A stretch of DNA of 64,000 bases from a virus (lineage: Duplodnaviria > Caudoviricetes): positions 1 through 64,000 of the IMG/VR virus record IMGVR_UViG_3300029288_000150; one strand, written 5' to 3'. The translations under genes and the position numbers were made by a program. This document shows, one piece after another, positions 1 to 64,000 of this stretch. The first letter of the stretch is position 1, and each line of letters begins with the position of its first letter. The notes below the pieces were generated by a model that saw only the letters and a program-made list of their open reading frames with translations, did no database searches and had not been told where the DNA came from.

Positions 1-430
1 CCGGACGGTGATGCTCGGCGTACTCCTGCCACTCGGCCGCCTCGCGTGCCTGGCGGTGGGCTTCCCTGTCCCGCCGCTGGGCCTGGTAAATGGCCTCGTC
101 CCGCTCGGTCCATTCGAACCATTCCGGGTGCGCGGTACCGAGAGCGTACATGCCCGCCGGCACCAGGAATAGCAGGAGGATAATGGCAGGCGCCCAGGGC
201 AGCAGGTTGACCGCCCGGACGCGGTCGGCCACCGGTTCTATGAGTGCCTGGCGCGTCTCCTCCTTCTTTTGCGCCGTCCTCTCCCGCTCGAGCTGCAATT
301 CAATGTTTTGGATTTTGAGCTCGACTTTGTGGATCTGGAGGTCAATCCAGTTGAGGAGTACCCGGCCCCCGACCACGACGACGAGCGTGATGACCAGGAG
401 GATGCAGACCATCGCAAGAAACTCGTTCAT
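1..430 (-). CDS. Membrane protein, truncated at window edge
   Basis: Hand translation from ATG 430 (overlaps stop of 427..738): MNEFLAMVCILLVITLVVVVGG... coiled segment, second hydrophobic stretch WAPAIILLLFLVPAGMYALG; no stop before base 1. Confidence 0.6.
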   Translation of the reverse strand, partial: MNEFLAMVCILLVITLVVVVGGRVLLNWIDLQIHKVELKIQNIELQLERERTAQKKEETRQALIEPVADRVRAVNLLPWAPAIILLLFLVPAGMYALGTAHPEWFEWTERDEAIYQAQRRDREAHRQAREAAEWQEYAEHHRP

Positions 431-738
431 TCTGGCATCCTCCGCAGCATGACCACGACGGCCACCAGCAGCCCGAAACCCAGGACGCCGGCGGCCAGCA
501 TGGCCAGGGAATAGGGCGCGGCCATGATGAGGTAATTTCGGTTGGCGATGTCCCAGGTCAAAATCAGTTGCTGCATCCACCGCACGTCGCTGTCTGAGAC
601 GACGGTCACCAACTCACCCGCCCCGGCCAGGACCTGGGCGGGGTCGGGCTGCTGCGCTTGCTGCGCTCCGCCCAGCAGCAGCGCGGCGACGATGGCGACG
701 ACGACGGCAGCCCCTCCAACGAGCGCGAGTCCCTTCAC
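427..738 (-). CDS. Small two-TM membrane protein
   Basis: Two hydrophobic segments, RBS GGAGG upstream of GTG, coupled to next gene. Confidence 0.6.
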   Translation of the reverse strand: MKGLALVGGAAVVVAIVAALLLGGAQQAQQPDPAQVLAGAGELVTVVSDSDVRWMQQLILTWDIANRNYLIMAAPYSLAMLAAGVLGFGLLVAVVVMLRRMPE

Positions 739-789
739 GTTCCCACCTCCATTTGCGATCTATGGGGTTGCCCCCTGTAGAAACTTGAA

Positions 790-939
790 CGCAAACCACA
801 AACCACGCAAACCACGCAAACCGACCGCAAACCGGCCCGCAAACCACCCGTTTCCGGTTTGCGACTCACAGGTCGCCCTCGCAAACCGGCCCGTCTGCGC
901 TCTCCCCGGTTTGCGGCCCGCAAACCGGACCCGCAAACC
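790..939. repeat. Array of 8-bp repeat CGCAAACC, 10 exact copies (8 forward, 2 reverse)
   Basis: Forward copies start at 790, 806, 815, 826, 838, 880, 919, 932; reverse GGTTTGCG at 856 and 908. Confidence 0.9.
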
Positions 940-2371
940 GGCCGGGTGCGTCCGGCTCCCACTCGCCGGCCTCGCAACGCTCCACGAGTTCCAGCAGGCA
1001 GCCCGTCACCCGCCGCCCCAGGTGCGCCGGCCCGTCCTTGACCAGCCAGCCCCGGGCAGCCCACTCCTCGGCCAGCATCCGGGCGGGGTAGGGCTTCAAA
1101 GCCAGGTACGCCTGGATGTTGGCGATGGTCAGGCGCCCGCCGTTCTCGGCCAGTGCCCAGCGGACCATTTCGACGTGCCCCCCCGACAGGGGCCCGGGGT
1201 CGAGGGCCACCGGCCGGCCGGCGGCCACCTCGGCGGCGATGCGCTCCAAATCGTCGTCCCCCAGGTGGAACCCCTGCAGGACCTGGTAGGTGCCCCCGGA
1301 CAGGCGGGCGATCATGCGGCCCGGCACCCGGGGGAGTTGGGGGACGGCCCGGCCCTTGGGCGGGTCGAGCACGATCCGGTAGTTGAGGTCGTCCGGCAGC
1401 CAGAAGGCCAGCCGGGTTGCAACGTTCGCCTTGAGCAAGCCCGCCACGGCCTCGGCGTCGGGGCGCTGCGTCGCCAGAATGGCGTGGATGCCAAAGGCCC
1501 GGCCCTTGGCCACCAGGCGCTGCAGGGTCAAAAGCGCCGGGCTCCGCGGCCCGCCCTCCAGGCCCAGGTCGGCCACCTCGTCGACCACGACCAGGACCAG
1601 CGGCAGGGGCGCGGGGGCTTTGGCGTTGTAGCCCTCGAGGTTCCGCACCCCGGCCCGGGCGAACAGCGCCCGCCGGACGTCCAGCTCCCCCAGGGCCCGG
1701 CCCAGCAGGGCGGCGGCCTCGGTCGCGTCGCGGGCCACCGGGCCCAGGGCGTGGGGAGACGCATCCCAGGCGGCCAACTCGACCTCCTTGGGGTCCACCA
1801 GCGCCAGCCGCAGGGCCTCCGGCCCATTCTGCGACAGGAGCCAGGCCAGCGCGGTATTGACCCACGAGCTCTTGCCCATGCCCCGCTGACCGCCCACCAG
1901 GACACAGTCGAGCGCGGCCAGCGAGCGCCACACCGGCCCGCCGTCCCCCATGCCCACGGGCACCTGGCAGGGCCCGGGCGGGGCCGCGCCGGCCTCCGCC
2001 AGGGGCACCCGGGCCGGCAACCGGCGGCGTCCCCCGGGCTGGAGGCGGACGGCGTAGGTCAACCCCGTCGTGTTGAGGACCTCGACGCGCCGCCCGCAGG
2101 CGGCCGTCAGGTCGTGGAGCGTCCGGGCCGAGGTGAGATCGTCCACCCGCACCCGGGGCGGCAGGCGGAGCGTGTCCACCTCCAGCAGGGCCACCGGCCC
2201 CAGCGTCGGGGTCTGGACCACCTGCAGCCCCTTGAACGCCACCTCGACCCTGTGCCCGTCTTTGGCGTCCCACCGGTGCCCCGTCCGGGTCAGCGTCGCC
2301 CGGATGCGCCGGGCCATCTCGGCGGTCTCGGCCTCCAGGTCCAGGGTCAGGCGCTCGACGTCCGCGCCCAT
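866..2371 (-). CDS. FtsK/SpoIIIE (TraB-like) DNA translocase with C-terminal gamma-like wHTH
   Basis: Walker A GGQRGMGKS, LVDPKEVEL, Walker B VVVDEVADL, KGRAFGIHAILATQRP; C-terminal TIANIQAYLALKPYPARMLAEEWAARGWLV resembles FtsK gamma; start moved to MGADVERL. Confidence 0.88.
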   Translation of the reverse strand: MGADVERLTLDLEAETAEMARRIRATLTRTGHRWDAKDGHRVEVAFKGLQVVQTPTLGPVALLEVDTLRLPPRVRVDDLTSARTLHDLTAACGRRVEVLNTTGLTYAVRLQPGGRRRLPARVPLAEAGAAPPGPCQVPVGMGDGGPVWRSLAALDCVLVGGQRGMGKSSWVNTALAWLLSQNGPEALRLALVDPKEVELAAWDASPHALGPVARDATEAAALLGRALGELDVRRALFARAGVRNLEGYNAKAPAPLPLVLVVVDEVADLGLEGGPRSPALLTLQRLVAKGRAFGIHAILATQRPDAEAVAGLLKANVATRLAFWLPDDLNYRIVLDPPKGRAVPQLPRVPGRMIARLSGGTYQVLQGFHLGDDDLERIAAEVAAGRPVALDPGPLSGGHVEMVRWALAENGGRLTIANIQAYLALKPYPARMLAEEWAARGWLVKDGPAHLGRRVTGCLLELVERCEAGEWEPDAPGRFAGPVCGPQTGESADGPVCEGDL

Positions 2372-2373
2372 GA

Positions 2374-3048
2374 TCAAGCCTCCTCTCCCGCGCCCGCCTT
2401 GAGCAGGCGCTCGACGTGCGATGCCAGATCGCCCTCGATCACCCTGACCGGCGGCAGGTCGTCGCCGCCCAGGGGCAACCGGGGCGCCCCCATCAGCCCC
2501 GACAGGGCCCGGCCGCCGTGTCCCGCGGCGGCCACCTGCACGACGGCGGCCCGCTCGGCGGCGTGGTATTGCGCCGGGGTCGCGGGATCGGGCATCTGGC
2601 CGTCGGACTCCACGACGCCGGCGGGGGCGGCGTTGGGATTCACCAGCCGCCCCGCCCGCTCGACGAGGGGATACAGCCCGTTCTCGGCGGCGTGGACGGT
2701 CCGGGCGTTCGTCTCGGCCTGGATTACCTCGGCGCGGCTGCGGCGGACGGACAGGTACAGGCGAAAAGCCGCGTAGACGACCCCCAGGACGACCGCAACG
2801 ACAAAGGCGGCAAGCAGGATACCCAGGATGATCCGCCAGCCCGCCCACGGCTCGGGCGCCGGGCGGTACTGTGGCGTGTGATCGCCGAACTCGCGCCACA
2901 CGACCCACCCCAGGAACAGGATCACGGCCAGGACCCCCACCAGGTACTCCCGGGTTATCTCGCTAAAATCCAACTTGAGCCCGTGCTCCTTGGTGGACAC
3001 GATGGCCACCGGTTGGGGCTCGGGCTTTGGCTTCTTACCCATCTCCAT
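2374..3048 (-). CDS. Two-TM membrane protein upstream of FtsK
   Basis: Hydrophobic YLVGVLAVILFLGWVVW and IILGILLAAFVVAVVLGVVYAAF. Confidence 0.7.
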   Translation of the reverse strand: MEMGKKPKPEPQPVAIVSTKEHGLKLDFSEITREYLVGVLAVILFLGWVVWREFGDHTPQYRPAPEPWAGWRIILGILLAAFVVAVVLGVVYAAFRLYLSVRRSRAEVIQAETNARTVHAAENGLYPLVERAGRLVNPNAAPAGVVESDGQMPDPATPAQYHAAERAAVVQVAAAGHGGRALSGLMGAPRLPLGGDDLPPVRVIEGDLASHVERLLKAGAGEEA

Positions 3049-3340
3049 CCTCCGCCACGCCCGCCGCAGCCAGCAGCCGGCGGGCGTGATCGACCTGGTC
3101 CTGGGGGACACTGAGCATAAACACGGCGTTGACCCGGTACAGCCCCAGGACCAGGACCCCGTGCCGCAGCAGGTAGACCGCGATCTCCTGGCCGCTATAC
3201 CCGCAATCGACCGAGAGCACCAGCGAAGCCGTGGCCCCCGCCGCGCCGGTTGCCCCGGCCCAGACGGGCGTGATCCAGTCCCACGCAGCCCCCCAGGAGA
3301 TAACCCACGGCACCGGATCGTCGTCTATCTGTGCGTCCAT
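3035..3340 (-). CDS. Hypothetical protein
   Basis: ORF with GGAG RBS before MDAQIDD, tiles the operon. Confidence 0.55.
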   Translation of the reverse strand: MDAQIDDDPVPWVISWGAAWDWITPVWAGATGAAGATASLVLSVDCGYSGQEIAVYLLRHGVLVLGLYRVNAVFMLSVPQDQVDHARRLLAAAGVAEDGDG

Positions 3341-3443
3341 AGCTCCACCAACGTCACGACCCCCACCAGGATCGGGATCCAGACCTCGACGCGGCCCCAC
3401 CAGGGCCGGCGGTGTCCCGTCCGGGCTTGCCGTTGCCCGCCCA

Positions 3444-3770
3444 CTAGACCCCCAGCCCGAGCTGCGTGGCGCCGGCGGCCCGGCGGGATGCGGCGACGGG
3501 GCCCCTGCCCCCGTTCTCCAAGAAGCGAACCGAGCCCCACCTGATCATGACGTCCACGCAGGCGGCGGCCGCCCGTCGGGGCGACTGGTCCTGGTGCTGA
3601 AACGCCAGCGACCCGGGGCCGGAGGCGTTGGTGCCCACGAACACAAACCCGGGCCAGCGATCGCTGTCCAGGGGCATGATCGCCCCCAGGCCCTGGTCCT
3701 GGGCGCGGCTGATGGCCGCCGCAGCGGCGTTCTCGATATACTTCCGGCAGTCGGCTGGAAACTCGAACAT
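3444..3770 (-). CDS. Hypothetical protein
   Basis: ORF with GGAGG RBS, follows ParR-like gene. Confidence 0.55.
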   Translation of the reverse strand: MFEFPADCRKYIENAAAAAISRAQDQGLGAIMPLDSDRWPGFVFVGTNASGPGSLAFQHQDQSPRRAAAACVDVMIRWGSVRFLENGGRGPVAASRRAAGATQLGLGV

Positions 3771-3779
3771 GATCGCCTC

Positions 3780-4079
3780 CTACAGCCCGAGCCCGTCCAG
3801 GGCCCGGGCCACGTCTTCCGGCTCGGCCCCGGGGTGGGCGGCTCCCTCTCTCCCGACCACCCCCAGGGCCTCGATCCTCTCCCCCAGGGCCCACACCTCG
3901 GCCCGCAGCTCGGCCAACGCCCCCAGCACCGCGTCCGCCGCCTGTCCCTGGATGGCGGCCCGGATGGCCTCGCGGATGGCCGCCGAACGGCCCCGGGCCG
4001 GCTGGGCTGCCAGCCACTCGACCAGGTCGCCGTCGGCCTGAGGGTCCACGCTGAACGAGATAGACACATACTCGGGCAT
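3780..4079 (-). CDS. ParR-like ribbon-helix-helix centromere-binding protein
   Basis: Directly downstream of ParM; N-terminal beta strand YVSISFSVD then helices DLVEWLAAQ...RSAAIREAIRAA, coiled C-terminus. Confidence 0.7.
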   Translation of the reverse strand: MPEYVSISFSVDPQADGDLVEWLAAQPARGRSAAIREAIRAAIQGQAADAVLGALAELRAEVWALGERIEALGVVGREGAAHPGAEPEDVARALDGLGL

Positions 4080-4129
4080 TGTCAATCACTCACAATAGGT
4101 GGGGCGGGCATTGTCAATGGTTGACAATG
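4074..4129. promoter_or_regulatory. TTGTCAAT repeats incl. inverted repeat CATTGTCAA-TGG-TTGACAATG
   Basis: GGGCATTGTCAAT at 4074 and 4106; palindrome 4109-4129; same motif at 5173-5189. Confidence 0.65.
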
Positions 4130-4145
4130 CGGGCCGTGGGGCTTC

Positions 4146-5120
4146 TCAGCCATGGCTCGCCACCCGCTGCGCCAGCTTCCAATAGCCGCAAGCATTGGCA
4201 TAGACCGGATCGGCAGAGATCCGGGCATGCCGGAAGTGACCCCGGACCCGCTCCCCCAGGAGGTGGGCCCCGCCGCCGGCCACCAGGATCGCCTGGAGCC
4301 GGCCGCCGCCGTTCCAGAGTTGGGTGGCCTGGTCGATGACCTGGGCCCCCAACCTGGCCAGGGCGTCCTCCACGACCTCCCCCAGGTCGAGGACCTGGTC
4401 AAAGTAGGTGACCCGGCGGGCCTGGACGGCGGCCATGATCTCGTGGTCCCGCAGGTGCAGCCCGGGCGCGGCATCGTCCAGGTAGCGGCCCACGGCCCGG
4501 GCCACGTCCCACAACCCGGCGGGGACGCTGGCCGTCTCGCGCCCGATCTCCGCCATGCGGCGCACGCTCAGGAGGTTGGTCGTCTTGCCCCCGACGTCGA
4601 TCACGCCCACCGTCCCGGAGGCCAGCTCCGCGTCGACGACCATCCCGCGCTCGTTGAGGGCCACCGCCAGGAGCGCCCCGAAAGGCTGGGGGATGACCCG
4701 CACCGCCCGGACGGTGAACCGCTGCGCCCGGCGCTTGGCCCGATGGACGAGGTGCTCGCCCGCCAGGCGCTCGGCCAGGGCCTCCCGGTCGTCGTAGTAG
4801 GCCACCGGGAGCCCGGTCACCAGGACCACGTCCACGGCGGTGGCCTCGGTGACCTCGGTCAACGCCGCCAGGAACAGGTCGGCGTACACGTCCCGGCGGA
4901 ACCAGCCGCGATCCTCGGCCCGGTCGGCGAAGCGGCTCTGCAGGACCGCCCCGTCGCCCACCAGGACGTGGCGGGGCTCCAGGAGCAGCACGTCCCCGCT
5001 TGCCCCGTTGAGCGAGAAGCGGCCGGCCTCGGGGGAGCCGGTCACGCTGGCCAGGTAGGCCCGGCGCTCGCCCGAGACCGCCTTGGTATGGCTGTAGCCA
5101 ATGTCGATCCCGATGTTCAC
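4146..5120 (-). CDS. parM: ParM/StbA family actin-like partitioning ATPase
   Basis: Actin-fold motifs IGIDIGYSHTK, GVIDVGGKTTN, VAGGGA, ANACG; GTG start with AGGAG RBS. Confidence 0.92.
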   Translation of the reverse strand: MNIGIDIGYSHTKAVSGERRAYLASVTGSPEAGRFSLNGASGDVLLLEPRHVLVGDGAVLQSRFADRAEDRGWFRRDVYADLFLAALTEVTEATAVDVVLVTGLPVAYYDDREALAERLAGEHLVHRAKRRAQRFTVRAVRVIPQPFGALLAVALNERGMVVDAELASGTVGVIDVGGKTTNLLSVRRMAEIGRETASVPAGLWDVARAVGRYLDDAAPGLHLRDHEIMAAVQARRVTYFDQVLDLGEVVEDALARLGAQVIDQATQLWNGGGRLQAILVAGGGAHLLGERVRGHFRHARISADPVYANACGYWKLAQRVASHG

Positions 5121-5150
5121 GGTTTGGACTCCTTTCGTGGGCTCTGCCCC

Positions 5151-5189
5151 ATTCTACCACAGCTTCTACTTTTTGTCAATAGTTGACAA
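5151..5189 (-). promoter_or_regulatory. Sigma70-type promoter for parM operon overlapped by TTGTCAA-N3-TTGACAA
   Basis: Minus strand TTGACA (5179-5174), 17 bp, TAGAAT (5156-5151). Confidence 0.75.
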
Positions 5190-5251
5190 TAGATTCTAAC
5201 GCCAAAAATTGCAGAATATCGCCCCGCCCCGCCGCCCAACAGGGCCAACCG

Positions 5252-5280
5252 TTGACAACCGGGACGGGATAGGTTATAAT
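5252..5280 (+). promoter_or_regulatory. Sigma70-type promoter
   Basis: TTGACA-17bp-TATAAT exact consensus upstream of 5325. Confidence 0.85.
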
Positions 5281-5324
5281 GGAGCCGCCGGCGGCACGGC
5301 ACCACAGGAGGACAAAGGCACAAC

Positions 5325-5531
5325 ATGGGAGGGACGTCCGTGTACCTAGACGAACGCTCGGCCGCACTGGCCGACCTGCTGGCCGACCACTTCCGGGCCC
5401 TGCCCGGACAGGTGGGCAAGGTGACCCGCTCCGCCGTGCTGCAGGCCGGCCTGGAGGCGTTGGCCCGGGAGCAGGGCCTGGACGAGGCCGAGATCCAGGC
5501 CGAACTCGACCGCCGGCTAGCGCCGGGGTAG
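5325..5531 (+). CDS. Small RHH-like DNA-binding protein divergent from parM
   Basis: TSVYLD strand then helices, KVTRSAVLQAGL; own promoter and GGAGG RBS. Confidence 0.65.
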   Translation: MGGTSVYLDERSAALADLLADHFRALPGQVGKVTRSAVLQAGLEALAREQGLDEAEIQAELDRRLAPG

Positions 5532-5562
5532 GGGCGGGGGCGGGGCCGGTCTCCGGGGATCA

Positions 5563-6012
5563 TCAGCCCGGCGCCTCCCTCCGGCAGGGCTTCCCGTCCC
5601 AGATCTGGCGCTTGCCCTCCAAGATCTCCCCCATGATGCACTCGCCGCCCGGGTCCAGGCAACCGGGCCGCCCCGGGCAGTCGGGCGGGCACCTGCCGGC
5701 CTTGTCGTAGAGGCCCCACACCAGCCGTCGCAGCCCCTCGCGCGTGAGGGCCCGCCGGTCCCTTTCCACCCGCTGCCCCCGGGGGCGGATGGGGACGCGG
5801 TGATAGCGCAGCGCCCGGCGCAGGCTATCGTGCCCGATCCCCAACTCCTGGGCCAACTCGTCCTGGGTGCGGGTGGCGTACATGGCCGCCAGCCGCTCCC
5901 CGTCCCGCAGCACTTCGGCCGCCGCAGGCAGGACGTGGCTCCCCAGCTCCAGCCCCGGCGGGGCGGGCCGGGGCTTGCGTTTGTAAATGCCCCGGTGCGT
6001 GTCGGCCATCAT
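5563..6012 (-). CDS. HTH protein with Cys-rich C-terminus
   Basis: TQDELAQELGIGHDSLRRAL HTH-like; CPPDC...GC...EC cluster. Confidence 0.55.
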   Translation of the reverse strand: MMADTHRGIYKRKPRPAPPGLELGSHVLPAAAEVLRDGERLAAMYATRTQDELAQELGIGHDSLRRALRYHRVPIRPRGQRVERDRRALTREGLRRLVWGLYDKAGRCPPDCPGRPGCLDPGGECIMGEILEGKRQIWDGKPCRREAPG

Positions 6013-6113
6013 CGCCCCCGCCCGCACGCCGCCAGGGCAAACAGCCCGGCGACCAGGGCGAGCAGTCCGACGGCCAGCCAGGCCACCACGGCCACACAAG
6101 GAATTGCCAGCAT
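6009..6113 (-). CDS. 34-aa single-TM peptide
   Basis: Hand translation MLAIPCVAVVAWLAVGLLALVAGLFALAACGRGR; AAGGAGG RBS; overlaps next start. Confidence 0.55.
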   Translation of the reverse strand: MLAIPCVAVVAWLAVGLLALVAGLFALAACGRGR

Positions 6114-6129
6114 GTAAGCCTCCTTTTGG

Positions 6130-6513
6130 CTATCGCCTGCGCCTGGGCGGGCCGGCCCCGTCCCGGGCCCGCCGCCACTCCGCCACCCCGCGGCTGGGGA
6201 GCTGGGCGCCGGCCTTGCTCCTGTTCTTCTGGATTTCCTGGCGGCGGCGGCGGACGGTCTCGGCCGAGGTGGCCCGGACCATGAACCGCTCGAGCTTCTC
6301 CAGCGCCTCGGCCCCCAGGAGCTGCCCCAGGCCGTCCCACGTCACCCAGTACCAGAAAAGCAGCGCCGCGTCGTCGTCGCGGGCCTCGGGGTGGGCCTCC
6401 AGGATGTAGGCCACCTTATCCCGCAGGTCGAGGTCCTGGGGCGGGGCGGGCGGGCCGCCCAGCAGGTCGGGCTGCACGGGCGGGGGCCCGTGTCCTGTCT
6501 TGCTATTGCCCAT
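6130..6513 (-). CDS. Hypothetical phage protein
   Basis: ORF from MGNSKTG with GGAGG RBS; SAETVRRRRQEIQ motif. Confidence 0.65.
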   Translation of the reverse strand: MGNSKTGHGPPPVQPDLLGGPPAPPQDLDLRDKVAYILEAHPEARDDDAALLFWYWVTWDGLGQLLGAEALEKLERFMVRATSAETVRRRRQEIQKNRSKAGAQLPSRGVAEWRRARDGAGPPRRRR

Positions 6514-6823
6514 CGTCGTCCTCCTCGGTCTGCGCCGGCCGGTTCGCCGGCACGTACAGGGCCGCGTTTCCCAGGCGGCCCAGGAACACGACCCGCTCAA
6601 AGCGGACGCCGTGGCGGGCCTCGTGGGCGCCACTGGCCAGGTCGTTCAGGGAAACCCGCTGCACGGTGCAGGTCCCGTACCCCCGGAGCTCGAGGGTCCC
6701 GGGCACGTCCCGGGGGTGGAGCGGGATCAGGTTCCGATCCGGCGCCGGGTAGGACACCCCCCGGCGGGCAGCGCCGGGCGGGGCCGAAAGGGCGCGGGCG
6801 GGCGGGGCGTCGGTGTCAGGCAT
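6503..6823 (-). CDS. Hypothetical protein
   Basis: AAGGAG RBS before MPDTD, overlaps neighbours. Confidence 0.55.
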   Translation of the reverse strand: MPDTDAPPARALSAPPGAARRGVSYPAPDRNLIPLHPRDVPGTLELRGYGTCTVQRVSLNDLASGAHEARHGVRFERVVFLGRLGNAALYVPANRPAQTEEDDDGQ

Positions 6824-7871
6824 GGTCGGGCTCCTTTCCAGGTTGATCGCGCAGGCCCAGGCGTTCCTGCTTCTCGCGATCCCAGGCTGCGCGACCCTGT
6901 TCTGCATTGGCTTGCCACTCTTGACATTCGTCCCCCCATCGCTCCTCGGCCCCCGGCTGCTCCCAGGGCGGGCGGCCCTCGTCGTCGCACATGCAGGGAT
7001 ACGAGTAGCAGCGCGGGCAGGTAAGCGCGATTCTCTCGGCTGGCTTGACCGGGGCGGGCGGCTCTTGGTGCCGGCGTAGGTTCGCGGCGGCCAGGGCCGG
7101 GACGTTGCCGATGGGCCGGCCGCTCACCAACTCGCCCCGATCCTTCCTGGCCTGGAGGTCGTCGACGGTGCGCCCAACCCGTTCGGGCGTCACCCAGGGG
7201 TCCCCGGCCAATTCCAGGGCCACATCCTCCCAGAACCCAGCCTCGGTGCAAGCCTGTTGCACGGCGGCATTAATAGTATTTGTCTGTTGGTGATGTTTAA
7301 GGGAAGGATCTGTAAGATCAACACCATCAACAATACTAGTATTAGCCGTGTGCAATGGCGTTGCACGAGATGGGGCGTTTTCGCCCGTTTCGTGCAATGG
7401 CGTTGCACCAGGATTATGTATATTGTCCGTTGCCGGCTCTCCCGGCGTGTGTTCGCCGCCTCTCGCGGCCTGTTGGGTTGCCGCCTCTCGCGGCCTGTTG
7501 GGTTGCCGCCTCTCGCGGCCTGTGTGTGCCGGCTCTCCCGGCGTGTGTTCGTCGCCTCTCGCGGCCTGGGGTTGCTCGCCGGTTATCATGGGACCCCGTT
7601 CCAGGTAGGTCCACCCCCGGCTGTAATGGATGTTCAGGTATCCCTGGGCCCCGAGGGATTGCAGGGTATGATAGGCGGTGCGCTGCGAGATGCCCCACCG
7701 CTCGGCCAACTCCTCGATTTTGACCCCGAGGGGCTTTCCGCTCCGCTTCGTGACCCACATCCAGCCGACGAGTTGGAGCAGGCGGAGGTGTGTCTCGGGC
7801 GGCAGGTCTGTGTCGCCGTATATCAGGCAGGGGTCGATGGCTACATAGTCCGGCGGGTCTTTAATCGCCAT
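6816..7871 (-). CDS. Putative replication initiator (N-terminal wHTH, internal DNA repeats)
   Basis: KIEELAERWGISQRTAYHTLQSLGAQGYL wHTH; central iterons and AT-richer tract, lambda-O-like layout. Confidence 0.7.
   Translation of the reverse strand: MAIKDPPDYVAIDPCLIYGDTDLPPETHLRLLQLVGWMWVTKRSGKPLGVKIEELAERWGISQRTAYHTLQSLGAQGYLNIHYSRGWTYLERGPMITGEQPQAARGDEHTPGEPAHTGRERRQPNRPREAATQQAARGGEHTPGEPATDNIHNPGATPLHETGENAPSRATPLHTANTSIVDGVDLTDPSLKHHQQTNTINAAVQQACTEAGFWEDVALELAGDPWVTPERVGRTVDDLQARKDRGELVSGRPIGNVPALAAANLRRHQEPPAPVKPAERIALTCPRCYSYPCMCDDEGRPPWEQPGAEERWGDECQEWQANAEQGRAAWDREKQERLGLRDQPGKEPDHA
7332..7568. repeat. Candidate origin: iterons inside initiator gene
   Basis: CGCCTCTCGCGGCCTG x4 (7457, 7482, 7507, 7553); 24-mer GCCGGCTCTCCCGGCGTGTGTTCG x2 (7432, 7528); GTGCAATGGCGTTGCAC x2 (7350, 7392); AATACTAGTATT palindrome 7332. 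Confidence 0.8.
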
Positions 7872-8124
7872 GGCGCACCTCGGGGGCCGGAAAATCAAGG
7901 GCCATTTGCAGCCGGCGGCCCGGCTCGTACCGCCAGCGGAGATCGGCCAGGCTGCCGATGGCGGCCTCCAGGCGGCCGTCGGTCTCGGCGTCCAGCCGGA
8001 CCAGGATCGTACCCGCCCGTCCATTGTTCGGCCGCCCAGGGGCCCAGGGCACCCCCAGGGCCTGGAGCATTTGCACCAGGTCGGGGTCGCTGCGAACCTC
8101 GACGATGTCATCACCTGGATACAT
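7861..8124 (-). CDS. Hypothetical protein
   Basis: GGAGG RBS before MYPGDD; overlaps both neighbours. Confidence 0.5.
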   Translation of the reverse strand: MYPGDDIVEVRSDPDLVQMLQALGVPWAPGRPNNGRAGTILVRLDAETDGRLEAAIGSLADLRWRYEPGRRLQMALDFPAPEVRHGD

Positions 8125-8755
8125 GGGCTTCCTCCCTCGTGACCGGCTCGCCCGGGTGCGCCCATTTCTGGGAGTTGTGAAATCGGCAGAGGATTTGCAG
8201 GTTGTCCAAGTCGTCGGTCCCTCCCCTGGCAATGGGGACAATGTGATCGACGGTCAGATCCTCGGTTTCCTGGCACCCCTGGACGGCGCACCTGTAGCCG
8301 TCCCGCTTGATCAAGGCCAGGAGCAACCGATCCCGTTGTCTGTCAAAGTCTCCGCGCCTGCGGCGGGCGGCCTGGCGTTGGGCTTCCCTGGCGGCCAATG
8401 CTGCCCGCTCCAGGGCCAACAGGTCCAGTTGTCCCTGCACGACCTCCCGGGTATAGGCATCCAGGAATGGATCGGCCAGGATCATCCGCGCCAGGTCCTC
8501 AATGGCGTCCAGGGAGAGATCCCGCTTCTGGGCTTCCCACCAGTAATGATCCACCGCGCAGCAGAGCAACCGCAGGCGTGAGAGTTCCCCCGCCAACTCG
8601 ACCAGGGCCGCGCCAAACTCTTGCGGGTTGGCCGCCACCCGGGCGATTGCGTCCTGGTTGGCGGGGTCTACCCCAAGCACGGGCCCAAGGAACGGCCCCG
8701 GATCCATGAAGATGAACGTGTAACCCTTGTGCTCAAGCTGTAACGTGTAGCCCAT
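8111..8755 (-). CDS. HNH endonuclease
   Basis: RDGYRCAVQGC...LTVDHIVPIARGGTDDLDNLQILCRFHNSQK. Confidence 0.9.
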   Translation of the reverse strand: MGYTLQLEHKGYTFIFMDPGPFLGPVLGVDPANQDAIARVAANPQEFGAALVELAGELSRLRLLCCAVDHYWWEAQKRDLSLDAIEDLARMILADPFLDAYTREVVQGQLDLLALERAALAAREAQRQAARRRRGDFDRQRDRLLLALIKRDGYRCAVQGCQETEDLTVDHIVPIARGGTDDLDNLQILCRFHNSQKWAHPGEPVTREEAHVSR

Positions 8756-9203
8756 GCTCCTCTCCTAATCCCTCGACCAGGACCTCGACCCGGGGCCTGT
8801 CCCGGTCGATGGCCTTGTACCAGTGGCAGGTGACGATCTGGGAGTCGTCCTCCCAGACGATGCCGTTCAGGGCGTCGCTCACGCCCTTGAGGATGTTGTC
8901 CCCGTCCGCCCGGGCCGCCGTCGCCCGCCAGATGCGGAGCGTCAACTCCACCGGCCCGGTCAGGGGCGGGCGGCCCGCCATGGCCAGCCGGGCGACGTCG
9001 CCGACGTAGCCCTCCCAAGCCCTGGTCCGCTGGGGCGTGTAGGCCGTCGCCCGCCGCCCCGGTCGCAGGATGACCCGCGGGCGCTCCTTGGGGATCGGGT
9101 TGCCCTCGACGGTGAAAGAGACAGCCCGCCCCGGCCCGGCGCCGTGCGTTGCCGGCTGCCGGGACGGGGGCCGGGCCTGGTAGGTCGCCTTGCGCTCGCT
9201 CAT
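8733..9203 (-). CDS. rusA: RusA family Holliday junction resolvase
   Basis: PIPKERPR, ADGDNILKGVSDALNGIVWEDDSQIV. Confidence 0.9.
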   Translation of the reverse strand: MSERKATYQARPPSRQPATHGAGPGRAVSFTVEGNPIPKERPRVILRPGRRATAYTPQRTRAWEGYVGDVARLAMAGRPPLTGPVELTLRIWRATAARADGDNILKGVSDALNGIVWEDDSQIVTCHWYKAIDRDRPRVEVLVEGLGEEHGLHVTA

Positions 9204-9418
9204 CCGCTTCCCCTTTCTGCCCGTGCCAGGATGCCCGCCACCTGCCGGCGAAACAGCAGGCGGATGACGTCCAACTCCCCCGCCAGCCCCGGGATAGGAG
9301 CGGAGGGGGCGCCCCGGGGGCGGCGGGCCCAACGGTGCCCGCATTCGGGACAGAAAAAGAACCGCCCGCCCCACGGGCACCACCCGGCCCCGCACCGGGG
9401 GCACGTCTCCCAGGTCAC
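9200..9418 (-). CDS. Small zinc-ribbon protein
   Basis: CPRCG...CPECG. Confidence 0.6.
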   Translation of the reverse strand: MTWETCPRCGAGWCPWGGRFFFCPECGHRWARRPRGAPSAPIPGLAGELDVIRLLFRRQVAGILARAERGSG

Positions 9419-9419
9419 G

Positions 9420-10118
9420 CTAGATCTCCAGGTCCCCGACGCCGGCCCGCCATCCCTGACCGGGTGGCCACGCCGCGGGCTGTTCCGCCGCGCTTCCCCC
9501 GTCCACGTCGACCAGGGCGGCGAGCATCCGCTCGAGGTGGTCGGCCTGGGCCCGGACGGCGTCCAGTGTGAGGCGCATCTCGGCCACGTTGCCGCCGATG
9601 CCCTCCAGCATGTTGGCCGCGTTCGTGAAGTGCCGCCTGTTGCCCGCCAGCCGCCAGCGGGCCAGCTCCTGGGCCAGCCGCGGGTAACGGGCGGCCAGGT
9701 GGCGGAGCTCCTCGAGCTCCCCGGCCGTCTCCCGGGCCTCGGCCGCCCGGGCCTCAGCCTCGGCCCTCTCCCTCTCCGCCTGCAACTCCCGGGCCCGCCG
9801 CTCCTCGAGGAGGTGGATGATAAAATCCGGCCCGCCGGCGGCGCCCATGGCCACCAGCAGCACGGCGGCCACCAGTGGGGTCATGGCCACGCCCAGCAGC
9901 CCGGCCCACAGGAGCAGGCCGCCGGCGTCCGTCACCAGCCCCACGGCATAGTTGAAGCGGGCGGGCGGGCCCCAGCCGTCGGCCCGCTCCGTCGCCCCGC
10001 TGCGCTTGTTGAGCAGCCGGCCGATGAGGATCACGGCGTAGTGCTCGACGACCAGGGCCCCGGCCACCAGGGCGGTGGCCCGGACCAGGCTTTGCCAGGT
10101 TTCCAGGCTCCAGTCCAT
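9420..10118 (-). CDS. Membrane protein with coiled-coil C-terminus
   Basis: Three hydrophobic segments then heptad-rich region. Confidence 0.65.
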   Translation of the reverse strand: MDWSLETWQSLVRATALVAGALVVEHYAVILIGRLLNKRSGATERADGWGPPARFNYAVGLVTDAGGLLLWAGLLGVAMTPLVAAVLLVAMGAAGGPDFIIHLLEERRARELQAERERAEAEARAAEARETAGELEELRHLAARYPRLAQELARWRLAGNRRHFTNAANMLEGIGGNVAEMRLTLDAVRAQADHLERMLAALVDVDGGSAAEQPAAWPPGQGWRAGVGDLEI

Positions 10119-10121
10119 CTC

Positions 10122-10250
10122 TCACCCTCCGTGGTACTCGAATGGCTCAAAGCGAGAGCTCATCACGGCATCGGCGCGGCTGGCAGCGCGGGCCAGAGAC
10201 CAGGCAAACCATAGCAGGAGGATAAGCGCGATCGGGATAATCCAGGCCAT
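10122..10250 (-). CDS. 42-aa single-TM peptide
   Basis: Hand translation MAWIIPIALILLLWFAWSLARAASRADAVMSSRFEPFEYHGG; GGAG upstream. Confidence 0.5.
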   Translation of the reverse strand: MAWIIPIALILLLWFAWSLARAASRADAVMSSRFEPFEYHGG

Positions 10251-10273
10251 CTCAGTTACTCCTCTCCTATTCA

Positions 10274-10624
10274 TCATTTGCCGCGATGGGCTTCCCATGC
10301 GCGTATCATCCGCAGAAACGACTTACCGGGCGGCGGGTCGGGCTCTGGCACATCCAGAATTGTAACGGGCTTGCCCAGGGCGAATGCCATGCCCATATCG
10401 AACAGGCAGCCGGTTGACCGCCCATCCCAAACGACAAAGACGCGATCCGCCGCTTCAATAGCTGCCCGGTTCTGCTCGCAGATCGCCAAGCCGACAGGGT
10501 CATCCTGGTTCGTGTCTCGGTGCGGCCAGTGGACGGCCCAGCCCTCGCTTTCCAGTCTTTTGACAACTGCCTCTGTTTCTTCTGGACTATGGCCCCGCAC
10601 TGGGCAAATCAAGAACGCTCTCAT
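10274..10624 (-). CDS. Nucleoside 2-deoxyribosyltransferase / N-glycosidase-like protein
   Basis: AIEAADRVFVVWDGRSTGCLFDMGMAFALGKPV matches NDT-fold pattern. Confidence 0.7.
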   Translation of the reverse strand: MRAFLICPVRGHSPEETEAVVKRLESEGWAVHWPHRDTNQDDPVGLAICEQNRAAIEAADRVFVVWDGRSTGCLFDMGMAFALGKPVTILDVPEPDPPPGKSFLRMIRAWEAHRGK

Positions 10625-11436
10625 TCTACCTCCTTGTGCATCGCGGCCATTGCTGCCGGGCGTGACCACGTTCGAGCCAGCGCCCGCCATTCGGCGTTGT
10701 AGTCAATCCAACGGTCGGCGGGTTGGTATAATTGTGCAAACGGTAGCCCGCCAAGCGCCCAAACTGCTTCCAGCCGTTCGGTTGCCGCGTCAACCGTCTC
10801 GCCGTTGAAGGCGATCATCACGTAAACCCGGCACTTGTAGCGGGGCAGGGCCAATCGCTTGATGGCCGCCTCTAGCGGTTTGAGCGCCCCCACGGTATCA
10901 GCGGCCAAAAAGACCTCGCGGATTCGCAAGCCCCGCAGCCAGTCAACGCGCCAGTCGTCCAGGCGTCGCGACTCAAGGCCGCCCGAGAAGACGGCGGCTC
11001 GGCGTTGCGTGGCGAGCATGGCCCCCACACGCTCCAGGTGCGCCCGGCTCGCCTGCAAGATGTTATTATCCTGAATAATGTACCCCGGCGCAAAGTTGTG
11101 GATCTCGGACAGTCGCCCCTCCCGTTCTGGCACCAGGCACCAGGGGCAGTTGTTGTTGCAGCCGTGCGTCGTGAACGTCACGCCCGCCTTGATGTACTGG
11201 CCTGGTGTAAAGCCGTTGGGGCAGGCGTCAAACGCCGGACCATCCAACTTAACCACAGGATAGTAATTGCGCCACGCCTCGGCCAGCCGTTGGCCTTCTG
11301 CCTGGTCCCATGTGAACACCACCGATACATGAACCTCATCGGCGGCGGGTCGCCACAGCGGCGGGTCACCTACAAAAGCCAGTGGATCATCTGGCGTCAT
11401 CGCGGTTTTTCGCGGGAACACTCTTAATATTCGCAT
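10621..11436 (-). CDS. Radical SAM protein
   Basis: GCNNNCPWC CxxxCxxC motif, IIQDNN, FSGGLE, RVYVMI. Confidence 0.8.
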   Translation of the reverse strand: MRILRVFPRKTAMTPDDPLAFVGDPPLWRPAADEVHVSVVFTWDQAEGQRLAEAWRNYYPVVKLDGPAFDACPNGFTPGQYIKAGVTFTTHGCNNNCPWCLVPEREGRLSEIHNFAPGYIIQDNNILQASRAHLERVGAMLATQRRAAVFSGGLESRRLDDWRVDWLRGLRIREVFLAADTVGALKPLEAAIKRLALPRYKCRVYVMIAFNGETVDAATERLEAVWALGGLPFAQLYQPADRWIDYNAEWRALARTWSRPAAMAAMHKEVE

Positions 11437-11458
11437 CTCAGCAATCCGTTGTTAGCGC

Positions 11459-12202
11459 CTACACGCTACAAGCGCATGGTAGCCAGCGTGTCAGGTCCAT
11501 TTGCACCAGGCCCTGCCATCGCCTGTCCCGCATCTGCTCCAAACTTTGACCATGCGGGTCCAAAGTGGCCCATTTCTGCGAGTGCTCACTGGCCCGGTTT
11601 TCAATGGCAATCGCCCGCTCGAATAAGTCAGGATAGTTGAGCCACAGATCGCGCCACTGAGTCAGTGCCTGCCCAGGACAAAAGAAACACCCGGATTTGC
11701 GAGGCAGATCAAGCCCGGCCCGTTGGATAATGCGGTAACATTCCGGCCGGTTAATGCCAGCATCGTCTAGGGGATAACGGACGGCGGGATCGTCCCTGAC
11801 CCGCCGGGGCTCATCGCTCGTGATCCCCAGGCATGACACCTCATAACTGTTCGCCTCCGCCCAGGTAGTAAGCGGGGTTCGTTTGAACTCAACAGAACAC
11901 CAACGCACGGCCAAGAGCGGGATAATCCCCTGAGTCAGGCAATATTCCTCCAGAGTCAACGCTCCCATTTTTTGCACCTTGTTGCTGTATAGGTGTGAGT
12001 GCGTGGCCGGTGACAGGCGCGTGATCTCCAGGCCGCGGGGCCTGAGGAACCGCCGCTCGAAATACTCCATGTAGCAGTAGGTTTCGGGGTGCTCGTTGCC
12101 CGGATCTGCAAAGACAATCGGCCCACGCCAGCCCTGTTCAGCAAGCATGATCACCATTGCCACAGAGTTGACGCCCCCGCCGAAACTGACCATCTCGGAC
12201 AT
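11459..12202 (-). CDS. PAPS-reductase-like adenine nucleotide alpha-hydrolase
   Basis: PP-loop variant SFGGGVNS, FADPGNEHPETY, CSVEFK, KSGCFFCP. Confidence 0.85.
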   Translation of the reverse strand: MSEMVSFGGGVNSVAMVIMLAEQGWRGPIVFADPGNEHPETYCYMEYFERRFLRPRGLEITRLSPATHSHLYSNKVQKMGALTLEEYCLTQGIIPLLAVRWCSVEFKRTPLTTWAEANSYEVSCLGITSDEPRRVRDDPAVRYPLDDAGINRPECYRIIQRAGLDLPRKSGCFFCPGQALTQWRDLWLNYPDLFERAIAIENRASEHSQKWATLDPHGQSLEQMRDRRWQGLVQMDLTRWLPCACSV

Positions 12203-12392
12203 TGTTGCTGCTCCAATCTCTACAATCGCCGCTATGCCGTTACCTTGCAGGTGCAGCAGCCTGAAGCTGCTCGTACCTCAAGTGGTCTTGGCATTGTCGA
12301 TCTCCTTTCTCGCTGCAATCGTTGCCTTGCTGGACTTAGTATCCGCGATAAATCGCTACGAGTCCAAGGCCAATGCTGATATACGGCCCGCG

Positions 12393-12677
12393 CTAGGCGA
12401 ACATCTGGCGCTCTACCATCATCTGGTAGACCATGCCCCAGAAGTTGCCTGCGCAGTGCTGATACAGCGCAGGCTCGTTGGCTTGCATCCTGCGCGGGTC
12501 ATCGTAGTTACCGTGGCGATAGATCACATCTTGCCACAAATCATCATCGCACATGATTGTCTCGTAGAGCTTGCGGAGGCGCGGCCCGGTCACACCATGC
12601 CCGCCGCCCTCCCCCCACACGGCCCAACGCTCAATGAAATGGAGCCAATATATGCGGCGTTTCTGTTCCTCAGTCAT
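12393..12677 (-). CDS. Hypothetical protein
   Basis: ORF with GGAG RBS in the cassette. Confidence 0.55.
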   Translation of the reverse strand: MTEEQKRRIYWLHFIERWAVWGEGGGHGVTGPRLRKLYETIMCDDDLWQDVIYRHGNYDDPRRMQANEPALYQHCAGNFWGMVYQMMVERQMFA

Positions 12678-12762
12678 TGTCGCTTCTCCCCTCTCGGCAA
12701 TCTTCTCTTTGCGGCAACCCCCGCCGGGGCTGCCGGGTAGAATCCTTATCGGAAGTTAATCC

Positions 12763-13230
12763 TTATTTCTCTTTCACGAACCATGCTCCACGCTGAGACC
12801 CAACCTCTATCCGTGGAGTGTGATGCAGCAACCACGCAACTTGCTTCCCGATGCCCAGGCCCGCCAGAGGTATCTCGATCTCGTGACCCCGGCGCAAGTT
12901 GGTAAGCAAAAACTCGCGATAGGTATTACCTGCCAAGAGTACAATCTTGGCACCCCGGGGCACCTCGCGGGCAATTTGCCGTAGCACGCGCTCGGCCCAT
13001 GCCCGGCGCTGCTCGTGCCTCATCGTGGTCAGGGTTAGATCGTAGGGAGTGATAACGGCATCGGGCCGCAAGAGGCCGTGCTTGGCAGATAGAATCCACC
13101 ACGGCCAGCCCGTAGCCTCAACATAGGCACGCGAGGCCCGGAAGAGTTGCCCGGTGTAAAGGTCTTTCGCGGGCGCAGGGTAAGGCAGTTTTGACTTTCC
13201 GCAAGAAACGAGGGCAATGATCTCAGACAT
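12763..13230 (-). CDS. DUF6884-like protein
   Basis: IALVSCGKSK...PAKDLYTGQLF...WILSAKHGLL. Confidence 0.75.
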   Translation of the reverse strand: MSEIIALVSCGKSKLPYPAPAKDLYTGQLFRASRAYVEATGWPWWILSAKHGLLRPDAVITPYDLTLTTMRHEQRRAWAERVLRQIAREVPRGAKIVLLAGNTYREFLLTNLRRGHEIEIPLAGLGIGKQVAWLLHHTPRIEVGSQRGAWFVKEK

Positions 13231-14566
13231 GGGAATCCTCCACTATTTTGACAGGGACATTGCCACAAAGGCGAATGTTATCCCCGCCGAACAATTCCAT
13301 CTTGGCCTGGGTAAGACGGCCGTGCAAGTCGTCTACTTGGTCAACATCGTGCATGTCCAGGGGCAGAGGATCGGGCGGCGGCCAGGTCCACAGCCCTGCG
13401 TAGGCCGCCAGAAGTGAGCGCAGGTTGGCTGCCATACATTCGGTGATGGTGAAAAACGACTGAGCGATGCCCTCCAGGGAGTGCATCTGAATGATGCCAT
13501 CCATGACCACGGCAAACCGCTCGCAGGCAGCATCAAGGATCCACCATGTGCCATCCGTCCAGATGCGATCAAGGAGCCCCATGCTCCCTAGCCCATTGAT
13601 TACCTTGAAATTGGCTTGACCGAGACCCCAGAATTGATGATCCGGGAGGAGGCGGGCCAGCTCGGCAATGTAGTAGTGGCGGACGTCACGGGGGATGGGG
13701 CCGCGGACCATGCCGCCCAAGCCGATAAGGGGCGACTTGTCGGCATAGTAACGCATGACCGGATCCTGCGCAGCCCTGCGGGCATTGGCCACAACGCACC
13801 GGGCAGCCTCTGAAACATTACGCCACGCGAGCCCGGTAACGGTCGCCGCGGGATCCCAACGAGGCCGAACGTGATAGATGGGAAAACACCCCCGTTCCGG
13901 GCCAAACCCCATCGCGGTCATGGCGTCAAAATACCGAACGCTCTCCGCCTGATCCCCTATCACATCATAGGCAGCAAACCCATCCGGATCAGTTAGCTCA
14001 ATAGCCTGCAAGTAGCTGTCGAATGAGACCCATCCGGGAACCGTTCCCGTCCAACGGCGGTAAGCCGTCGAATCCAGAAAAAGAGGCAGCAAGCGGGAGT
14101 GACGACCGAACACGCCCTCGCGGTCTTTGCGCCAACGGAGCCCCCCACTTCCAGTTGTACAGACCACGTAGCTGTAATCGGCAAAATAGACGCCATGTTG
14201 CCAGCCTTGGGCCGCGGCCCTATCTCCCAACCGCCCCCGCCCATTGGCCTCGTCCACCTTGAGCATGGCGGGCAACTCGGGCCGGATGGTGCTCCCCAGG
14301 TTGCCCGCCAGGCCGTGCATGGCAACTGGCCGGATAGTACTCGCGTCTTTCAGCCCGGCTGCACCAAATGACGCCCGCCGAGCCGCCGTGGTGATGTTGT
14401 CGGTATTCACTCCCGCGATGCCACAGGCGGCCAGTTTGCCCCGGTGGTCAATTCCGGCAATGCCGTACATGGCGCCCGTGTGCCGATTGCCCCGACCGTC
14501 GCTCACAATGCCGAGCATGGCGCGGTTGCCTGAAGTGTCCAATCCAGCGAGTCCACACTTGCTCAT
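13223..14566 (-). CDS. DpdA/TGT-like transglycosylase with repetitive N-terminal extension
   Basis: TGT-barrel-like motif order FLDSTAY, AAYDVIGD, FPIYH, IGLGGMV, WGLG, TDGTWW. Confidence 0.65.
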   Translation of the reverse strand: MSKCGLAGLDTSGNRAMLGIVSDGRGNRHTGAMYGIAGIDHRGKLAACGIAGVNTDNITTAARRASFGAAGLKDASTIRPVAMHGLAGNLGSTIRPELPAMLKVDEANGRGRLGDRAAAQGWQHGVYFADYSYVVCTTGSGGLRWRKDREGVFGRHSRLLPLFLDSTAYRRWTGTVPGWVSFDSYLQAIELTDPDGFAAYDVIGDQAESVRYFDAMTAMGFGPERGCFPIYHVRPRWDPAATVTGLAWRNVSEAARCVVANARRAAQDPVMRYYADKSPLIGLGGMVRGPIPRDVRHYYIAELARLLPDHQFWGLGQANFKVINGLGSMGLLDRIWTDGTWWILDAACERFAVVMDGIIQMHSLEGIAQSFFTITECMAANLRSLLAAYAGLWTWPPPDPLPLDMHDVDQVDDLHGRLTQAKMELFGGDNIRLCGNVPVKIVEDSHV

Positions 14567-14817
14567 GTTGCCTTCCGAGTTGCCGTATTATCGGCACTTC
14601 CCCCGTTCCCGGCGGCCCGTGCCAGGAACCACGCCGCGGCCCGCTCCCGGCCCCGCAGCGCCGGGCAGGCGGCGGCCACCCGTTCGGCCCGGGGCGGCTC
14701 CTTGCCGTTGTTGGCCAAGTAGTCGGCCACCTGGCCCTCGGCCCGGGCCAGCCAGTCCCGCCACAGGCGGCCCACCGGCCGGCGGAGCAGGTCCCCCGCC
14801 GTTCCCCCGGGGGTCAT
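14563..14817 (-). CDS. Hypothetical protein
   Basis: Tiles between neighbours with 4-bp overlaps. Confidence 0.45.
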   Translation of the reverse strand: MTPGGTAGDLLRRPVGRLWRDWLARAEGQVADYLANNGKEPPRAERVAAACPALRGRERAAAWFLARAAGNGGSADNTATRKAT

Positions 14818-15110
14818 TCCCGCCCCCCGCGCCGCCGGCCCCGGCTCCCCGGAGAGGCCAGGCGCCCGCTTTCCTGCCAGCCGTCGACGGCCAGCAGGAA
14901 GCAGAGCACCCAGAGGAGGAACAGGTGGAACGCGGCGTCGCTCCGGTCGATGAGTTGGACGGTCGGCCAGAAGCCCCACCACAACGTATACCCCACGCCG
15001 GCCAACGCCGGCGCGACCGCCAGGCCGTCCACCAGGAGCCGCAGCCGCACCCGGAGCGGGACCCGGGTGCGGGCGATGGCCTGCTGCCTGTGGGTCACTC
15101 TTCCGCGCAT
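14814..15110 (-). CDS. Two-TM membrane protein
   Basis: GGAGG RBS; two hydrophobic segments. Confidence 0.55.
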   Translation of the reverse strand: MRGRVTHRQQAIARTRVPLRVRLRLLVDGLAVAPALAGVGYTLWWGFWPTVQLIDRSDAAFHLFLLWVLCFLLAVDGWQESGRLASPGSRGRRRGGRE

Positions 15111-15448
15111 GGCCCCCTCCCGTTCCCCGGGTCCGGTTGTCGCCCGGCCCCGGTTTCGTCGTGGACGGTTGTCCACCCGGGCGGCAAAGAAAAGGGCCCC
15201 GCCCCCGGCTCGGCCCGCACCAGCAGGCAGCCCGGGGGCACGAACGCCCCGGCCACCAGGTCGGGCTCGGCCTGGCGGAGTTGCTCCAGGGCCCGGGGGC
15301 CGATGCCGCCCCGCTCGGCCAGGATGCGATAGACGAGGAGGTAGGGCATCCCCCACCGCTCGGCCAGGGCCTTGAGGGTCCGCCCCGCTACCTGTCCCTG
15401 GAGGCCGGCCAGCAAGCGGGCCTCCCAGGGTGTTAACTCTCTCTGCAT
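15095..15448 (-). CDS. Cro-like HTH regulator
   Basis: TLKALAERWGMPYLLVYRIL HTH; first gene of leftward promoter, divergent from XRE repressor; AAGGAG RBS. Confidence 0.7.
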   Translation of the reverse strand: MQRELTPWEARLLAGLQGQVAGRTLKALAERWGMPYLLVYRILAERGGIGPRALEQLRQAEPDLVAGAFVPPGCLLVRAEPGAGPFSLPPGWTTVHDETGAGRQPDPGNGRGPCAEE

Positions 15449-15489
15449 GTTGGTCTCCTTCCGGCGGTCGTGCCGCCTCCCTTCCCGTC

Positions 15490-15597
15490 GTGGACAATCG
15501 TCCCCCGTATTATACACTATCCCGCGCCAGTTGTCAATACCAAATGCGACAAATGGCGAAATTCATAATGCTCAACCGTGGACAATCGTGGTATAAT
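15490..15597. promoter_or_regulatory. Divergent lysis/lysogeny control region
   Basis: Minus TTGACA (15537-15532)-17-TATAAT (15514-15509); plus TATAAT 15592; operator-like GTGGACAATCGT at 15490 and 15578. Confidence 0.8.
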
Positions 15598-15628
15598 GCT
15601 TTCAGATGCGGGGGAGCGAGGGGGAGCA

Positions 15629-16129
15629 ATGTCAATTGTGGGAGCCCGGATCCGGTCGCTCCGCGAGGACCAGGATCTGGAGGTGGGCCAGCTCGCATAC
15701 AAGGCCCGGGTCAATAAATCGTATTTGCACTATATCGAGCGGGGCGAGCGCCCCAACGTGAGCGGGGTGATCCTGGCCAGGATCGCCGACGCGCTCAACA
15801 CGTCGACCGACTATCTCCTGGGCCGGACAGGCATCCCGGCCCCGCCCGATGGCCGCCAGGGGCCCGACCCCCGGATATTGCACGATGCCGAGACGCTGGC
15901 CGGGGTTTCGCCCCGGGTCCGGCAATATGCACTGGAAATCTGTGAGATCTTCCAGGAGCTGGAGGAGATCGCCCCCGACCTGCTGGAGCAGGCCGTCAAC
16001 ATCATTGCCACACAGGCGGAATTCGTCAAGCTGGCAACGACCCAAAAGCCGGCGTCGCCCCAAAGCGGCGCCGGGAAGGCCGACCATAACAACAATCCGG
16101 AGGGGGAGCACCAGGCCGCCGCCACATAG
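15629..16129 (+). CDS. XRE-family CI-like repressor (no S24 peptidase domain visible)
   Basis: GARIRSLREDQDLEVGQLAYKARVNKSYLHYIERGER...LARIADALNTSTDYLLGRT. Confidence 0.9.
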   Translation: MSIVGARIRSLREDQDLEVGQLAYKARVNKSYLHYIERGERPNVSGVILARIADALNTSTDYLLGRTGIPAPPDGRQGPDPRILHDAETLAGVSPRVRQYALEICEIFQELEEIAPDLLEQAVNIIATQAEFVKLATTQKPASPQSGAGKADHNNNPEGEHQAAAT

Positions 16130-16173
16130 GCACCCACACAACCCGCCCACCCTCCCGCAACTGGCAGGGGGCA

Positions 16174-16761
16174 ATGACGCACAAACGAGTTTTGCATCAA
16201 TCGCTGTCAAACCTGGCCGACGCGAGCCTCCACCAGGGCACTTCCGCCCTGGCGGAGGAGACGCTCGGCTATTGCCTGGCCCAACTCCGCGAGTTGCGGG
16301 ACCAGGCCCGCCGCCGCCTGGGCCTGGCGAGCCTGTGGGCGGCTTTCTCCGACGCCTGGCTGTTCCTGGCGCCGGACGGGGCGATCCTGGATTGCAACGC
16401 CGGGATGGCCAACGCCTGCGGGCTGCCGGCGGAGGACCTGGTGGGTCACGCCCTCTGGGATCTCGCGCCGTCCGTGCGGCTGCCCGTCCAGCCCGACATG
16501 CTGGCGTCGGTGCTGGAGTTGGGCCGGCCGGTGGCCTTTGAGGCCGGCGCCGCCCCGGGGTGGGCCGAGGTCTACCTCCAGCCCCTGGGGCCCCCGGGCC
16601 GGCCGTGGGCGGCCCTGGTCCTGGTGCGCCACGTCGGGGAGTGGCGGGCCGGGGGCTGCCTGCGCCGGCAGTGGCTCTTTGCCGACGACGAGGAGGGGGC
16701 CGAAACCAGGGCGATGCGCGAACACGGGAGGGAGAACAATGGCGATCTATGTCGGGGATGA
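16174..16761 (+). CDS. Standalone PAS-domain protein
   Basis: DAWLFLAPDGAILDCNAGMANACGLPAEDLVGHALWDL ... WAEVYLQPL ... ALVLVRHV is a PAS pattern. Confidence 0.8.
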   Translation: MTHKRVLHQSLSNLADASLHQGTSALAEETLGYCLAQLRELRDQARRRLGLASLWAAFSDAWLFLAPDGAILDCNAGMANACGLPAEDLVGHALWDLAPSVRLPVQPDMLASVLELGRPVAFEAGAAPGWAEVYLQPLGPPGRPWAALVLVRHVGEWRAGGCLRRQWLFADDEEGAETRAMREHGRENNGDLCRG

Positions 16762-17197
16762 TCGGGTCCCGGAGGGCCTGTCCTGGCAGGGGTACGGCCT
16801 CAAGGTGACGCCCCTGGCGGTCGTTACGCCGGGCGGGCGGAGCATCGCCACGGCCAACATTGCCGCGGCCACGGTCGAGACGGTGCCGGCGGCCCGGGCG
16901 CCGGGGATCGTGGTGGCCCTGGTGGGGATCGTGGTGGGCGGGGCGTGCCTGGCGTCGGGCGGCGAGTCCCAGGCCGTGGGGCTGGTCTTCGGGGGCGTCT
17001 CCCTGGTCGTGGGGCTGACCATGGCGGCCCTGGCCCACGAGCGGCACGCCGTCCACCTCGAGCTGGTGGGCGGCAGGGGCCGGCAGGCCCTGGGCTGCCG
17101 GGACCAGGAGGAGGCCCTGGAGGCAGCGGCGACCATCAACCGGGCGGCTGCCTGGGCCCGGGGGCGGCCCGCGGGGGCCGGCCTGCAAGCGACATGA
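16739..17197 (+). CDS. DUF6232-like membrane protein
   Basis: Beta-rich N-terminus, two central TM helices, C-terminal AATINRA. Confidence 0.6.
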   Translation: MAIYVGDDRVPEGLSWQGYGLKVTPLAVVTPGGRSIATANIAAATVETVPAARAPGIVVALVGIVVGGACLASGGESQAVGLVFGGVSLVVGLTMAALAHERHAVHLELVGGRGRQALGCRDQEEALEAAATINRAAAWARGRPAGAGLQAT

Positions 17198-17203
17198 TCG
17201 GCG

Positions 17204-17277
17204 GTTCCCCGGGAGGCGGGGGACTCCCGGGGAACGCAAAAAGGCCCCCACCGGATCGTCCGGTGGGGGCCTTTATC
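17204..17277. terminator. Tandem hairpins between convergent operons
   Basis: 12-bp stem 17204-17235; perfect 16-bp stem 17240-17274 flanked by AAAAA (U-tract on minus strand) and TTT. Confidence 0.85.
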
Positions 17278-17304
17278 TTAGGGGCGACTGCTCCCTCGCA
17301 GCTT

Positions 17305-18099
17305 TTACTTCCTGTTGGGGTCCCGCATGTAGGCCAGGGCCTGCTCCCGGGCCCAGCTCCAATGCTGGGGGCTGGTGGCGTCTGCCCACGTCCAGGCCCT
17401 GTTGCCGCTGGCCTGGCGGATGGCATACAGCAGGTGCCCCGTGCTCTTGAAAAACTCTGTTTCCAGGTGGGCGTTGATCGCCCCCAGGAAAGCCTCGGGC
17501 AGGGTCGCCCCATCGGGGTCGGCCGGCCCGGGTTCCTCGGCGGCGGGCGGCTCCGGCTCCGGATCGGGCTCGGGCGGGGCTTGCAGCGCCGCACCGTCCC
17601 GGCGCTGCGCCTGCGTGACGGCGCAGGTGTGGCCCGGCGCCGGGAGGGCCTCGTCGGTCGTGCGGGGCGGGGCGGCGGGCAGGTCCATGCCAAAGAGGGT
17701 CATGCCTTCCACCACCAGGCCCAGCAGGGCCCGGATGGCCCGCAACTCGCCCAGGACCTCGCCCAGGTCGACGGCGGCCGGGGCCTGACCGGCGCTGGCC
17801 TGGTCCACCGGCTCCAGGTATTGCACGTCCCGATAAGGGTTGCCGTCTTTGTTGAGTTTGCCCGGCTCGGTATAGTGAGCCCAGAAGCGGGCGTGGACCC
17901 GCTGGCCCGCTTTCAGGCCGTTGGGGTCGATGCCCACGGCCAGCAGGGCGGACAAATCGAACAGGCGGAGCACCTCGAACTGCAGGCGGGTGTCCGTGCT
18001 GAACAACTTAACGATGGCCTTGCCGCCCTTGAACGTCTCGCTCAACTCCAGGGAGCCGATGAGCTCCCGCTTGATTTGACCGTTGCCGTTGTCTGTCAT
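17305..18099 (-). CDS. Hypothetical protein (beta-rich N-terminal domain, Pro-rich linker)
   Basis: AAGGA RBS before MTDNG; fold not identified. Confidence 0.6.
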   Translation of the reverse strand: MTDNGNGQIKRELIGSLELSETFKGGKAIVKLFSTDTRLQFEVLRLFDLSALLAVGIDPNGLKAGQRVHARFWAHYTEPGKLNKDGNPYRDVQYLEPVDQASAGQAPAAVDLGEVLGELRAIRALLGLVVEGMTLFGMDLPAAPPRTTDEALPAPGHTCAVTQAQRRDGAALQAPPEPDPEPEPPAAEEPGPADPDGATLPEAFLGAINAHLETEFFKSTGHLLYAIRQASGNRAWTWADATSPQHWSWAREQALAYMRDPNRK

Positions 18100-18152
18100 G
18101 GGGGAGATCCTTTCTGCCCGGGTACGAGGCCCCCGGGCGGGCACTTCCTCTG

Positions 18153-18653
18153 CTACGCGGCGGCCAGGGCCCCGGCCGGGCGGGTCTTGCCGCCCTGGGG
18201 GACCACCTGGGAGCCGTACATCTGGCGCAGGTCGTCGAAGTCCATCTCGCTGTACTTGCGCCTGTAGTCAAACTTGCGCCAGTACCACATGACCCGCTTG
18301 GAGTGCCAGGAGCACCCGGCGGCCTTGAGTTGGTCCTTGACCGGCCGGGTATCGCCCGAGACCCAGATCCAGCGGCCGATGATCTCAATCTCAATCCCCT
18401 CCAGCCCCAGGGCCAGGAGCTCGGCCACCTTGTCCACCACCTCCTGCTCGGCTTGGAAGTCGTAGCGGTAGACGTGCTCCTTGCCGTCGCTGCCCCGGGT
18501 GGCCTGCCCGTTCAGGGCCTCCAGGCGGGCGTGGTAAGCGGCGTTCACTTCCTGCATGGTCCGGGTGCTGCCGCCCCGGTCGGGGTGATGCAGCTTGGCC
18601 AATTGGCGATACAGGGCCTTTACTTCGGCCACGGTCTTGCACCTGTCAAACAT
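18153..18653 (-). CDS. J-domain (DnaJ-like) protein
   Basis: YRQLAKLHHPDRGG...MQEVNAAY with HPD motif. Confidence 0.9.
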   Translation of the reverse strand: MFDRCKTVAEVKALYRQLAKLHHPDRGGSTRTMQEVNAAYHARLEALNGQATRGSDGKEHVYRYDFQAEQEVVDKVAELLALGLEGIEIEIIGRWIWVSGDTRPVKDQLKAAGCSWHSKRVMWYWRKFDYRRKYSEMDFDDLRQMYGSQVVPQGGKTRPAGALAAA

Positions 18654-18708
18654 GGTCGGTCTCCTTCAAATGGGGAGCCGCCCGGCTTGCACGCCGGGCG
18701 GCTTTGTG

Positions 18709-19356
18709 TTACAATGACCGTGGTCGGTCTCCGTTTCGTGGGGACGTAGAGGCCGGGAGCGTGGGGGCGCTCCCGGCCTCGTCGTTGGTGGCGTCCTCGG
18801 CCTCCAGGCGGGCCGTCTTGACAAACAAGGCCACGGCCAGGCGATGGGTGCACCAGCCGCCGTCCTGGGGGTCAAAGTCGAGGCAGGGGCAGGTGCCGTT
18901 CACGATAAAGGCCGTCCCCCAGCTCGTCACCCGGAAGTTGCCGCCCCGCAGGGGCTCGACCTGCCCGCCCCGCACCAGGGGCAGGGCCTCCTGCAGCCGC
19001 TTGAGTGTCCGCTTGTCGCCCTTGAACGCCGCCCGGGCCGCCAAGTAGGCCCGGTCCAGGGCGGAGGGGCGGGGCGGGGCGATGGGGGCCGGGTCCCGGA
19101 GGCCGGCCTCGACCTCCAGGGCGGCCTGGCGCTCGGCCATCACCCGATCGACGTCGGCCACGCCGGTCAGCGTCTTGGTGTAGTGGACGGCGCCCCGGAT
19201 GCTCTCCAGGGTCGTGTAGTAGGCCAGGACCTCGGACAGGTCCTCGTCGCTCTCGATAACCTGGGGGTCAAGGAAAACCTTGATCGGCGGGTCGTAGCGG
19301 GGGCCGTACCTGTCCAGGATCAGGCGGGCGGGGTAACTGACTTTCGTCGTGTCCAT
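18709..19356 (-). CDS. SWIM zinc-finger protein
   Basis: CPCLDF...WCTHRLAV (CxC...CxH). Confidence 0.75.
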   Translation of the reverse strand: MDTTKVSYPARLILDRYGPRYDPPIKVFLDPQVIESDEDLSEVLAYYTTLESIRGAVHYTKTLTGVADVDRVMAERQAALEVEAGLRDPAPIAPPRPSALDRAYLAARAAFKGDKRTLKRLQEALPLVRGGQVEPLRGGNFRVTSWGTAFIVNGTCPCLDFDPQDGGWCTHRLAVALFVKTARLEAEDATNDEAGSAPTLPASTSPRNGDRPRSL

Positions 19357-19375
19357 CGTTGGGCTCCTTTCGTGG

Positions 19376-19552
19376 CTAGTATGGCGCGATTGTGCCATCG
19401 GGGGCCACCATCGCGTCGTCGTAACGATCCGGTTCACCGCTATCGACCCACCGGCCGGAGCCGTGGGCGGAGCTGTACTTGTTGCGCTCCTCGTCCTCGC
19501 GGGCGGTGTCCCGTAGCATCTGCTCAAAGTCCCGATCCAGTTGATCACTCAT
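19376..19552 (-). CDS. 58-aa acidic hypothetical protein
   Basis: Hand translation MSDQLDRDFEQMLRDTARED...; AAGGAG RBS. Confidence 0.55.
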   Translation of the reverse strand: MSDQLDRDFEQMLRDTAREDEERNKYSSAHGSGRWVDSGEPDRYDDAMVAPDGTIAPY

Positions 19553-19652
19553 CGTCTGCTCCTTCTGCGCGTTACGGTCGCGCCCCCGGCCAGTCCTACC
19601 CGATGTAGGCGATTGGTTGTTAAGTCTACTTCGCTAACTAAGTTATGACGCC

Positions 19653-19797
19653 ATTTTACACTATAAATGGACGTTTGTCAATAGGCAATTTGCCTATTTG
19701 TGGACGATTGTCCCGCCAGTTTGGTTAAGAAGGTTAAAGCCGCCCGGCAAATCGGCCAAACTGGGGCGTTGACAATTGTCCTCGCCTGTGATATACT
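19653..19797. promoter_or_regulatory. Divergent sigma70 promoters with operators
   Basis: Minus TTGACA (19681-19676)-17-TAAAAT; plus TTGACA (19769)-17-TATACT (19792); operators at 19700 and 19768; palindrome ATAGGCAATTTGCCTAT 19681-19697. Confidence 0.85.
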
Positions 19798-19830
19798 TAG
19801 CTAACTCTGCTCGGCAATAGGGAGGGTTGA

Positions 19831-20112
19831 ATGACGTATGACGTTAGGGAAATAGTCTACCGCCAGGCGGTGGGCCTGGAGCCGGGGGACCTGCTGACCA
19901 TCAAGGCTGCCGCCCAGGCCCTGCAGATGACCATGCCCGGAGTGATCGCCGCCATCAACCGCGGCGAGATGACCGAGGTGCTGGACAGGGACGCCCGCCA
20001 CCCGTACCACGAGCGCCGCTTCGTGCTCCGCGAGGACGTGGAGCGCGTGGCCAGGCGGCGGGGCCTGGAGGTGGCCGGCGCCGGGGAGGGGAGGGGCGAT
20101 GGCCAGCAATAG
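19831..20112 (+). CDS. Excisionase/MerR-like HTH protein (candidate RDF)
   Basis: LLTIKAAAQALQMTMPGVIAAINRG...RFVLREDVER; upstream of integrase. Confidence 0.65.
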   Translation: MTYDVREIVYRQAVGLEPGDLLTIKAAAQALQMTMPGVIAAINRGEMTEVLDRDARHPYHERRFVLREDVERVARRRGLEVAGAGEGRGDGQQ

Positions 20113-20308
20113 CCAACGTTGGGAGCGACTCGCGGTGGCCCTGGTCTACCTGGCCTGGGCCGCCGTGTGGGGCGGGCTGATCTGGTACGGGGAAACCCGG
20201 GAGGCCGGTTGGGCCTGGGGGTTCGGTGCCGTCATCATGATTGCGCCCCTGGTGCTGCTGTCCCTGCTGACCGGTAGGATCTCGGACGGCCTCGACGAGG
20301 GGCCCTAG
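20099..20308 (+). CDS. Small two-TM protein
   Basis: Two hydrophobic helices. Confidence 0.55.
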   Translation: MASNSQRWERLAVALVYLAWAAVWGGLIWYGETREAGWAWGFGAVIMIAPLVLLSLLTGRISDGLDEGP

Positions 20309-20311
20309 AGC

Positions 20312-21958
20312 ATGCCCGCTGACTGCCCCCTGCCCGCCGGCTCGACCGTGGCCGGCTACGGCCGCGACTCGGGCGGCCGCGATCAGGACCGCTCGGTCCT
20401 CCAGCAGCGGGCCGAGATCGAGGCGTACTGCCGCGACCGGGGCCTGGCCCTGGTGCGGTGGTTCGCCGACGAGGCCCGCCCCGGCTCCTCGGTCATCGGC
20501 CGGGACGCCTTCCTGGAGATGATCGCCTGGCTCCGCCGCCTGGCCCCCGAGCCCGAGCGGCGCCGGTCCCGCCGGGGCGACGGCCGCGACCCCGACGCCC
20601 CCGACGGCGTCCTGTTCTGGTCCCTGGCCAGGAGCGCCCGGGAGCAGGACGACCGCGCCTACTTCTGGGCCGACCTCCGCCGGCGGGGCTACACCGTCTT
20701 TTCCGTGACCGATGGCATCCCGGGCGGGGACCTGGCGCCCGTCGTCGAGAGCCTGTTCGCCTGGCAGGCGGAGCAGTACCTCCAGCAGCTCTCCCGGGAG
20801 GTGACCCGCGGGATGCGCGATATGGTCACCCGCCGGGGGCCCGACGGGGAGTACCTCAACTGCTGGAACAACCACCCGCCGCCCGGCTTCCGGGCCGAGC
20901 CCCGGACGATCGGCGCCCGCCGCGACGGCCGGCCCCACGTCGTGCGCTGCCTGGTGCCCGACCGGGACGGGCTGTGGGAGCCCGTCCGGCGGGCCTTTGC
21001 CCTGCGGGCCGCGGGCCTGTCGGTGCGCCAGATCGAGGCCGAGTTGGGCCTGGGGTGGAGCCGGCAGCGATACGGCCACCTGTTCCGCAACCCCATCTAC
21101 GCCGGGCGCCTGGAGTATGGCGACCTGGTCATCGACGGCTGGATCGAGCCCGCCGTCGACCCCGCCACCTGGGCCGCCGTCCAGGACATTTGCCGGAACC
21201 ACGACGCCTTTCAGCGCCGGGCCCGCTCCCGGCCCCGATCGGCTTATCCCCTGTCGGGCCTGTTGCGCTGCCCCGTCGACGGGGCGGCCATGACCGGCTC
21301 GAGTTGCCGGGGGCCCGTCCCCGGGGCGCCGCCGTACCGCTACTATCGCTGTAGCCACTACGGCGACGGCGGGGCCTGCGCCCACTCCCGGGGCCTGCGG
21401 GCCGACTACCTGGAGCCGGCGGTCTATGGCGCCCTGGCCCGGGACGTCCTGACCCCCGAGGCCCTGCGGGCGGCCCTGGAGGGCGGCGGCCCGGCCGAGC
21501 TGAACGGCGCCCGGGCCGAGCTGGCCGCCGCCGAGAAGCGGGTGGCGGACCTGGAGCGGGCGACGGGCCGGCTCCTGGAGGCCATCGAGGGCCTGGGGGG
21601 AGAGGGGCAGCCCGTGGCCGTGCTGGCCGAGCGCCTGGCCGCCCGCCAGGCCGAGCGCCTGGAGGCCGAGGCGGAGTTGCGGGCCGCCCGGGCGCGGCTG
21701 TCGGGGGGTTGCGAGCCCGTGCCCCCCGAGGTCCTGGCCGACTTTTGCCGGGACGCGGCCCGGGTCCTGGAGGAGGGCGAGCCGGGGGCCGTCCGGGATC
21801 TCCTGGAGGTGATCGTGGTCCGCATCGTGGCCCGCACCGACGGCACGGGCGAGATCCACTACCGGCCCCTGGGCGAGCTGCCCGGCCGGGCCCCTGCCGC
21901 CGTGGCCCCGTTCCACTGGTTCCCCGGGGGCCGGGGCTTCAAGCGGCCGGCGGTCTGA
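20312..21958 (+). CDS. Large serine recombinase (integrase)
   Basis: Catalytic YGRDS, DEARPGSS...RDAF, recombinase domain FRNPIYAG, zinc ribbon LLRCPVDG...YYRC, coiled coil. Confidence 0.95.
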   Translation: MPADCPLPAGSTVAGYGRDSGGRDQDRSVLQQRAEIEAYCRDRGLALVRWFADEARPGSSVIGRDAFLEMIAWLRRLAPEPERRRSRRGDGRDPDAPDGVLFWSLARSAREQDDRAYFWADLRRRGYTVFSVTDGIPGGDLAPVVESLFAWQAEQYLQQLSREVTRGMRDMVTRRGPDGEYLNCWNNHPPPGFRAEPRTIGARRDGRPHVVRCLVPDRDGLWEPVRRAFALRAAGLSVRQIEAELGLGWSRQRYGHLFRNPIYAGRLEYGDLVIDGWIEPAVDPATWAAVQDICRNHDAFQRRARSRPRSAYPLSGLLRCPVDGAAMTGSSCRGPVPGAPPYRYYRCSHYGDGGACAHSRGLRADYLEPAVYGALARDVLTPEALRAALEGGGPAELNGARAELAAAEKRVADLERATGRLLEAIEGLGGEGQPVAVLAERLAARQAERLEAEAELRAARARLSGGCEPVPPEVLADFCRDAARVLEEGEPGAVRDLLEVIVVRIVARTDGTGEIHYRPLGELPGRAPAAVAPFHWFPGGRGFKRPAV

Positions 21959-22007
21959 TTTTGTGTTAAGGCAAACTCTGGCCCCATAATTTGCCTAAAC
22001 GCAAAAT
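21958..22007. other. Candidate attP site
   Basis: 50-bp imperfect inverted repeat, 18-bp arms 16/18 identical, 14-bp spacer, directly after integrase stop. Confidence 0.65.
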
Positions 22008-22028
22008 TGACAGGTGCATGACAAATGC

Positions 22029-22111
22029 TTGACAGCCCCCCGGCTTTGTGATATACTATCACCGGCGACGAGGCGATATTTTTTTATCGCAATGGTGGAC
22101 AATTGTCCACC
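22029..22111 (+). promoter_or_regulatory. Lysis-operon promoter with perfect palindromic operator
   Basis: TTGACA (22029)-17-TATACT (22052); GGTGGACAATTGTCCACC 22094-22111. Confidence 0.85.
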
Positions 22112-22156
22112 GGCCCGCCCGGGCCGATGGACAGGGGCAAGGGAGCAGGGAGGGGA

Positions 22157-22828
22157 ATGGAGTTCCTGGTCCGTGGCAACGACGGCAACGTCTGGGTGTA
22201 CGACGACCTGGACGAGTACCTGCGGGGCGTGGGGGAGGTGCCGGCCCTGTGGGAGCCGGCCGTCGTCCAGGCCCAGATGGTCGCCGCCCGCTCCTATGCC
22301 GCCTTTGCCTACGAGCATCCCCGCCACGACGATTGCCACCTGTGCGCCCGGCCCCATTGCCAGAGTTGGGGCAACCGGCACCACTACGCCCGGGACAGGG
22401 CCATCGAGGCCACCCGGGGGCTGGTGCTGTACTACGTCGGCCCCAGCCCGCCCCGGGGCTCCCGCTCGCCCATAGTCTGTCAAACGTTCTACTCGGCCCG
22501 CTGCGGCGGCCGGACGGGCACGCGGGACGAGGAGACCGGGATATGGGTTCCCGTGTGGAACCCACCCGCCGCCCCGTGGTGCAAGATCGTCGAGTGCCCC
22601 TGCCCCGTCCTGCCGGGCTGGCAGGGGGAGACGACCCAGCGCCACGGCCACGGGATCGGCCTCTGCCAGTGGGGCGCCCGGGTCCTGGCCCGGCGGGGCT
22701 ACACCTTCCGCCAGATCCTCCAGCATTACTTTGCGGATTTTGCCCTGGGCATTTACGGCCAGGGCCCGTCCTGCCCCGAGAAGCCGGGCCAGGACATAGA
22801 ACACACTGACCCAGGAGGTGACCGATGA
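22157..22828 (+). CDS. SpoIID/LytB-family lytic transglycosylase (probable endolysin)
   Basis: DEYLRGVGEV, QAQMVAARSYA, YSARCGG, GHGIGLCQWGA, FRQILQHYF; precedes holin-like gene. Confidence 0.85.
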   Translation: MEFLVRGNDGNVWVYDDLDEYLRGVGEVPALWEPAVVQAQMVAARSYAAFAYEHPRHDDCHLCARPHCQSWGNRHHYARDRAIEATRGLVLYYVGPSPPRGSRSPIVCQTFYSARCGGRTGTRDEETGIWVPVWNPPAAPWCKIVECPCPVLPGWQGETTQRHGHGIGLCQWGARVLARRGYTFRQILQHYFADFALGIYGQGPSCPEKPGQDIEHTDPGGDR

Positions 22829-23286
22829 TCCGCTCGTTTCGCAACCGCTACCGAGTGAGGGCGATCCTGATCGTCGCCCTGGTGCTGGCCCTGTCGCTGC
22901 TGGCCGGCGTCCTGTTCCCGGCCCTGGCTCAGGGCCCCGACGGCGAGGAGGTGCCGACGGTTGACGCCTTCCTCCAGTTTATCGCCTCGGGCGGCGTGGC
23001 TGCCGCCGTGGCCGTGCTCCTGTCGTTCCTCGTCGAGAACTGGGCCGGCTACGAGGCTTTGGCACCCCGATTCAAACGCTACATTTACGGGGCGCTGTGT
23101 TTTGTCGTGCCGGTTGGCGCCGTGCTTCTGCGCTGGGCGTTCGGCTACGTGCCACTGACCCTTGACCCGCTCATCTGGCACGCCCTATGGTATGGCGCCG
23201 GGGCCTTTGGCGTAGGCACGGCGGTTCACGGACTCAAGTTGTCCCGGTATCCCAGTGCGTTCCCGACAAAGGCCCGCCGGGCATAG
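22825..23286 (+). CDS. Holin-like multi-TM protein
   Basis: Four hydrophobic segments, basic C-terminus, next to lysin. Confidence 0.55.
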   Translation: MIRSFRNRYRVRAILIVALVLALSLLAGVLFPALAQGPDGEEVPTVDAFLQFIASGGVAAAVAVLLSFLVENWAGYEALAPRFKRYIYGALCFVVPVGAVLLRWAFGYVPLTLDPLIWHALWYGAGAFGVGTAVHGLKLSRYPSAFPTKARRA

Positions 23287-23319
23287 GGTCCCTACGGCGG
23301 CCAGGAGGCGCCCCGCACA

Positions 23320-23712
23320 ATGGACAACACCCCCTCGCTGTTGATCGCAATCGTCGCCGCCCTTCCCGGCCTCCTGGCCGCCGTGGTGGCCTGGAGACAG
23401 GCCCGCTCCGCCGCTGCCCGCTCTGACGTGGCGGCCCTGGTCGAGACGGTCAAGTCCCTCCAGGAGGAGAACGCCCGCCTGCGGGCGTGCGTCGAGGACC
23501 TGGAAAAGGATTACAAACTCCTCCGGGCCGAGCACCTGGACCTGGGGCGGCGGCTGGCCGAGACCCAGGCCGAGCTCCAGCGGGCCCAGGCCGAAAACAA
23601 GAGCTTGCGGGCGGAGAACGGCAAGTGGAAAGCTCGCGTCCAGGCGCTGGAGACGGACCTGGAGCGGCTGCGGGCGCGGTTGGAGCCGCCCGGGGCGGGC
23701 GGGGCGGAATGA
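23320..23712 (+). CDS. N-terminal TM plus coiled-coil protein (lysis accessory)
   Basis: One TM then long heptad repeat. Confidence 0.6.
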   Translation: MDNTPSLLIAIVAALPGLLAAVVAWRQARSAAARSDVAALVETVKSLQEENARLRACVEDLEKDYKLLRAEHLDLGRRLAETQAELQRAQAENKSLRAENGKWKARVQALETDLERLRARLEPPGAGGAE

Positions 23713-24587
23713 GCGAGCCAGGGGCCGCCCCCAGCCCCGCCGCCCGGCGACCTGCCCGCCGCTCGGTGCGCCGTTTCGTGGTCCTGTCGGACACGCACAT
23801 CGGATCGACGGCGGGTTGCTGGCCCGGAGCCCACGCCGTCGAGGGTGGCGGGGAGTATCACGCCAACAAGTACCAGCTCTGGCTTGCCGCTTGCTGGGAC
23901 AAGATGCTGGCCGAGGTGGCGACGTTCCGCCCCCGGCCGGTCGTGATCGTCAACGGTGATTCCCTGCAGGGGGTCAACCCCCGGGATGGGCAGCTCGTTA
24001 CCAACAACATCGCCGTGCAGGTGCAGGCGGCCCTGGCCCTGTATGGGCCCTTGCGGGCCATGGCCTCACGGTTCTACATGGTCCGGGGCACGGAATGGCA
24101 CGAGGGCAGGGCCTCGGAGTATGTCGAGCTCCTGGCCCAGCAGCTAAAGGCCGAACGCGACCCGGCCACGGGACAATACTCCTGGTGGGAGTTGTACCTG
24201 GACGCCGAGCCGGGCGGGGGCGGGCCCGTGATGCACTTTGCCCACCACGTCGGGGTCTCGTCGGTGCCCTGGTACGAGGCGACGGTCCCCCTCCGGGACA
24301 CGCTCCTCCAACTCTCGGAGTTGTGGCGGTTCTACGGCAAGCGGGCGCCCAACCTGCGGATGGTCATTCGCTCCCACCGCCACCGCCACATTCACGTCGA
24401 CGCCCCGCCCGACATCCACGCCCTGGTCACGCCCGCCTGGCAGCTCAAGACGGCATTCGCCCACAAAAAGGCGGCCAGTATGGTGCCCCAGGTGGGCTAT
24501 GTCATCATCGAGTGGGACGGCCTCGACCTGGTGCCCAAGAAACGGGTCTTTGCCCTGCCTGACCTGCACGTCGAGGTGCTCCGGTGA
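23709..24587 (+). CDS. Calcineurin-like metallophosphoesterase
   Basis: SDTHIG, NGD, GTEWH, AHH, SHRH motifs. Confidence 0.85.
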   Translation: MSEPGAAPSPAARRPARRSVRRFVVLSDTHIGSTAGCWPGAHAVEGGGEYHANKYQLWLAACWDKMLAEVATFRPRPVVIVNGDSLQGVNPRDGQLVTNNIAVQVQAALALYGPLRAMASRFYMVRGTEWHEGRASEYVELLAQQLKAERDPATGQYSWWELYLDAEPGGGGPVMHFAHHVGVSSVPWYEATVPLRDTLLQLSELWRFYGKRAPNLRMVIRSHRHRHIHVDAPPDIHALVTPAWQLKTAFAHKKAASMVPQVGYVIIEWDGLDLVPKKRVFALPDLHVEVLR

Positions 24588-24874
24588 TTATCAACGTCCC
24601 GGCCAACTTTACCCTGGACGAGCTGCTGGCCCACCTGCGGGCCGAGGCGGAGCCGGGGCAGGCTGAGGGCTACTGCTCGACGGCGGACTGGGCGCGGCGG
24701 TTCGATGTGAGCGAGAAACGAATGAGGGACATCCTCGGCGAGGCCAAGGCACAGGGCAAGCTCCTGTGCCGCCAGGTCCGCCGCGAGCGGCTGGACGGCT
24801 CGGCGGGACGGCTGCCGGTGTATGCGTTTGACCTGTCAGAAGGGGAACCGGGCCCCCAGGGGGAGGAGCCTTGA
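24584..24874 (+). CDS. Putative HTH protein
   Basis: STADWARRFDVSEKRMRDIL; overlaps upstream stop. Confidence 0.55.
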   Translation: MIINVPANFTLDELLAHLRAEAEPGQAEGYCSTADWARRFDVSEKRMRDILGEAKAQGKLLCRQVRRERLDGSAGRLPVYAFDLSEGEPGPQGEEP

Positions 24875-25057
24875 CAGATAGAACCGGCGCGGCGCATCCG
24901 CGACGCTGGCCTGATGCCCTACCGGCGGAGTGGTGGCCACCTGCGGGCCAAAGCCCGGCAGTCCACCCGCCCCGGGGCGTCCCCCGACGTGGGGCCGGCC
25001 AGTATGCGGTATCTCGGGGCCGTCGCCCTATGCGGCCGGGCCGGTCTATTGCGCCCT

Positions 25058-25086
25058 ATTGTAACACACTATACAGGAATTGTCAA
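25058..25086 (-). promoter_or_regulatory. Antisense-oriented sigma70 promoter
   Basis: Minus TTGACA (25086-25081)-17-TACAAT (25063-25058) in an AT-rich patch. Confidence 0.55.
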
Positions 25087-25117
25087 GGTTTTGTAACAAT
25101 TGTGGGGAGGGCGTGAG

Positions 25118-25414
25118 GTGGGCGTGAGTCAGAAGCGAGCCGTAGGCGAGCCGCCCGCGAACCGGCCCCCGGCCGTGCGGGCGGGGCTGGACCTGCTGGG
25201 CTTCGAGCTGGACGGGGTCTCCTGGCAGTCCCTGGAGGCTGAGCACCCGGCGCTGGCCGGGGCGGTGGCCGAGGTGGTCAACGAGGGCTACAGCCCGGGC
25301 CAGATCCGCCAGTACGTCATGCAGCGGGGCCTGCCCGTGGAGTGGGCCCGCTGGCTGGAGCAGGCCGCCCGCTACGTGGCGGCCCTGGGGGACGCCGGGG
25401 GCCTTTTAACGTGA
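25118..25414 (+). CDS. Hypothetical protein
   Basis: GGAGG upstream, plausible helical protein. Confidence 0.5.
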   Translation: MGVSQKRAVGEPPANRPPAVRAGLDLLGFELDGVSWQSLEAEHPALAGAVAEVVNEGYSPGQIRQYVMQRGLPVEWARWLEQAARYVAALGDAGGLLT

Positions 25415-25711
25415 TACCCAATTGTCGGGGCGGATCAATGGAGGGTGTAGCCTCCAGGCCGGGTGGTCATGAGGTGCTGGACTTGGGCCAGATAGTTCTG
25501 CCCGCGAAAGGGGCAGCCACTCCGCCCAACGGTATAGAGGCCGTCCCCTGGCATGGCCCGGCACGCTGCCAGGAAACGGGCGGCCCCAATGTGCTGACTT
25601 TTTCTGCCGCCTGGCAAGCGGCCTTTTTCTCTCCTCCTTGCGAGCCGGGCAGGCGGGGCTTAACTCCTTTCACCCGTCCTGCCCGGCAGGGGAGGGCTAA
25701 CGCGAGGATAG

Positions 25712-26533
25712 ATGGCGATTAAACGCTCCTCTATTGGCTGGACGGACTTCTCGGGCGGCGACGCCAACTTTATCATTGGCTGCACCCCGGCCAGCGAGGG
25801 CTGCGCCAACTGCTACGCCCGGACCCTGATCGAGAGCCGCCAGGGCCGGCCCTTCTCGGAGGTGCGTCTGTACCCCGAGAAACTGAAGCGCCTGGCAAAG
25901 ACGCGGTTTAGCCCGGGCGGGGACGCCTACCGCCGGGGGCCCGGGAGCCGGCCCATGGTCTTCCTGGTGGACCTGGGGGACTGGTGCCATCCGGCCGTGC
26001 CGGACGAATTCCGAACGTCGGCCTTTGACCTGCTCCTGGCCCGGGATGACGTGGACTGGCAATGGCTGACCAAGCGGCCCGAGGTCATGGCGGGCTTTGT
26101 GTCCGGCTACTGCGAGCGGCGGGGCCTGGCCCAGCTCCCGGCCCACTTCTGGATGATGGTTACGGCTGAGAACCAAAGGCGCTATGACGAGCGGGTGCCG
26201 TGGGTGCTGCGGACGCCGGCCACGGTGCGGGGCCTGAGTATCGAGCCGATGCTCGGGCCGATCGTGCCCAAGGCCGGCCTGGAGGCCGTCGCTCGTGTTG
26301 GGAAGCCGGGCAGCAGGCGGGTTATCTGGGTTACGCGGCCCACGCTGGATTGGGTGATCCTGGGTGCGGAGTCGGGCAACGCTCGCCGCCCGTTCGATCT
26401 CGATTGGGCGCGGCGGGTGCGCGACGAGTGCCGGGCGACCGGCGTCCCGTTCTTCTACAAGCAGGGGAGCCACCGCTTCCCGGGCCGCCTGGACGTGCTG
26501 GACGGGGAGCGGATCAAGGAGTATCCGGGGTAA
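25712..26533 (+). CDS. DUF5131 (Gp37/Gp68) radical-SAM-like phage protein
   Basis: SIGWTD...GCTPASEGCANCYA, LTKRPE, SIEPML, WVILGAESG, FFYKQ. Confidence 0.9.
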   Translation: MAIKRSSIGWTDFSGGDANFIIGCTPASEGCANCYARTLIESRQGRPFSEVRLYPEKLKRLAKTRFSPGGDAYRRGPGSRPMVFLVDLGDWCHPAVPDEFRTSAFDLLLARDDVDWQWLTKRPEVMAGFVSGYCERRGLAQLPAHFWMMVTAENQRRYDERVPWVLRTPATVRGLSIEPMLGPIVPKAGLEAVARVGKPGSRRVIWVTRPTLDWVILGAESGNARRPFDLDWARRVRDECRATGVPFFYKQGSHRFPGRLDVLDGERIKEYPG

Positions 26534-26553
26534 CGGTACAGAATCAGGGCATT

Positions 26554-27183
26554 ATGGGCAACCATAATCAGGAAGATGACGCCACGGAGCAGAGGCCCCG
26601 CCTGACAGGGAAGCAGCGGGCCTTTGTCAATTTTTGGTTTGGGCAGGCCAACTTCAACGGGACTGAGGCGGCTCGCCTGGCTGGCTATGCGGGCAACGAC
26701 AACGCCCTGGCCGTCCGTGCATCCGAGACATTAAGAAACCGTAAGGTTCAAGCCGAGATCGAGCGCCGTTGGGCCGCCCATGGCTTGGCCGCCAATGAGG
26801 TGCTATCTCGCCTCGCTGCCCAAGCCCGCGCCAGTATCGGGGATTTTCTCAAGAGAGCTGACGGGAACAAAGAGGGCGAAGAGAGCGACGGGGGCGGGTG
26901 GTATCTCGATTTGGAAGAGGTGCAAAGAAAAGGGCACCTTGTCAAATCGATCCAATGGACAAAGTTCGGCCCCAAGCTAGATATGTATGATGCACAGGGG
27001 GCCTTGCAACTGATTGGCAAGCACCTAGGATTATTTGCGGAGAGAGTAGAGCACACCGGGAAAGATGGAGGCCCAATTGAGACACGCCGGGTAGTGCCGG
27101 ATTTAGGCGATTTGACCGATGACGAATTGCGAGATCTCGTCCGACTTGTGGACCGACTTGAAGGAAAAGGCGGCGGAGGCTAG
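26554..27183 (+). CDS. terS: Terminase small subunit
   Basis: LTGKQRAFV...NGTEAARLAGY...ASETLRN; YDAQGALQLIGKHLGLF. Confidence 0.9.
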   Translation: MGNHNQEDDATEQRPRLTGKQRAFVNFWFGQANFNGTEAARLAGYAGNDNALAVRASETLRNRKVQAEIERRWAAHGLAANEVLSRLAAQARASIGDFLKRADGNKEGEESDGGGWYLDLEEVQRKGHLVKSIQWTKFGPKLDMYDAQGALQLIGKHLGLFAERVEHTGKDGGPIETRRVVPDLGDLTDDELRDLVRLVDRLEGKGGGG

Positions 27184-29587
27184 ATGCAAGCTGGCCCGGA
27201 AGTACCTGATAGACTTCACTACCTACACCTTCCGCCAGTATCAAGCCGACGCTGCCCATAGACTCCTGGCCCGTACCCTGGAACGAGTGATCGCAGGGGA
27301 CTTGCAAAGGCTTATGATTTTTGCTCCGCCTCAACATGGCAAGCTGATAGCACACGAGACGCCCGTCTTGACGCCGGGCGGCTGGCGCCTGCATGGCGAT
27401 CTGCGCCCCGGTGATCGTGTGTTTGGGGACAAGGGGCAGCCCGTGACCGTCCTGGCGGTCTCTGCTGAGGGAGAGGCAAATCGAGAGATTGAGTTCACGG
27501 ACGGCGCAAGCATCCAGTGTCACGCTGCCCACGAGTGGGTAGTATTTGACCGGGCAGGGCACCGACCCTCAGAAGTGACCATGGAGACGGATACCATGGC
27601 CTCGCTGGGAGTATGGATAGGGGAGCAAGGCAAGCGGGGCGGGCGTGGGCGCTTCCAGGTGGACGCCAATGTCTGTGTTCACTTCGAGGAGGCCGACCTG
27701 CCCCTGCACCCGTACATTCTGGGGGCCTGGCTGGGGGACGGCACCGCTACCAAAAACTGCATAACCCATCACCCTGACGATCAACCCATCGTTGACAAAA
27801 TCGAGCGCCTGGGCATGGAGCGGACATCTATTTGCACTCATCCCACAACAGGGATCTTGAGTAGCTATTTTCGCAAGTTGTACGGGGTGCTCATGGCCAT
27901 GGGCTTGATGGGCCATAAGCGCATCCCCGAAACATACCTTTGCAGCTCGATTGACCAGCGTCTGGAGTTGCTGGCCGGGCTGCTGGATACGGACGGGTAT
28001 GTCTACCCAAACAACGGACGGGTCACATTCAGCACGACCGATCCCGAGTTGGTCGAGGGCGTGTCAAGACTCGTGGTAAGCCTTGGCTGGCGCGTGACCG
28101 TGAGTGAGGCAGCCCCGTTTGTGTCTACATCGGGCATAGAGGGCAAGCGGGCGGTATATCAGGTGACATTCAATCCGACCATACCGATCCCTGTGGCCCT
28201 GGAGCGCAAACAGGGCGGGCGGATCAACCCTACACGCAGGCGGCGGGCGATTCGCCAGATTCGAGAGATTGAGCCCGTGCCGGGCCGGTGCATCCAGGTT
28301 GAGGGCGAGATTTATCTCGTGGGTCCAACGCTTATCCCGACTCATAACTCGGAGCTCGTCTCCGTCCGCCTGCCGGCCTTCTGGATGGCCCACCGGCCCG
28401 ACGATCCGATCATCCTGACCAGCTACGCCGCCAGCCTGGCCTACTCGAAAAGCAGGCAGGCCCGCAACCTGGTGGAATCGGACGAATGCCGGGAGTTGTT
28501 CCCGGGCGTCAAGACAAACCCGGGCAGCCGGGCGGTCGACCATTGGGAGTTGGCCCCGCCTCACCGCGGCGGGATGCTGGCCGCGGGCGTGGGCGGCCCC
28601 ATCACCGGGCACGGGGCGGCCCTGGGGATCATCGACGATCCCTTCGAGAACTGGGCACAAGCCTACTCGGAGACCGTCCGGGCCCACGTCTGGGATTGGT
28701 ACAGAACGACCTTTCGGACGCGCATCTGGGAGGGCGGGGCCATTGTCATTATCATGACTCGCTGGCACGAGGACGATCTCTGCGGCCGGCTGCTCCTCGA
28801 CCAGGGCGAGAGTTGGGAGGTCCTGCGCCTGCCGGCCCTGGGGGAGACCCAGGAGGACCGCGACCGGCGAAACCGGCGCCTGGGCATCAAGCCCGGGCAG
28901 CCCGACCCCCTGGGCCGCAAGCCCGGCGAGCCGCTTTGCCCGTCCCGCTACAGCGCGGAGGCCCTGGGGGAGTTGCGGCGGGACGTGGGCTCCCTGGCCT
29001 GGGAGGGGCAATACATGGGCAGCCCGACCCTGCCCGAGGGCAACCGCATCAAGCGGGCCTGGCTGCCCATCGTGGACGCCGCCCCGGCCAAGGCGGCCCG
29101 GGTGCGCTACTGGGACCTGGCGGGCAGCGAGTCGGACGCCGCCAAACGCACCGCCGGGATCCGCATGGCCGGCCCGGTGGATGGGGTCTATTACGTGGAG
29201 CACGCCATCACCGGCAAGTGGACCACGGGCGCCAGGAACAAGGTGATCCGCCAGGTGGCCGAGACCGACGGCAAGGCGGTCAAGATCCGCATCGAGCAGG
29301 AGCCGGGCAGCTCGGGGCTGGACACCGCCCGCGACCTGGTCAAGCTCCTGGCGGGCTTTGCCATCCGGCCCGACCGGGTGACGGGCGACAAGGACGTGCG
29401 GCTGGAGCCCTTCGCCGCTCAGGCCGAGGGCGGCAACGTCAAACTCGTCCGGGGCGACTGGAACGGGGATTACATCGAGGAGTTGTGCGCCGTGCCCACC
29501 GGCCGCTACCGCGACCAGGCCGACGCCACGGCGGGCGCGTTCAACGAGTTGAGCCGCACCGGCTGGGTGCGGGGCGCGTCGGGATAG
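27119..29587 (+). CDS. terL: Terminase large subunit containing an intein
   Basis: P-loop APPQHGK/S, Walker B GIIDDP, MTRWHEDD, nuclease YWDLA and DQADA. Confidence 0.95.
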   Translation: MTNCEISSDLWTDLKEKAAEARCKLARKYLIDFTTYTFRQYQADAAHRLLARTLERVIAGDLQRLMIFAPPQHGKLIAHETPVLTPGGWRLHGDLRPGDRVFGDKGQPVTVLAVSAEGEANREIEFTDGASIQCHAAHEWVVFDRAGHRPSEVTMETDTMASLGVWIGEQGKRGGRGRFQVDANVCVHFEEADLPLHPYILGAWLGDGTATKNCITHHPDDQPIVDKIERLGMERTSICTHPTTGILSSYFRKLYGVLMAMGLMGHKRIPETYLCSSIDQRLELLAGLLDTDGYVYPNNGRVTFSTTDPELVEGVSRLVVSLGWRVTVSEAAPFVSTSGIEGKRAVYQVTFNPTIPIPVALERKQGGRINPTRRRRAIRQIREIEPVPGRCIQVEGEIYLVGPTLIPTHNSELVSVRLPAFWMAHRPDDPIILTSYAASLAYSKSRQARNLVESDECRELFPGVKTNPGSRAVDHWELAPPHRGGMLAAGVGGPITGHGAALGIIDDPFENWAQAYSETVRAHVWDWYRTTFRTRIWEGGAIVIIMTRWHEDDLCGRLLLDQGESWEVLRLPALGETQEDRDRRNRRLGIKPGQPDPLGRKPGEPLCPSRYSAEALGELRRDVGSLAWEGQYMGSPTLPEGNRIKRAWLPIVDAAPAKAARVRYWDLAGSESDAAKRTAGIRMAGPVDGVYYVEHAITGKWTTGARNKVIRQVAETDGKAVKIRIEQEPGSSGLDTARDLVKLLAGFAIRPDRVTGDKDVRLEPFAAQAEGGNVKLVRGDWNGDYIEELCAVPTGRYRDQADATAGAFNELSRTGWVRGASG
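27344..28348 (+). mobile_element. Class 3 intein (335 aa) with LAGLIDADG homing endonuclease
   Basis: HGK/LIAHETPVLTPGGW ... HEW (block B) ... LLAGLLDTDG ... GRCIQV (block F Cys) ... IPTHN/S. Confidence 0.9.
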
Positions 29588-29597
29588 GAGGAGACTG

Positions 29598-31304
29598 ATG
29601 GACCAGGAAACCAGGCAGGCCCTGGAGGCGGCCGAGGGGGCCGTCGAGCGGGCCCAGGAGAAACTATACTCGAAACAACCCCGCTTCGCCGGGGATCCCG
29701 GGCGGTTCTTCGGCGCCGTCTATCGCTGGGTCAAAGCGGCCGAGATCGAGGCCCCGCCCTACAAGGCCGACTCCCGCACCCGGGACGCCTGGCTCCGCCG
29801 TTTCTGGCACCAGGAGCCCCACCTGGCCGGCGTGCTGAATTCGGTTGTCGGCCTGGACAAAAACCGGGGGTGGGCCCTGACGGGCGGCCGGAACCAGGTG
29901 TACCGCTACACCAAAATCCTGCACGCCTACGAACGGGGCAAGGGCTGGCGGTACGGCCTGGGGCAGACGGCCCTGTCGTTCTACGCCGCCGACGCCGGCG
30001 GCATCGTCGAGTTGGGCCGCGAGGGGCGGGGCGGCCCGCTCCGGGCCCTGTACCACGTCGACCCCGCCCGCTGCCGGCTGACGGCCGACGGCCTGGAGTT
30101 TCGCCCGCCCACGGGCAAAACCCAGGAGTGGGCCGACGGCGAGGACTTTTTCCGGTGCGCCCCCCTGCCGTCCACTGACGAGACCATGAACGGCCTGGGC
30201 TTCTGCGCCGTGTCCCGGTGCCTGGAGATCGCCAAGCTCCTCCTGGCCATGATGTGGCACGACCAGGAGCAGATGGGCGCCCGGGCGCCGCGGGGGCTGC
30301 TGCTCCTCAAGGGCATCTCGGAAAAGCAGTGGGACGACGCCATGGCCGCCCGCGACGAGGCTCTGACGAGCATGGAGCGGGTCTACTATGGCGGCGTAGC
30401 CGTGCTGGCCAGTGAGGGCCTGGACCAGATCGAGGCCCAACTCGTGGCCCTGTCGCAGCTGCCGGCCAACTTTGACCAGAAGACCTTTACCGACCTGATG
30501 ATGTTCGCCTATGCCCTGTGCTTCGGCTACGACCCCTCCGAGTTCTGGCCCGTCCAGTTCGGGGCCCTGGGGCGGGGCAACGAGGCCGAGACCCAGAGCC
30601 GCAAGGCGTCCTCAAAGGGCGGGTTGGACTTTACCCTGTCCTTCCAGGAGCAACTGCAATCCGACGCCGTGCTGCCCGAGACCCTGCAATTTGAGTTTGA
30701 CTCCCGGGACCTGGCCGGCGACCTCCAGGAGGCCGAGGTGGCGGCCGCCTGGGCCGGGGTGGCGGCGGCGCTGCCCCTGCCCGACGAGCTCCGCCTGCAG
30801 TTCCTGGTGGACCATGGCGTCATCCCGCCGGAGTGGACCGAGGCGATCGAGGACATCCAGGCCGAGGACACCGAATCCCCCGACGAGGCCCAGGAGTCGC
30901 AGGAGGCTGCCCAGCAGGCCAAGCAGGCGGGCAAGGCCCAGCAGGAGGACGAGGAGGCCCTGGAGAGCGAGCGGGTGCGCCGGGCCATGGCCGAGTTTCC
31001 CGGGGAGGACATCGTCCGGCACCACTGGACGCCGGCCCGCCCCCAGGGCGTGACGCGCTGCCTGTGGCGGCCGGGGACCCGGCGGCGGTGGCAGGTAGCC
31101 CGGGCCGTGGCCCGCCAGGAGGAGCCGGGGGCGGTGCTGTACGCCGACCCCGACGGGGACTTTACCATCACCGAGGCCGACGTCGACCGGGCCATCGCCG
31201 AGGGCCGCAGGCGGCTGGGGGCGGAGTATGGCGAGCTCCTCGAGGGGGAGCCGCTGACGGCCGGGGAACCGGCCGAGACAGAAGGGGAGGCAACGACCGA
31301 ATGA
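29598..31304 (+). CDS. Probable portal protein
   Basis: Position right after terL, size, helical pattern and acidic C-terminal extension; no diagnostic motif recognised. Confidence 0.7.
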   Translation: MDQETRQALEAAEGAVERAQEKLYSKQPRFAGDPGRFFGAVYRWVKAAEIEAPPYKADSRTRDAWLRRFWHQEPHLAGVLNSVVGLDKNRGWALTGGRNQVYRYTKILHAYERGKGWRYGLGQTALSFYAADAGGIVELGREGRGGPLRALYHVDPARCRLTADGLEFRPPTGKTQEWADGEDFFRCAPLPSTDETMNGLGFCAVSRCLEIAKLLLAMMWHDQEQMGARAPRGLLLLKGISEKQWDDAMAARDEALTSMERVYYGGVAVLASEGLDQIEAQLVALSQLPANFDQKTFTDLMMFAYALCFGYDPSEFWPVQFGALGRGNEAETQSRKASSKGGLDFTLSFQEQLQSDAVLPETLQFEFDSRDLAGDLQEAEVAAAWAGVAAALPLPDELRLQFLVDHGVIPPEWTEAIEDIQAEDTESPDEAQESQEAAQQAKQAGKAQQEDEEALESERVRRAMAEFPGEDIVRHHWTPARPQGVTRCLWRPGTRRRWQVARAVARQEEPGAVLYADPDGDFTITEADVDRAIAEGRRRLGAEYGELLEGEPLTAGEPAETEGEATTE

Positions 31305-31672
31305 GCGAGCAGACAGAACGCGAGCAGCCGGCCCAGGAGCCGGGCGGGGATGGAGTCCAGGGGCAGCCCGGCCCCACCCGCGAGCAGATCTTTGCCGTGA
31401 TCGCCGGGGTGCCCCTGCCCGACGGGAGCGGGATGCAATTCCAGCTTCGCCTGGGCCCCGGGGTGGCCGGCCCGCTGGACTTTTGCCTCATGGTCGCCCA
31501 GATGGCCCTGGGGAACGCGGCCAAGATGCGCCAACAGGAGCAGGCGGCCGAGAGCCCGATCCAGGTGCCCCGCATCGCCCTGCCGCCCTCGTTCGATCCG
31601 CGGGGCGGGGCGCCGGGCCCCACCCGCCCCGGCGCTGTCCCTCGTTCCCGGGGCAAGGGGCGGGGCCGATGA
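31301..31672 (+). CDS. Hypothetical protein
   Basis: GGAGG RBS, coupled to portal stop. Confidence 0.55.
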   Translation: MSEQTEREQPAQEPGGDGVQGQPGPTREQIFAVIAGVPLPDGSGMQFQLRLGPGVAGPLDFCLMVAQMALGNAAKMRQQEQAAESPIQVPRIALPPSFDPRGGAPGPTRPGAVPRSRGKGRGR

Positions 31673-32076
31673 GCGAGCAGGAGACCCAGGCCGGCGCGTG
31701 GGCCCTGGACCCACGCGTGGGTCCAGGGTGGGCAGAGGCGGAGCGGCAACGCATCCTGCGGACCGGGGCCGCCATCCGGGCCGAGATCGGGGCCGCCCAC
31801 GGGGAGGCCATCGACGCCATTGGCGCCCGGCACAGGGCCGCCATAGAGGATGCCCTGGCGGCATTGCGGGCACAGCTCGACAGGCTGCGCGTCGAGCACC
31901 ACAAGGACCTGGAGCGGCAAGGCGCGGTCCTGACGCAGGCCCTGGCCGGGGCCCAGCAGGACCTGGCCCGTATCTTCTTTGTAGAGGCCGGGGAGGAGCC
32001 GCCGGACCTGGACGGGTTGCTGGCCGGCCTGGCGCGGGGCCGGGCTGCCTACGAACGGGCAGAGGAGGGGGTCTAG
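31669..32076 (+). CDS. Hypothetical helical protein
   Basis: ATGA overlap with upstream gene. Confidence 0.55.
   Translation: MSEQETQAGAWALDPRVGPGWAEAERQRILRTGAAIRAEIGAAHGEAIDAIGARHRAAIEDALAALRAQLDRLRVEHHKDLERQGAVLTQALAGAQQDLARIFFVEAGEEPPDLDGLLAGLARGRAAYERAEEGV
31703..31728. repeat. 26-bp perfect palindrome CCCTGGACCCACGCGTGGGTCCAGGG, copy 1
   Basis: Identical copy at 48345-48370. Confidence 0.9.
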
Positions 32077-32077
32077 G

Positions 32078-32728
32078 ATGACCGGGGCACGCGCTCCTGA
32101 GACCGGCCGCCGGGTGCTCGTCCTGGCGCCGCACACAGACGACGGGGAGTTGGGGGCCGGGGCGACGGTCGCCCGCCTCGTTGAGGAGGGGGGCCGCGTC
32201 TGTATCCTGGCCTTCTCGACGGGCCACCCCAGCCGGGGGTCGACGCACGAGGAGGCCCTGGCGGCGGCGGCGGCGCTGGGCGTCGCCGAGCCCGGGGGGC
32301 GCGTCCACTTCTGCAACCTGGAGGCCCGCCGCTTTCCCGAGCGGCGCCAGGAGATCCTGGAGGCCATGATCTGGGCAAGGGGGGCCTGGGAGCCCGACCT
32401 GGTATTCTGCCCGTCCAGCTTCGACCGCCACCAGGACCACCAGGCCGTCCACGCCGAGGCGATCCGGGCATTCCCCCGGGTAACGCTCCTGGGCTATGAG
32501 CTGCCCTGGGGCTGCCGGGGCTTCCACGCCACCTGCCTGTGGCCCGTCGAGCGGGGCCACGTCGAGGCGAAACTCCGGGCGCTGGCCTGCTACCAGAGCC
32601 AGGCACGGTATGCCTACGTACAGCCCGCGGCGATCTGGGGGCTGGCAACCGTGCGCGGCCTGGGCCTGGGGCTGGATGGCCAGGGCTACGCGGAAGGGTA
32701 CGAGGTGCTGCAATGGGTGAGCAAGTAA
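32078..32728 (+). CDS. PIG-L/LmbE family de-N-acetylase
   Basis: LAPHTDDGELG and HQDH metal-binding motifs. Confidence 0.92.
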   Translation: MTGARAPETGRRVLVLAPHTDDGELGAGATVARLVEEGGRVCILAFSTGHPSRGSTHEEALAAAAALGVAEPGGRVHFCNLEARRFPERRQEILEAMIWARGAWEPDLVFCPSSFDRHQDHQAVHAEAIRAFPRVTLLGYELPWGCRGFHATCLWPVERGHVEAKLRALACYQSQARYAYVQPAAIWGLATVRGLGLGLDGQGYAEGYEVLQWVSK

Positions 32729-34260
32729 GAGTCGGCCTTATCGGCTGCGGGGCCTGGGGGAAAAACATCCTCCGCAACCTGCTAACCCTGCCCGGGGTGG
32801 ATCTGGCCTGGGTGTGCGATCCCAACCCGGACGGCAACGAGAGGGCGGCCGCCATGCTCCAGGCGGCGGCCGCCGATACCACGGTGTATATGTCCCCGCC
32901 GCCCCTGTGCGGGGTGGACGCCGTGTGCATCGCTACCCCGCCCGCGACCCACTACGACCTGGCCCTGGCGGCGGTGCGGGCCGGGGCCCACGTCTTTGTC
33001 GAGAAGCCGCTGACCCTGCACATGGACGCCGGGGAGCACCTGGCCTGGGAGGCCCAGGCGGCCGGGCGGGTGCTGATGACCGGCCACCTCCTGCGCTACC
33101 ATCCGGCGTTCGTCAAGCTGCTGGCCATGGTCGACGCCGGGGAGTTGGGCCGGCTGGAGTACGTCTACTCCAACCGCCTGAACCTGGGGCGGGTGCGGCC
33201 CCGGGAGTCGGTCCTGTGGTCGTTCGCCCCGCACGACGTGTCGATGATCCTGGCGCTGGCCGGGGACCGGCTGCCCGCCCGCGTCCAGGCCCAGGGCGCC
33301 GCCTACCTGCAGGCCGGGGTGCCGGACGTGACCACGACGCTCATGGACTGGGGGCCCGACGATCTCCGGGCGCACATCTTTGTAAGCTGGCTCAACCCGC
33401 TCAAGGAGCAGCGCCTGGTCGTCGTCGGGGAGCGGGGCATGGTCGAGTTTCGGGACGATGGCCTGGCCCCCCGGCTCATCCACTGGCCCTACCGGGTGGA
33501 ACGGGTTGGCGCCGGCCGGGATGCGCCGCGGCCCGTCGCCGGGCAGCCCGTCGCCCTGGACGTGCCCCACGAAGAGCCCCTGGCGGCGGAGCTGGCCCAC
33601 TTCCTGGCCTGCTGCCGGGGGGAGGCCGAGCCCCTGACGGGGCCTGCGGAGGCGTTGCGGGTTTTGCGGGTTTTGGCCGCCGCCCAGGAGTCCCTGGAGG
33701 TGGGCTGCCCGGTGCGCCTCGGCGGGGAGCCCTGGCCAGCGCGGGGCCCGGCGCCCGACGCGCCCCGCGGCCAGGACGAGGAGGGCCCGGGGGCCGGCTG
33801 GTGGGCCCATCCCCTGGCCGACGTCGAGGCGGGGGCGGAGATCGGGGCCGGGACAAAAATCTGGCGCTGGACGCACGTCCAGGCCGGCGCCCGCATCGGC
33901 CGGGATTGCATGATCGCCCAGGGCTGCTACGTGGCCCCCGGGGCGGTTATCGGCGACGGCTGCCGCATCCAGAATGGGGTAAGCATCTTCCAGGGGGTGA
34001 TCCTGGAGGCGGGGGTCTTTGTCGGCCCCCACGCCGTCTTTACCAACGTCCGCCGGCCGAAAGCGGGCGAGCGCGGCGACTTCGAGGAGACCCGCATCTG
34101 CACAGGGGCGGCCATCGGGGCCAATGCCACGGTACGCTGTGGTGTGACCATCGGTCAGGGGGCCATGGTGGGCGCCGGGGCCGTCGTGACCCGCGACGTG
34201 CCGCCGTGGGCCACCGTCGTGGGCAATCCGGCCCGCATCTGGGACATACAGGAGGAATAG
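32713..34260 (+). CDS. Fusion of Gfo/Idh/MocA 3-dehydrogenase (WbpB/WlbA-like) and hexapeptide N-acetyltransferase (WbpD/WlbB-like)
   Basis: GLIGCGAWG, VFVEKPL, FAPHDVS; then AEIGAGTKIWRWTHV, IQNGVSIF, GPHAVFTN, VVGNPARI. Confidence 0.9.
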   Translation: MGEQVRVGLIGCGAWGKNILRNLLTLPGVDLAWVCDPNPDGNERAAAMLQAAAADTTVYMSPPPLCGVDAVCIATPPATHYDLALAAVRAGAHVFVEKPLTLHMDAGEHLAWEAQAAGRVLMTGHLLRYHPAFVKLLAMVDAGELGRLEYVYSNRLNLGRVRPRESVLWSFAPHDVSMILALAGDRLPARVQAQGAAYLQAGVPDVTTTLMDWGPDDLRAHIFVSWLNPLKEQRLVVVGERGMVEFRDDGLAPRLIHWPYRVERVGAGRDAPRPVAGQPVALDVPHEEPLAAELAHFLACCRGEAEPLTGPAEALRVLRVLAAAQESLEVGCPVRLGGEPWPARGPAPDAPRGQDEEGPGAGWWAHPLADVEAGAEIGAGTKIWRWTHVQAGARIGRDCMIAQGCYVAPGAVIGDGCRIQNGVSIFQGVILEAGVFVGPHAVFTNVRRPKAGERGDFEETRICTGAAIGANATVRCGVTIGQGAMVGAGAVVTRDVPPWATVVGNPARIWDIQEE

Positions 34261-34261
34261 C

Positions 34262-35068
34262 ATGGCCAAGGACAAGGAATACCAACTGACATCTACCGAA
34301 CTCGCCCAGCGGGTGACAACCCCGCTGCGCGGCGCCGCCGGCCTGAGCATCATCGGGCCCGACGGCAAGCCCTGGACGCTGGCGGAGCTATCCGCCTGGT
34401 GGGGGGCCGAGATCGAGGTCGTCGAGCCGGAGCCCCACGCCCAGGCGGCCTACATGGTCCGCGCCCACGAGTTGCGCGTGGCCGACGGCCCGGCGACGCA
34501 GATCGTCCGGGTCATCGACCAACACGGCAACCCCATCGATCGGGCGGCCGTCTGTCGCTGGTGGACCGACGCGCCCCACCTGCCCGCGCTGCCCGCCGGC
34601 TGCTATGCGTCCTACCTCCGGCCCCAGGCCGTGGTGGGCGAGACCAACGCCGGCGGCGACGTGGGCTTCGGCATGGGCAAGGGCGATATGCCCGGCAGCT
34701 CGGGCGTCTGGGTGGCCAACTGCCAGGCGCCGAGCGGGGGCGTGTTCGGCCTGGGGTGGAAGCCGTTCACCAACCACGCCGCCGTGGTCGTCACCTTCCA
34801 GGTCCTGCCCGTCGGCGGCGGGCCGGTCGTGCCCCCGCCCGAGCCGGTCGATACCGATCTGGAGGAGATCCGCCGCCGGGCCGAGACCGCCGTCCAGGTG
34901 CTGACCCTGGCCGAGGGGCTGGGCGGGGAGACGCGGGACGCGATCCAGGTCGCCCGCGCCCGCCTGGATGCCGCGGAGCAGCGGCTGGTCAACGCCCTGA
35001 CCGGCGTCAAGTCGGCCCTGGAACTGGCCCAGGAGATCCAGATCCTGGCCGAGCCGGGGGAGGGGTAG
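34262..35068 (+). CDS. Hypothetical protein, beta-rich domain plus C-terminal coiled coil
   Basis: No enzyme motif; GLGWKPFTNHAAVVVTFQ then PPPEP linker and helix. Confidence 0.7.
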   Translation: MAKDKEYQLTSTELAQRVTTPLRGAAGLSIIGPDGKPWTLAELSAWWGAEIEVVEPEPHAQAAYMVRAHELRVADGPATQIVRVIDQHGNPIDRAAVCRWWTDAPHLPALPAGCYASYLRPQAVVGETNAGGDVGFGMGKGDMPGSSGVWVANCQAPSGGVFGLGWKPFTNHAAVVVTFQVLPVGGGPVVPPPEPVDTDLEEIRRRAETAVQVLTLAEGLGGETRDAIQVARARLDAAEQRLVNALTGVKSALELAQEIQILAEPGEG

Positions 35069-35071
35069 GCC

Positions 35072-36217
35072 GTGGACGACATCCTGCCCGGAACCCCCAT
35101 CCCGCCCCTGGACCTGGCGGCGCAATACCGCCAGTGCCGGGAGGCCGTCGACGCCGCCGCCCTGCGGGTGCTCGCCTCGGGGCGGTACGTCCTGGGCGAC
35201 GAGGTCAAGGCCCTGGAGGCGGAGGTGGCCCACATCTGCGGCACGGCCGATGCCCTGGGGGTCGCCTCGGGCACCGACGCCCTGCTGCTGGCGCTGCTGG
35301 CGGCGGGCGTTGGGCCGGGGGACGAGGTCATCACCTCCGCCTTTTCCTTTATCGCCACGGCGGCGGCCATCTCGCGCACGGGCGCCCGGCCGGTCTTTGC
35401 CGACATCGAGCCCGAGACGTTCAACCTGGACCCGGCGGCCGTCGAGGCGGCGGTCACGCCCCGGACGCGGGCCATCGTGCCCGTCCACGTCTTCGGGCAA
35501 ATGGCGGACGTGTCCTGGCTGGGCGACGTGGCCCGCGATCACGGCCTGCTCATCGTCGAGGATGCCTGCCAGGCCCTGGGGGCCACCTGGGGCGGGCGGG
35601 CGCCGGGGGCCACGAGCGCGGCGGCCTGTTTCTCGTTCTACCCCACCAAGAACCTGGGTGCGGCGGGGGACGGGGGGATGGTCGTCACCAACGACCCGGA
35701 CCTGGCCGACCGGGTGGACGTCCTCCGCCGCCAGGGCTGCCGGCAAAAGTACCACGCCGAGGCCCTGGGGTTCAATAGCCGGCTGGACGAGCTGCAGGCG
35801 GCCATCTTGCGGGCCAAGCTGCCCTGGCTGGCCGACTGGACCCTGCGGCGGCGGTGGCTGGCGGCCATCTACCGCCGGGGGCTCTCGGGCCTGCGGGCGG
35901 TCGAGGCCCCGGCGGAGACCCTCGGGGCCGTCCACGTCTACCACCAATTCACCGTCCGGGTCACCGGGGAGGGCCGGCGCGACGGGCTCCTGGCCCACCT
36001 CCAGGCCCAGGGCATCGGGGCGGGGGTCTACTACCCGGAGCCCATCCACCGGCAGGCGCTGTACTCCCGAGAGTACGCCGGCGTCCACCTGCCCGAGACG
36101 GAGCGGGCCTGCCGGGAGGTGCTGTCCCTGCCCATGTATCCCGAGCTGGCCGAGCGCCAGGTGCGGGCCGTGTGCCGCGAGGTGCGGGCGTACCTGGAGG
36201 GGGCGGGCGATGGGTGA
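35072..36217 (+). CDS. DegT/DnrJ/EryC1/StrS PLP aminotransferase (WbpE/WlbC-like)
   Basis: SGTDAL, EDACQA, FSFYPTKNLGAAGDGG, FNSRLDELQAA, VYHQF. Confidence 0.95.
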   Translation: MDDILPGTPIPPLDLAAQYRQCREAVDAAALRVLASGRYVLGDEVKALEAEVAHICGTADALGVASGTDALLLALLAAGVGPGDEVITSAFSFIATAAAISRTGARPVFADIEPETFNLDPAAVEAAVTPRTRAIVPVHVFGQMADVSWLGDVARDHGLLIVEDACQALGATWGGRAPGATSAAACFSFYPTKNLGAAGDGGMVVTNDPDLADRVDVLRRQGCRQKYHAEALGFNSRLDELQAAILRAKLPWLADWTLRRRWLAAIYRRGLSGLRAVEAPAETLGAVHVYHQFTVRVTGEGRRDGLLAHLQAQGIGAGVYYPEPIHRQALYSREYAGVHLPETERACREVLSLPMYPELAERQVRAVCREVRAYLEGAGDG

Positions 36218-36488
36218 GGAACTAGACCCGATCATGGCAGCCTTCCTAAAGTCTATGCAGAGGTCGAGCGACTATATCCTGGGCAGCCTGGGGATCAGGG
36301 TAGACCTGGGAGAGATTTCAGAGTACAAGCGTTATGCCCGGCTGCGCGACCGCCTGGGGCGCATGACTCGCTTTCGGCGCTGGTTATCCTGGCAGCTGCG
36401 GGATGAACTCCTTTACAGGGAAGCGATGGCCCATCAAGCGGTCTTTCATGCAATCCTGGAGAAGGGGCAGGAGGTACTCCATGCCTGA
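36210..36488 (+). CDS. Hypothetical protein
   Basis: GGAGG RBS; overlaps both neighbours; lower GC. Confidence 0.5.
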   Translation: MGEELDPIMAAFLKSMQRSSDYILGSLGIRVDLGEISEYKRYARLRDRLGRMTRFRRWLSWQLRDELLYREAMAHQAVFHAILEKGQEVLHA

Positions 36489-37635
36489 CAAGTTAACCGT
36501 CGTCGTCACCGCCGCCGGCTGCCCGGGCGGCCCGTCCGTAGTGCGGGCCCTGCGAGAGGGCTTCCGCGTGGTCGCCACCGACCGCGACCCGGAAGCCTCG
36601 GGCCGGTTCTTTGCCGACGCCTTCCACGTCGTGCCCGGGGGCAACGAGCCCGGGTTCGTGGAGGCCCTCTTGGACGTGTGCGCCCGGGAGGGGGCTGCGG
36701 CCCTGGTGCCGGAGTCCAGCGGCGAGGTGCTGGCTGTGGGGGAGCGGCGGGCGGACTTTGAGGCCCAGGGCGTCAAGGCGCTGGTGAGCGAGCCCGGGGC
36801 CGTGGCCGTGGCACTGGACAAGGCCAGGACCTACCAGGCCCTGGAGGGGGCGGGAGTGCCCCTGCCCCGGTGGAAACTCGTCGGGTCGGAGTACCCGCCG
36901 CGCTCTGATGACCTTTACCGCATCATGGAGGCCGCCCACGGGTTGGGTTTCCCCCGCGAGCCCGTGGTCCTGAAACGCCCGACGGGCAAGGGCGGGCGGG
37001 GCTTCTGGATTGTAGAGCCCTGGGGTTACTCCGGGCCGCGCATAGGCCAGGACTTGCGGACCTGGCCCAACGCCCAGCGGGTGAGAATGGACGAGGTGGC
37101 CGCCTGGGCCAACTATCGCCTGAGCCGGGACCAGGGCCTGGGGCGCTGGCTGGTCATGGAGTACCTGGAAAACGACCCCGCCCGCCCCGACACGGCCGAC
37201 CTGTATGGGACGGCCTTTGGCTACACCAAGATCCGGGGGGACTGCCGGAACGGCGTCCACTTCCGGCACGAGGCCCGCTTCGATCCCGAGCTCTTGGGCA
37301 TGGCCCGCCGGGCCGTGGAGCGCCTCGGCCTGGAGCACTTTGTCAACGTCCAATTCATGGGCGGCAAGCTCCTGGAGGTCAACCCCAGGATTAGCACCCA
37401 GATCCTGGCCCCGGGCTACAACATGCCCCTGGCGGGGGTACAGCTCGCCCTGGGGCTGGTGGACCAGGTGACGGCCACCCTGCCCGACGGGACGCGGGCG
37501 GGGTACTATCTCGACCTGCGGAGCTACACGCCGGCCGGCCCAGTTGCGGGCGGTTGCGGCGGGTGCGGTTGTGGCGGCGGCGCGGCGTGCGACCGCCGGC
37601 ATTGTGCCCCCGGCCCGGGCGGGGCGGGGGCCTGA
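36481..37635 (+). CDS. ATP-grasp ligase
   Basis: LDKARTY, VLKRPTGKGGRGF, VMEYL, NVQF, LEVNPRIS. Confidence 0.88.
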   Translation: MPDKLTVVVTAAGCPGGPSVVRALREGFRVVATDRDPEASGRFFADAFHVVPGGNEPGFVEALLDVCAREGAAALVPESSGEVLAVGERRADFEAQGVKALVSEPGAVAVALDKARTYQALEGAGVPLPRWKLVGSEYPPRSDDLYRIMEAAHGLGFPREPVVLKRPTGKGGRGFWIVEPWGYSGPRIGQDLRTWPNAQRVRMDEVAAWANYRLSRDQGLGRWLVMEYLENDPARPDTADLYGTAFGYTKIRGDCRNGVHFRHEARFDPELLGMARRAVERLGLEHFVNVQFMGGKLLEVNPRISTQILAPGYNMPLAGVQLALGLVDQVTATLPDGTRAGYYLDLRSYTPAGPVAGGCGGCGCGGGAACDRRHCAPGPGGAGA

Positions 37636-37650
37636 AAGGAAGGGCAAACG

Positions 37651-38286
37651 ATGGACGAGAGCGAGATGGACTTTGTCAAGGACGTGCGCCGGGCGCTGCG
37701 GGCCGACGAACCGCCCGCCCTGGACCTGCCCCTGGGGGAGGAGTACCCCGGCTGCGTGGTGGCCCCCGACTTCCGGCACGGGGCCAACTTCAAAATCGGG
37801 CGCTTCTGCGTTATCGAGGAGGGCTGTATCGTCGGGGATGACGTGACCATGGGGCATTACGTCCTGCTCAAAAAGGGAACCGTGATCGGGGATCGGGTCT
37901 TTGTCGATTCCTACGTAAAGAGCAGCGGCCAGAACCGGATCGGGGACGACGTCACGCTCCGGTTTAACGCCACGATCGCCCGCGAGGTGACCGTCGAGGA
38001 CGGGGCCTTTATCAGCCCCAACGTCATGACCGTCTACTCGACCCACCAGGGCGAGAAGCGGGGCGGGACGGTGATCGGCGCCGGCTGCCACGTCGGCACC
38101 AACGCCGTGCTGGGGCCCAACGTCCACCTGGCGCCGGGCACCGTGATCGGGGCGCTGGCCTACGTGAACAGGAATATCGACGAGCCGGGCATCTACGGCG
38201 GCATCCCCGCCCGCCTGCTCAAACCCGGCCTGCACGCCGCCACGCCCGAGGCCAGGGCGACCTACATCCAGGACTACAAGAAATGA
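37651..38286 (+). CDS. Hexapeptide-repeat (LbH) acyltransferase
   Basis: Repeated IG/VG hexapeptides, YGGIPARLL. Confidence 0.9.
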   Translation: MDESEMDFVKDVRRALRADEPPALDLPLGEEYPGCVVAPDFRHGANFKIGRFCVIEEGCIVGDDVTMGHYVLLKKGTVIGDRVFVDSYVKSSGQNRIGDDVTLRFNATIAREVTVEDGAFISPNVMTVYSTHQGEKRGGTVIGAGCHVGTNAVLGPNVHLAPGTVIGALAYVNRNIDEPGIYGGIPARLLKPGLHAATPEARATYIQDYKK

Positions 38287-38921
38287 GCGAGCCGGTGGCC
38301 TGTGTCCTCGAGGCCCGCGCCGTCTTGCGCTGGGCCCTGCAGCAATACCCCGAGCCGGGCCGCGTGGCCATGACCTCGGCCTTCGGCCTGTCGGGCTGTG
38401 CCCTGATCCACCTGGTCTACGGGGAGCTGGGCTGGGAGGTGCCGGTCCTGTTCGTGAACACCGGGCACCTGTTCCCCGAGACCCTGGAGACGCGGGACCG
38501 GCTCCGGGAGCGGTACGGGCTGGACCTGGTCGAAATCGAGGCCAGGGGAAAGATGCCCCCGCCCGGCCATGCCCAGTGCTGCCAGAAACGCAAGGTCGAG
38601 CCCATGCGGGCGCTCCTGGAAAAGGTGGCCCCCGCGGCGCTCCTGTCGGCCCGGGGGCGATTCCAGGCCGTCACCCGCCTTGACCTGCAACTCGTCGAGT
38701 GGGAGCGGCGGCCCCTGCGCGTCAACCCCCTGGCCAACTGGGCCCAGGGGGACGTCGAGGCTTACGTCCGGGACAACGGCGTGCCCTACAACCCCCTGTA
38801 CGACGAGGGGTATTTTTCCATCGGCTGCCGGCCCTGCACGCGGGCGGTCAAGGCCGGCGAGGACGTGCGGGCCGGGCGCTGGGACGGCCTGGGCAGGGTC
38901 GAGTGCGGGCTGTGGACGTGA
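38283..38921 (+). CDS. cysH: APS/PAPS reductase (CysH-like)
   Basis: TSAFG, NTGHLFPETL, CC...SIGCRPCT, RAGRW, ECGLW. Confidence 0.9.
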   Translation: MSEPVACVLEARAVLRWALQQYPEPGRVAMTSAFGLSGCALIHLVYGELGWEVPVLFVNTGHLFPETLETRDRLRERYGLDLVEIEARGKMPPPGHAQCCQKRKVEPMRALLEKVAPAALLSARGRFQAVTRLDLQLVEWERRPLRVNPLANWAQGDVEAYVRDNGVPYNPLYDEGYFSIGCRPCTRAVKAGEDVRAGRWDGLGRVECGLWT

Positions 38922-38924
38922 GCC

Positions 38925-39674
38925 ATGCTCGCGCATGAGTGGGTCAAGGTCCACCCCGGGCTGGAGGGCACCTGGGACGTGGTCCTGCGGCTGGGGCCGG
39001 GTGACGGCCTGCTCCTGGCCGGGGGCCTGGCGGAGCGGGCCTGGGCCGTGGCGTTTGCCGAGAAGGTGCGCGGGGCGCTCCGGGCGTACGCCGGGGACGC
39101 CATCCGCGCCGGGGAGAGCGAGCCCGCCCGGCTCACGGACAACCTGTACCTGGCGGCCGGGCGGCGGGCCTTTCGGCCGAACAATGCCCGCCTGCGGGCC
39201 ATGGCCGGCCTGTGCGCCGGGCCCCGGGTGCTGGACGTGGGCTGCGGGGCGGGGGATCTGCTCCTGATGCTCCGCGAGGGGGACCGGCACCTCCACCTGG
39301 CCGGCACGGAGATCAGCCGGGTCGCGGCGGGCATGGCGCTGGGCCGGGTGCGGGCGGTCCACGTCCACCTGACCGACGGCATCCCGCCCGGGCCGTGGAA
39401 CACGATCGTCATGGGCCAGCTCCTGGAGCACCTGGCCGACGACGAGGCCATGGTCGACGCGGCGGCGGGGGAGCTGGTCCCCGGCGGCCGGCTGGTGGTC
39501 TCCGTGCCCAACGGCCCGGCCGTCCAGAGCCCGGACCACGTCCGGGAGTACACGCCCCGGACGCTGCGGGCCCTGTTGCGGCGCGTGGGCCGGGTGCGGC
39601 CCCGGCACTGGGGCGGGGAGGAAACCAGGCTCATCATGTGGGCGGAGAAGGACGGGCGGGCCGAGGGGGGATGA
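38925..39674 (+). CDS. Class I SAM-dependent methyltransferase
   Basis: VLDVGCGAG, QLLEHL, LVPGGRLVVSVPN. Confidence 0.9.
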   Translation: MLAHEWVKVHPGLEGTWDVVLRLGPGDGLLLAGGLAERAWAVAFAEKVRGALRAYAGDAIRAGESEPARLTDNLYLAAGRRAFRPNNARLRAMAGLCAGPRVLDVGCGAGDLLLMLREGDRHLHLAGTEISRVAAGMALGRVRAVHVHLTDGIPPGPWNTIVMGQLLEHLADDEAMVDAAAGELVPGGRLVVSVPNGPAVQSPDHVREYTPRTLRALLRRVGRVRPRHWGGEETRLIMWAEKDGRAEGG

Positions 39675-40414
39675 TGCGGGCAAAGCGCACGGGTGCGGAA
39701 TGGGAGGAGGTTTGCCGGGCGGGCGTCTGGACCGGCTATCAGCCCGGCGGCAAGGCGGGCCGCCGCTACCTGTACCGGCGGGGGGTCGCCATCGTGCGCG
39801 ACAGGCTCAAGCCGTGGGCGATCTGGCGGCCGGGCGACGCGGTGCTGGACCTGGGTTGCGGCAACGGGCAGGTGGCCATGGGCCTGCTGGACGAGGGCCT
39901 GGGGGGCTATTGGGGCCTCGACGTGTGCGCCGGGGCCATCGCGTTCTGCCGGGCGGCCTTTGCGCCGTGGCCCGAGTTCCGGTTCCGCCACCTGGACGTG
40001 CGGAATGCCCGTTATGCGCCGCAGGGTGCGATGGAGCCGGCGGCGATGCGCCTGCCCTTCGAGGCGGGCACCTTCGACGCGGCGCTGTGCAAGAGTTTGT
40101 TCAGCCACCTGGAGACCGAGGCCGTGGCCCGGCGATATGTCGGCGAGCTGGCGCGGGTGATCCGGCCGGGGGGCAGGCTCTACTCGACGTGGTTTGTATC
40201 ACCGCCGAACGAGGTGACGGCGAGCCCGGCCCGCACGGTCTACCGCCGGGCGTTCGTGGAGGAGTTGCTCGCCGGGGCCGGCTTTCGCGCGATCGCCTCC
40301 GGGGGCGGGTACACCACGGGCAAGAACGACCAGTGGGCATTATTGGCAGAGAGGGCAGGGGCGGCGGAGCCTGGAGGGGAACGTGGGCTGGAAGTGGAAC
40401 CAGACAGCGCATAG
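39671..40414 (+). CDS. Class I SAM-dependent methyltransferase
   Basis: VLDLGCGNG, LPFEAGTFD, SLFSHL, RVIRPGG. Confidence 0.9.
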   Translation: MMRAKRTGAEWEEVCRAGVWTGYQPGGKAGRRYLYRRGVAIVRDRLKPWAIWRPGDAVLDLGCGNGQVAMGLLDEGLGGYWGLDVCAGAIAFCRAAFAPWPEFRFRHLDVRNARYAPQGAMEPAAMRLPFEAGTFDAALCKSLFSHLETEAVARRYVGELARVIRPGGRLYSTWFVSPPNEVTASPARTVYRRAFVEELLAGAGFRAIASGGGYTTGKNDQWALLAERAGAAEPGGERGLEVEPDSA

Positions 40415-41021
40415 ATACTACAACACCGACACGGGCCGGTTTCTGACCCACGCGCGGGCCCTGGAGTTCATCGAGCAGGGCCTGGCGGCCTCGGGCTCCG
40501 TGGTGGACAACCTGGCGGCCTACGTGGCCGACGGGCTGCTGGCGCCGGGGGACTGGTATACCCTCATGGCCCGGGAGGTCAAAGGCGAGTACATCCGCCA
40601 GTACCTGGCGGGGATCGGCGGCCGGGCGCAGATGACCCAGGCAGACTGGGGCTCTATCGGCGGGATGCTCAAGGAGCAATACGGGCACCTCCAGGGCTTC
40701 ATGGAGGAGATCGCCCAGGGCAAGCTGTCCGAGGCCCAGATCCGGGCGCGGGCCCGGATGTATACCAACTCCGCCCGTGAGGCTTACGAGCGGGCACACG
40801 CCAAGGTGGCCGGGCAGGCGGGCAACGACCAGGAGATTTGGGTCCTGTCGGCCGCCGAGCATTGCGAGGACTGCCTGGCCTTCGCCGCGGAGAACTGGCA
40901 ACCCCTGGGCCATTTCCCCATGCCGGGGGCGGGCCATACGAAATGCCTGACCAACTGCGGGTGTCACCTCGAGTACCGCAAATCAGAGACTGGCGAGGTC
41001 TGGGGGGAGGAGGTGGCCTAG
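40383..41021 (+). CDS. Head morphogenesis (Mu gpF-like) minor capsid protein
   Basis: C-terminal HCEDC...PG...CLTNCGCHL; GRF motif at N-terminus. Confidence 0.75.
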   Translation: MGWKWNQTAHRYYNTDTGRFLTHARALEFIEQGLAASGSVVDNLAAYVADGLLAPGDWYTLMAREVKGEYIRQYLAGIGGRAQMTQADWGSIGGMLKEQYGHLQGFMEEIAQGKLSEAQIRARARMYTNSAREAYERAHAKVAGQAGNDQEIWVLSAAEHCEDCLAFAAENWQPLGHFPMPGAGHTKCLTNCGCHLEYRKSETGEVWGEEVA

Positions 41022-41309
41022 ATGCCTGCCGCCATGGCCGATGGTTCGGGTCCCGGGGAGCCGCCCCGCCCCCAGCCCCAGGAGACCCGCCGCACCTACC
41101 GCCCGACGGTCACGCCCGCGGGCGAGGTGCTGGTCGCCGGCTGCTCCCTGGGCACCGTGGAACGCGGCCCCGACGGGCAGCCGGTCCTGGTGCTGCGCGA
41201 CCGCTGCCGGCCCCGCTCCCAGGCCCGCGGCACCGACCGGCCGGCGGTCTGCATCGAGGACCTGGCGGCGGCGGTGCGGGGGGCCGTGGGGGACAAGGGC
41301 GAGGGGTAG
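41022..41309 (+). CDS. Hypothetical protein
   Basis: ORF directly after gpF-like gene. Confidence 0.45.
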   Translation: MPAAMADGSGPGEPPRPQPQETRRTYRPTVTPAGEVLVAGCSLGTVERGPDGQPVLVLRDRCRPRSQARGTDRPAVCIEDLAAAVRGAVGDKGEG

Positions 41310-41319
41310 GGACTTGTCA

Positions 41320-42138
41320 TCATTTGCCGAAACTTGGTTCCCAATCTGGCCCGCCGTAGCGTTTGCGATCCCGCAGGGCACCGTCACGAACCCTATCCAA
41401 AGCTTCGGTTATTGAGTCAACATTGCCAAACGAGACCGAGAAGATCGCGTCGTCTTCACAGTCATAATCGTTCTCGCCCTTGCCTGGTACGGGGATTGGC
41501 ACTGGTAGGTCAACCGTGGTTGTGTTCTGCACGCGCCGAAACCAACGCGAACGCTTGTACACCGACCTCTTGACTTTGTAAGTCGCCCGATAGATGTTCT
41601 CTGGCATCATTACATCGCCGGTTCCCTCGTCAACCGTCTCGATGCTAATTCGCTTCTCTCTGCCAAGCAGCAGGTCAGGTAGGTTAATGTTGAATTCCCA
41701 CCACCACGGATCATTGCGGCTTGACTCGTTTGGGTTCTCCCACAAGCTGAACCAGAGCGTGGCATTGAAAATGCGTACGCCGATTTGCCGCTCAACCGGC
41801 ATCCTGAACCAACGCCCGTCACGACTGGATTGAACCATCTTCCCCGGCATCCACCTGTCGAACCAGGGAAAGTCAAAGGTCAACCAGTGGGTAAATAGGT
41901 GCCACAGGCCAAGGCTAAACGTAAGCTCTCGCCCGGTATCGCCTCCAGCAAGTTTAACCGTTGCCCTAGTAAACCGGGCCTCTTTGCCGTGTGCCCACTC
42001 CAGGCGAATGGTCCAGTGTTCACCGTGTAGCCATGCCCGACCATGCCAGAACATGGCCCGCTTAGGCTTGTCGCCCCAGGAGTCGGTCAAGTTTTGCGAG
42101 CTGATCCAAACCGTATCAGTAATGTGTTTCATCCCCAA
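41320..42138 (-). CDS. Hypothetical Trp-rich protein (counter-oriented accessory operon)
   Basis: 272-aa ORF, low GC, opposite strand. Confidence 0.7.
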   Translation of the reverse strand: MGMKHITDTVWISSQNLTDSWGDKPKRAMFWHGRAWLHGEHWTIRLEWAHGKEARFTRATVKLAGGDTGRELTFSLGLWHLFTHWLTFDFPWFDRWMPGKMVQSSRDGRWFRMPVERQIGVRIFNATLWFSLWENPNESSRNDPWWWEFNINLPDLLLGREKRISIETVDEGTGDVMMPENIYRATYKVKRSVYKRSRWFRRVQNTTTVDLPVPIPVPGKGENDYDCEDDAIFSVSFGNVDSITEALDRVRDGALRDRKRYGGPDWEPSFGK

Positions 42139-42165
42139 TCCCTTTCAGCAATCCGTTGCTTTCGT

Positions 42166-42537
42166 CTATTCCATCGCCCGGATGTCAGCGCCGCACGACC
42201 ACGCCTCAGCGGCCTTGGCGTCGTGGAGGGCCACCGGATAGGACGCCGGTTTCGTCGCCACCTCTTCCCACATTGCGGCTCGCTTCTCGCAAACCAGGGC
42301 GCACCGCTCGCGCACAGCTACCGTTGCCTGCTCCAACTTGGCCTCTGCCGCTTCGGCGCGGGCAAGAGCGGTAGTATAGGCTGCAATGATTTGCGCCATC
42401 TCAGCCTCGACTTGAGCGAGAGCCTCACGTGCCCGGGGCTCTGATTCCGCGTAGCGTTCGGACAGGTAGAGCAGAGTCGGCACGGTTCTGTTGGCGAGAT
42501 TGTTGAGATGCTCCGTGAACTCCTGAACTGTAGTCAT
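42166..42537 (-). CDS. Hypothetical coiled-coil protein
   Basis: GGGGG RBS-like before MTTVQEF. Confidence 0.6.
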   Translation of the reverse strand: MTTVQEFTEHLNNLANRTVPTLLYLSERYAESEPRAREALAQVEAEMAQIIAAYTTALARAEAAEAKLEQATVAVRERCALVCEKRAAMWEEVATKPASYPVALHDAKAAEAWSCGADIRAME

Positions 42538-42538
42538 G

Positions 42539-42847
42539 TTATCCCCCTGCCTCCAACTGCTCCCGCAGCCGCTCGACCTCAGCCTCTGCCGCGCCAATTT
42601 CGCAATCGTTGGCGTGCGTCTCAGGGTCGCCACACACCGGGCAGATGCATTTCTCGCGCCGCTCGTTGAGACGCTGGTCTAACATCTGGTCGATGTTGTC
42701 CGACTGCCCGTCGGGGTCGCCGTGAGCCAGCGCGTGCAACTCGTCAACCTCTGCGACCGACAGGTAAAAAACCGGGGCGCGGTCGGTGGTCCCGTATGTG
42801 ATTCGGACCCAGTCGTCGTCCAGTGTCGCAGATAAGAACTTTGCCAT
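42539..42847 (-). CDS. Hypothetical protein with Cys/His cluster
   Basis: CICPVCG...HANDC; GGAG RBS. Confidence 0.6.
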   Translation of the reverse strand: MAKFLSATLDDDWVRITYGTTDRAPVFYLSVAEVDELHALAHGDPDGQSDNIDQMLDQRLNERREKCICPVCGDPETHANDCEIGAAEAEVERLREQLEAGG

Positions 42848-42884
42848 TTCTGAAACTCCCTTCTTGGAAATCGTTGCTTTACCG

Positions 42885-43055
42885 CTACTTGGCGGTGTCT
42901 GGTGCAAGCCGCTTGGCATTCTCCAGAAACAACATGATGTCGTTCAGATGGCCGATGTAACCCATTTGCTTGCCCCTCGGCAATGCCTGGAACATTTCCT
43001 CAACTGCTTCAATCGTGCGCTGTGCTTCCGCTTTGGTGAACTCTCCCTGTGCCAT
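42885..43055 (-). CDS. 56-aa hypothetical protein
   Basis: Hand translation MAQGEFTKAEAQRTIEAVEEMF...; AAGGA RBS; first gene after minus promoter. Confidence 0.55.
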   Translation of the reverse strand: MAQGEFTKAEAQRTIEAVEEMFQALPRGKQMGYIGHLNDIMLFLENAKRLAPDTAK

Positions 43056-43108
43056 TTCAAATCCTTTCCGCCGCTCGGATTGCGGCTTTCCGTTGTTAGA
43101 CCTGCCCC

Positions 43109-43170
43109 ATTATACCGCATCTTTGGACAATTGTCAATAGCAAACTTGCCAACCGTGGACAATTGGCAAC
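43109..43170 (-). promoter_or_regulatory. Sigma70 promoter with two operator copies
   Basis: Minus TTGACA (43137-43132)-17-TATAAT (43114-43109); operators at 43123 and 43155. Confidence 0.85.
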
Positions 43171-43205
43171 CGGGCGGCCGGTTTCTCGACTCGCCCGACA
43201 AAACC

Positions 43206-44621
43206 TGTTAGGAAAAGTTGAAAAGTGAACCGTTCGCGACGCGTTTAAAGTTCAAAGGTGAACTCGAAATTCGCCCAGCGGGAGGGCCACAGAGTGCACC
43301 ATCTTGCCCTTCCACCAGATGCGGACCTCCATAACCTGCTTGGCCGTATCAGGCACGAGATGGACTTGGACTTCCTCGTAGAGGTCCACCTTCGGAACTT
43401 CGATGGTGTGATTGAATAGCGAGATCCGTCGATACCCGTTGACGGTTCTGGACTCGCGCAGGCAAAAGACATCCTTGGGTGACGTGTAGGGCTTGGGCAA
43501 GGAGAACGGGCGGAAGAGGGTGTTGCCTTCTTTCCTGGCCCTATTGAAGCGGACACTGGGGATCTCTTTGGTGGTGGAGTGGACCTGGTGGTGGTTGTAG
43601 CGGGTTACCTCTTCCTTGAGCACAGCCCGAACCTCCTCCACGGCTGATATCTTTTCTAAAGCGCAGGTTCGAACAATGCGATCTTGCAGCCACTGGTAGG
43701 GTCTCTCGACCTTCCCCTTGGCCTGGGGAGACAGGGCATAGGTCACATCCACGCCCAAGACGCGCATCATCTTGCTCCATTGCGTTTCTACATCATCAGT
43801 TTGCAGAACGTGCTTGCGCCAGACACTGTCTCTCCCTTGAACGAAGCGGAAGACACGCAGGGAGTCTACGTAGTAGCGCAAAGGGATGCCGTAAGCCCGC
43901 ACGAGGGCCTGAACGGCCTGGATATGTGCCCAGGTCGTGTCACTGGGAACAAAGTCTGCAAACAACAGCATTCGGCTGTAGTCGTCGATGGACGTGATCA
44001 GGCTCCACTTCTCTCCAGCGAAGGGAGACCATAGGTGCAGCGAGGAGTCGTGTTGAATCAGAGCGCCGATGGAAGCGGTCAGCACCTCACGGTCGTGTGC
44101 CTTTCGCTTCTTCCGTGGTTTGTAACAATCCAGGCGCTTGGCGCGGTCGATGACGGTGGTCACAGAGACCTCGATGCCCTTCTTCTTGAGACGGTCGCGT
44201 AGGGCTGAGTAGTTGTAGCCGGAGATCGGCAAGCGTTTGTCCTCGACGATCTCCTTCTCGCGCAGCAACTCCCGCTCGATCTGCGCCTCAGCGGCGACCG
44301 ACAATCTATCGGGTGTATGCCTTTCGTAGCCGACGGAGAAAGCTTCAGGGTCTTGCCGGTACTCTTTGAGCAGGGCAAAGAAGCGAGTCTTGCCAATGTC
44401 CAGCATCTCCTGAATCTCGGCTCTTTCCAGTAGGCCCTGGCAGTATCCCTTGAGCAGCACCTTGACCTGGTCATCTGTGAACCGCTTGTGCAGCTGTGTC
44501 ATTTCGTCCCTCCTCATCTCGAGATCGACCTGCTGGGACTCTACCACAATCGGTTCACTTTTCAACTGGAAAGAGTTCACTTTTCAGCCTTAAATGGTTC
44601 ACCTTTCAACTTTCAACCACA
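43206..44621 (-). mobile_element. IS1202-like (IS481-related/ISNCY) insertion sequence with 16-bp target duplication
   Basis: Ends TGT...ACA, imperfect TIR 20/26, subterminal GTTCACTTTTCA-like repeats, flanking DR CTCGCCCGACAAAACC at 43190-43205 and 44622-44637. Confidence 0.85.
43252..44502 (-). CDS. DDE transposase
   Basis: HTH N-terminus, LIQHDSS, IDDYSR, YYVDS, SPQAKGKVER; GAGGAG RBS before MTQLHK. Confidence 0.92.
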   Translation of the reverse strand: MTQLHKRFTDDQVKVLLKGYCQGLLERAEIQEMLDIGKTRFFALLKEYRQDPEAFSVGYERHTPDRLSVAAEAQIERELLREKEIVEDKRLPISGYNYSALRDRLKKKGIEVSVTTVIDRAKRLDCYKPRKKRKAHDREVLTASIGALIQHDSSLHLWSPFAGEKWSLITSIDDYSRMLLFADFVPSDTTWAHIQAVQALVRAYGIPLRYYVDSLRVFRFVQGRDSVWRKHVLQTDDVETQWSKMMRVLGVDVTYALSPQAKGKVERPYQWLQDRIVRTCALEKISAVEEVRAVLKEEVTRYNHHQVHSTTKEIPSVRFNRARKEGNTLFRPFSLPKPYTSPKDVFCLRESRTVNGYRRISLFNHTIEVPKVDLYEEVQVHLVPDTAKQVMEVRIWWKGKMVHSVALPLGEFRVHL

Positions 44622-44637
44622 CTCGCCCGACAAAACC

Positions 44638-44685
44638 TTGACAAACGCCGGGCGGTATGATATAATGCCGGGGACGGTTGTCCAC
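44638..44685 (+). promoter_or_regulatory. Head/tail operon promoter with operator at the start site
   Basis: TTGACA (44638)-17-TATAAT (44661); GGGGACGGTTGTCCAC 44670-44685. Confidence 0.85.
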
Positions 44686-44744
44686 GTCGCGTTCGTGCGT
44701 TCGGGACAACTGTAACAGCATAGACCATCGCTGCGCCACAGTAA

Positions 44745-44783
44745 GCGCCTTTCCGGCTTTGCACCCGGAAAGGCGTTTTTTTT
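44745..44783 (+). terminator. Intrinsic terminator in the leader of the head operon
   Basis: Stem GCGCCTTTCCGG / CCGGAAAGGCGT followed by T run to 44783. Confidence 0.85.
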
Positions 44784-44799
44784 GTGTTCGGAGGGGGCC

Positions 44800-46368
44800 A
44801 TGCCCTGGAGTGTGACCAAGACCGGCAAATGCCCGGCCTCGAAACCCTGGGGGGTCGTGAAAGAGGGCGGGGAGCTGGAGGGCTGTCACGAGACCAAGGC
44901 CCAGGCCGAGGCCCAGCAGGCGGCCCTGTACGCATCGGAGGAACGGGGGATTATGAGCAAACTTCGAGAGTTGCGCGACCGGGTCCTGGCGCTGTTCCGC
45001 GAGGCCGGGATCGACGAGGAGCCGGGCGGGGACAGGGAGCGGGCGCTGAGCTCGGGCCAGATCCTGGAGCAGTTCTGGTACTCGCTCTCCGACTCCGAGG
45101 AACACTGGTCCGCCTGGCCCCTGGACATCTACCTGGACGGCGGCGAGACCTACGCCCTGGTGGCCGAGCGGGGCAGGCTGTACCGCGTGGGGCTGGGCGT
45201 GGGGGATGGCGGGGTGACGGCCGGGGAGTGGACCGAGGTGGAGACCGTCCACCAGCCGGTGGGCCGGACGCGGGTCTCCCGCCAGGCCGACGGGCGTTAC
45301 CGCTGGCTCAACATCTCGGCCACGGCCACCCTGAACCGGGTAGCCGAGATCGACTCCCGGGCGCTCTTTGACGACTTTATCCGCCGGGCCGAGGAGTCCG
45401 GCGAGTACCCCGGGCGGGACTTTTACCACCTGGGAGAGGCGGCCCGTCTGGGCCAGTGTGACTACCTGGCGCGGGATGACGCGGTCCTGATCAGCTCGGG
45501 GCTTTTCGACGAGACGCCCCTGGCCCTGGCCGTGGCCCGCGCCATCGAGGCGGAGCCGGGGGAGTGGGGGGACTCCATCTCCTACCGGCCCGAGGCCGAG
45601 GCCGAGCTCGTGGAGGTGGCCGAGGGGGTGCGCGTCCCGGTCTACAACGCCGGGGTGCTGCGCTACATCTCGACCCTGCCCGAGAGCCGGGCGGCCAGCC
45701 TATTTACCACGGCAACCGTGGGGGAGGTAACGAGGATGCGAGCAGACATCAAGGAGGCGCTGGAGCGCCTGAAAGGTCACGGCCTGAGCGACGAGGAGAT
45801 CGCGGCCATCGAGGGCGCGGTCGACGGCACAAACCGGGCCATCCAGGACGGCGGGATCATCAACCGCGAGGAGCCCCCCGACGCCGAGCCGGAAGGGGAC
45901 CAGGACCCGGAGCCCGAGCAGGCCGGGGACGTGGCCCGCGAGGAGCCCGAAGCCGAGGGGGAACCCGAAGCCGAGCCCGACCCGGAACCCGAAGCCGGCC
46001 GCGAGGTCGAGCTGGACGACGAGGCCCTGGCGGCCATCGTCGAGCGCGTGCTGTCCGGCGAGGCCGTTGCCGGCCTCCAGGCGCAGGTGGCGGCCCTGAC
46101 CGAGCAGGTGGACGGCCTGGCCCGGGAGTTGTCCGAGGCCCGGGCGTTGAACGTCAGGCGCTCCGCCGAGGTCGACGGGCGCCTGGTCGCGCTGGAGAAG
46201 ACCGACGAGGAGAAGCGGCGCACCTGGCAGGCGGACCTGCCGCCCCGGGCCCGCGACTCCCTGCGCGTCACCTACCGGCCCCGCGAGGCCAACGCCGGCG
46301 GGGATGGCGACGGGCCGGCCAACCTGGCGGCCGTGGCCGAGCAAACGATGAGCAAATGGGGCGCCTAG
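44800..46368 (+). CDS. Probable prohead protease/scaffold protein
   Basis: Position before capsid gene; N-terminal GCHETKAQAEAQQAAL module, central beta domain, acidic Pro/Glu linker and coiled-coil C-terminus. Confidence 0.65.
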   Translation: MPWSVTKTGKCPASKPWGVVKEGGELEGCHETKAQAEAQQAALYASEERGIMSKLRELRDRVLALFREAGIDEEPGGDRERALSSGQILEQFWYSLSDSEEHWSAWPLDIYLDGGETYALVAERGRLYRVGLGVGDGGVTAGEWTEVETVHQPVGRTRVSRQADGRYRWLNISATATLNRVAEIDSRALFDDFIRRAEESGEYPGRDFYHLGEAARLGQCDYLARDDAVLISSGLFDETPLALAVARAIEAEPGEWGDSISYRPEAEAELVEVAEGVRVPVYNAGVLRYISTLPESRAASLFTTATVGEVTRMRADIKEALERLKGHGLSDEEIAAIEGAVDGTNRAIQDGGIINREEPPDAEPEGDQDPEPEQAGDVAREEPEAEGEPEAEPDPEPEAGREVELDDEALAAIVERVLSGEAVAGLQAQVAALTEQVDGLARELSEARALNVRRSAEVDGRLVALEKTDEEKRRTWQADLPPRARDSLRVTYRPREANAGGDGDGPANLAAVAEQTMSKWGA

Positions 46369-46406
46369 TCCCCCCCAGGGCGGCACGACATAGAGGAGGC
46401 TTTACC

Positions 46407-47714
46407 ATGAACGCGAAAACCCGCGATCTGACCGTGTCGGACCTGGCCACCACCTACGGGTGTTGTGGCCTGTATGATATGTGTTCCGACGAGGACCTGG
46501 TCAGCCTGTCGCTCCAGGGCGCCGATCAGTTCCTGGACTGGCTCGGCTGGCAGGGTACGGACGTCTGCGTCATCAAGAAAAACTTTGTGACCTGGATCCG
46601 CCCCGAGCAGGCCGGCGGCGTCTGCACCGACGGCTACACCGCGGACCCCTGCGCCGACGCCAACGGCGTGGAGTTCGGCGTGTGCGACTTCACGCTCGAG
46701 GACTTTGCCCGCATCCGGCGCCATGGCCCCGTGCGCGACGTCACCAAGAACGACCTGCGCTACTGCGACCGCCAGCCGCGCTATCGCCTGGATGGCTCGC
46801 AGATCGCCGACAACCGCGAGTTCGACATCATCGCCACGGCCGAGGTCATGCTGCAGGACGTGCGGCGCATGGTCATCACCGGCAACGGCGCGGTGGCCGG
46901 CCAGGCCGACGGCCTGGAGAACCTGGTGGTCACGGGCTACACCAACTCGGCCGGGCGGCGCTGCGCGTCGATGGACTCCTACGTCATCGACTGGAACCAG
47001 AACGGCATGGACGGCGGGGCGGGCATCACCGTCAACGGCGACCCCATCGCCGCCACCTGGGGCTTTGTCGACGCCCTGCTGGCCGTGTTCCGCCGCGTGC
47101 GGAAGCGCATCCGCCTGGCGCCCATGCTGGCCTCCCGGCTGGGGGCGGGCCTGGACATCATCCTGCTCCTGCCGTCCCACCTGACCAACTGCGTCCTGAA
47201 CGCCTACACCTGCTGGAGCGTGTGCCCGGGCCGCCAGTACAACGAGGCCAACCTTAACACCTACGAGGCCCGCAACTTCCGCAACTCCCTGCTGGGCGGC
47301 CGGTTCGGCGCGGGGGCCATCTCCCTGGACGGGACCACCATCCCGCTCCTGGAGTACGACTGGGAGCTCATCAAGGGCCCGAGCTGCGGGGACATCTACC
47401 TGCTCATCGGCGGCGTGGGCAACGTCAAGGTGCTGAACGGCCAGCACCTGGACATGGCCGGCGCCCCCCGCGCCTACCCGGGGGCCGAGTACCGGGTCTC
47501 GGACGGCGGGCGGTTCCTGCACTGGACGATCACCGATCACACCTGCGTCCAGGAATACCAGGAGTTCGCGCCGCGGATCCTGTGCTGGGCGCCCTGGGCC
47601 CAAACCCGCTTTATGGACGTGTGCTGCGACTCGGTGCTCGATCCTCTGAGCCCCGATCCGTGCGAGACGTCCTTCTTCCCGGAGACGTCGTTCAGCGTCG
47701 CCGCCTGCCCCTAG
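46407..47714 (+). CDS. Probable major capsid protein (Cys-rich)
   Basis: 435 aa, strong GAGGAGG RBS, follows scaffold; ITGNG..GQ.DGL motif resembles HK97-fold capsids. Confidence 0.7.
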   Translation: MNAKTRDLTVSDLATTYGCCGLYDMCSDEDLVSLSLQGADQFLDWLGWQGTDVCVIKKNFVTWIRPEQAGGVCTDGYTADPCADANGVEFGVCDFTLEDFARIRRHGPVRDVTKNDLRYCDRQPRYRLDGSQIADNREFDIIATAEVMLQDVRRMVITGNGAVAGQADGLENLVVTGYTNSAGRRCASMDSYVIDWNQNGMDGGAGITVNGDPIAATWGFVDALLAVFRRVRKRIRLAPMLASRLGAGLDIILLLPSHLTNCVLNAYTCWSVCPGRQYNEANLNTYEARNFRNSLLGGRFGAGAISLDGTTIPLLEYDWELIKGPSCGDIYLLIGGVGNVKVLNGQHLDMAGAPRAYPGAEYRVSDGGRFLHWTITDHTCVQEYQEFAPRILCWAPWAQTRFMDVCCDSVLDPLSPDPCETSFFPETSFSVAACP

Positions 47715-47790
47715 TGGCGGGGCGTAGCCAGGTGGCCGGGGTGGGCCGTACCCGCCCCGGCCCCGGCGAAATCCGGGGAGACGCGGGGGC

Positions 47791-49905
47791 ATGATCGAGA
47801 ACCTGACGGTTGTGGTGCCGTTCTGGAACGGGCAGGCGACCCTGCCGCGGCTGCTGGCCAGCCTGCCGGCGGGGCTGCCCGTGATCGTCGTGGACGATCA
47901 CTCCGACAAGCCGCCCCAGACAAAAAGGCCCGGCGTGCGGGTCATCCGCCCGCCACAGAAGGGCTTTTTCGCCGGGGCGGTCAACGCGGGCCTGGCGGCT
48001 TGCGGGACCGACGTCCTGGTCCTGAACCAGGACGTGTGGCTCGAGGGGGAGCAGTGGCTGGCGGCCGTGGCAAAGATGCGCCGGACCTACGCCGTCTTTG
48101 GCGACGGCGTGGAGGCCCATCCCGCGTGGCCGCGGGGCTACGTCCACGGGACATTCATGTTCATGCGCCGGGACGCCATCGCCGCAGTGGGCGGCCTCAA
48201 CGAGCGGGACTATCCGCTGTGGGGCTGCACCTGCGAGTGGCAGCTCCGGGCCTGCCGGGCCGGCTTCCGGGCCCACGTCTCGCGGAAACTCTGGCGCCAG
48301 TGGTTCGGCCACGAGGGCCGGCACGACGTGGGGTCCAGGGTCAACCCTGGACCCACGCGTGGGTCCAGGGTCAAGGGCGGGCGCCGGGCGCGGTATGGGT
48401 CCTCCATCCGGGAGGCCATCGGCCGCTGGCCGGGGCAGCGGGCCCGCTTCCTGGCCGTGCCGCCCGCGGTCTCGGTGATCGTGCCCTGTTTCAACTATGG
48501 GCGGTACTTGCCGGACTGCATCGCCAGCCTCGTGGGCGGGGACACGTCCCTGGGGCGCTGGGAGCCGCCGGGGCAGACCTTCCAGAGCTTCGAGGTGATC
48601 ATCGTCGACGACGCCTCGACGGACGATAGCTGGCAGGTGGCCCAGGCCCTGGCCGACCCGTGGAAGGGCGTCCACGCCATCCGGCTCCCCAGGAACCGGG
48701 GCACGCCGGGGGCCATCAACGCCGGGATCGAGCGGGCCCGGGGGGAGTACATTCACATCCTGTCGGCTGACGATATGCGGGAGCCGTGGGGTCTGGAGGT
48801 GCTGTATCGCGCCTGCCAGGAGCACCCGGGCATGGTCGCCTATGGCAACGTGCGGATCTTTGGCGACGGCCAGCGGGGCCGGATGCTGACCCTGCCGGGG
48901 TACGACTTTGACCTGGTGCTGCACAAAAATCCCATGCCCGCCGGGATCATGTACCCCCGGGCGGCCTGGGAGGCGGTCGGGGGCTATCCCGAGGTGATGA
49001 AACTCGGCCGCGAGGACTGGGCCTTTAACATCCGCCTGGGGGCGGCCGGCTACTGCGGGCACCACGTCGGCGACTCGGGCAACCTCTACCGCCGCGAGGG
49101 CCAGAACCGGAGCTTGCGGACGGGCAACGTCCACCGCAGGGAGGCGGCCGGCGGGCCGGGCGCCGTCGCCCGGGGGACGTTCAAGGCGCAACTGAAAAAG
49201 CTGTACCCGAGACTGTATGCAGGTTGGAGGCCGCCAATGTGCTGCGGACGACAAAATACACCCAAGGCCACGCCCCGAGCCCGGGCGCTGCCGGGGGCGG
49301 CGCTGGAGCCCGTCCTGGGCAGCCGGCGCCAGCCGGAGATCGGCACCCCGGCGCCGGGCATGGAGTGGCTGGAATACGTCGGCGGGAACGCCGGCAACTC
49401 GCGCTGGATCGGCCCGGCGACGGGCACGCGCTACATCTTTGGCGGGGGTCGGCCCGTGGGCCAGGTGTACGCCGAGGACGCCAGGGGGCTCCTGGACCTG
49501 CGGCACAACACCCGGGCCGTGTTCCGCCGCTACAAGCTGCCGGCGCCCGTCGCGCCTGCCGCGCCCGCGCCTGCCGTCGCGGCTGCGGCTCCCCGCGGCA
49601 AGCCCACGGCCCCCAGGATCGCGGGCACTCCGAACCCCGCGGAACGGGAGCCCGAGCTGGTGGACGTGGCGGCCCCGGAGCCTGAACCGCGGGCCGGGCC
49701 CGTCCCGGCCGACGACCTGACCAGGATCGCGGGCGTGGGGCCGGCGACGGCCGCCAGGCTGGACGCCGCGGGCTTTGGCGCCTTCGCCACCCTGGCGGGG
49801 GCCTCGCCCGAGACGGTGGCCCGGCTGGCCGGCATCCCGCGGGCCACGGCGGAGCGGGCGGTAGCCGGCGCGGCGGCCGTGCTGTCCGGGGAGGGCGACG
49901 GATGA
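47791..49905 (+). CDS. Double GT2 glycosyltransferase fused to MCCG module and HhH domain
   Basis: VVVPFWN..IVVDDHS..NQD; VIVPCFNY..IIVDDASTD..LSADD; C-terminal DDLTRIAGVGPATAARL. Confidence 0.9.
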   Translation: MIENLTVVVPFWNGQATLPRLLASLPAGLPVIVVDDHSDKPPQTKRPGVRVIRPPQKGFFAGAVNAGLAACGTDVLVLNQDVWLEGEQWLAAVAKMRRTYAVFGDGVEAHPAWPRGYVHGTFMFMRRDAIAAVGGLNERDYPLWGCTCEWQLRACRAGFRAHVSRKLWRQWFGHEGRHDVGSRVNPGPTRGSRVKGGRRARYGSSIREAIGRWPGQRARFLAVPPAVSVIVPCFNYGRYLPDCIASLVGGDTSLGRWEPPGQTFQSFEVIIVDDASTDDSWQVAQALADPWKGVHAIRLPRNRGTPGAINAGIERARGEYIHILSADDMREPWGLEVLYRACQEHPGMVAYGNVRIFGDGQRGRMLTLPGYDFDLVLHKNPMPAGIMYPRAAWEAVGGYPEVMKLGREDWAFNIRLGAAGYCGHHVGDSGNLYRREGQNRSLRTGNVHRREAAGGPGAVARGTFKAQLKKLYPRLYAGWRPPMCCGRQNTPKATPRARALPGAALEPVLGSRRQPEIGTPAPGMEWLEYVGGNAGNSRWIGPATGTRYIFGGGRPVGQVYAEDARGLLDLRHNTRAVFRRYKLPAPVAPAAPAPAVAAAAPRGKPTAPRIAGTPNPAEREPELVDVAAPEPEPRAGPVPADDLTRIAGVGPATAARLDAAGFGAFATLAGASPETVARLAGIPRATAERAVAGAAAVLSGEGDG
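48345..48370. repeat. 26-bp perfect palindrome, copy 2, with flanking 14-bp direct repeat
   Basis: GGGTCCAGGGTCAA at 48331 and 48361 (30-bp period, in frame). Confidence 0.9.
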
Positions 49906-50246
49906 TCGCCTACGGCGCCGGGGACCTCGTGCACCTGGCTGTCCTGGCCCTGGCGGCCTGGCGGCTGGCGGTCGCCCTCTACATGGAGGGCGGTCTCTGG
50001 CTTCGCCTGCGACTCCTGGCCCAGCGGCGGGGCGGCTTCTGGCAGGAGCAGCTATCCTGTTTCTGGTGCTGCACCAGCTGGGCCGCGGGCCTGGTGTGGG
50101 CCCTGGGGCGGGCGCTGCCCCTCGTGGCGGGCGGGGGATGGGCATGGGAGTACCTGCTGGAGGTGCCGGCGCTGTCCGCGGCGGCGCTCCTGGCGAGCCA
50201 CGCCGGCCGGGCGGTGTGGTCCGAGATGCGTGAGGGAGGAGGCTAG
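49902..50246 (+). CDS. DUF1360-like membrane protein
   Basis: LAAWRLA...LSCFWCCTSWAA pattern. Confidence 0.6.
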   Translation: MIAYGAGDLVHLAVLALAAWRLAVALYMEGGLWLRLRLLAQRRGGFWQEQLSCFWCCTSWAAGLVWALGRALPLVAGGGWAWEYLLEVPALSAAALLASHAGRAVWSEMREGGG

Positions 50247-50247
50247 C

Positions 50248-50850
50248 ATGGCGCCGAGATACATTGTCGAGTTTGTGCGAATGCTCGCCGGCGGGCACCA
50301 CCAGCCGTGCGGGAACCGGGTGCAACTGGAGGACGCGGCGGGGAACCTCGTCGCGCCCCTGCCCGACGGCGGGGACGTCAACCTGGCCGAGTACGGCGGG
50401 GCGGCCGTGGGCGAGACCAACCCGGTCGACGTGGCGGATACCTGGGTGCCGATCATCGTGCCCGACGTGACGGCGAACGACTCGGACAAGACCCTCACCG
50501 TGCCCGTCATGACCCTGTGGCAGGTGCTGTGGATTCGGGTGGAGTTGACCACGACGGCCACGGCCGGCGACCGGCAACTCGCCATCCAGATCCTGGACAC
50601 GGGGCCTGACGTGATCGCCGAGTTCCGGCCCCGCGTCACCCAGGCGGCCAGCCTGGCCTATGTGTACCAGTTCGCGCCGGGCATGGCCCAGGACACCGCC
50701 GTCTACGATACGGACCTGGTCACCACGCCCCTGCCGCCAACCCTGATCCTGGACCCCGAGTTCAGCCTGCGGATCTATGACAACAACGCCGTGGATGCCG
50801 CGGCGGACGACATGGTCGTCCAACTCATGGTCGCCCGGAGGGCGCTCTAG
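50248..50850 (+). CDS. Hypothetical beta-rich virion protein
   Basis: GGAGG RBS; beta-sandwich-like composition. Confidence 0.6.
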   Translation: MAPRYIVEFVRMLAGGHHQPCGNRVQLEDAAGNLVAPLPDGGDVNLAEYGGAAVGETNPVDVADTWVPIIVPDVTANDSDKTLTVPVMTLWQVLWIRVELTTTATAGDRQLAIQILDTGPDVIAEFRPRVTQAASLAYVYQFAPGMAQDTAVYDTDLVTTPLPPTLILDPEFSLRIYDNNAVDAAADDMVVQLMVARRAL

Positions 50851-50852
50851 CC

Positions 50853-52724
50853 ATGTTCCGCAGGGTGGGCGGCCCGGGGATGCGCGGCATAGGCGGGATC
50901 GCACTGGCCGATCTTGATTGCGGCATTGGGCAGAATGCCGCGAGTACCCTGCCCACTGGCCTGCTGGCCTACTGGCCGCTTGGGGAGGCCAGCGGCAACC
51001 GGGTGGACGCCACGTTGCGTGGCAACGATCTCGCACCGAGCGGCGCCGTGGTCTGGGGATGGGGGCTGAATCAGCACTGTGCCGAATTCACCGGGATCGG
51101 CTCGGGATTCCTGACCATTGCCAGCAACGCGGATCTCTCGCCGGGCGACAATGATTTTACCGTCGTTTGCGCGGTGCGGTTTGATGCGGTAGGGACGAAT
51201 GCGATCTGGTCAAAATATAGCACAACGGACAATCAGCGCGGTTATCGTTTGGTTTACAACGCGACAACAAGCCGCTTCTGTTTCCAGGTGAGCGCCGATG
51301 GCGTTGCCGCCGTGACAGTTCAAGCGGACAACGCCGGGGCGGCAGCTATCGATACCTGGTATCTAATCCGCTGCTGGTACGATGCAACGAATGACCTGGC
51401 CTACATCCAGGTGGATACCAACGCCGCCGACAGTGGCGCACACGCAGGCGGTATTTTCAATAATAGCGCGACACCTTTCATGGTCGGTGATGATGACTCC
51501 AACACCCCGATAAATGGACGAGTAGACGAACTGGGGGTTTGGAATCGCATCCTGAGCGATGCGGAGTGGCTAGAGTGGCGGAACGGCGGCGCTGTGCTGA
51601 CCTATCCGTTCGACGGCGCGGCATTGCCTGTAGCGAATATAAGTATCAGTTCGTCCAATGCCTGCCGGGTGCCGCACCAGCGTCAATGTTTCTACGCCGC
51701 CGGCCGCTACTGGATTTTCTACAGCGATGCCAGCCGGAATCTATGGTACGCGAGCACTACCGACAACGAGCACTGGATCGAGCCGGTCAATCTGACCACG
51801 TTCCCGCAGTACGACGCGCAATGGTCGGTCGCCTGGGATGGCACGTATCTGCATATCACCAAAGTGATCCAGAACGGCGGCGTGGGCCTGGTCCACGACG
51901 GGCTGACCTACCGGCGGGGCACGCTGGGGATAGACGGCGTGATCACCTGGGACGCAGACTGGCAAATCGTGCTGGCTACCGGCAATTTCGTCGGGGATCC
52001 CTCGCTGGCCGTAGCGACGGATGGGGCGGTGTGGGTCGGATATAAAAATGCGACGGCAGGCGATGCGTGCGTCGTCAAAAACAGCGCAGTTGACGGCACA
52101 TGGGCGACGGCGGCGGGTTTTCCGGTGCAACTCACAATCACGACCGACAACCGCCACGCGATGGTCGCACCGCTCGCGGCGGGCGGGATACACGCTACCG
52201 TCTACCGCTACGGCACGGATGATACGGCGCTCGGATTTTATTCGGCTGACGGTGGGGCGGTATTTGCCAGTGAAGGCGCGATCACCGCATCCAACGTCGA
52301 GACCAACAGCGGGGCCGGGGCTCAAGTGGGTCGCATCGAGAGCGCCAGCGAGGGTGACGGGATTGTCCACCTGGCATACCAGACGGACGACCAGAAGATC
52401 ATGTATCGCCAGCGTTCGGCGCTTGGAGTGTGGGGTACGGAGGTCGAGCTAGACGACGGAACCAATGTCACGGCGGCAATTAGCTCGCCGCGCATTTCAT
52501 TCAACGGCAGCGGCGAGATTTACGTCATGTGGTCCACGGCGGCCAACATTTTCATGCGGAAATATAGTGCCGGGGCGTGGGGCGCGGCGACAGCGGTTGT
52601 GACTGAATCGCTGGAGGCCACATTTGAACACGCCATGCCGGCAGAGTTGACGAACGGGGCCACGCTGCAACTGGCGTACCTGACAGACGCGAATCTGGTA
52701 CGCCATAGATTGCTGACGTTGTGA
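50853..52724 (+). CDS. LamG/concanavalin-A-like domain plus BNR-type propeller (adhesin or decoration protein)
   Basis: LLAYWPLGE, FNGRVDELGVWNRILSDAE-type LamG end, repeated WW/SADGG blades; lower GC. Confidence 0.75.
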   Translation: MFRRVGGPGMRGIGGIALADLDCGIGQNAASTLPTGLLAYWPLGEASGNRVDATLRGNDLAPSGAVVWGWGLNQHCAEFTGIGSGFLTIASNADLSPGDNDFTVVCAVRFDAVGTNAIWSKYSTTDNQRGYRLVYNATTSRFCFQVSADGVAAVTVQADNAGAAAIDTWYLIRCWYDATNDLAYIQVDTNAADSGAHAGGIFNNSATPFMVGDDDSNTPINGRVDELGVWNRILSDAEWLEWRNGGAVLTYPFDGAALPVANISISSSNACRVPHQRQCFYAAGRYWIFYSDASRNLWYASTTDNEHWIEPVNLTTFPQYDAQWSVAWDGTYLHITKVIQNGGVGLVHDGLTYRRGTLGIDGVITWDADWQIVLATGNFVGDPSLAVATDGAVWVGYKNATAGDACVVKNSAVDGTWATAAGFPVQLTITTDNRHAMVAPLAAGGIHATVYRYGTDDTALGFYSADGGAVFASEGAITASNVETNSGAGAQVGRIESASEGDGIVHLAYQTDDQKIMYRQRSALGVWGTEVELDDGTNVTAAISSPRISFNGSGEIYVMWSTAANIFMRKYSAGAWGAATAVVTESLEATFEHAMPAELTNGATLQLAYLTDANLVRHRLLTL

Positions 52725-52787
52725 TCGCGGCAATCGGCTACAACCCGCTCTTGCGGGTGCGCCTCTTTCGGCTAACAGGGGGCAGGG

Positions 52788-53882
52788 GTGACGGTAGTAC
52801 CGGAACAATCGGCCATAATTGAGGAGGGTTCGGCGGTCTCGATGGCCCGCTACGCCAAGATCGTGGGCTACTGGGAGTGCTCGTTCTTTGGCGTCAACCG
52901 GCCCGGGGCTCCCCAGTCCTGCCGGTCGATCTGGGTCAAGCGCGAGCGGGACCTGATCGACCACTACCTGGCCGAGGGCCAGGAGGAGCTGGAGAACGAG
53001 ATCGGCTACCCCCTCGGCACCTGGCGCTGGTTCCAGGATGCCATGGCCTACCGGCAGCCCATCCGCGCCCGCCGGGGCTGGGTGCTCGAGGGCGGCGTCC
53101 GGGCCGTGGCCGTCGTCGCCGCCGGCGTGGCCGTCGATCACACGGCCGACCCGGCGACCATTGGCCCCGTGCCCACGGCGGTCACGGACCCCGACGAGCT
53201 GCGCCTCTACTATCCCGCCGCCCTGGTCGAGGAGGAGCTCGAGATCCACCCCTCCGACGTCGACCTGGCCGGGGGCTTTGTGACCTTCCGGGTGCCCCGC
53301 TGCCGGATGGTCCACCCCGACGTGGCCGACAACCCGCGGACGGGGTTGGACTATGCCGACCTGGCCAACTTCCTGGCGACCGTGGACGTGCGGCGGGTCT
53401 ACAACGACCCGGGCACCCAGGCCGTGCTCCACTGGCCCAACCGCTCAAGCGCAAGTTGCCTGCCGGGCTGCTGCTGCCCCACCTGCTCCACCTACAGCGC
53501 GACGGCGTGCATCACCGTCCGCGACGCGGAGCGGGGCAGCCTGTCGCTCCTGCCGGCGACCTACAGCGCCGGGGCCTGGACGGCCACCTGCCCCGCCTCG
53601 TGTTGTGTCGGCCGGCCGGAGTTCGTGACCCTCAACTATCGGGCGGGGCGGGCCCTGACCCGCCAGGCCGAGGACGCCATCGTCCGCCTGGCCCACGCCA
53701 AGATGCCGGCGGAGCCGTGCGGGTGCGAGGTGGTCAAATTGCTCTGGGAGCGGGACCGGAACGTGCCCGAGGTGGTGACCAGGGAGCGGCTCAATTGCAG
53801 GTTCGGCACCTCGGACGGCGCCTGGGCCGCCTGGCAGTTCGCCCAGGCCCTGCGCCTGCACCGTGGCGGGAGGCCCCTCTAG
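52788..53882 (+). CDS. Probable head-tail adaptor (Cys-rich)
   Basis: Position; AEGQEELENEIGY, VTLNYRAG...AIVRLA adaptor-like pattern. Confidence 0.55.
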   Translation: MTVVPEQSAIIEEGSAVSMARYAKIVGYWECSFFGVNRPGAPQSCRSIWVKRERDLIDHYLAEGQEELENEIGYPLGTWRWFQDAMAYRQPIRARRGWVLEGGVRAVAVVAAGVAVDHTADPATIGPVPTAVTDPDELRLYYPAALVEEELEIHPSDVDLAGGFVTFRVPRCRMVHPDVADNPRTGLDYADLANFLATVDVRRVYNDPGTQAVLHWPNRSSASCLPGCCCPTCSTYSATACITVRDAERGSLSLLPATYSAGAWTATCPASCCVGRPEFVTLNYRAGRALTRQAEDAIVRLAHAKMPAEPCGCEVVKLLWERDRNVPEVVTRERLNCRFGTSDGAWAAWQFAQALRLHRGGRPL

Positions 53883-54137
53883 ATGTGCTGCGGGAACAGG
53901 GGGGGCAGGCGCCGGCCGCGGCCCGTGGCCATCGTGCCGGGCACGGACAGGGTGCTGGCGGAGTACACCGGGGGCCGGGAGGATTTGTTTTCCACCCGGG
54001 GCCCGGCGACCAGGGTTCGCTATTACGTCTCGGCCCGGGCCCACGAGCGGCAGATCCTGGTCTACGTCGAGGACCTGCCGGGGCTGGTGGGGAGCGGGGA
54101 GTGGCGGCCCGTCGAGGGCTGGGAGGAGGCCGCCTGA
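53883..54137 (+). CDS. Small MCCG-start protein, paralog of GT C-terminal module
   Basis: EYTGG...GPAT..RY...VYVED matches GT segment EYVGG...GPAT..RY...VYAED. Confidence 0.7.
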   Translation: MCCGNRGGRRRPRPVAIVPGTDRVLAEYTGGREDLFSTRGPATRVRYYVSARAHERQILVYVEDLPGLVGSGEWRPVEGWEEAA

Positions 54138-54640
54138 TGCCCGCCGTCCTGTGGAAAGCCATCAAGCCCCGCAAGTTCAACGACCGGGCGCTGCGGGCGG
54201 CCCTGGAGCGGGCGGCGGAGCAGGCCGCCGGCGGGATGCTCCTCGATTTTGAGCTTTCGGTCTCCAAGTGGGACCGGCGGCCGGCCTTTGACAAGATCGT
54301 GAGCGTCGGGCCCACCTCGGTGGACGTCCTGGTGGGGACCGACGATCCGATCTACCGCTACGTGTCGGGCGGCACAAAGCCGCACCCGATCCGGGCCAAA
54401 CGCGCCCGGGCGCTTCACTTCCGGGGCGTGTACCGGGCCAAGACGACGCCGGGGGTCATCGCCTCGCAGGCGGGCGGGGCATCGGGCCCGGACGTGTACG
54501 CCAAGTCGGTCATGCACCCCGGGACCAAGCCCCGGCACTTTGAGAAACAGATCGCCAAAAAGTGGCGGCCCAAGTTCAAGAAACTCGTCCAGGCCGCCCT
54601 GTCGGAAGGGGCCCGGGCCTCCGGGCACGCCCTGACCTGA
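54137..54640 (+). CDS. HK97 gp10-like neck/tail completion protein
   Basis: YVSGGTKPHPI...VMHPGTKPRHF. Confidence 0.75.
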   Translation: MPAVLWKAIKPRKFNDRALRAALERAAEQAAGGMLLDFELSVSKWDRRPAFDKIVSVGPTSVDVLVGTDDPIYRYVSGGTKPHPIRAKRARALHFRGVYRAKTTPGVIASQAGGASGPDVYAKSVMHPGTKPRHFEKQIAKKWRPKFKKLVQAALSEGARASGHALT

Positions 54641-54687
54641 CGCGCGTCAGGCCAGGGCACGGGATACGCAAATCGTAGGAGGTTACC

Positions 54688-56148
54688 ATGGGAAGCCAAA
54701 TTGTAGGGGGGGACATTGTCCTCTACACCAAGAGAGGCGTCGGGCCCGAATACGCTTTCGAGTACGAGGGCTGCGCCGAGTTTGACGACGCCGACCTGGC
54801 GCCGGGCGAGCTGACGCCCATCACCTGCCGGTCAAACGCCGCCTACCGGGAAACCGTCGTGATCGACATCGCCCGGGGCGAGTCGGGAATGCCGTCCACG
54901 ACCATCCGCCTGCTCCTGCGGCAGGCGCAATGGCTCATGGAGCAGGGCCGCGCCTGCCCCATGACCGTCGACTACCGCTTCGGGATGTGCGGCCGGCCGG
55001 ACAATCCCGAGGACTGGAGCGAGATCCTGCGCTTCAACGGTGCCTACGTTCAGCCGGGCAGCGTCAACACCGGGGCCGGGCAGGCGGACAAGGTGCAGGT
55101 CTCGGCCAACGTGGGCGGCATGACCTACACCATGCTCTACTCGCTCACCCTGGACGCCGTCGACGTGGGCGACCAGACCGCCGGGCTGGACGCCGTCCTG
55201 GTGGTCCCCAAGGCCGAGTGCTCGGGCGACTGCGGCCCGGGCTTTGGCGTGTGCGACTATGTGTTCGTCGCCACCGAGGGCGAGTACCTGACCACGGCGG
55301 AGGTCATCTACACCGCCGACGGGGGCTCGACCTGGGAGGCCATGGCCGTCTCACCCTTCGCCGCCGGCGAGTCGATCTCGTGCATGGTCGGCGACGTGAC
55401 CGGCTCGGCGACGGGCACGACCATGCGCCTGGTGGTTTTCCGGGGCACCACGGACGGGGCCAACCCGGCCGAGTGCGCCATCACCACCGACTGGGGCGCC
55501 ACCTGGGCGGCCGTCGAGATCGGGGCGGTCAACGGCCAGTACGTGACCGCCGCCTTCCGCCGGGGCCGCAAGATCTGGGCCGGGTGTGACGACGGGTATC
55601 TCTACTACTCCGCCAACTTTGGCAACACCTGGGCCCTGCAATCGAGCGGCACCGTGACGGGGGCCATCAACTCGATCTGCATGTTCTCCGACTCGGTGGG
55701 CATGGCCGTGTGCGACGGGGACGAGGGCCTGGTCACGGCCGACGGCTCGACCTGGTCCGCCCTGGGGGACGTGGCCGACGGCTCGGATCCGGATCTCCTG
55801 TGCGTCTGGATGACGACCCAGTGGATCGCCTACTGCGGCACGGACGCGGGCACCGTCTACTACTCCCTGGACCGGGGTGTGACCTGGACCCTGCTCCAGA
55901 CCCTGGGGACCGATCCCGTCCGCGACATCCAGTTCTGGACGGACACGACCGGCTACGTGCTGTACGGCAACACGGTCTATCGCACCGTGGATGCCGTGGA
56001 GTTCGTGGCCCAGACCACGCCCACGGCGGCGGTGCTGCGGGATCTGGACCTGTGCGGGCCCAACAGCGGCTGGGCCGTGGGGCAGACGTCGGCCAACGCG
56101 GATCTGGCCGTCCACTTCCAGCCCCAGCCGGCGACGCCGATCTACTAG
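54688..56148 (+). CDS. Probable major tail (tube) protein with C-terminal Asp-box beta-propeller
   Basis: Position between neck and chaperones, AGGAGG RBS; Asp-boxes TADGGSTW, TTDWGATW, SANFGNTW, SLDRGVTW. Confidence 0.6.
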   Translation: MGSQIVGGDIVLYTKRGVGPEYAFEYEGCAEFDDADLAPGELTPITCRSNAAYRETVVIDIARGESGMPSTTIRLLLRQAQWLMEQGRACPMTVDYRFGMCGRPDNPEDWSEILRFNGAYVQPGSVNTGAGQADKVQVSANVGGMTYTMLYSLTLDAVDVGDQTAGLDAVLVVPKAECSGDCGPGFGVCDYVFVATEGEYLTTAEVIYTADGGSTWEAMAVSPFAAGESISCMVGDVTGSATGTTMRLVVFRGTTDGANPAECAITTDWGATWAAVEIGAVNGQYVTAAFRRGRKIWAGCDDGYLYYSANFGNTWALQSSGTVTGAINSICMFSDSVGMAVCDGDEGLVTADGSTWSALGDVADGSDPDLLCVWMTTQWIAYCGTDAGTVYYSLDRGVTWTLLQTLGTDPVRDIQFWTDTTGYVLYGNTVYRTVDAVEFVAQTTPTAAVLRDLDLCGPNSGWAVGQTSANADLAVHFQPQPATPIY

Positions 56149-56151
56149 GCC

Positions 56152-56883
56152 GTGAGGGTCGCGCTACCCTGCGGGGTGAGTCTGGAGGTTTCGGGGGCGC
56201 CGCCACTCAAACGTGCCGCCGTCCTGGCGGCGTTCCCGTTGCCCGAACCGCCGTCGGTTCGCATCCGGCGGGCCGACGGCGGCTTCGACCTGTGGCCCGA
56301 CCGCGAGGATCCGGCCTACAGGGCGGCCCTGTGGGAAGCCTACAAGGCCCGCGAGGCGGCCCTGTGGCGGTTCTACCTCCTGGAGTGCCTGCCGGGCCTG
56401 GAGGTGCCCGCCGGCGATGCCTGGCGGGCTGACCTGTCGGCCCTGGGGATCAAGCCCCGGGCGGGGGAGGCCGGGCGGCGGCTGGACTTTTGCGAGTTCT
56501 GCATCCTCCAGACCCAGGCGGACGTCGACGCCCTGCGGGACGCCTTCCGCCGGGCCAACGAGGGCGAGCCGGCCGACCGCGAGGCGGCCGAGGCGTGGTT
56601 CGGGCTTACGTGGAACGGGACTCCCATCCGCGAGGCGGCGGATCGGCTGAAAAAGGGCAAGCTGGCCTTCGCCCCGGGCTGGGCCCAGTACCAGGCGGCC
56701 CTGGCGGCGCGGCTCCTGCCCTTCCACGAGGAGGAGATCCCGCCGGCCCTGCGGGCGCGGCTGGGGCTCCTGTACTACGACCTGCCGCCGGCCCTGCGGG
56801 CGCGGCTCGAGGTCGGTTACGAGTTGGACGTGTTGGTCCGCGCCCTGGCGGCGGACGACGTGCGGAGGCAATACGACAGATGA
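56152..56883 (+). CDS. Probable tail assembly chaperone
   Basis: Position before tape measure. Confidence 0.5.
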   Translation: MRVALPCGVSLEVSGAPPLKRAAVLAAFPLPEPPSVRIRRADGGFDLWPDREDPAYRAALWEAYKAREAALWRFYLLECLPGLEVPAGDAWRADLSALGIKPRAGEAGRRLDFCEFCILQTQADVDALRDAFRRANEGEPADREAAEAWFGLTWNGTPIREAADRLKKGKLAFAPGWAQYQAALAARLLPFHEEEIPPALRARLGLLYYDLPPALRARLEVGYELDVLVRALAADDVRRQYDR

Positions 56884-57398
56884 GCGATTGGACGGCGGAC
56901 ACCATCCCGGTCCAGCAGGTCTCCCGCCTGCTGGTCGAGGCGGTCCTGGAGGCCCACCCCCTGCCCCGGCGGCCCGACTTTGACGGGGCGCCCCTCACCC
57001 TGGAGCGCCTGGAGGACAAGAAAAGCTGGCCCAACGGCGGCCGGCAGCGCAAGGCCCGGGCCGCCTGGGAGCGGTTCGTGGCCGAGGCAAACGAGGCCGC
57101 CGAGCGGCGAAACGACGCCCTGTTCCGGCTGCTGATGGCCCGGGGCGTGGCCCTGGAGGTGCCGCCCCTGGAGACGTGGGGCGCGGACCTGGCCGAGGCG
57201 GGGATCGCGGACGGGACGGTCTCGGCCTCGACCCTCAAGCTCCTGTATCTCGATCACATTTTGCCCTCGCCCGACGACAAGCTGGCGCTCCTGGTGCGGG
57301 CCATGGAGGCCAGCGGGCTGCAGGCGGCGGCGGTTGACGCCGTGCGGGACCTGTTCCGCCAGGCGCTGGCTGCGGCCAAGGCTACGGGCCGGGCGTGA
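56880..57398 (+). CDS. Probable tail assembly chaperone
   Basis: ATGA overlap; similar in composition to the preceding ORF. Confidence 0.5.
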   Translation: MSDWTADTIPVQQVSRLLVEAVLEAHPLPRRPDFDGAPLTLERLEDKKSWPNGGRQRKARAAWERFVAEANEAAERRNDALFRLLMARGVALEVPPLETWGADLAEAGIADGTVSASTLKLLYLDHILPSPDDKLALLVRAMEASGLQAAAVDAVRDLFRQALAAAKATGRA

Positions 57399-57402
57399 GG
57401 TG

Positions 57403-58425
57403 TTACACGCCTACTGGTTCGGGGATTAGGTAGGGCTGGACGGCAATCGAGCCCGCGTCCGCCTTGCGGTGGCAGGATGAGCAGAGGCAAATCAGGTTAG
57501 AGAGGCGATTCGCTTGACGGTAGTTTTCATTCTCGCCAGGTATATAGCCGAACTCACGAAACGGCTTGATGTGGTGAACGTCCATCGCTCGCCTGTTGCC
57601 GCGCTGCTTCTTGCCGCAATGCTGGCAGCGGTTCTTGTCTCGCTTGCGGGCGCGTTGGCGCTGCGCCTCCCAGTTGGGGCCGTAATAATAAAGCTCACCG
57701 CCCTTCCAATTGGGGTGAGCCTCGCCCACCTGGTTCTCAGCCTGCCATCGGCCATGGCACTCCTGGTTGCAGAAAAAACGGCGGGTCCGATTCTCGATCT
57801 CCGAACGGATGCGCTCAAGAGGCTTGCCGCAAGTAGCACAATACACCGTGACCTTGCCGCCGGTCCACCGCAGGGCTTCCTTGCCCGTCAAGTGCTCGGA
57901 TTGCCAGCGACCATAACACGTCCTGCTGCAAAACCTTTGCCCGCTGGAAGGGCGGGCCTCGAAGGGCTCTCCGCACGCATCACAGCGGGATACAACCGGC
58001 CCGCCGTTCCATCCCGGCGCCTTTACGCCGCGCCAGTTGGCCGACTTCCAGGCGGTGAAGCAGGCCCGAGAACAGAAGCGGCGCCCCTTCTCGGCTTGAC
58101 CGGGCGTTACATCAAAAGACGTGCCGCATTGTTCACAGGTGAGCGTGACACGGGCAACCGGCGCCCAGTATTCGCGGTTCTTTTGCTGCCATTCGTAAAA
58201 GCAGGCACGGTCACAAAACGCCTGCTTCCTGTATCGGAAGTGATTGGGGCAGACATCCAGGGGCTTGCCGCAGTTGGCACACTCGATAGCGATCCGCTGC
58301 CAGATGTTGTCATGGCGCCAGGCAGAGTAACACGCCATGCTGCAAAATGCCTTATTACCCCTGCGGTTACTGGGGCGGGTCTGAAATGATTGGCCGCATT
58401 GTTCGCAAGTCAACTCGATCTTCAT
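57403..58425 (-). CDS. HNH endonuclease with five CxxC...FCxxxC zinc-finger repeats
   Basis: Five repeats then CQHCG...MDVHHIKPF...NLICLCSSCH; low GC, opposite strand. Confidence 0.9.
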   Translation of the reverse strand: MKIELTCEQCGQSFQTRPSNRRGNKAFCSMACYSAWRHDNIWQRIAIECANCGKPLDVCPNHFRYRKQAFCDRACFYEWQQKNREYWAPVARVTLTCEQCGTSFDVTPGQAEKGRRFCSRACFTAWKSANWRGVKAPGWNGGPVVSRCDACGEPFEARPSSGQRFCSRTCYGRWQSEHLTGKEALRWTGGKVTVYCATCGKPLERIRSEIENRTRRFFCNQECHGRWQAENQVGEAHPNWKGGELYYYGPNWEAQRQRARKRDKNRCQHCGKKQRGNRRAMDVHHIKPFREFGYIPGENENYRQANRLSNLICLCSSCHRKADAGSIAVQPYLIPEPVGV

Positions 58426-58431
58426 GCGTCT

Positions 58432-58460
58432 ATTGTAGCACAATAGTCCGCAATAGTCAA
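58432..58460 (-). promoter_or_regulatory. Promoter of the HNH gene (probably leaderless or short leader)
   Basis: Minus TTGACT (58460-58455)-17-TACAAT (58437-58432), about 7 bp from ATG 58425. Confidence 0.65.
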
Positions 58461-58481
58461 GGGGTGCAAGGGTAAATCGCC

Positions 58482-61400
58482 ATGGCGCTCCAAATGTCGG
58501 CCGCAGAGTTTCTCGGGATCGCCGCCATATGTGATACGTCCCAATTTGATGAGGGGCTCCGTACCTACATCGCCGGCCTGCGGCAGATGGAGTCCGAGAC
58601 CGACAAGAAGACCGGCGAGGTCGGCAAAAAAACCGACGAGATGGCCCGCAAGCAGGCCGCCGCCCTGAAAGAAGTCGGCCTGGCCTTCTCCGCCGTGGGC
58701 GCCGCCGGGACGGCCCTCCTGACGTCCATGGCCTTGACGGCCAGCCGGGCCGAGGAGTTGGGCGTCATCCTGGACGTGACGGCCACCAACGCCCAACGCC
58801 TGGCGACCCAGGAGGCCGCCGCGGCCCGGGAGGCCGGCGACTTTGCCGCCGCCGCCGCGGCAACGGCCCGGGCCTCGTCCATCACCGGGCAGGCGGTCAA
58901 TGAGCAGGTAAAGGCCGTCAAGGAGCTGGGCATCACCACGGCCGTGGCCAACAAGACCGTGGCGCAGCTCATCCGCTACAACCTCGATTGGAAACAGTCC
59001 ACCGACCTGGCCCGCCTCGCCCAGGACGCCGCCACGTTCGCCGCCCAGGACTCCAGCCAGGCCCTGGACGGCCTGATCCACGGCATCACATCCCTTAACC
59101 CCCGGGTGCTCAGGACCTACGGCATCCTGGTCAACCTGGAGCAGGAATACAGCAAGTTCGCCCGGGCCAACGACCGGACGGCCACCAGCCTGACCGACCT
59201 GGAGAAACAGCAGATCGCCTTTAACGCCGTCCTCCGCCAGGCGCCGGCCATCGCGGGCGCCTACGAGGCGGCCATGGACACCGCCTCCAAGCAGCTCCGC
59301 TCCCTGCCCCGCGACATCTCCGAGGCGGCGGAGGCGTTCGGCGGGCACCTGACGCCCATGCTCAACTCGGCCGTGGGCGCCCTGCGGGACCTGCTCCACT
59401 GGCTGGCCGACCTGCCCCAGCCCGTCCAGGAGACGGCGACCCAGATGCTGGCCTTCGGCACCGCCGTTACGACCCTGGCGGGCGGGGCGGCCCTGGCGGT
59501 GCCCAAGATCCAGAAGCTGGTCCAGGCCATGCGCGATCTGGCCATCGTCCAGCAGCTCGCCTCGGCCGGGATGCTCGGGCCCGCAGGCCTGGTGGCCGGG
59601 CTGGCCCTGGCGGCGGGGGCGGTGTTGCTCTACCAGAAAAACCTCCAGGACGCCCACCAGGAGGAGGCGGCGGCCCTGGCCGAGGCGGCCGAGAACTACA
59701 CGGTCTATACCCGCAAGCTCGACGAGGCGGGCCTGTCGGCCTACGGCCTGACCGAGGCCCTGTATAAGCTGGTCAAGGCCCAGGAGGCCAGCGCCCAGGC
59801 GGCCTACGCCGAGAGGCTGGCCCGGGCCCGCGACAGCCTGGAGGGCCTGGTCTACGCCGCGACCAACGCCACGGAGCGGACGGGCGAGTTCTGGGAGGAG
59901 GTCGAGGCCCTGCGGGGGCCGCTGTCCGATGCGGAGTTGACCGTCCTGGCCGACCGGGACGCCGTCCTGGAATTGTACAGCGCCCTGGGCCTGGAGGGCG
60001 AGCGCCTCATCGAAAACACGCGCCTGACCAACGCCTGGGCCATCTCCAAGAAGACGGCGGCCCAGGCGGCCCAGAACGAGGCCGAGTTCGAGCACCGCCG
60101 CTGGCAGGAGCTCCAAAAGATCCAGTCGGGCGTGACCCGCGTCACCGCCCAGGGCACCGACGCCCTGCGGGAGCGGGCGGACTGGGAGCAGATCGTGGCC
60201 GACCGGGAGAAGGCCCGCTTCCAGATCCTGGTGGACCTGGCCCAGGCCGAAAAGGAATATGCCGACGCCGTGGAGGACGCCACGGCCGCCGCGGCCCGGC
60301 AGATGGTCGAGGCCGAGGACCAGGCGGCCGCAGCCCGGGAGTCGGCCCGCGAGGAGCTGACCGGCGCCCTGACCGACCTGGAGGAGGACCACGCCGACCG
60401 GGTGGCGGACATCTACGGCGACATCGCCGGCGTGGCCCGCGACCTGGCCCGGGACATCGTCGAGGCCGAGCAGAAAGCCGCCCGGGAGCGGGAGGCCATC
60501 GCCCGGGAGATGGCCGAGGCCATAGCCGACGCCGAGCGGGACCTGGCCCAGGATCGGGAGGATGCCGCCCGGGACCTGGCCCGCGACCTGGAGGACATCG
60601 AGCGCAAGGCGGCCGAGGACCTGGCCGACCTGGAGCGCGACCTGGCCCAGGATCGCGAGGACGCCGCCCGCGACCTGGCCCAGGAGCGGGAGGACCTGGC
60701 CCGCGACCTGGCCCGCGACCTGGAGGACATCGAGCGCAAGCACAACGACAAAATTGAGGACCTGCGCCTCAAGCACCTCCAGGAGCTCGAGGACCTGCAG
60801 GCGGAGCACGGCGAGCGGCTGGCCGACATCGAGGAACGCTACGCCCAGGAGCGGGCCGACATCGAGCAGAAATACAGCCTGGAGCCCCCCGAGCCCGACT
60901 TTGACGAGCGCCGCGAGGACCTCATGGAGGAGCTGCGCCGGCTGGAGGAGTTGGCGGCATCGGGCACGGGCATCTGGTACGGCGCCGACATCGACCAGGT
61001 CAAGAAACAACTGGAGGAGCTCAAAAAGGAGGAGCTGGCCGCCCTGGAGGAGCGCAAAAAGGAGGAGCTCGAGGCCCTGGAAGCCTGGCTCGCCGAGGAG
61101 CAGGGCGTCCGGGAGGCCGCCTACCAGGAGGCCCTGGAAGCCGAGGAGGCCGCCTACCAGGAGCAGCAGGACGCCCGCCAACGCCAATACGAGCAGGACC
61201 TGGCGGACCTGGCCCTCGAGCACCAGCGGGAGCTCGAGGAGATCCAGCGCCAGCACGACCGGGAGCTGGCGGAGTTGGCCCTCAAGAACGAGCGGGCCCG
61301 GGCCGAGCGCCAGCGGGCCTACGAGCAGACCCTCCAGGACCTGGCCGTCCAGCACGAGCGGGAGCGGGCCGAGATCGCCCGGCGCAACGCCGAGGCGCTG

Positions 61401-62087
61401 GCGGACCTGGACGCGCAATTGGCGGAGGAGAAGGCACGACTTGAGCAAAGCGCGGCGGAGCAAGCGGCAAGGCTGGCGGAACAACTGGCAACGGAGCAGG
61501 CCAACTACCTGGAGAGGCGCGGCGAGCTCGCGGCTCATTACGACGAGCAGTTGGCAGAGATCGACGCGGCACTGGCTGAGGAGGTGGAGAAAATACAACT
61601 CGGCCTAGCCGAGGAACTGGCCGAAATCATCCGCAGCCTGGGGGAGCAGTCCCGGGCGTTCCGCGACGCCTACGCCGAGCAGCTCCGGGACCTGGAGACC
61701 TACCTGGCCGACCGCCTGGCCCGCGAGCGGGCCTACCAGGACGACCTGGCCGGGATGTGGGAGGCGCACAGCCCGTCCCGCTGGATGCAGCGCCTGGCCC
61801 GGGACATCCTGACCGGCTTCGAGGAGCCCTTCCAGGGCCAGCCCCTGACGTCGGGGCTGGGCTCCGCCCTGGAGGGCTTCCAGTCCGCCCTGGGGGACCT
61901 GGGGGGCGGGGCGGCGTACCGCCCGCCGGCCGTGGCCCCGCCCGTCGTCTCGCGGAGCGTGTCCACCCAGACGTCCAACACCATCAACCTGGAGGCCCAT
62001 TACGCCCGCGGCCGCTCCGAGTCCAGCCTCCGGGATGACGTGGCGCTCCTGCAGATGACCATGGATAGCCAGGTGCCGAGGTATTAA
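58482..62087 (+). CDS. Tape measure protein
   Basis: 1201 aa Ala/Glu-rich helical, central hydrophobic segment, 11-residue ARDLA repeats. Confidence 0.92.
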   Translation: MALQMSAAEFLGIAAICDTSQFDEGLRTYIAGLRQMESETDKKTGEVGKKTDEMARKQAAALKEVGLAFSAVGAAGTALLTSMALTASRAEELGVILDVTATNAQRLATQEAAAAREAGDFAAAAAATARASSITGQAVNEQVKAVKELGITTAVANKTVAQLIRYNLDWKQSTDLARLAQDAATFAAQDSSQALDGLIHGITSLNPRVLRTYGILVNLEQEYSKFARANDRTATSLTDLEKQQIAFNAVLRQAPAIAGAYEAAMDTASKQLRSLPRDISEAAEAFGGHLTPMLNSAVGALRDLLHWLADLPQPVQETATQMLAFGTAVTTLAGGAALAVPKIQKLVQAMRDLAIVQQLASAGMLGPAGLVAGLALAAGAVLLYQKNLQDAHQEEAAALAEAAENYTVYTRKLDEAGLSAYGLTEALYKLVKAQEASAQAAYAERLARARDSLEGLVYAATNATERTGEFWEEVEALRGPLSDAELTVLADRDAVLELYSALGLEGERLIENTRLTNAWAISKKTAAQAAQNEAEFEHRRWQELQKIQSGVTRVTAQGTDALRERADWEQIVADREKARFQILVDLAQAEKEYADAVEDATAAAARQMVEAEDQAAAARESAREELTGALTDLEEDHADRVADIYGDIAGVARDLARDIVEAEQKAAREREAIAREMAEAIADAERDLAQDREDAARDLARDLEDIERKAAEDLADLERDLAQDREDAARDLAQEREDLARDLARDLEDIERKHNDKIEDLRLKHLQELEDLQAEHGERLADIEERYAQERADIEQKYSLEPPEPDFDERREDLMEELRRLEELAASGTGIWYGADIDQVKKQLEELKKEELAALEERKKEELEALEAWLAEEQGVREAAYQEALEAEEAAYQEQQDARQRQYEQDLADLALEHQRELEEIQRQHDRELAELALKNERARAERQRAYEQTLQDLAVQHERERAEIARRNAEALADLDAQLAEEKARLEQSAAEQAARLAEQLATEQANYLERRGELAAHYDEQLAEIDAALAEEVEKIQLGLAEELAEIIRSLGEQSRAFRDAYAEQLRDLETYLADRLARERAYQDDLAGMWEAHSPSRWMQRLARDILTGFEEPFQGQPLTSGLGSALEGFQSALGDLGGGAAYRPPAVAPPVVSRSVSTQTSNTINLEAHYARGRSESSLRDDVALLQMTMDSQVPRY

Positions 62088-62088
62088 C

Positions 62089-63000
62089 ATGCTGCCCGTC
62101 GCAGAGATCGAGCTAGAGGACGCCTGGGGGACGGTGTTCCCCCTGGAATGGCCTGACCGCCACCTGACCGAGATCACCGGCCTGGGGCTGCCGCCCGTGG
62201 TCCACTGGACGACCCGCAGCCCGTTCCAGCACGGCCGGACGCACTGGTCCTACACCGTCCAGCCCCGGGTCGTCAATATCGGCCTGTTTATGCGCGGCTG
62301 CGGTCGCCTGGGCTACTGGCAGGCCCGGGCGGCGGCGGCGACCATGCTCAACCCCGAGAATGGCCCCCACAAGCTCCGCCTGACCTATCCCGATGGGGAG
62401 ACGTTCGAGCTGCACGACGGCTGGGTCAACGGCGACTTTGGCCTGTCCAGCCAGCAGGCGACCTACTCGACCCAGGCCGGGGCCCTGCAGATGGTATTTT
62501 ACAGCCCCTTCTGGAAGTGGATCACCTCGCCCCTGGCCGCCGGGCAGACGCGGGACGACGAGGGCCGGACGTGCGTGGAAACGTCGACCATCGCCGCCGT
62601 GGCCCAGCTCGCCCTGCCGTTCGTGGGGCCGTTCCTCCTGGGCACCACGGCCGGCACGGCGACGCTGGCGGCGACCAACGGCGGCGGGGCGGCGGTCAAG
62701 CCGGTCATTTCCCTGGAGGGGCCGGCCGAGGACTGGACGCTGACCAACCCGGCCAACGGCCACCAGCTCACCTGGGACGGCTACGCCATCGCCGCCGGGG
62801 AGGTGGTGACCATCGACGTCCCGGCCAAGACCATCACCAACGGGGCGGGCACGGACTTGAGCGCCTACGCCCAGGGCAACACCGGGACGTTCGCCCTGCA
62901 GCCGGGGGCCAACGCCCTGGCGTTCTACGGCGCCGGGGGCGTGGTCAACGGCGTCACAACCCTGTCTGTCTGCTGGTACGTCGAGGTGATCGGGGTATAG
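62089..63000 (+). CDS. Distal tail (Dit)-like protein
   Basis: Follows TMP; NGGGAAVKPVISLEGP, IDVPAKTI pattern. Confidence 0.75.
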   Translation: MLPVAEIELEDAWGTVFPLEWPDRHLTEITGLGLPPVVHWTTRSPFQHGRTHWSYTVQPRVVNIGLFMRGCGRLGYWQARAAAATMLNPENGPHKLRLTYPDGETFELHDGWVNGDFGLSSQQATYSTQAGALQMVFYSPFWKWITSPLAAGQTRDDEGRTCVETSTIAAVAQLALPFVGPFLLGTTAGTATLAATNGGGAAVKPVISLEGPAEDWTLTNPANGHQLTWDGYAIAAGEVVTIDVPAKTITNGAGTDLSAYAQGNTGTFALQPGANALAFYGAGGVVNGVTTLSVCWYVEVIGV

Positions 63001-63002
63001 CC

Positions 63003-64000
63003 ATGGCGCAAAGATCGTTCTTCTGGGATGGGGCCAGTTTGGGGGACGCCGGGGCGCTGACGGTCCACGACGCGGCGGGCATCGGCTACGCCCTGGCCAA
63101 CGTCAATTACGAGTCGCTCCTGGTGGACGTCGCCTTCCGTATGCTCTGGAACGGGGACGGCAACCGGGGGGTGCTGCGCGGCTGGGGCAACGAGCTGGAG
63201 GTGACCGGCGCCGCGACGCCCGTTCAGGTGGACACGGGCGGGGCGGTGGTCTACGGGATGCCCTACGAGAGCCAGGTGGCGGTCAACGTCGCCGTGCCGA
63301 CCCCGGTCAACGACACCCGCCACGACCGGCTGGTGCTCCGCCGGGACTGGACGGCCCAGACGGTGCGGATCACGCGCCTCCCGGGCGCCGAGGGCGGGGG
63401 CCTGCCGGCCCTGACCCAGAGCCCGGCGCCGGCCGGATCGGGGGTGTACGACGTGCCCCTGGCGGCCCTGGAGGTGACGACGGGCGGGGCCATCGCCGTC
63501 ACCGACGAGCGGGAGTTCTGCGCCTACGGCACGTCACCCGGGACCGATTCCTTTGCCGAGGCTAACCTCCAGGACGACTCCATAGACCTGAACGACCGGG
63601 CGACGCGCACCCGGCGCTGGTTCGTGGGGGCCGGGGACATGGCGCCCCTCCTGGCCGCCGCCCAGTTCTTCACCTCGGGCACCACCATCACCGCCACCGG
63701 GACGGCGGGCTGGGGCGGCGGGGGCAACGTCCAGGGCTGGCAACTCACCGGCTCGGCCTACGAGGGAGCCATCGCCACCCTGACCACGCCGCCGCCCGGC
63801 TGGGCCGCGGGCAACGTCCTGAGCTATATCTGGTGGGCGGCCAACAGCAGCCTGACGCCGTCCTTTGCCATCGGTTCGGCCCTCCAGGGCTACAGCCGCC
63901 ATGTGCTCTATACGCATTTCGGAGCGTGGCACCCGCGCTATGCCACCTCGTCCGTCTGGGAGACGGACGCCATCGTGGCCAATACCTGGTATCGGACCCA
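63003..64000 (+). CDS. Minor tail protein, truncated at window edge
   Basis: MAQRSFFWDG..., VQVDTGGAVVYG, RHDRLVLRRDW; open to end. Confidence 0.7.
   Translation, partial: MAQRSFFWDGASLGDAGALTVHDAAGIGYALANVNYESLLVDVAFRMLWNGDGNRGVLRGWGNELEVTGAATPVQVDTGGAVVYGMPYESQVAVNVAVPTPVNDTRHDRLVLRRDWTAQTVRITRLPGAEGGGLPALTQSPAPAGSGVYDVPLAALEVTTGGAIAVTDEREFCAYGTSPGTDSFAEANLQDDSIDLNDRATRTRRWFVGAGDMAPLLAAAQFFTSGTTITATGTAGWGGGGNVQGWQLTGSAYEGAIATLTTPPPGWAAGNVLSYIWWAANSSLTPSFAIGSALQGYSRHVLYTHFGAWHPRYATSSVWETDAIVANTWYRT

What the first reader, a model, noticed from the sequence alone, without database searches (positions are those of the whole stretch)
1..3048. TraB/clt-like dsDNA transfer module inside a tailed phage
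Seen: an FtsK-family ATPase with a gamma-like wHTH ends on an array of ten exact 8-bp repeats (CGCAAACC, 8 in one orientation), flanked by three membrane-protein genes in the same operon. Known: FtsK gamma domains read oriented 8-mers (KOPS), and Streptomyces plasmid TraB binds clt loci made of 8-bp repeats next to traB, with Spd membrane proteins for spreading. Inference: this phage may move its circular dsDNA between cells or along filaments without making virions.
Basis: partly seen in the sequence, partly recalled or inferred. Interest (0 to 1): 0.8.

Follow-up and report, generated by a model that had tools for sequence, protein, structure and literature searches.

The report
Phage DNA pump with own docking array
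A temperate tailed phage, probably of Chloroflexota bacteria, carries an anchor-less FtsK-type DNA pump whose gene ends in ten copies of an 8-base word; related phages keep different words at the same spot, so the array is most likely the pump's loading site, but whether the pump moves phage DNA between cells is untested.

Summary
CGCAAACC occurs 10 times in 790-939 (8 on +, 2 on -) and only twice more in the 75-kb record. The array straddles the stop codon of a 501-aa FtsK/SpoIIIE-family protein (866-2371, - strand).

The protein has no membrane segment. It folds as an FtsK alpha-beta motor plus a C-terminal winged helix that is profile-homologous to true FtsK gamma domains.

The main new result is comparative. 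Of 15 loci encoding this family, 10 carry an array of 4-11 copies of a 6-9 bp word at or over the 3' end of the gene, and an eleventh has one 3.3 kb away. The word differs between lineages and tracks the type of recognition helix. Two complete phage records have pump and array but no ParM- or ParA-like match.

A membrane protein is encoded directly upstream in most of these loci. In the window the module shares a predicted operon with parM/parR.

By sequence the pump is much nearer FtsK than Streptomyces TraB. I therefore read it as a new phage-borne, site-directed DNA pump that works like TraB/clt. Virion-free spread remains speculation. Earlier notes of this scan describe similar modules in other phages.

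The parts
790..939 (.). Array of 10 exact CGCAAACC plus one CACAAACC. In gene orientation the word is GGTTTGYG: 9 copies point with the pump gene and 2 are inverted. Spacing is irregular, 8-28 bp. The proposed role is loading or docking site of the pump.
   Evidence: The array is identical in contigs of independent landfill and groundwater runs, and two strains show indel variants.
866..2371 (-). FtsK/SpoIIIE-family ATPase (P0001), 501 aa, with no membrane segment. Domains: alpha-like 1-130, RecA-type beta 130-385, gamma-like wHTH 397-467, and a disordered tail 470-501 encoded by the array.
   Evidence: PF01580 E 1.9e-25; phrog_1358 E 3e-53. PDB sequence search: FtsK E 8e-36, TcpA 3e-14, EccC 7e-8. 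AF2 pLDDT 88.8. Foldseek: FtsK motor E 4e-24 over about 410 columns. Walker A G166/K167 and Walker B D264/E265 are invariant in 39 homologs. The gamma profile match is 92%.
2374..3048 (-). Membrane protein with two predicted membrane segments, 224 aa. Its stop codon lies 2 nt before the pump's ATG. Its acidic C-terminal tail (LPPVRVIEG..HVERLL..EEA) is conserved in the homologs encoded upstream of the pump in L010 and L222. The proposed role is membrane anchor or partner of the pump.
   Evidence: It matches no family in Pfam, PHROGs, NCBIfam, PADLOC or the Atlas. The complex prediction with the pump gave only weak support: ipSAE 0.40, best control 0.00, partner pLDDT 41-50.
3035..3340 (-). Small conserved protein of 101 aa with the motif CG[YW]xGxEI. 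Function unknown. Homologs lie beside the pump gene in L010 and L331.
   Evidence: BLASTP clusters (E 3e-13 and 6e-19).
427..738 (-). Small membrane protein of 103 aa with two predicted membrane segments, the first gene after the array. Its stop overlaps the next start (ATGA). A homolog lies at the same place in L010.
   Evidence: E 5e-12.
2..430 (-). Membrane and coiled-coil protein that runs off the window start. If the end of the record is joined to its start, the frame stays open for 33 more codons, giving 176 aa.
3780..4085 (-). Ribbon-helix-helix protein of 101 aa in the ParR position, downstream of parM.
   Evidence: Weak RHH_1 match. It is 33% identical to the protein that follows ParM in L298.
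4146..5120 (-). ParM-type actin-like segregation ATPase, 324 aa, the first gene of the predicted operon.
   Evidence: ALP_N E 7e-25; phrog_691 partition protein E 4e-45.
5151..5179 (-). Sigma-70-type promoter (TTGACA-17-TAGAAT with TG) for the - strand operon. It overlaps the palindrome TTGTCAAtagTTGACAA.

Best explanation
The pump and the array are a cognate pair. The C-terminal gamma-type winged helix of the soluble FtsK-like ATPase binds the GGTTTGYG words clustered at the end of its own gene. The ATPase then assembles on the phage's double-stranded DNA there and pumps that DNA in a direction set by the mostly one-way orientation of the words. This is the logic of FtsK on KOPS and of Streptomyces TraB on clt.

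The pump has no membrane anchor of its own. It is probably held at the membrane or septum by the membrane protein encoded immediately upstream.

The module shares a predicted operon with parM/parR. It therefore most likely acts on the episomal (plasmid-like) prophage. Either it moves a copy across a closing division septum, or, less likely, it passes a copy into a neighbouring cell of a host filament.

Shown here: the domains, the array, its recurrence beside homologs with lineage-specific words, and the synteny. Inferred: binding, loading, direction, membrane tethering and the biological role.
For: 1. The motor is a complete FtsK alpha-beta fold with intact Walker motifs. Its C-terminal wHTH aligns to true FtsK gamma domains at 92% probability.
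2. Of 15 loci encoding this family, 10 carry 4-11 copies of a 6-9 bp word within -150 to +110 bp of the stop codon, and an eleventh (L298) has one 3.3 kb downstream.
3. With an 8-mer, one-mismatch statistic, the 3'-end window beats every background window in WIN, L010, L331, L258, L239 and L322, and 99% of them in L011. In L010, L011, L258 and L322 it is the top array of the whole 8-15 kb locus.
4. The words differ by lineage and follow the wHTH type. The clade with '..AR..' in helix 3 (WIN, L010, L231, L298, L322) has GTTTG/GTCTG cores. The 'SK[RY]' clade (L011, L258, L467, L331) has TCAC/CCAC cores.
5. The helix-3 positions that vary align with the stretch of FtsK gamma helix 3 that, as I recall, holds the KOPS-contacting residues. 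W..RGWL is invariant.
6. Copies within an array point one way.
7. Downstream genes differ among loci, so the array follows the pump gene.
8. The complete records of L322 and L231 have pump and array but no ALP_N or AAA_31 match.
9. A membrane protein is encoded directly upstream of the pump in 10 of the 15 loci. Its C-terminal tail is conserved across WIN, L010 and L222.
10. The array is kept unchanged in independent samples.
Against: - No binding, ATPase or translocation data exist.
- Four loci (L222, L260, L221, L229) show no clear array, and L298's is displaced by 3.3 kb.
- The match between helix type and word could be shared ancestry alone, because the two groups are clades.
- The orientation of the words relative to the gene is not conserved: L322, L231 and L298 are reversed.
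- Pfam's FtsK_gamma model does not hit the domain, and Foldseek ranks generic MarR/MntR wHTH proteins first.
- Earlier AI notes from this scan report a phage module in which the words followed a membrane-protein gene rather than the pump.
Confidence: 0.5

Rival explanations
1. The array is the centromere (parC) of the ParM/ParR partition system in the same operon. ParR, not the pump, binds it, and the position next to the pump gene is incidental.
For: parM and an RHH protein head the same predicted operon. No repeat array lies upstream of parM, where parC usually sits, in the window or in L298. Ten short iterons are typical of a parC. WIN and L298, the two loci found with ParM plus an RHH protein beside the pump, have related words (CGCAAACC, TGCCAAAC). 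In L011 the array lies about 240 bp upstream of a parA gene.
Against: Arrays sit at the pump's 3' end in loci whose fetched flanks have no ParM or ParA homolog. The complete records of L322 and L231 have no ALP_N or AAA_31 match at all. In the window the array is 3 kb and four genes away from parR. Spacing of 8-28 bp is irregular, unlike the phased parC repeats I recall from R1 and pSK41.
Confidence: 0.15
2. The pump reads the array as proposed, but its role is true cell-to-cell transfer. Together with the membrane proteins it passes the circular phage genome through septa along host filaments or into contacting cells, without virions, as Streptomyces TraB, clt and Spd proteins do for plasmids.
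For: The layout matches TraB/clt/Spd as described in PMC4447253 and PMC5133688. In pIJ101 the tra gene is also followed directly by spd membrane-protein genes. The likely hosts are Chloroflexota. The phage is found in landfill, digester and wastewater samples, habitats where, to my knowledge, filamentous Anaerolineae are common. The frame that stays open across the record's junction fits a circular or permuted genome.
Against: There is no functional evidence. The pump is far nearer FtsK than TraB. The membrane proteins have no kinship to Spd proteins and no cell-wall hydrolase is present. The host is not identified, so its filamentous habit is assumed. The family's N-terminal domain was not found in 401 Actinomycetota genomes, where this mechanism is known. 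Co-transcription with parM/parR fits vertical maintenance equally well.
Confidence: 0.2
3. The array is a regulatory or replication element: an operator or attenuator through which the wHTH controls the downstream membrane genes, or origin iterons. The ATPase would then not load there to pump DNA.
For: The array fills the spacer just before the two downstream membrane-protein genes. It contains two perfect 11-bp inverted repeats that could form hairpins in the transcript. Foldseek places the wHTH closest to MarR/MntR-type repressors. TraB-type genes are described as toxic and tightly regulated (PMC4447253).
Against: In L258, L322 and L331 the array lies wholly inside the pump ORF, and the genes after it differ. 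No replication initiator is consistently adjacent. A repressor role does not explain why the wHTH is fused to an intact translocase in all 39 aligned homologs.
Confidence: 0.08
4. The pump serves the lytic cycle, for example pulling the rest of the genome into the cell after infection or feeding DNA to the packaging machinery.
For: FtsK/SpoIIIE-like genes occur in many virulent Bacillus and Mycobacterium phages. PHROGs groups the protein with such phage genes.
Against: The phage has a canonical large terminase about 25 kb away. The pump is in the parM/parR operon, next to maintenance genes and not next to packaging genes. The closest relatives of the pump are a separate family with its own N- and C-terminal domains.
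Confidence: 0.07

Closest known systems
Streptomyces TraB with its clt locus and Spd spread proteins (pSVH1, pIJ101, pJV1; PMC4447253, PMC5133688)
   Same: An FtsK/SpoIIIE-type ATPase with a C-terminal DNA-reading winged helix. A single cluster of direct 8-bp repeats on the element serves as its recognition site. Small membrane-protein genes lie in the same operon; in pIJ101 tra is followed directly by spdA and spdB.
   Different: Sequence kinship is weak: 33 bits, 27% identity over the ATPase core only. The pump has no membrane-associated N-terminal part. The membrane partners are unrelated orphans. The carrier is a tailed temperate phage with parM/parR and a terminase, probably of Chloroflexota. 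The family's N-terminal domain was not found in 401 Actinomycetota genomes searched. Transfer function is untested.
Cellular FtsK with KOPS, and SpoIIIE with SRS
   Same: This is the closest relative by sequence and fold. The alpha and beta motor domains align over about 410 columns at 26-29% identity. The gamma-type wHTH sits at the same C-terminal position. It reads an oriented 8-bp word.
   Different: The N-terminal 4TM domain and the long linker are absent; PF13491 and PF17854 are not found, although the cellular FtsK hits carry them. The Pfam FtsK_gamma model is not hit. The words are not spread and skewed along a chromosome but packed into one 150-bp cluster, with only 2 other copies in 75 kb. 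No Xer/dif partner is evident.
TcpA of Clostridium perfringens pCW3 (FtsK-like conjugation coupling protein, PDB 6o1w-6o1z)
   Same: It is the second-best solved relative (E 3e-14 by sequence, 5e-19 by fold) and an FtsK-like ATPase of a mobile element that works with separate membrane proteins.
   Different: As I recall, TcpA has N-terminal membrane segments, no gamma-type wHTH and no known repeat array, and works with a relaxase and single-stranded DNA. No relaxase was seen in this module.
FtsK/SpoIIIE-like genes of Bacillus and Mycobacterium phages and plasmid-prophages (phrog_1358; PMC11526630)
   Same: Phage-borne FtsK-family ATPases, in some cases in phages that also carry ParM-type partition genes. 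They are thought to act in DNA segregation.
   Different: Identity is only 25-38%, limited to the ATPase core. No cognate repeat array or gamma-type reader is mentioned for them in the passages read. The family here has its own conserved N- and C-terminal domains.

Membership tests
FtsK/SpoIIIE ATPase superfamily (PF01580) | RecA-type ATPase core with Walker A and Walker B motifs, matching the family model above its cut-off | tested here: met
   PF01580 scores 90 bits against a cut-off of 24. G166/K167 and D264/E265 are invariant in 39 homologs.
Cellular FtsK (DNA translocase FtsK) | N-terminal 4TM membrane domain and linker | tested here: not met
   No hydrophobic segment is predicted. There are no PF13491 or PF17854 hits. 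The NCBIfam FtsK equivalog scores 113 bits against a cut-off of 1566.
Cellular FtsK (DNA translocase FtsK) | Alpha plus beta motor fold | tested here: met
   Foldseek aligns about 400-413 columns to 2iut, 2ius and 6t8o, E 4e-24.
Cellular FtsK (DNA translocase FtsK) | C-terminal gamma domain (PF09397) | tested here: inconclusive
   The Pfam model is not hit in any of 13 family members. hhalign of the family's C-domain against 13 true gamma domains gives 92% probability, E 6e-7. The fold is a wHTH.
Cellular FtsK (DNA translocase FtsK) | Recognition words skewed along the whole replicon (KOPS-like) | tested here: not met
   Ten of the 12 copies in 75 kb lie in one 150-bp cluster.
Streptomyces TraB / Tra (AICE and plasmid dsDNA transfer) | Sequence kinship to characterised TraB/Tra proteins | tested here: not met
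   BLASTP against pIJ101 Tra gives 33 bits, E 2e-5, covering the ATPase core only. Streptomyces accounts for 15 of 557 matching plasmid records, and none is among the 25 best listed.
Streptomyces TraB / Tra (AICE and plasmid dsDNA transfer) | Cis-acting locus of direct 8-bp repeats recognised by the C-terminal wHTH | tested here: inconclusive
   The array and the wHTH are present, recur together in homologs and co-vary. Binding itself was not tested.
Streptomyces TraB / Tra (AICE and plasmid dsDNA transfer) | Membrane association or pore formation by the ATPase | tested here: inconclusive
   The protein has no membrane segment. An upstream membrane partner with a conserved tail is present. The complex prediction gave weak support only: ipSAE 0.40 against 0.00 for the best control, partner pLDDT 41-50.
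Streptomyces TraB / Tra (AICE and plasmid dsDNA transfer) | Conjugative transfer and intramycelial spread shown genetically | not testable with these tools
   This needs a cultured host or a surrogate.
ParMRC type II partition locus | Centromere of repeats upstream of parM, bound by ParR | tested here: not met
   Upstream of parM there are only two 13-bp repeats and one palindrome. The array lies 3 kb downstream of parR. ParR binding was not tested.
Type VII secretion EccC/EssC and HerA/packaging ATPases | Best similarity to these clades | tested here: not met
   EccC scores E 7e-8 and EssC 4e-13, well behind FtsK. HerA scores 1e-5 or weaker. The large-terminase family phrog_2666 scores only E 1.5e-4.

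The most novel reading that the evidence does not exclude
A family of temperate tailed phages of filamentous Chloroflexota has a second, virion-free way to spread. A site-directed FtsK-type pump, tethered by phage membrane proteins, pushes the episomal phage genome through septa from cell to cell along the host filament. It starts at a lineage-specific 8-bp loading array.
Probability: 0.2. Interest if true: 0.9.

Novelty: new variant of a known kind. Interest (0 to 1): 0.66.

Why it matters
Site-directed dsDNA pumps are known from chromosome segregation (FtsK/KOPS, SpoIIIE/SRS) and from Streptomyces conjugation (TraB/clt). This module shows the same logic in an unannotated protein family of tailed phages from a different phylum: a gamma-type reader fused to a motor, with its word array kept at the end of its own gene.

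The lineage-specific words and the variable helix-3 positions offer a natural set of reader and site pairs for working out how gamma domains choose their sequence.

If the pump acts on the episomal prophage, it adds a new component to phage-plasmid maintenance. If it moves DNA between cells, it blurs the line between phages and conjugative elements.

No paper found in the held library describes such an array for a phage FtsK-like protein. Earlier AI notes of this scan describe similar layouts in actinomycete, cyanobacterial and Bacteroidota phages, so the theme may be broad.

Tried and rejected
DNA around most of the ~40 metagenomic homologs (P0002-P0043) could not be fetched, so the locus set is small (15).
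- The metagenome contigs and genome-contig scans with the family alignment were swamped by cellular FtsK. They gave only two truncated family loci, L052 and L121.
- Pattern scans of viral contigs had mixed yield. LLEVDTxRLP gave one false locus. WExRGWL gave 8 members and its TTR variant one more.
- Exact k-mer statistics missed the degenerate arrays of L010 and L220. I replaced them with a one-mismatch 8-mer statistic. The hit that statistic gave in L222 (GGGCCGGG) is GC-rich low complexity and I did not count it.
- Foldseek of the isolated C-domain did not single out FtsK gamma.
- The Pfam, PHROGs, NCBIfam, PADLOC and Atlas searches run on the flanking membrane proteins gave nothing usable.
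- The PADLOC SspH hits are only the shared ATPase domain.
- A defence-system reading was dropped for lack of any partner genes.
- The other strong array in the record (~69.9 kb) is a coding Ser/Pro/Thr repeat according to an earlier scan note and is unrelated.
- Complex prediction of the pump with the cytoplasmic part of the upstream membrane protein gave weak support: ipSAE 0.40, best control 0.00. In the tool's calibration 58 of 80 solved complexes and 2 of 110 mismatched pairs reached the mark, but at scores of 0.60 or under only 7 of the solved ones did, and both mismatches. The runs agree in at least 39% of contacts and the partner's pLDDT is 41-50. I do not count it as evidence.
- Laying public contigs could show neither transcription nor the circular junction.


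Full report
**What is there.**
The window is the first 64 kb of a 75,219-bp IMG/VR virus record that CheckV rates complete. It is about 70% G+C. It encodes a large terminase, a tape measure, a Dit-like tail protein and a large serine recombinase. It is therefore a temperate tailed phage.

Positions 1-5180 hold a run of - strand genes behind one strong sigma-70-type promoter at 5179-5151. No terminator-like site follows down to position 1. The genes, in order, are:
- a ParM-type actin-like ATPase (4146-5120)
- a ribbon-helix-helix protein in the ParR position (3780-4085)
- two small ORFs
- a 224-aa protein with two predicted membrane segments (2374-3048)
- the FtsK-like gene (866-2371)
- the repeat array (790-939)
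- a 103-aa protein with two predicted membrane segments (427-738)
- a membrane and coiled-coil protein that runs off the window (2-430)

If the end of the record is joined to its start, that last frame stays open for 33 more codons. This fits a circular or circularly permuted genome.

**The observation.**
CGCAAACC occurs 11 times in the window, against 2.9 expected. Ten copies lie in 790-939, eight on the + strand and two on the - strand. The whole record has only two further copies. A one-mismatch copy lies at 797. Four copies lie inside the last ~24 codons of the FtsK-like ORF. The rest fill the 127-bp spacer before the next gene. The ORF tail that the array encodes (residues 470-501) is predicted disordered. 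The overlap therefore looks like a by-product of the DNA repeats and not a protein feature.

**The protein.**
P0001 (501 aa) matches PF01580 and has no hydrophobic segment. By sequence its best solved relatives are P. aeruginosa and E. coli FtsK (E 8e-36), then TcpA of pCW3 (3e-14), then EccC (7e-8).

The AlphaFold model built on 39 homologs has pLDDT 88.8. Foldseek aligns it to the FtsK alpha-beta motor over about 410 columns at E 4e-24, ahead of TcpA, EssC/EccC and HerA. Walker A and B residues are invariant in the family.

Residues 397-467 form a winged helix. Foldseek finds only generic MarR/MntR-type winged helices, and the Pfam FtsK_gamma model does not hit. A profile-profile comparison with 13 true gamma domains cut from cellular FtsK genes gives 92% probability, E 6e-7, across helices 1-3 and the wing. 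tblastn alignments to plasmid-borne FtsK genes also run through to residue 457.

Against the Tra protein of pIJ101 the match is only 33 bits, in the ATPase core. The protein is thus an anchor-less FtsK alpha-beta-gamma module and not a TraB by descent.

**The family and its arrays.**
About 40 clusters of 450-505-aa homologs exist among 5.8 billion proteins. All come from metagenomes or Chloroflexi MAGs. They share N- and C-terminal domains that cellular FtsK proteins lack or have in another form.

I therefore gathered loci through viral-contig scans and genome searches. This gave fourteen loci besides the window.

Ten of the 15 loci carry, within -150 to +110 bp of the stop codon, an array of 4-11 copies of a 6-9 bp word. 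In gene orientation the words are:

| Locus | Word |
|---|---|
| window | GGTTTGYG |
| L010 | GTTTGHG |
| L322 | reverse complement of GGYTTGAS |
| L231 | reverse complement of GTCTGTCG |
| L011 | GGTGACAC |
| L258 | GTDWCACC |
| L467 | GATRTCAC |
| L331 | YACCACG |
| L239 | CYSCACAGG |
| L220 | GTCGYA (weak) |

L298 has five copies of the reverse complement of GTTTGKCA in an intergenic spacer 3.3 kb downstream. L222, L260, L221 and L229 show nothing convincing.

With an 8-mer, one-mismatch count in 160-bp windows, the 3'-end window exceeds every background window of its locus in six loci, and 99% of them in a seventh. In four loci it is the strongest array in the 8-15 kb fetched. Within an array the copies point one way. 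The direction relative to the gene varies between loci.

The unconserved C-terminal tails of some homologs without DNA in hand contain repeated short peptides. Examples are GRFE in P0009 and P0010, and RFED in P0007. This is what an array read through by the ORF would give.

**Who reads the array?**
The genes after the array differ among loci: small membrane proteins, a parA gene, or various unrelated small ORFs. The array therefore follows the pump gene.

ParM with an RHH protein beside the pump was found only in the window and L298, and ParA only in L011. The complete records holding L322 (37.5 kb) and L231 (57.8 kb) have pump and array but no ALP_N or AAA_31 match.

The wHTH keeps an invariant W..RGWL...R.VT frame, while the first half of helix 3 and the wing vary. 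The variable helix-3 positions align with the part of FtsK gamma that, as I recall from the E. coli and P. aeruginosa work, contacts KOPS.

Two clades stand out. Proteins with '..AR..' in helix 3 go with GTTTG/GTCTG words. Proteins with 'SK[RY]' go with TCAC/CCAC words. This is what a reader and site pair predicts, but shared ancestry alone could also produce it.

The parC rival is not excluded for the window. No repeat array lies upstream of parM here or in L298.

**Membrane partner.**
A membrane protein is encoded directly upstream of the pump in 10 of the 15 loci. These proteins fall into at least two unrelated families. In the window its stop codon lies 2 nt before the pump's ATG.

The window, L010 and L222 proteins share an acidic C-terminal tail, LPPVR[VI]..HV[ED]RLL..EE. 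A complex prediction of the motor with this cytoplasmic part gave weak support only (details under Tried and rejected). None of the membrane proteins matches any known family.

**Where it occurs.**
The family's N-terminal domain was found in 1 of 401 Chloroflexota genomes (two copies) and in 0 of 401 Actinomycetota genomes searched. Named homologs come from Chloroflexi MAGs.

Near-identical DNA is held by landfill, groundwater, wastewater and digester metagenomes from 16 studies. In contigs of independent runs the array is unchanged. One strain skips 45 bp of it and another has a diverged stretch. The pump gene shows 0-1 differences, while the downstream membrane genes show 14-28.

**Mechanism and comparison.**
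The best-supported reading is a cognate pump and loading-site pair:
1. The gamma domain binds the clustered words.
2. The motor assembles there on double-stranded phage DNA.
3. It pumps in a direction set by the words.
4. It is probably held at the membrane by its upstream partner.

This is how TraB/clt works (PMC4447253, PMC5133688) and how FtsK loads on KOPS.

It is not a member of the TraB family, nor a canonical FtsK. It has no 4TM domain, no genome-wide skew of the word and no hit to the Pfam gamma model. I file it as a new variant of the site-directed FtsK-type translocases.

Co-transcription with parM/parR points to a role on the episomal prophage. I cannot decide between moving a copy across a closing septum and moving it into a neighbouring cell. 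I give the latter about 0.2.

**Literature and the scan.**
Searches of the held library found FtsK/SpoIIIE-like genes noted in Bacillus plasmid-prophages, with a presumed segregation role (PMC11526630). They found no description of a cognate array for a phage FtsK-like protein. Earlier AI notes of this scan describe similar pump, array and membrane-gene modules in other phages. One of them found the words following a membrane-protein gene rather than the pump. That caution is why I tested which gene the array follows here.

Noticed in passing
window 2-430 (- strand) and the end of the record (L009): The ORF that runs off the window start stays in frame for 33 more codons if the record's last base is joined to its first, ending ...ELAER. 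This suggests the 'linear' record is a complete circular or circularly permuted genome cut inside a gene.
   Followed up: partly
L010:32-298 (+): A stand-alone 89-aa ORF resembles the pump's gamma-type wHTH: E 6e-9 to the family profile, and 37-41% identity to the domains of the window and of L298. It lies upstream of the pump in a position like that of ParR in the window. It could be a second reader of the same array.
   Followed up: partly
window 3035-3340 (-); L010:559-840; L331 (gene after the pump): A small conserved protein with the motif CG[YW]xGxEI travels with the pump gene in three loci. No known family matched the window's copy, the only one searched.
   Followed up: partly
L298 (pump-oriented coordinates) about 5650-5700 and 9030-9070; array at 8950-9030: In this complete DTR phage the word array (TGCCAAAC, 5-7 copies) lies 3.3 kb downstream of the pump gene. 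Nearly the same palindromic sequence, TTATTTCCTGGGAA(A)TAAT, follows both the pump's stop and the array. This may mean a block of opposite-strand genes was inserted or inverted between them.
   Followed up: no
window 5173-5189 and 5246-5258: The palindrome TTGTCAAtagTTGACAA overlaps the -35 box of the parM operon promoter. A related CAACCGTTGACAA overlaps the divergent + strand promoter of a small RHH gene (5325-5531). These are probably operators. They do not resemble the CGCAAACC word.
   Followed up: partly
window 222-850 versus 944-3400 in public runs X2-X4: Across landfill, groundwater and wastewater contigs the pump gene differs by 0-1 bases. The two membrane-protein genes after the array differ by 14-28 bases. 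One run has a 45-bp deletion variant of the array (872-918), and another has a diverged array stretch before 905.
   Followed up: partly
record position about 69,900 (L009, outside the window): The only other array as dense as this one (CCGAGGGC-like, about 10 copies in 160 bp) lies in a coding region. An earlier scan note reads it as a Ser/Pro/Thr-rich linker of a baseplate protein.
   Followed up: no
L011:6389-7559 and 7754-10858: In this provirus the pump and its array are followed by a ParA-type ATPase, a 123-aa partner protein and a 1035-aa DnaG-type primase fusion. The pump module therefore sits beside partition and replication genes there as well.
   Followed up: partly

Follow-up and report, generated by a model that had tools for sequence, protein, structure and literature searches.

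An amino-sugar and tailoring gene block in the head operon of a temperate tailed phage as a candidate virion glycosylation system

Introduction

To our knowledge, a few mycobacteriophages are the only tailed phages in which virion glycosylation has been demonstrated, and they use transferases alone. Their cassettes place soluble glycosyltransferases and methyltransferases in the structural operon and use host sugars; in Corndog, the products of the genes separating portal from protease, gp35-38, comprise three glycosyltransferases and an O-methyltransferase (PMC4351075). In Che8, Corndog and Myrna, both capsid and tail tube are reported to be glycosylated (Freeman 2023, cited in PMC12363180 and PMC12619734) and, in the account of that work given in PMC12363180, the sugar coats alter antibody recognition of the particles. 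Such coats could plausibly also influence particle stability and adsorption. Autonomous glycosylation with virus-made rare amino sugars is described for giant viruses, namely Mimivirus/Megavirinae and the chloroviruses (PMC10117803, PMC9614988, PMC4691112).

In bacteria, the WbpB/WbpE/WbpD (WlbA/WlbC/WlbB) and GnnA/GnnB pathways lead to UDP-2,3-diamino sugars and are encoded in O-antigen or lipid A loci. In mycothiol and bacillithiol synthesis and in teicoplanin-type tailoring, a PIG-L/LmbE enzyme frees the amine of GlcN, which an ATP-dependent ligase or an acyltransferase then acylates. The Gtr serotype-conversion cassettes of temperate phages carry a GT2 gene followed by a small membrane protein.

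Here we analysed a window of 64,000 nucleotides (positions 1 to 64,000 of IMG/VR record IMGVR_UViG_3300029288_000150) from the 75-kb genome of an uncultured tailed phage. As in the mycobacteriophage cassettes, its structural operon combines soluble glycosyltransferases with methyltransferases (a double GT2, a GT2-CmcI fusion and two methyltransferases), and the portal-proximal position is that of the Corndog genes. Beyond these, the phage encodes predicted enzymes for 3-oxidation, transamination and N-acetylation, a deacetylase, an ATP-grasp ligase, an acyltransferase and CysH. The viral lineage and the probable host phylum differ from those of the mycobacteriophage systems, whose virion glycosylation was shown by experiment. 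Moreover, a tblastn search of 50,697 phage records with the GT2 returned no mycobacteriophage match (Che8 gp110 or Corndog gp38 type) at E<=1e-10. With giant viruses the phage shares bacterial-type synthesis of rare amino sugars alongside glycosyltransferases, there used for particle decoration and here putatively so; giant viruses, however, infect eukaryotes, have genomes of several hundred kb or more and use other sugars and enzymes. Judged by its gene content, this phage most likely coats its own particle with sugar, which would go one step past the mycobacteriophage systems.

Results

Gene models were fixed by GC3 frame analysis and domains were assigned by Pfam, NCBIfam and PDB searches; features lie on the plus strand except where stated. 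The phage is temperate, encoding a serine recombinase and a tyrosine integrase, and its host may belong to the Chloroflexota or be a high-GC actinobacterium. The late operon starts with the large terminase gene, TerL (27119..29587; Terminase_6N/6C with LAGLIDADG_3/Hom_end), which carries an inserted LAGLIDADG intein at residues ~103-406: only residues 3-102 and 407-822 align in the relatives L028 and L029. Directly after TerL lies a 568-aa portal-position gene (29598..31304), with 34-66% identity in relatives and no match in Pfam, PHROG or PDB; we infer its portal identity only from position, size and conservation.

Between this gene and a conserved head-module gene, nine to ten translationally coupled genes occupy positions 32078-40414. 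Intergenic spacing is -16 to +15 nt, stop and start codons overlap, all lie on one strand, and GC3 is 0.87-0.96, like that of the structural genes. A promoter scan of 31000-41300 returned no promoter-like site with a sigma-70 consensus, which may not fit the host. The shared strand, the stop/start overlaps and the lack of an internal promoter-like site point to late-operon wiring of the block. No transmembrane segment was found in any block protein. The downstream head-module gene (40383..41021) encodes a C-terminal Cys/His motif, is conserved in L028, L029, L033, L065 and L073, and has phrog_24776 (E 2e-40), a PHROG without assigned function, as its sole family match. In L011 the portal and this head gene are directly adjacent, which supports an insertion of the block between them. 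The coupled sugar operon of the preliminary description was recovered, as was, in this one relative, the adjacency of its flanking genes; the names portal and 'gpF-like' given to those genes, in contrast, found no family match to back them.

Amino-sugar synthesis is represented by two genes. A WbpB-WbpD-like fusion (32713..34260) joins GFO/IDH/MocA and LbH hexapeptide domains (Pfam); GC3 frame analysis placed its start at ATG 32713, and starts at 32539 and 32814 were rejected. The C-terminal domain matched WlbB (3mqg, E 9e-39, residues 365-508), as would be expected of an LbH 3-amino-sugar N-acetyltransferase of the WbpD/WlbB kind. The N-terminal domain matched the UDP-GlcNAc 3-dehydrogenase GnnA (7bvj, E 7e-17) over its full length, whereas the match to WlbA (3q2k, E 3e-12) covered the Rossmann part only; the best NCBIfam match of this domain was the archaeal UDP-GlcNAc 3-dehydrogenase, far under its cut-off. 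The same fusion is common among bacteria. The second gene (35072..36217) encodes a DegT PLP-dependent nucleotide-sugar C3 aminotransferase of the WbpE/DesV/QdtB type (PF01041, E 4e-122), which matched DesV (2oga, E 3e-98), WbpE (3nyu, E 3e-84) and QdtB (E 1e-79) in the PDB and retains the PLP lysine motif SFYPTK of such enzymes.

The resulting trio of activities covers the same three chemistries as WbpB/WbpE/WbpD and GnnA/GnnB. It differs from WbpB/E/D in that dehydrogenase and acetyltransferase form a single fused protein, the former being more GnnA-like than WlbA-like, and it sits in a head operon instead of an O-antigen or lipid A locus. Neither a WbpA UDP-GlcNAc 6-dehydrogenase nor a WbpI 2-epimerase was detected when every large ORF in the 75-kb genome was scanned with Pfam, and the phage genome encodes no nucleotidyltransferase. 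The pathway would therefore begin from a host UDP-sugar, and since the host must supply UDP-GlcNAc(A), the system is not 'self-contained' as had been claimed. The 2,3-diacetamido uronate made by WbpB/E/D had also been brought up; with the full-length match to GnnA and only a Rossmann-part match to WlbA/WbpB, that product is not established.

The first gene of the block (32078..32728) encodes a PIG-L/LmbE-family de-N-acetylase (PF02585, E 1.3e-17; 65 bits against a Pfam cut-off of 28.2) with the metal motifs of a deacetylase intact, PHTDD (HTDD) and HQDH. Among solved structures it comes closest to TT1542, BshB, diacetylchitobiose deacetylase and Dbv21, and its best NCBIfam match is BshB1, far beneath the cut-off. 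Judged by these solved relatives, the family characteristically acts on GlcNAc glycoconjugates, not nucleotide sugars, and part of the tailoring may accordingly follow sugar transfer. The ATP-grasp ligase gene (36481..37635; PylC-like N-terminal domain and ATPgrasp_Ter in Pfam) probably starts at 36481 and not 36403, since ATG 36481 has a GGAGG ahead of it and is where the alignment with homologues begins; a possible 92-aa ORF lies before it (36210-36488). Of 69 metagenome loci, 33 have PIG-L and ATP-grasp side by side, and the pairing is also found outside phages. The bacterial homologues of the pair lie in surface-polysaccharide clusters with a flippase, three of the four also with Wzy_C. 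This gene context marks the two as a conserved pair taken over from such clusters, whose flippase and polymerase are missing from the phage.

A second LbH hexapeptide acyltransferase follows (37651..38286; PF00132, E 2e-22; nearest solved structure QdtC), with 73-77% identity to L028 and L029. The next gene (38283..38921) encodes CysH, an assimilatory APS/PAPS reductase of the Fe-S type: it scored 184 bits against the NCBIfam equivalog cut-off of 154 (NF002537) and carries both the Fe-S cysteines (CC...CxxC) and the catalytic ECGL. CysH is kept within the module in L028, L029 and L033 (58-69% identity), and we know of no role for it in glycan synthesis. Two SAM-dependent methyltransferases end the block. 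MT1 (38925..39674; Methyltransf_23, E 6e-13) has a homologue in L028 (60% identity). MT2 (39674..40414; Methyltransf_25 and Methyltransf_11, E ~1e-14) was assigned by GC3 to the same reading frame as the 39212 ORF, and the 39700 ORF was rejected. The enzyme assignments of the preliminary description hold, on Pfam, NCBIfam and PDB matches and intact motifs. It had left out a 268-aa protein of unassigned function (34262..35068) with a beta-rich N-terminal domain, a Pro linker and a coiled-coil tail. This protein has no match in Pfam, NCBIfam or PHROG; L016 has a homologue (57% identity) at the corresponding position, another sits between the capsid gene and the GT2 in L015, and its look-alikes in the Atlas are hypothetical proteins of Chloroflexota and viruses.

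Comparison with relatives divides the block, which had been described as one unit. At the portal/head-gene site, the closest relatives have PIG-L, ATP-grasp, LbH, CysH and MT alone, and the amino-sugar trio is complete on one metagenome contig and partial on another. On this distribution, PIG-L/ATP-grasp/LbH/CysH/MT is an older conserved module and the WbpB/E/D-like trio an add-on. The module is inherited along with the virus: identities to L028 and L029 are 74% for the capsid, 82% for TerL and 50-77% for the module proteins. The remaining cargo varies: L028 has a GH25 lysozyme plus a 400-aa gene, L029 has one that is GT1-like, and the present phage has the trio.

Downstream, a low-GC insertion (41320..44637, minus strand; GC 0.55-0.62, with minus-strand ORFs in the frame plot) contains an rve-like transposase (43252-44580; weak rve_3 match). 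Though within positions 32078-49905, it is outside the sugar system. A consensus promoter and a hairpin (44638-44778; promoter and terminator scan) precede a scaffold-like head gene (44800..46368) whose product ends in an acidic coiled coil; every relative conserves this gene ahead of that of the capsid. The product of 46407..47714 was confirmed as an HK97-fold major capsid protein by structure prediction: the AF2 model, built on an 85-sequence alignment, had a pLDDT of 90.3, and Foldseek returned 253 PDB matches at E<=0.001, led by the capsids of SU10, PhiTE, A-1(L), Mic1 and HK97 (top matches E 4e-9 to 1e-7). This protein has 19 cysteines, many of them invariant, and the adaptor-like and tail-tube-position proteins have 15 each.

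Next to the capsid gene lies that of a soluble double GT2 glycosyltransferase (47791..49905), in which two GT2 domains are followed by a conserved ~100-aa 'MCCG' domain, a Pro/Ala linker and an HhH domain (HHH_5), with no transmembrane segment. Among 16 relatives, 10 have a GT2 homologue immediately behind the capsid gene and five others have one 1-6 kb further downstream; this linkage, already noted for the present phage, holds across relatives of 42-71% GC. Complete relatives encode two to six GT2 domains apiece. The HHH_5 is shared by L028 and L029, but an HhH is absent from the capsid-side GT2 of most relatives. The best PHROG name of the GT2 is 'GtrB-like', a match limited to the generic GT-A N-terminus. 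A small, hydrophobic DUF1360-like membrane protein follows (49902..50246). Similar small membrane ORFs stand behind the GT2 in six relatives; the two tested match DUF1360 (E ~1e-9), and the protein here is weakly homologous to one of those two (E 2e-4).

In the tail module, a GT-A-like gene accompanies a fusion of GT2 with a CmcI methyltransferase, and the tail protein beside the fusion has a ~190-aa mucin-like Ser/Pro linker (SPSEGTP/SPSA); the fusion and the linker had likewise gone unmentioned. These two enzymes probably glycosylate the linker. GtrA (PF04138), a Polysacc_synt flippase and Bac_transf are absent throughout the 75-kb genome; the earlier statement that the phage has no flippase or GtrA stands, and the enzymes are soluble.

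Discussion

The locus is best explained by a cytoplasmic system that glycosylates the phage's own particle, to which we assign a probability of about 0.55. As the core of the lineage, the soluble GT2 after the capsid gene would move sugar from UDP-sugars onto virion proteins late in infection; here it is double. Its C-terminal part includes a conserved domain that is non-catalytic, followed in this sub-clade by an HhH tail of the DNA-binding kind. In a second, sub-clade layer of tailoring, the PIG-L-like enzyme would strip the N-acetyl group from a GlcNAc-type residue, and the ATP-grasp enzyme would re-acylate the freed amine, or amidate a carboxylate, using an amino acid or a small acid. This deacetylate-then-ligate logic is suggested by the conserved gene pair and by knowledge of both families. 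The LbH acyltransferase and the SAM methyltransferases would cap the product, and CysH, which travels with this module, may supply reduced sulphur. In the third layer, added here, the fusion and the C3 aminotransferase would turn host UDP-GlcNAc or UDP-GlcNAcA, the presumed substrate, into a 2,3-diacetamido sugar. The proposal that the phage coats its particle with a sugar of its own making keeps the late-operon setting, the capsid-GT2 linkage and the Corndog precedent, and it gains support from the soluble enzymes, the absence of export machinery and the tail-module fusion beside the mucin-like linker; the self-containment and the single unit do not survive with it.

Some observations sit less easily with virion glycosylation. 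The HhH points to DNA and not to protein, the GT2 has no match among the mycobacteriophage glycosyltransferases at the threshold used, the DUF1360-like protein would also fit a membrane-associated step, and the conserved CysH goes unexplained by the model.

The phage might instead remodel the host envelope, with a modified UDP-amino-sugar or a re-tailored lipid-linked intermediate exported by the host flippase and polymerase; the altered cell surface could bring superinfection exclusion, receptor masking or easier release. A temperate phage with a small membrane protein after a 'GtrB-like' GT2 resembles the carriers of Gtr cassettes, and the PIG-L/ATP-grasp pair and the fusion originate in bacterial surface-polysaccharide clusters. 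We nevertheless regard envelope remodelling as unlikely. Unlike the integrase-side Gtr cassettes, these genes sit within the late operons for head and tail, where their translation is coupled to that of structural genes, and the block is not near an integrase and has no promoter-like site of its own in the sigma-70 scan. The genome has no GtrA match, GtrC, flippase or priming transferase, the transmembrane helices at the C-terminus of GtrB/ArnC are missing from the GT2, whose PHROG match covers a generic GT-A N-terminus only, and its position beside the capsid gene is conserved across the full GC range of the relatives. Sugar transfer to DNA is very improbable. The HhH-bearing GT2 could place the phage-made sugar on bases of the phage genome and so block restriction, and DNA-glycosylating phage glycosyltransferases are well known (PMC12619734). 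However, the genome encodes neither a thymidylate-synthase-like hydroxymethylase (PF00303) nor a Tet/JBP dioxygenase (PF12851), so that no hydroxymethyl acceptor base would be made; most relatives lack the HhH, and the nucleotide-modification-like genes (Nuc_deoxyrib_tr, DUF6884, PP-loop and radical-SAM-like) sit apart, in an early cluster of low GC.

In combining PIG-L and CysH with an ATP-dependent ligase, an acetyltransferase and a methyltransferase, the module also parallels mycothiol (MshB/MshC/MshD) and bacillithiol (BshB/BshC/NmbA) synthesis. It could thus form a low-molecular-weight thiol or other small molecule for cysteine economy, serving the redox or sulphur needs of a Cys-rich virion, and the sub-cut-off BshB1 match, the true APS/PAPS reductase and the cysteine-rich capsid, adaptor-like and tail-tube-position proteins agree with that. 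We think it quite improbable: the ATP-grasp ligase is unrelated to MshC and BshC, so that the likeness is one of logic and not of family membership, AT-rich relatives share the conserved cysteines yet lack PIG-L and CysH, bacterial homologues of the pair lie in polysaccharide and not thiol clusters, and no malate- or inositol-specific glycosyltransferase was found. There is a still slighter chance that the two ideas meet, and that the module builds an aminoacylated, sulphur-bearing amino sugar on virion proteins, with a Cys or sulfonate moiety attached by mycothiol-like logic. If true, the cysteine-rich particle would gain a covalent redox-active or charged glycan, a protein modification that we know of on no virus. 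It is likewise quite improbable that the genes share no function at all, the portal/head-gene junction being a cargo hot spot and CysH an ordinary sulphur auxiliary metabolic gene. The site's cargo does differ among relatives, an IS lies nearby, and cysH is a common phage auxiliary gene; but several viruses have the same five functions in one order, with identities of 50-77%, the PIG-L/ATP-grasp pairing persists outside phages, and all members except CysH are glycan enzymes.

Under the virion glycosylation reading, the layering of a core GT2, a tailoring module and an add-on shows assembly from bacterial surface-glycan clusters minus their export genes. The PIG-L/ATP-grasp pair is also widespread in bacteria. 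The lineage would unite phage virion glycosylation with giant-virus-like synthesis of rare sugars in a mid-sized temperate phage.

An enzyme block inserted at the portal/phrog_24776 junction

Because the high GC content yields many spurious ORFs, gene models for the block at 32078-40414 were set by third-position GC (GC3); families were assigned by Pfam and NCBIfam. The block encodes, in order, a PIG-L deacetylase, a fusion of a GFO/IDH/MocA 3-dehydrogenase with an LbH N-acetyltransferase (start ATG 32713), a 268-aa protein without a family match (g34262), a DegT aminotransferase, a possible 92-aa ORF, an ATP-grasp ligase (probable start 36481), a second hexapeptide (LbH) acyltransferase, CysH and two SAM methyltransferases, the second read in another frame than the ORF in the initial ORF list. 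Neighbouring genes overlap or lie at most 15 nt apart, and their GC3 of 0.87-0.96 is comparable to that of the structural genes. The possible ORF (36210-36488) has moderate GC3, overlaps each neighbour by 8 nt and has no counterpart found in L016, a metagenome contig. Catalytic motifs of the block enzymes are intact on sequence inspection, CysH scores 184 bits against a curated NCBIfam equivalog cut-off of 154, and no transmembrane segments are predicted in any block protein or in the GT2 encoded after the capsid gene.

The relative L011 has TerL, portal, phrog_24776 gene, scaffold, capsid and GT2 in this order, with a gap of ~300 nt between portal and phrog_24776. As these two genes are near-adjacent there, the 8.3-kb block is an insertion at their junction, as the preliminary description had suspected. 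Portal identity is suggested by position and conservation, with no support from Pfam, PHROG or PDB. The label 'gpF-like' for the phrog_24776 gene was dropped, since Pfam gives no match even at E<=1.

A capsid gene followed by a double glycosyltransferase

The capsid candidate (46407-47714) was missed by sequence libraries, including a PDB profile search and tblastn against phage records. A first AF2 model from an 8-sequence alignment was unusable (pLDDT 38). Profile searching against 1.8 billion representatives brought up 474 relatives, and the model from an 85-sequence alignment reached a pLDDT of 90.3, its best PDB matches all being HK97-fold capsid proteins (SU10, PhiTE, A-1(L), Mic1 and HK97). 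The protein has 19 cysteines, 7 of them invariant across 14 relatives (41-60% identity), and Ig-like domains (Big_9, PKD) occur at the C-terminus of some members of the family. Fifteen cysteines each are present in the adaptor-like protein (52788-53882) and the tail-tube-position protein (54688-56148); the gene for the latter also has BNR/Asp-box repeats. The HK97 fold confirms the capsid call made earlier from sequence, and gene models, family matches and this fold together uphold the observation of an operon accompanied by a capsid-adjacent double GT2 (47791-49905). Paralogy of the C-terminal 'MCCG' part of this GT2 with gene 53883-54137 was set aside as weakly supported (E 0.004, 17/43 identities).

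Just upstream of the scaffold-like gene, a perfect TTGACA-17-TATAAT promoter carrying a TG extension precedes a 14-bp GC-rich hairpin and T-run (44638-44778), so the capsid and GT2 genes may be transcribed apart from the terminase, portal and sugar block. The head operon is interrupted by a minus-strand, low-GC (0.55-0.62) insertion (41320-44637) of two uncharacterised ORFs and a 442-aa rve-like transposase, which has no counterpart at that position in relatives. The head-neck region also encodes, at lower GC, a 623-aa protein with a ConA-like/Laminin_G_3 lectin-type domain (50853-52724).

Conservation of the GT2 and two layers of the block

We fetched 16 relatives (GC 42-66%), comprising 8 IMG/VR contigs, 6 contigs of Chloroflexota/Gemmatimonadota MAGs and 2 close ones via identity look-up. 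A GT2 homologue lies directly after the capsid gene in 10 of the 16 and 1-6 kb downstream in 5; the contig of the remaining relative stops just beyond the capsid gene. A small membrane protein gene comes after GT2 in six relatives that have flanking sequence; both of the two such proteins tested matched DUF1360, and g49902 in the window is a weak homologue. The four near-complete relatives (CheckV 95-100%, 64-75 kb) have 2-6 GT2 domains each and lack DegT, PIG-L and PAPS reductase. Scanning IMG/VR with the ATP-grasp or the fusion (single protein, by alignment) found no relatives; those with block genes came from identity look-ups and a metagenome scan.

L028 (a contig of 73 kb) and L029 stand closest to the window's virus, with identities of 74% for capsid, 82% for TerL and 64-66% for portal. 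In both, the capsid gene is followed by the GT2x2-HhH gene, and the portal/head junction holds PIG-L, a 119-aa ORF, ATP-grasp, LbH acyltransferase and CysH, followed by a methyltransferase in L028 and by two different ORFs, one weakly GT1-like, in L029. Neither has the fusion, g34262 or the aminotransferase. In L028 (6366-9784), a 739-aa GH25 lysozyme-Flg_new_2 protein and a 400-aa uncharacterised protein lie between PIG-L and ATP-grasp, the slot that holds the amino-sugar trio (WbpB/E/D-like activities of fusion and aminotransferase) in the window's virus.

The extended form occurs on two metagenome contigs: L016 encodes PIG-L, the fusion, g34262, DegT and ATP-grasp, which are 49-60% identical, and L033 carries DegT, ATP-grasp, LbH, CysH, phrog_24776 and scaffold. 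Two more distant viruses have the PIG-L/ATP-grasp pair (L065) or ATP-grasp (L073, whose contig starts within that gene) upstream of phrog_24776. Four ATP-grasp sequences are roughly equidistant (60-67%), which suggests that the trio was either ancestral and then lost, or transferred between lineages.

Predicted chemistry and bacterial sources

The closest named solved relatives of the aminotransferase are the C3 aminotransferases DesV, WbpE and QdtB, and those of the fused LbH domain are 3-amino-sugar N-acetyltransferases, WlbB among them. GnnA, a UDP-GlcNAc 3-dehydrogenase, can be aligned with the entire dehydrogenase domain, WlbA with its Rossmann part only. These relationships point to UDP-2,3-diacetamido-2,3-dideoxy-hexose, uronate or not, as the predicted product of fusion and aminotransferase. 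Of the WbpB/E/D uronate route originally proposed, the aminotransferase and acetyltransferase classes stand; the dehydrogenase is nearer GnnA than WlbA, and the phage encodes neither WbpA nor WbpI.

PIG-L relatives of known substrate (BshB, chitobiose deacetylase, Dbv21) act on GlcNAc glycoconjugates, and the nearest solved structure to the second LbH acyltransferase is QdtC. Given these substrates and the conserved PIG-L/ATP-grasp pairing, we propose that PIG-L would remove an acetyl group and ATP-grasp would then re-acylate using ATP, after which the second LbH enzyme and the methyltransferases may cap the product. CysH is conserved within the module and is left without a role by this model. 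The sulfotransferase profile PF13469 had no match in the genome, and Pfam recognised no family in the tail-region ORFs that were checked.

Bacteria commonly have the same fusion architecture (thousands of homologues, ~47% identity). In high-GC bacteria, the PIG-L-like gene and ATP-grasp are widely found as a conserved pair within surface-polysaccharide clusters (L034-L071, L031, L102, L103), with PIG-L immediately upstream of ATP-grasp at 33 of the 69 metagenome loci; the upstream 213-aa gene of the bacterial pair is unannotated in precomputed Pfam tables. We know of no characterisation of the chemistry of this pair. All four bacterial contexts inspected place ATP-grasp within a surface-polysaccharide cluster with a Polysacc_synt flippase and further glycosyltransferases; DegT aminotransferases and Wzy_C occur in three of them, and sulphate-activation or sulfotransferase genes in two. 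The phage retains the cytoplasmic enzymes only. Profiles for GtrA, Polysacc_synt flippase and Bac_transf had no match in its genome, in agreement with the missing flippase and GtrA reported earlier.

Genome context and host

The record is 75,219 bp, 100% complete per IMG/VR rating, and the window covers its first 64 kb at ~70% GC. Gene content is that of a temperate tailed phage: HTH repressor-like, large serine recombinase, ParM-like, FtsK-like, RusA and HNH genes, together with a 1201-aa tape-measure-sized gene and Dit-like and Gp37-like tail proteins. Two site-specific recombinases from different families are present, the serine recombinase mid-genome (20312-21958) and a tyrosine integrase near the right end (10109-11155 of L018, the right-hand part of the genome). 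The large terminase (27119-29587) contains a LAGLIDADG/Hom_end intein of ~300 aa that is missing from L028 and L029, which align at residues 3-102 and 407-822 only. A lower-GC early cluster on the minus strand (10274-14566), separate from the sugar block, encodes nucleoside 2-deoxyribosyltransferase-like, weak radical-SAM-like, PAPS_reduct-type PP-loop, DUF6884 and 447-aa uncharacterised proteins, and possibly serves as a module for modifying nucleotides or DNA. The 70% GC had suggested an actinophage, an assumption that was not kept: relatives sit on Chloroflexota and Gemmatimonadota MAG contigs, while the tailoring enzymes resemble high-GC actinobacterial ones, and the host may be a member of the Chloroflexota or a high-GC actinobacterium.

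Beyond the window, the tail module carries a fusion of GT2 with RMNT_CmcI (rhamnosyl-O-methyltransferase/CmcI) at 66136-67605 (L018:3136-4605), then a weakly GT-A-like gene and a tail protein with LamG-like and Gp37-like domains at 68856-71321 (L018:5856-8321). These two domains are linked by ~190 residues of SPSEGTP/SPSA repeats, a candidate O-glycosylation acceptor.

Proposed virion glycosylation and competing readings

The block could serve to remodel the host surface, but it is wired into the late operon, membrane machinery is absent and the GT2-capsid linkage is kept across very different hosts, which together disfavour this use. Glycosylation of DNA, to which the HhH domain of the GT2 might be suited, is likewise disfavoured: the genome encodes no hydroxymethylase or Tet/JBP, and the GT2 of most relatives is without the HhH tail. 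A thiol-type small-molecule pathway offers an interesting parallel, but is contradicted by the polysaccharide context in which the bacterial homologues stand. The recurrence of gene order among relatives contradicts a cargo hot spot of functionally unconnected genes.

Known systems offer partial precedents. In Corndog-type phages, genes for three glycosyltransferases and an O-methyltransferase separate portal from protease (PMC4351075); virion glycosylation of Che8, Corndog and Myrna has been reported (Freeman 2023, cited in PMC12363180 and PMC12619734), and giant viruses encode rare-sugar pathways (PMC10117803, PMC9614988, PMC4691112). In 50,697 phage records, no full-length match to the fusion and no match of any kind to ATP-grasp turned up, and DegT was present in 21, never in a comparable setting; the whole block, compared with phage records by megablast, also gave no match. 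Aphanizomenon phage Yong-DA, the best DegT match among cultured phage records, was rejected as a comparable system, being a plasmid-like element carrying Wzy, Wzc and export genes. The literature, as far as covered, yielded no paper on an amino-sugar synthesis and tailoring module tied to tailed-phage virion glycosylation.

The preliminary description had read these genes as a self-contained virion glycosylation system. Late-operon wiring, capsid linkage and the absence of export genes speak for virion glycosylation; 'self-contained' overstates it, as the host would have to provide UDP-GlcNAc(A), and the uronate is not established. With a biochemistry that is inferred throughout, the system is partly supported as phage virion glycosylation in a new form.
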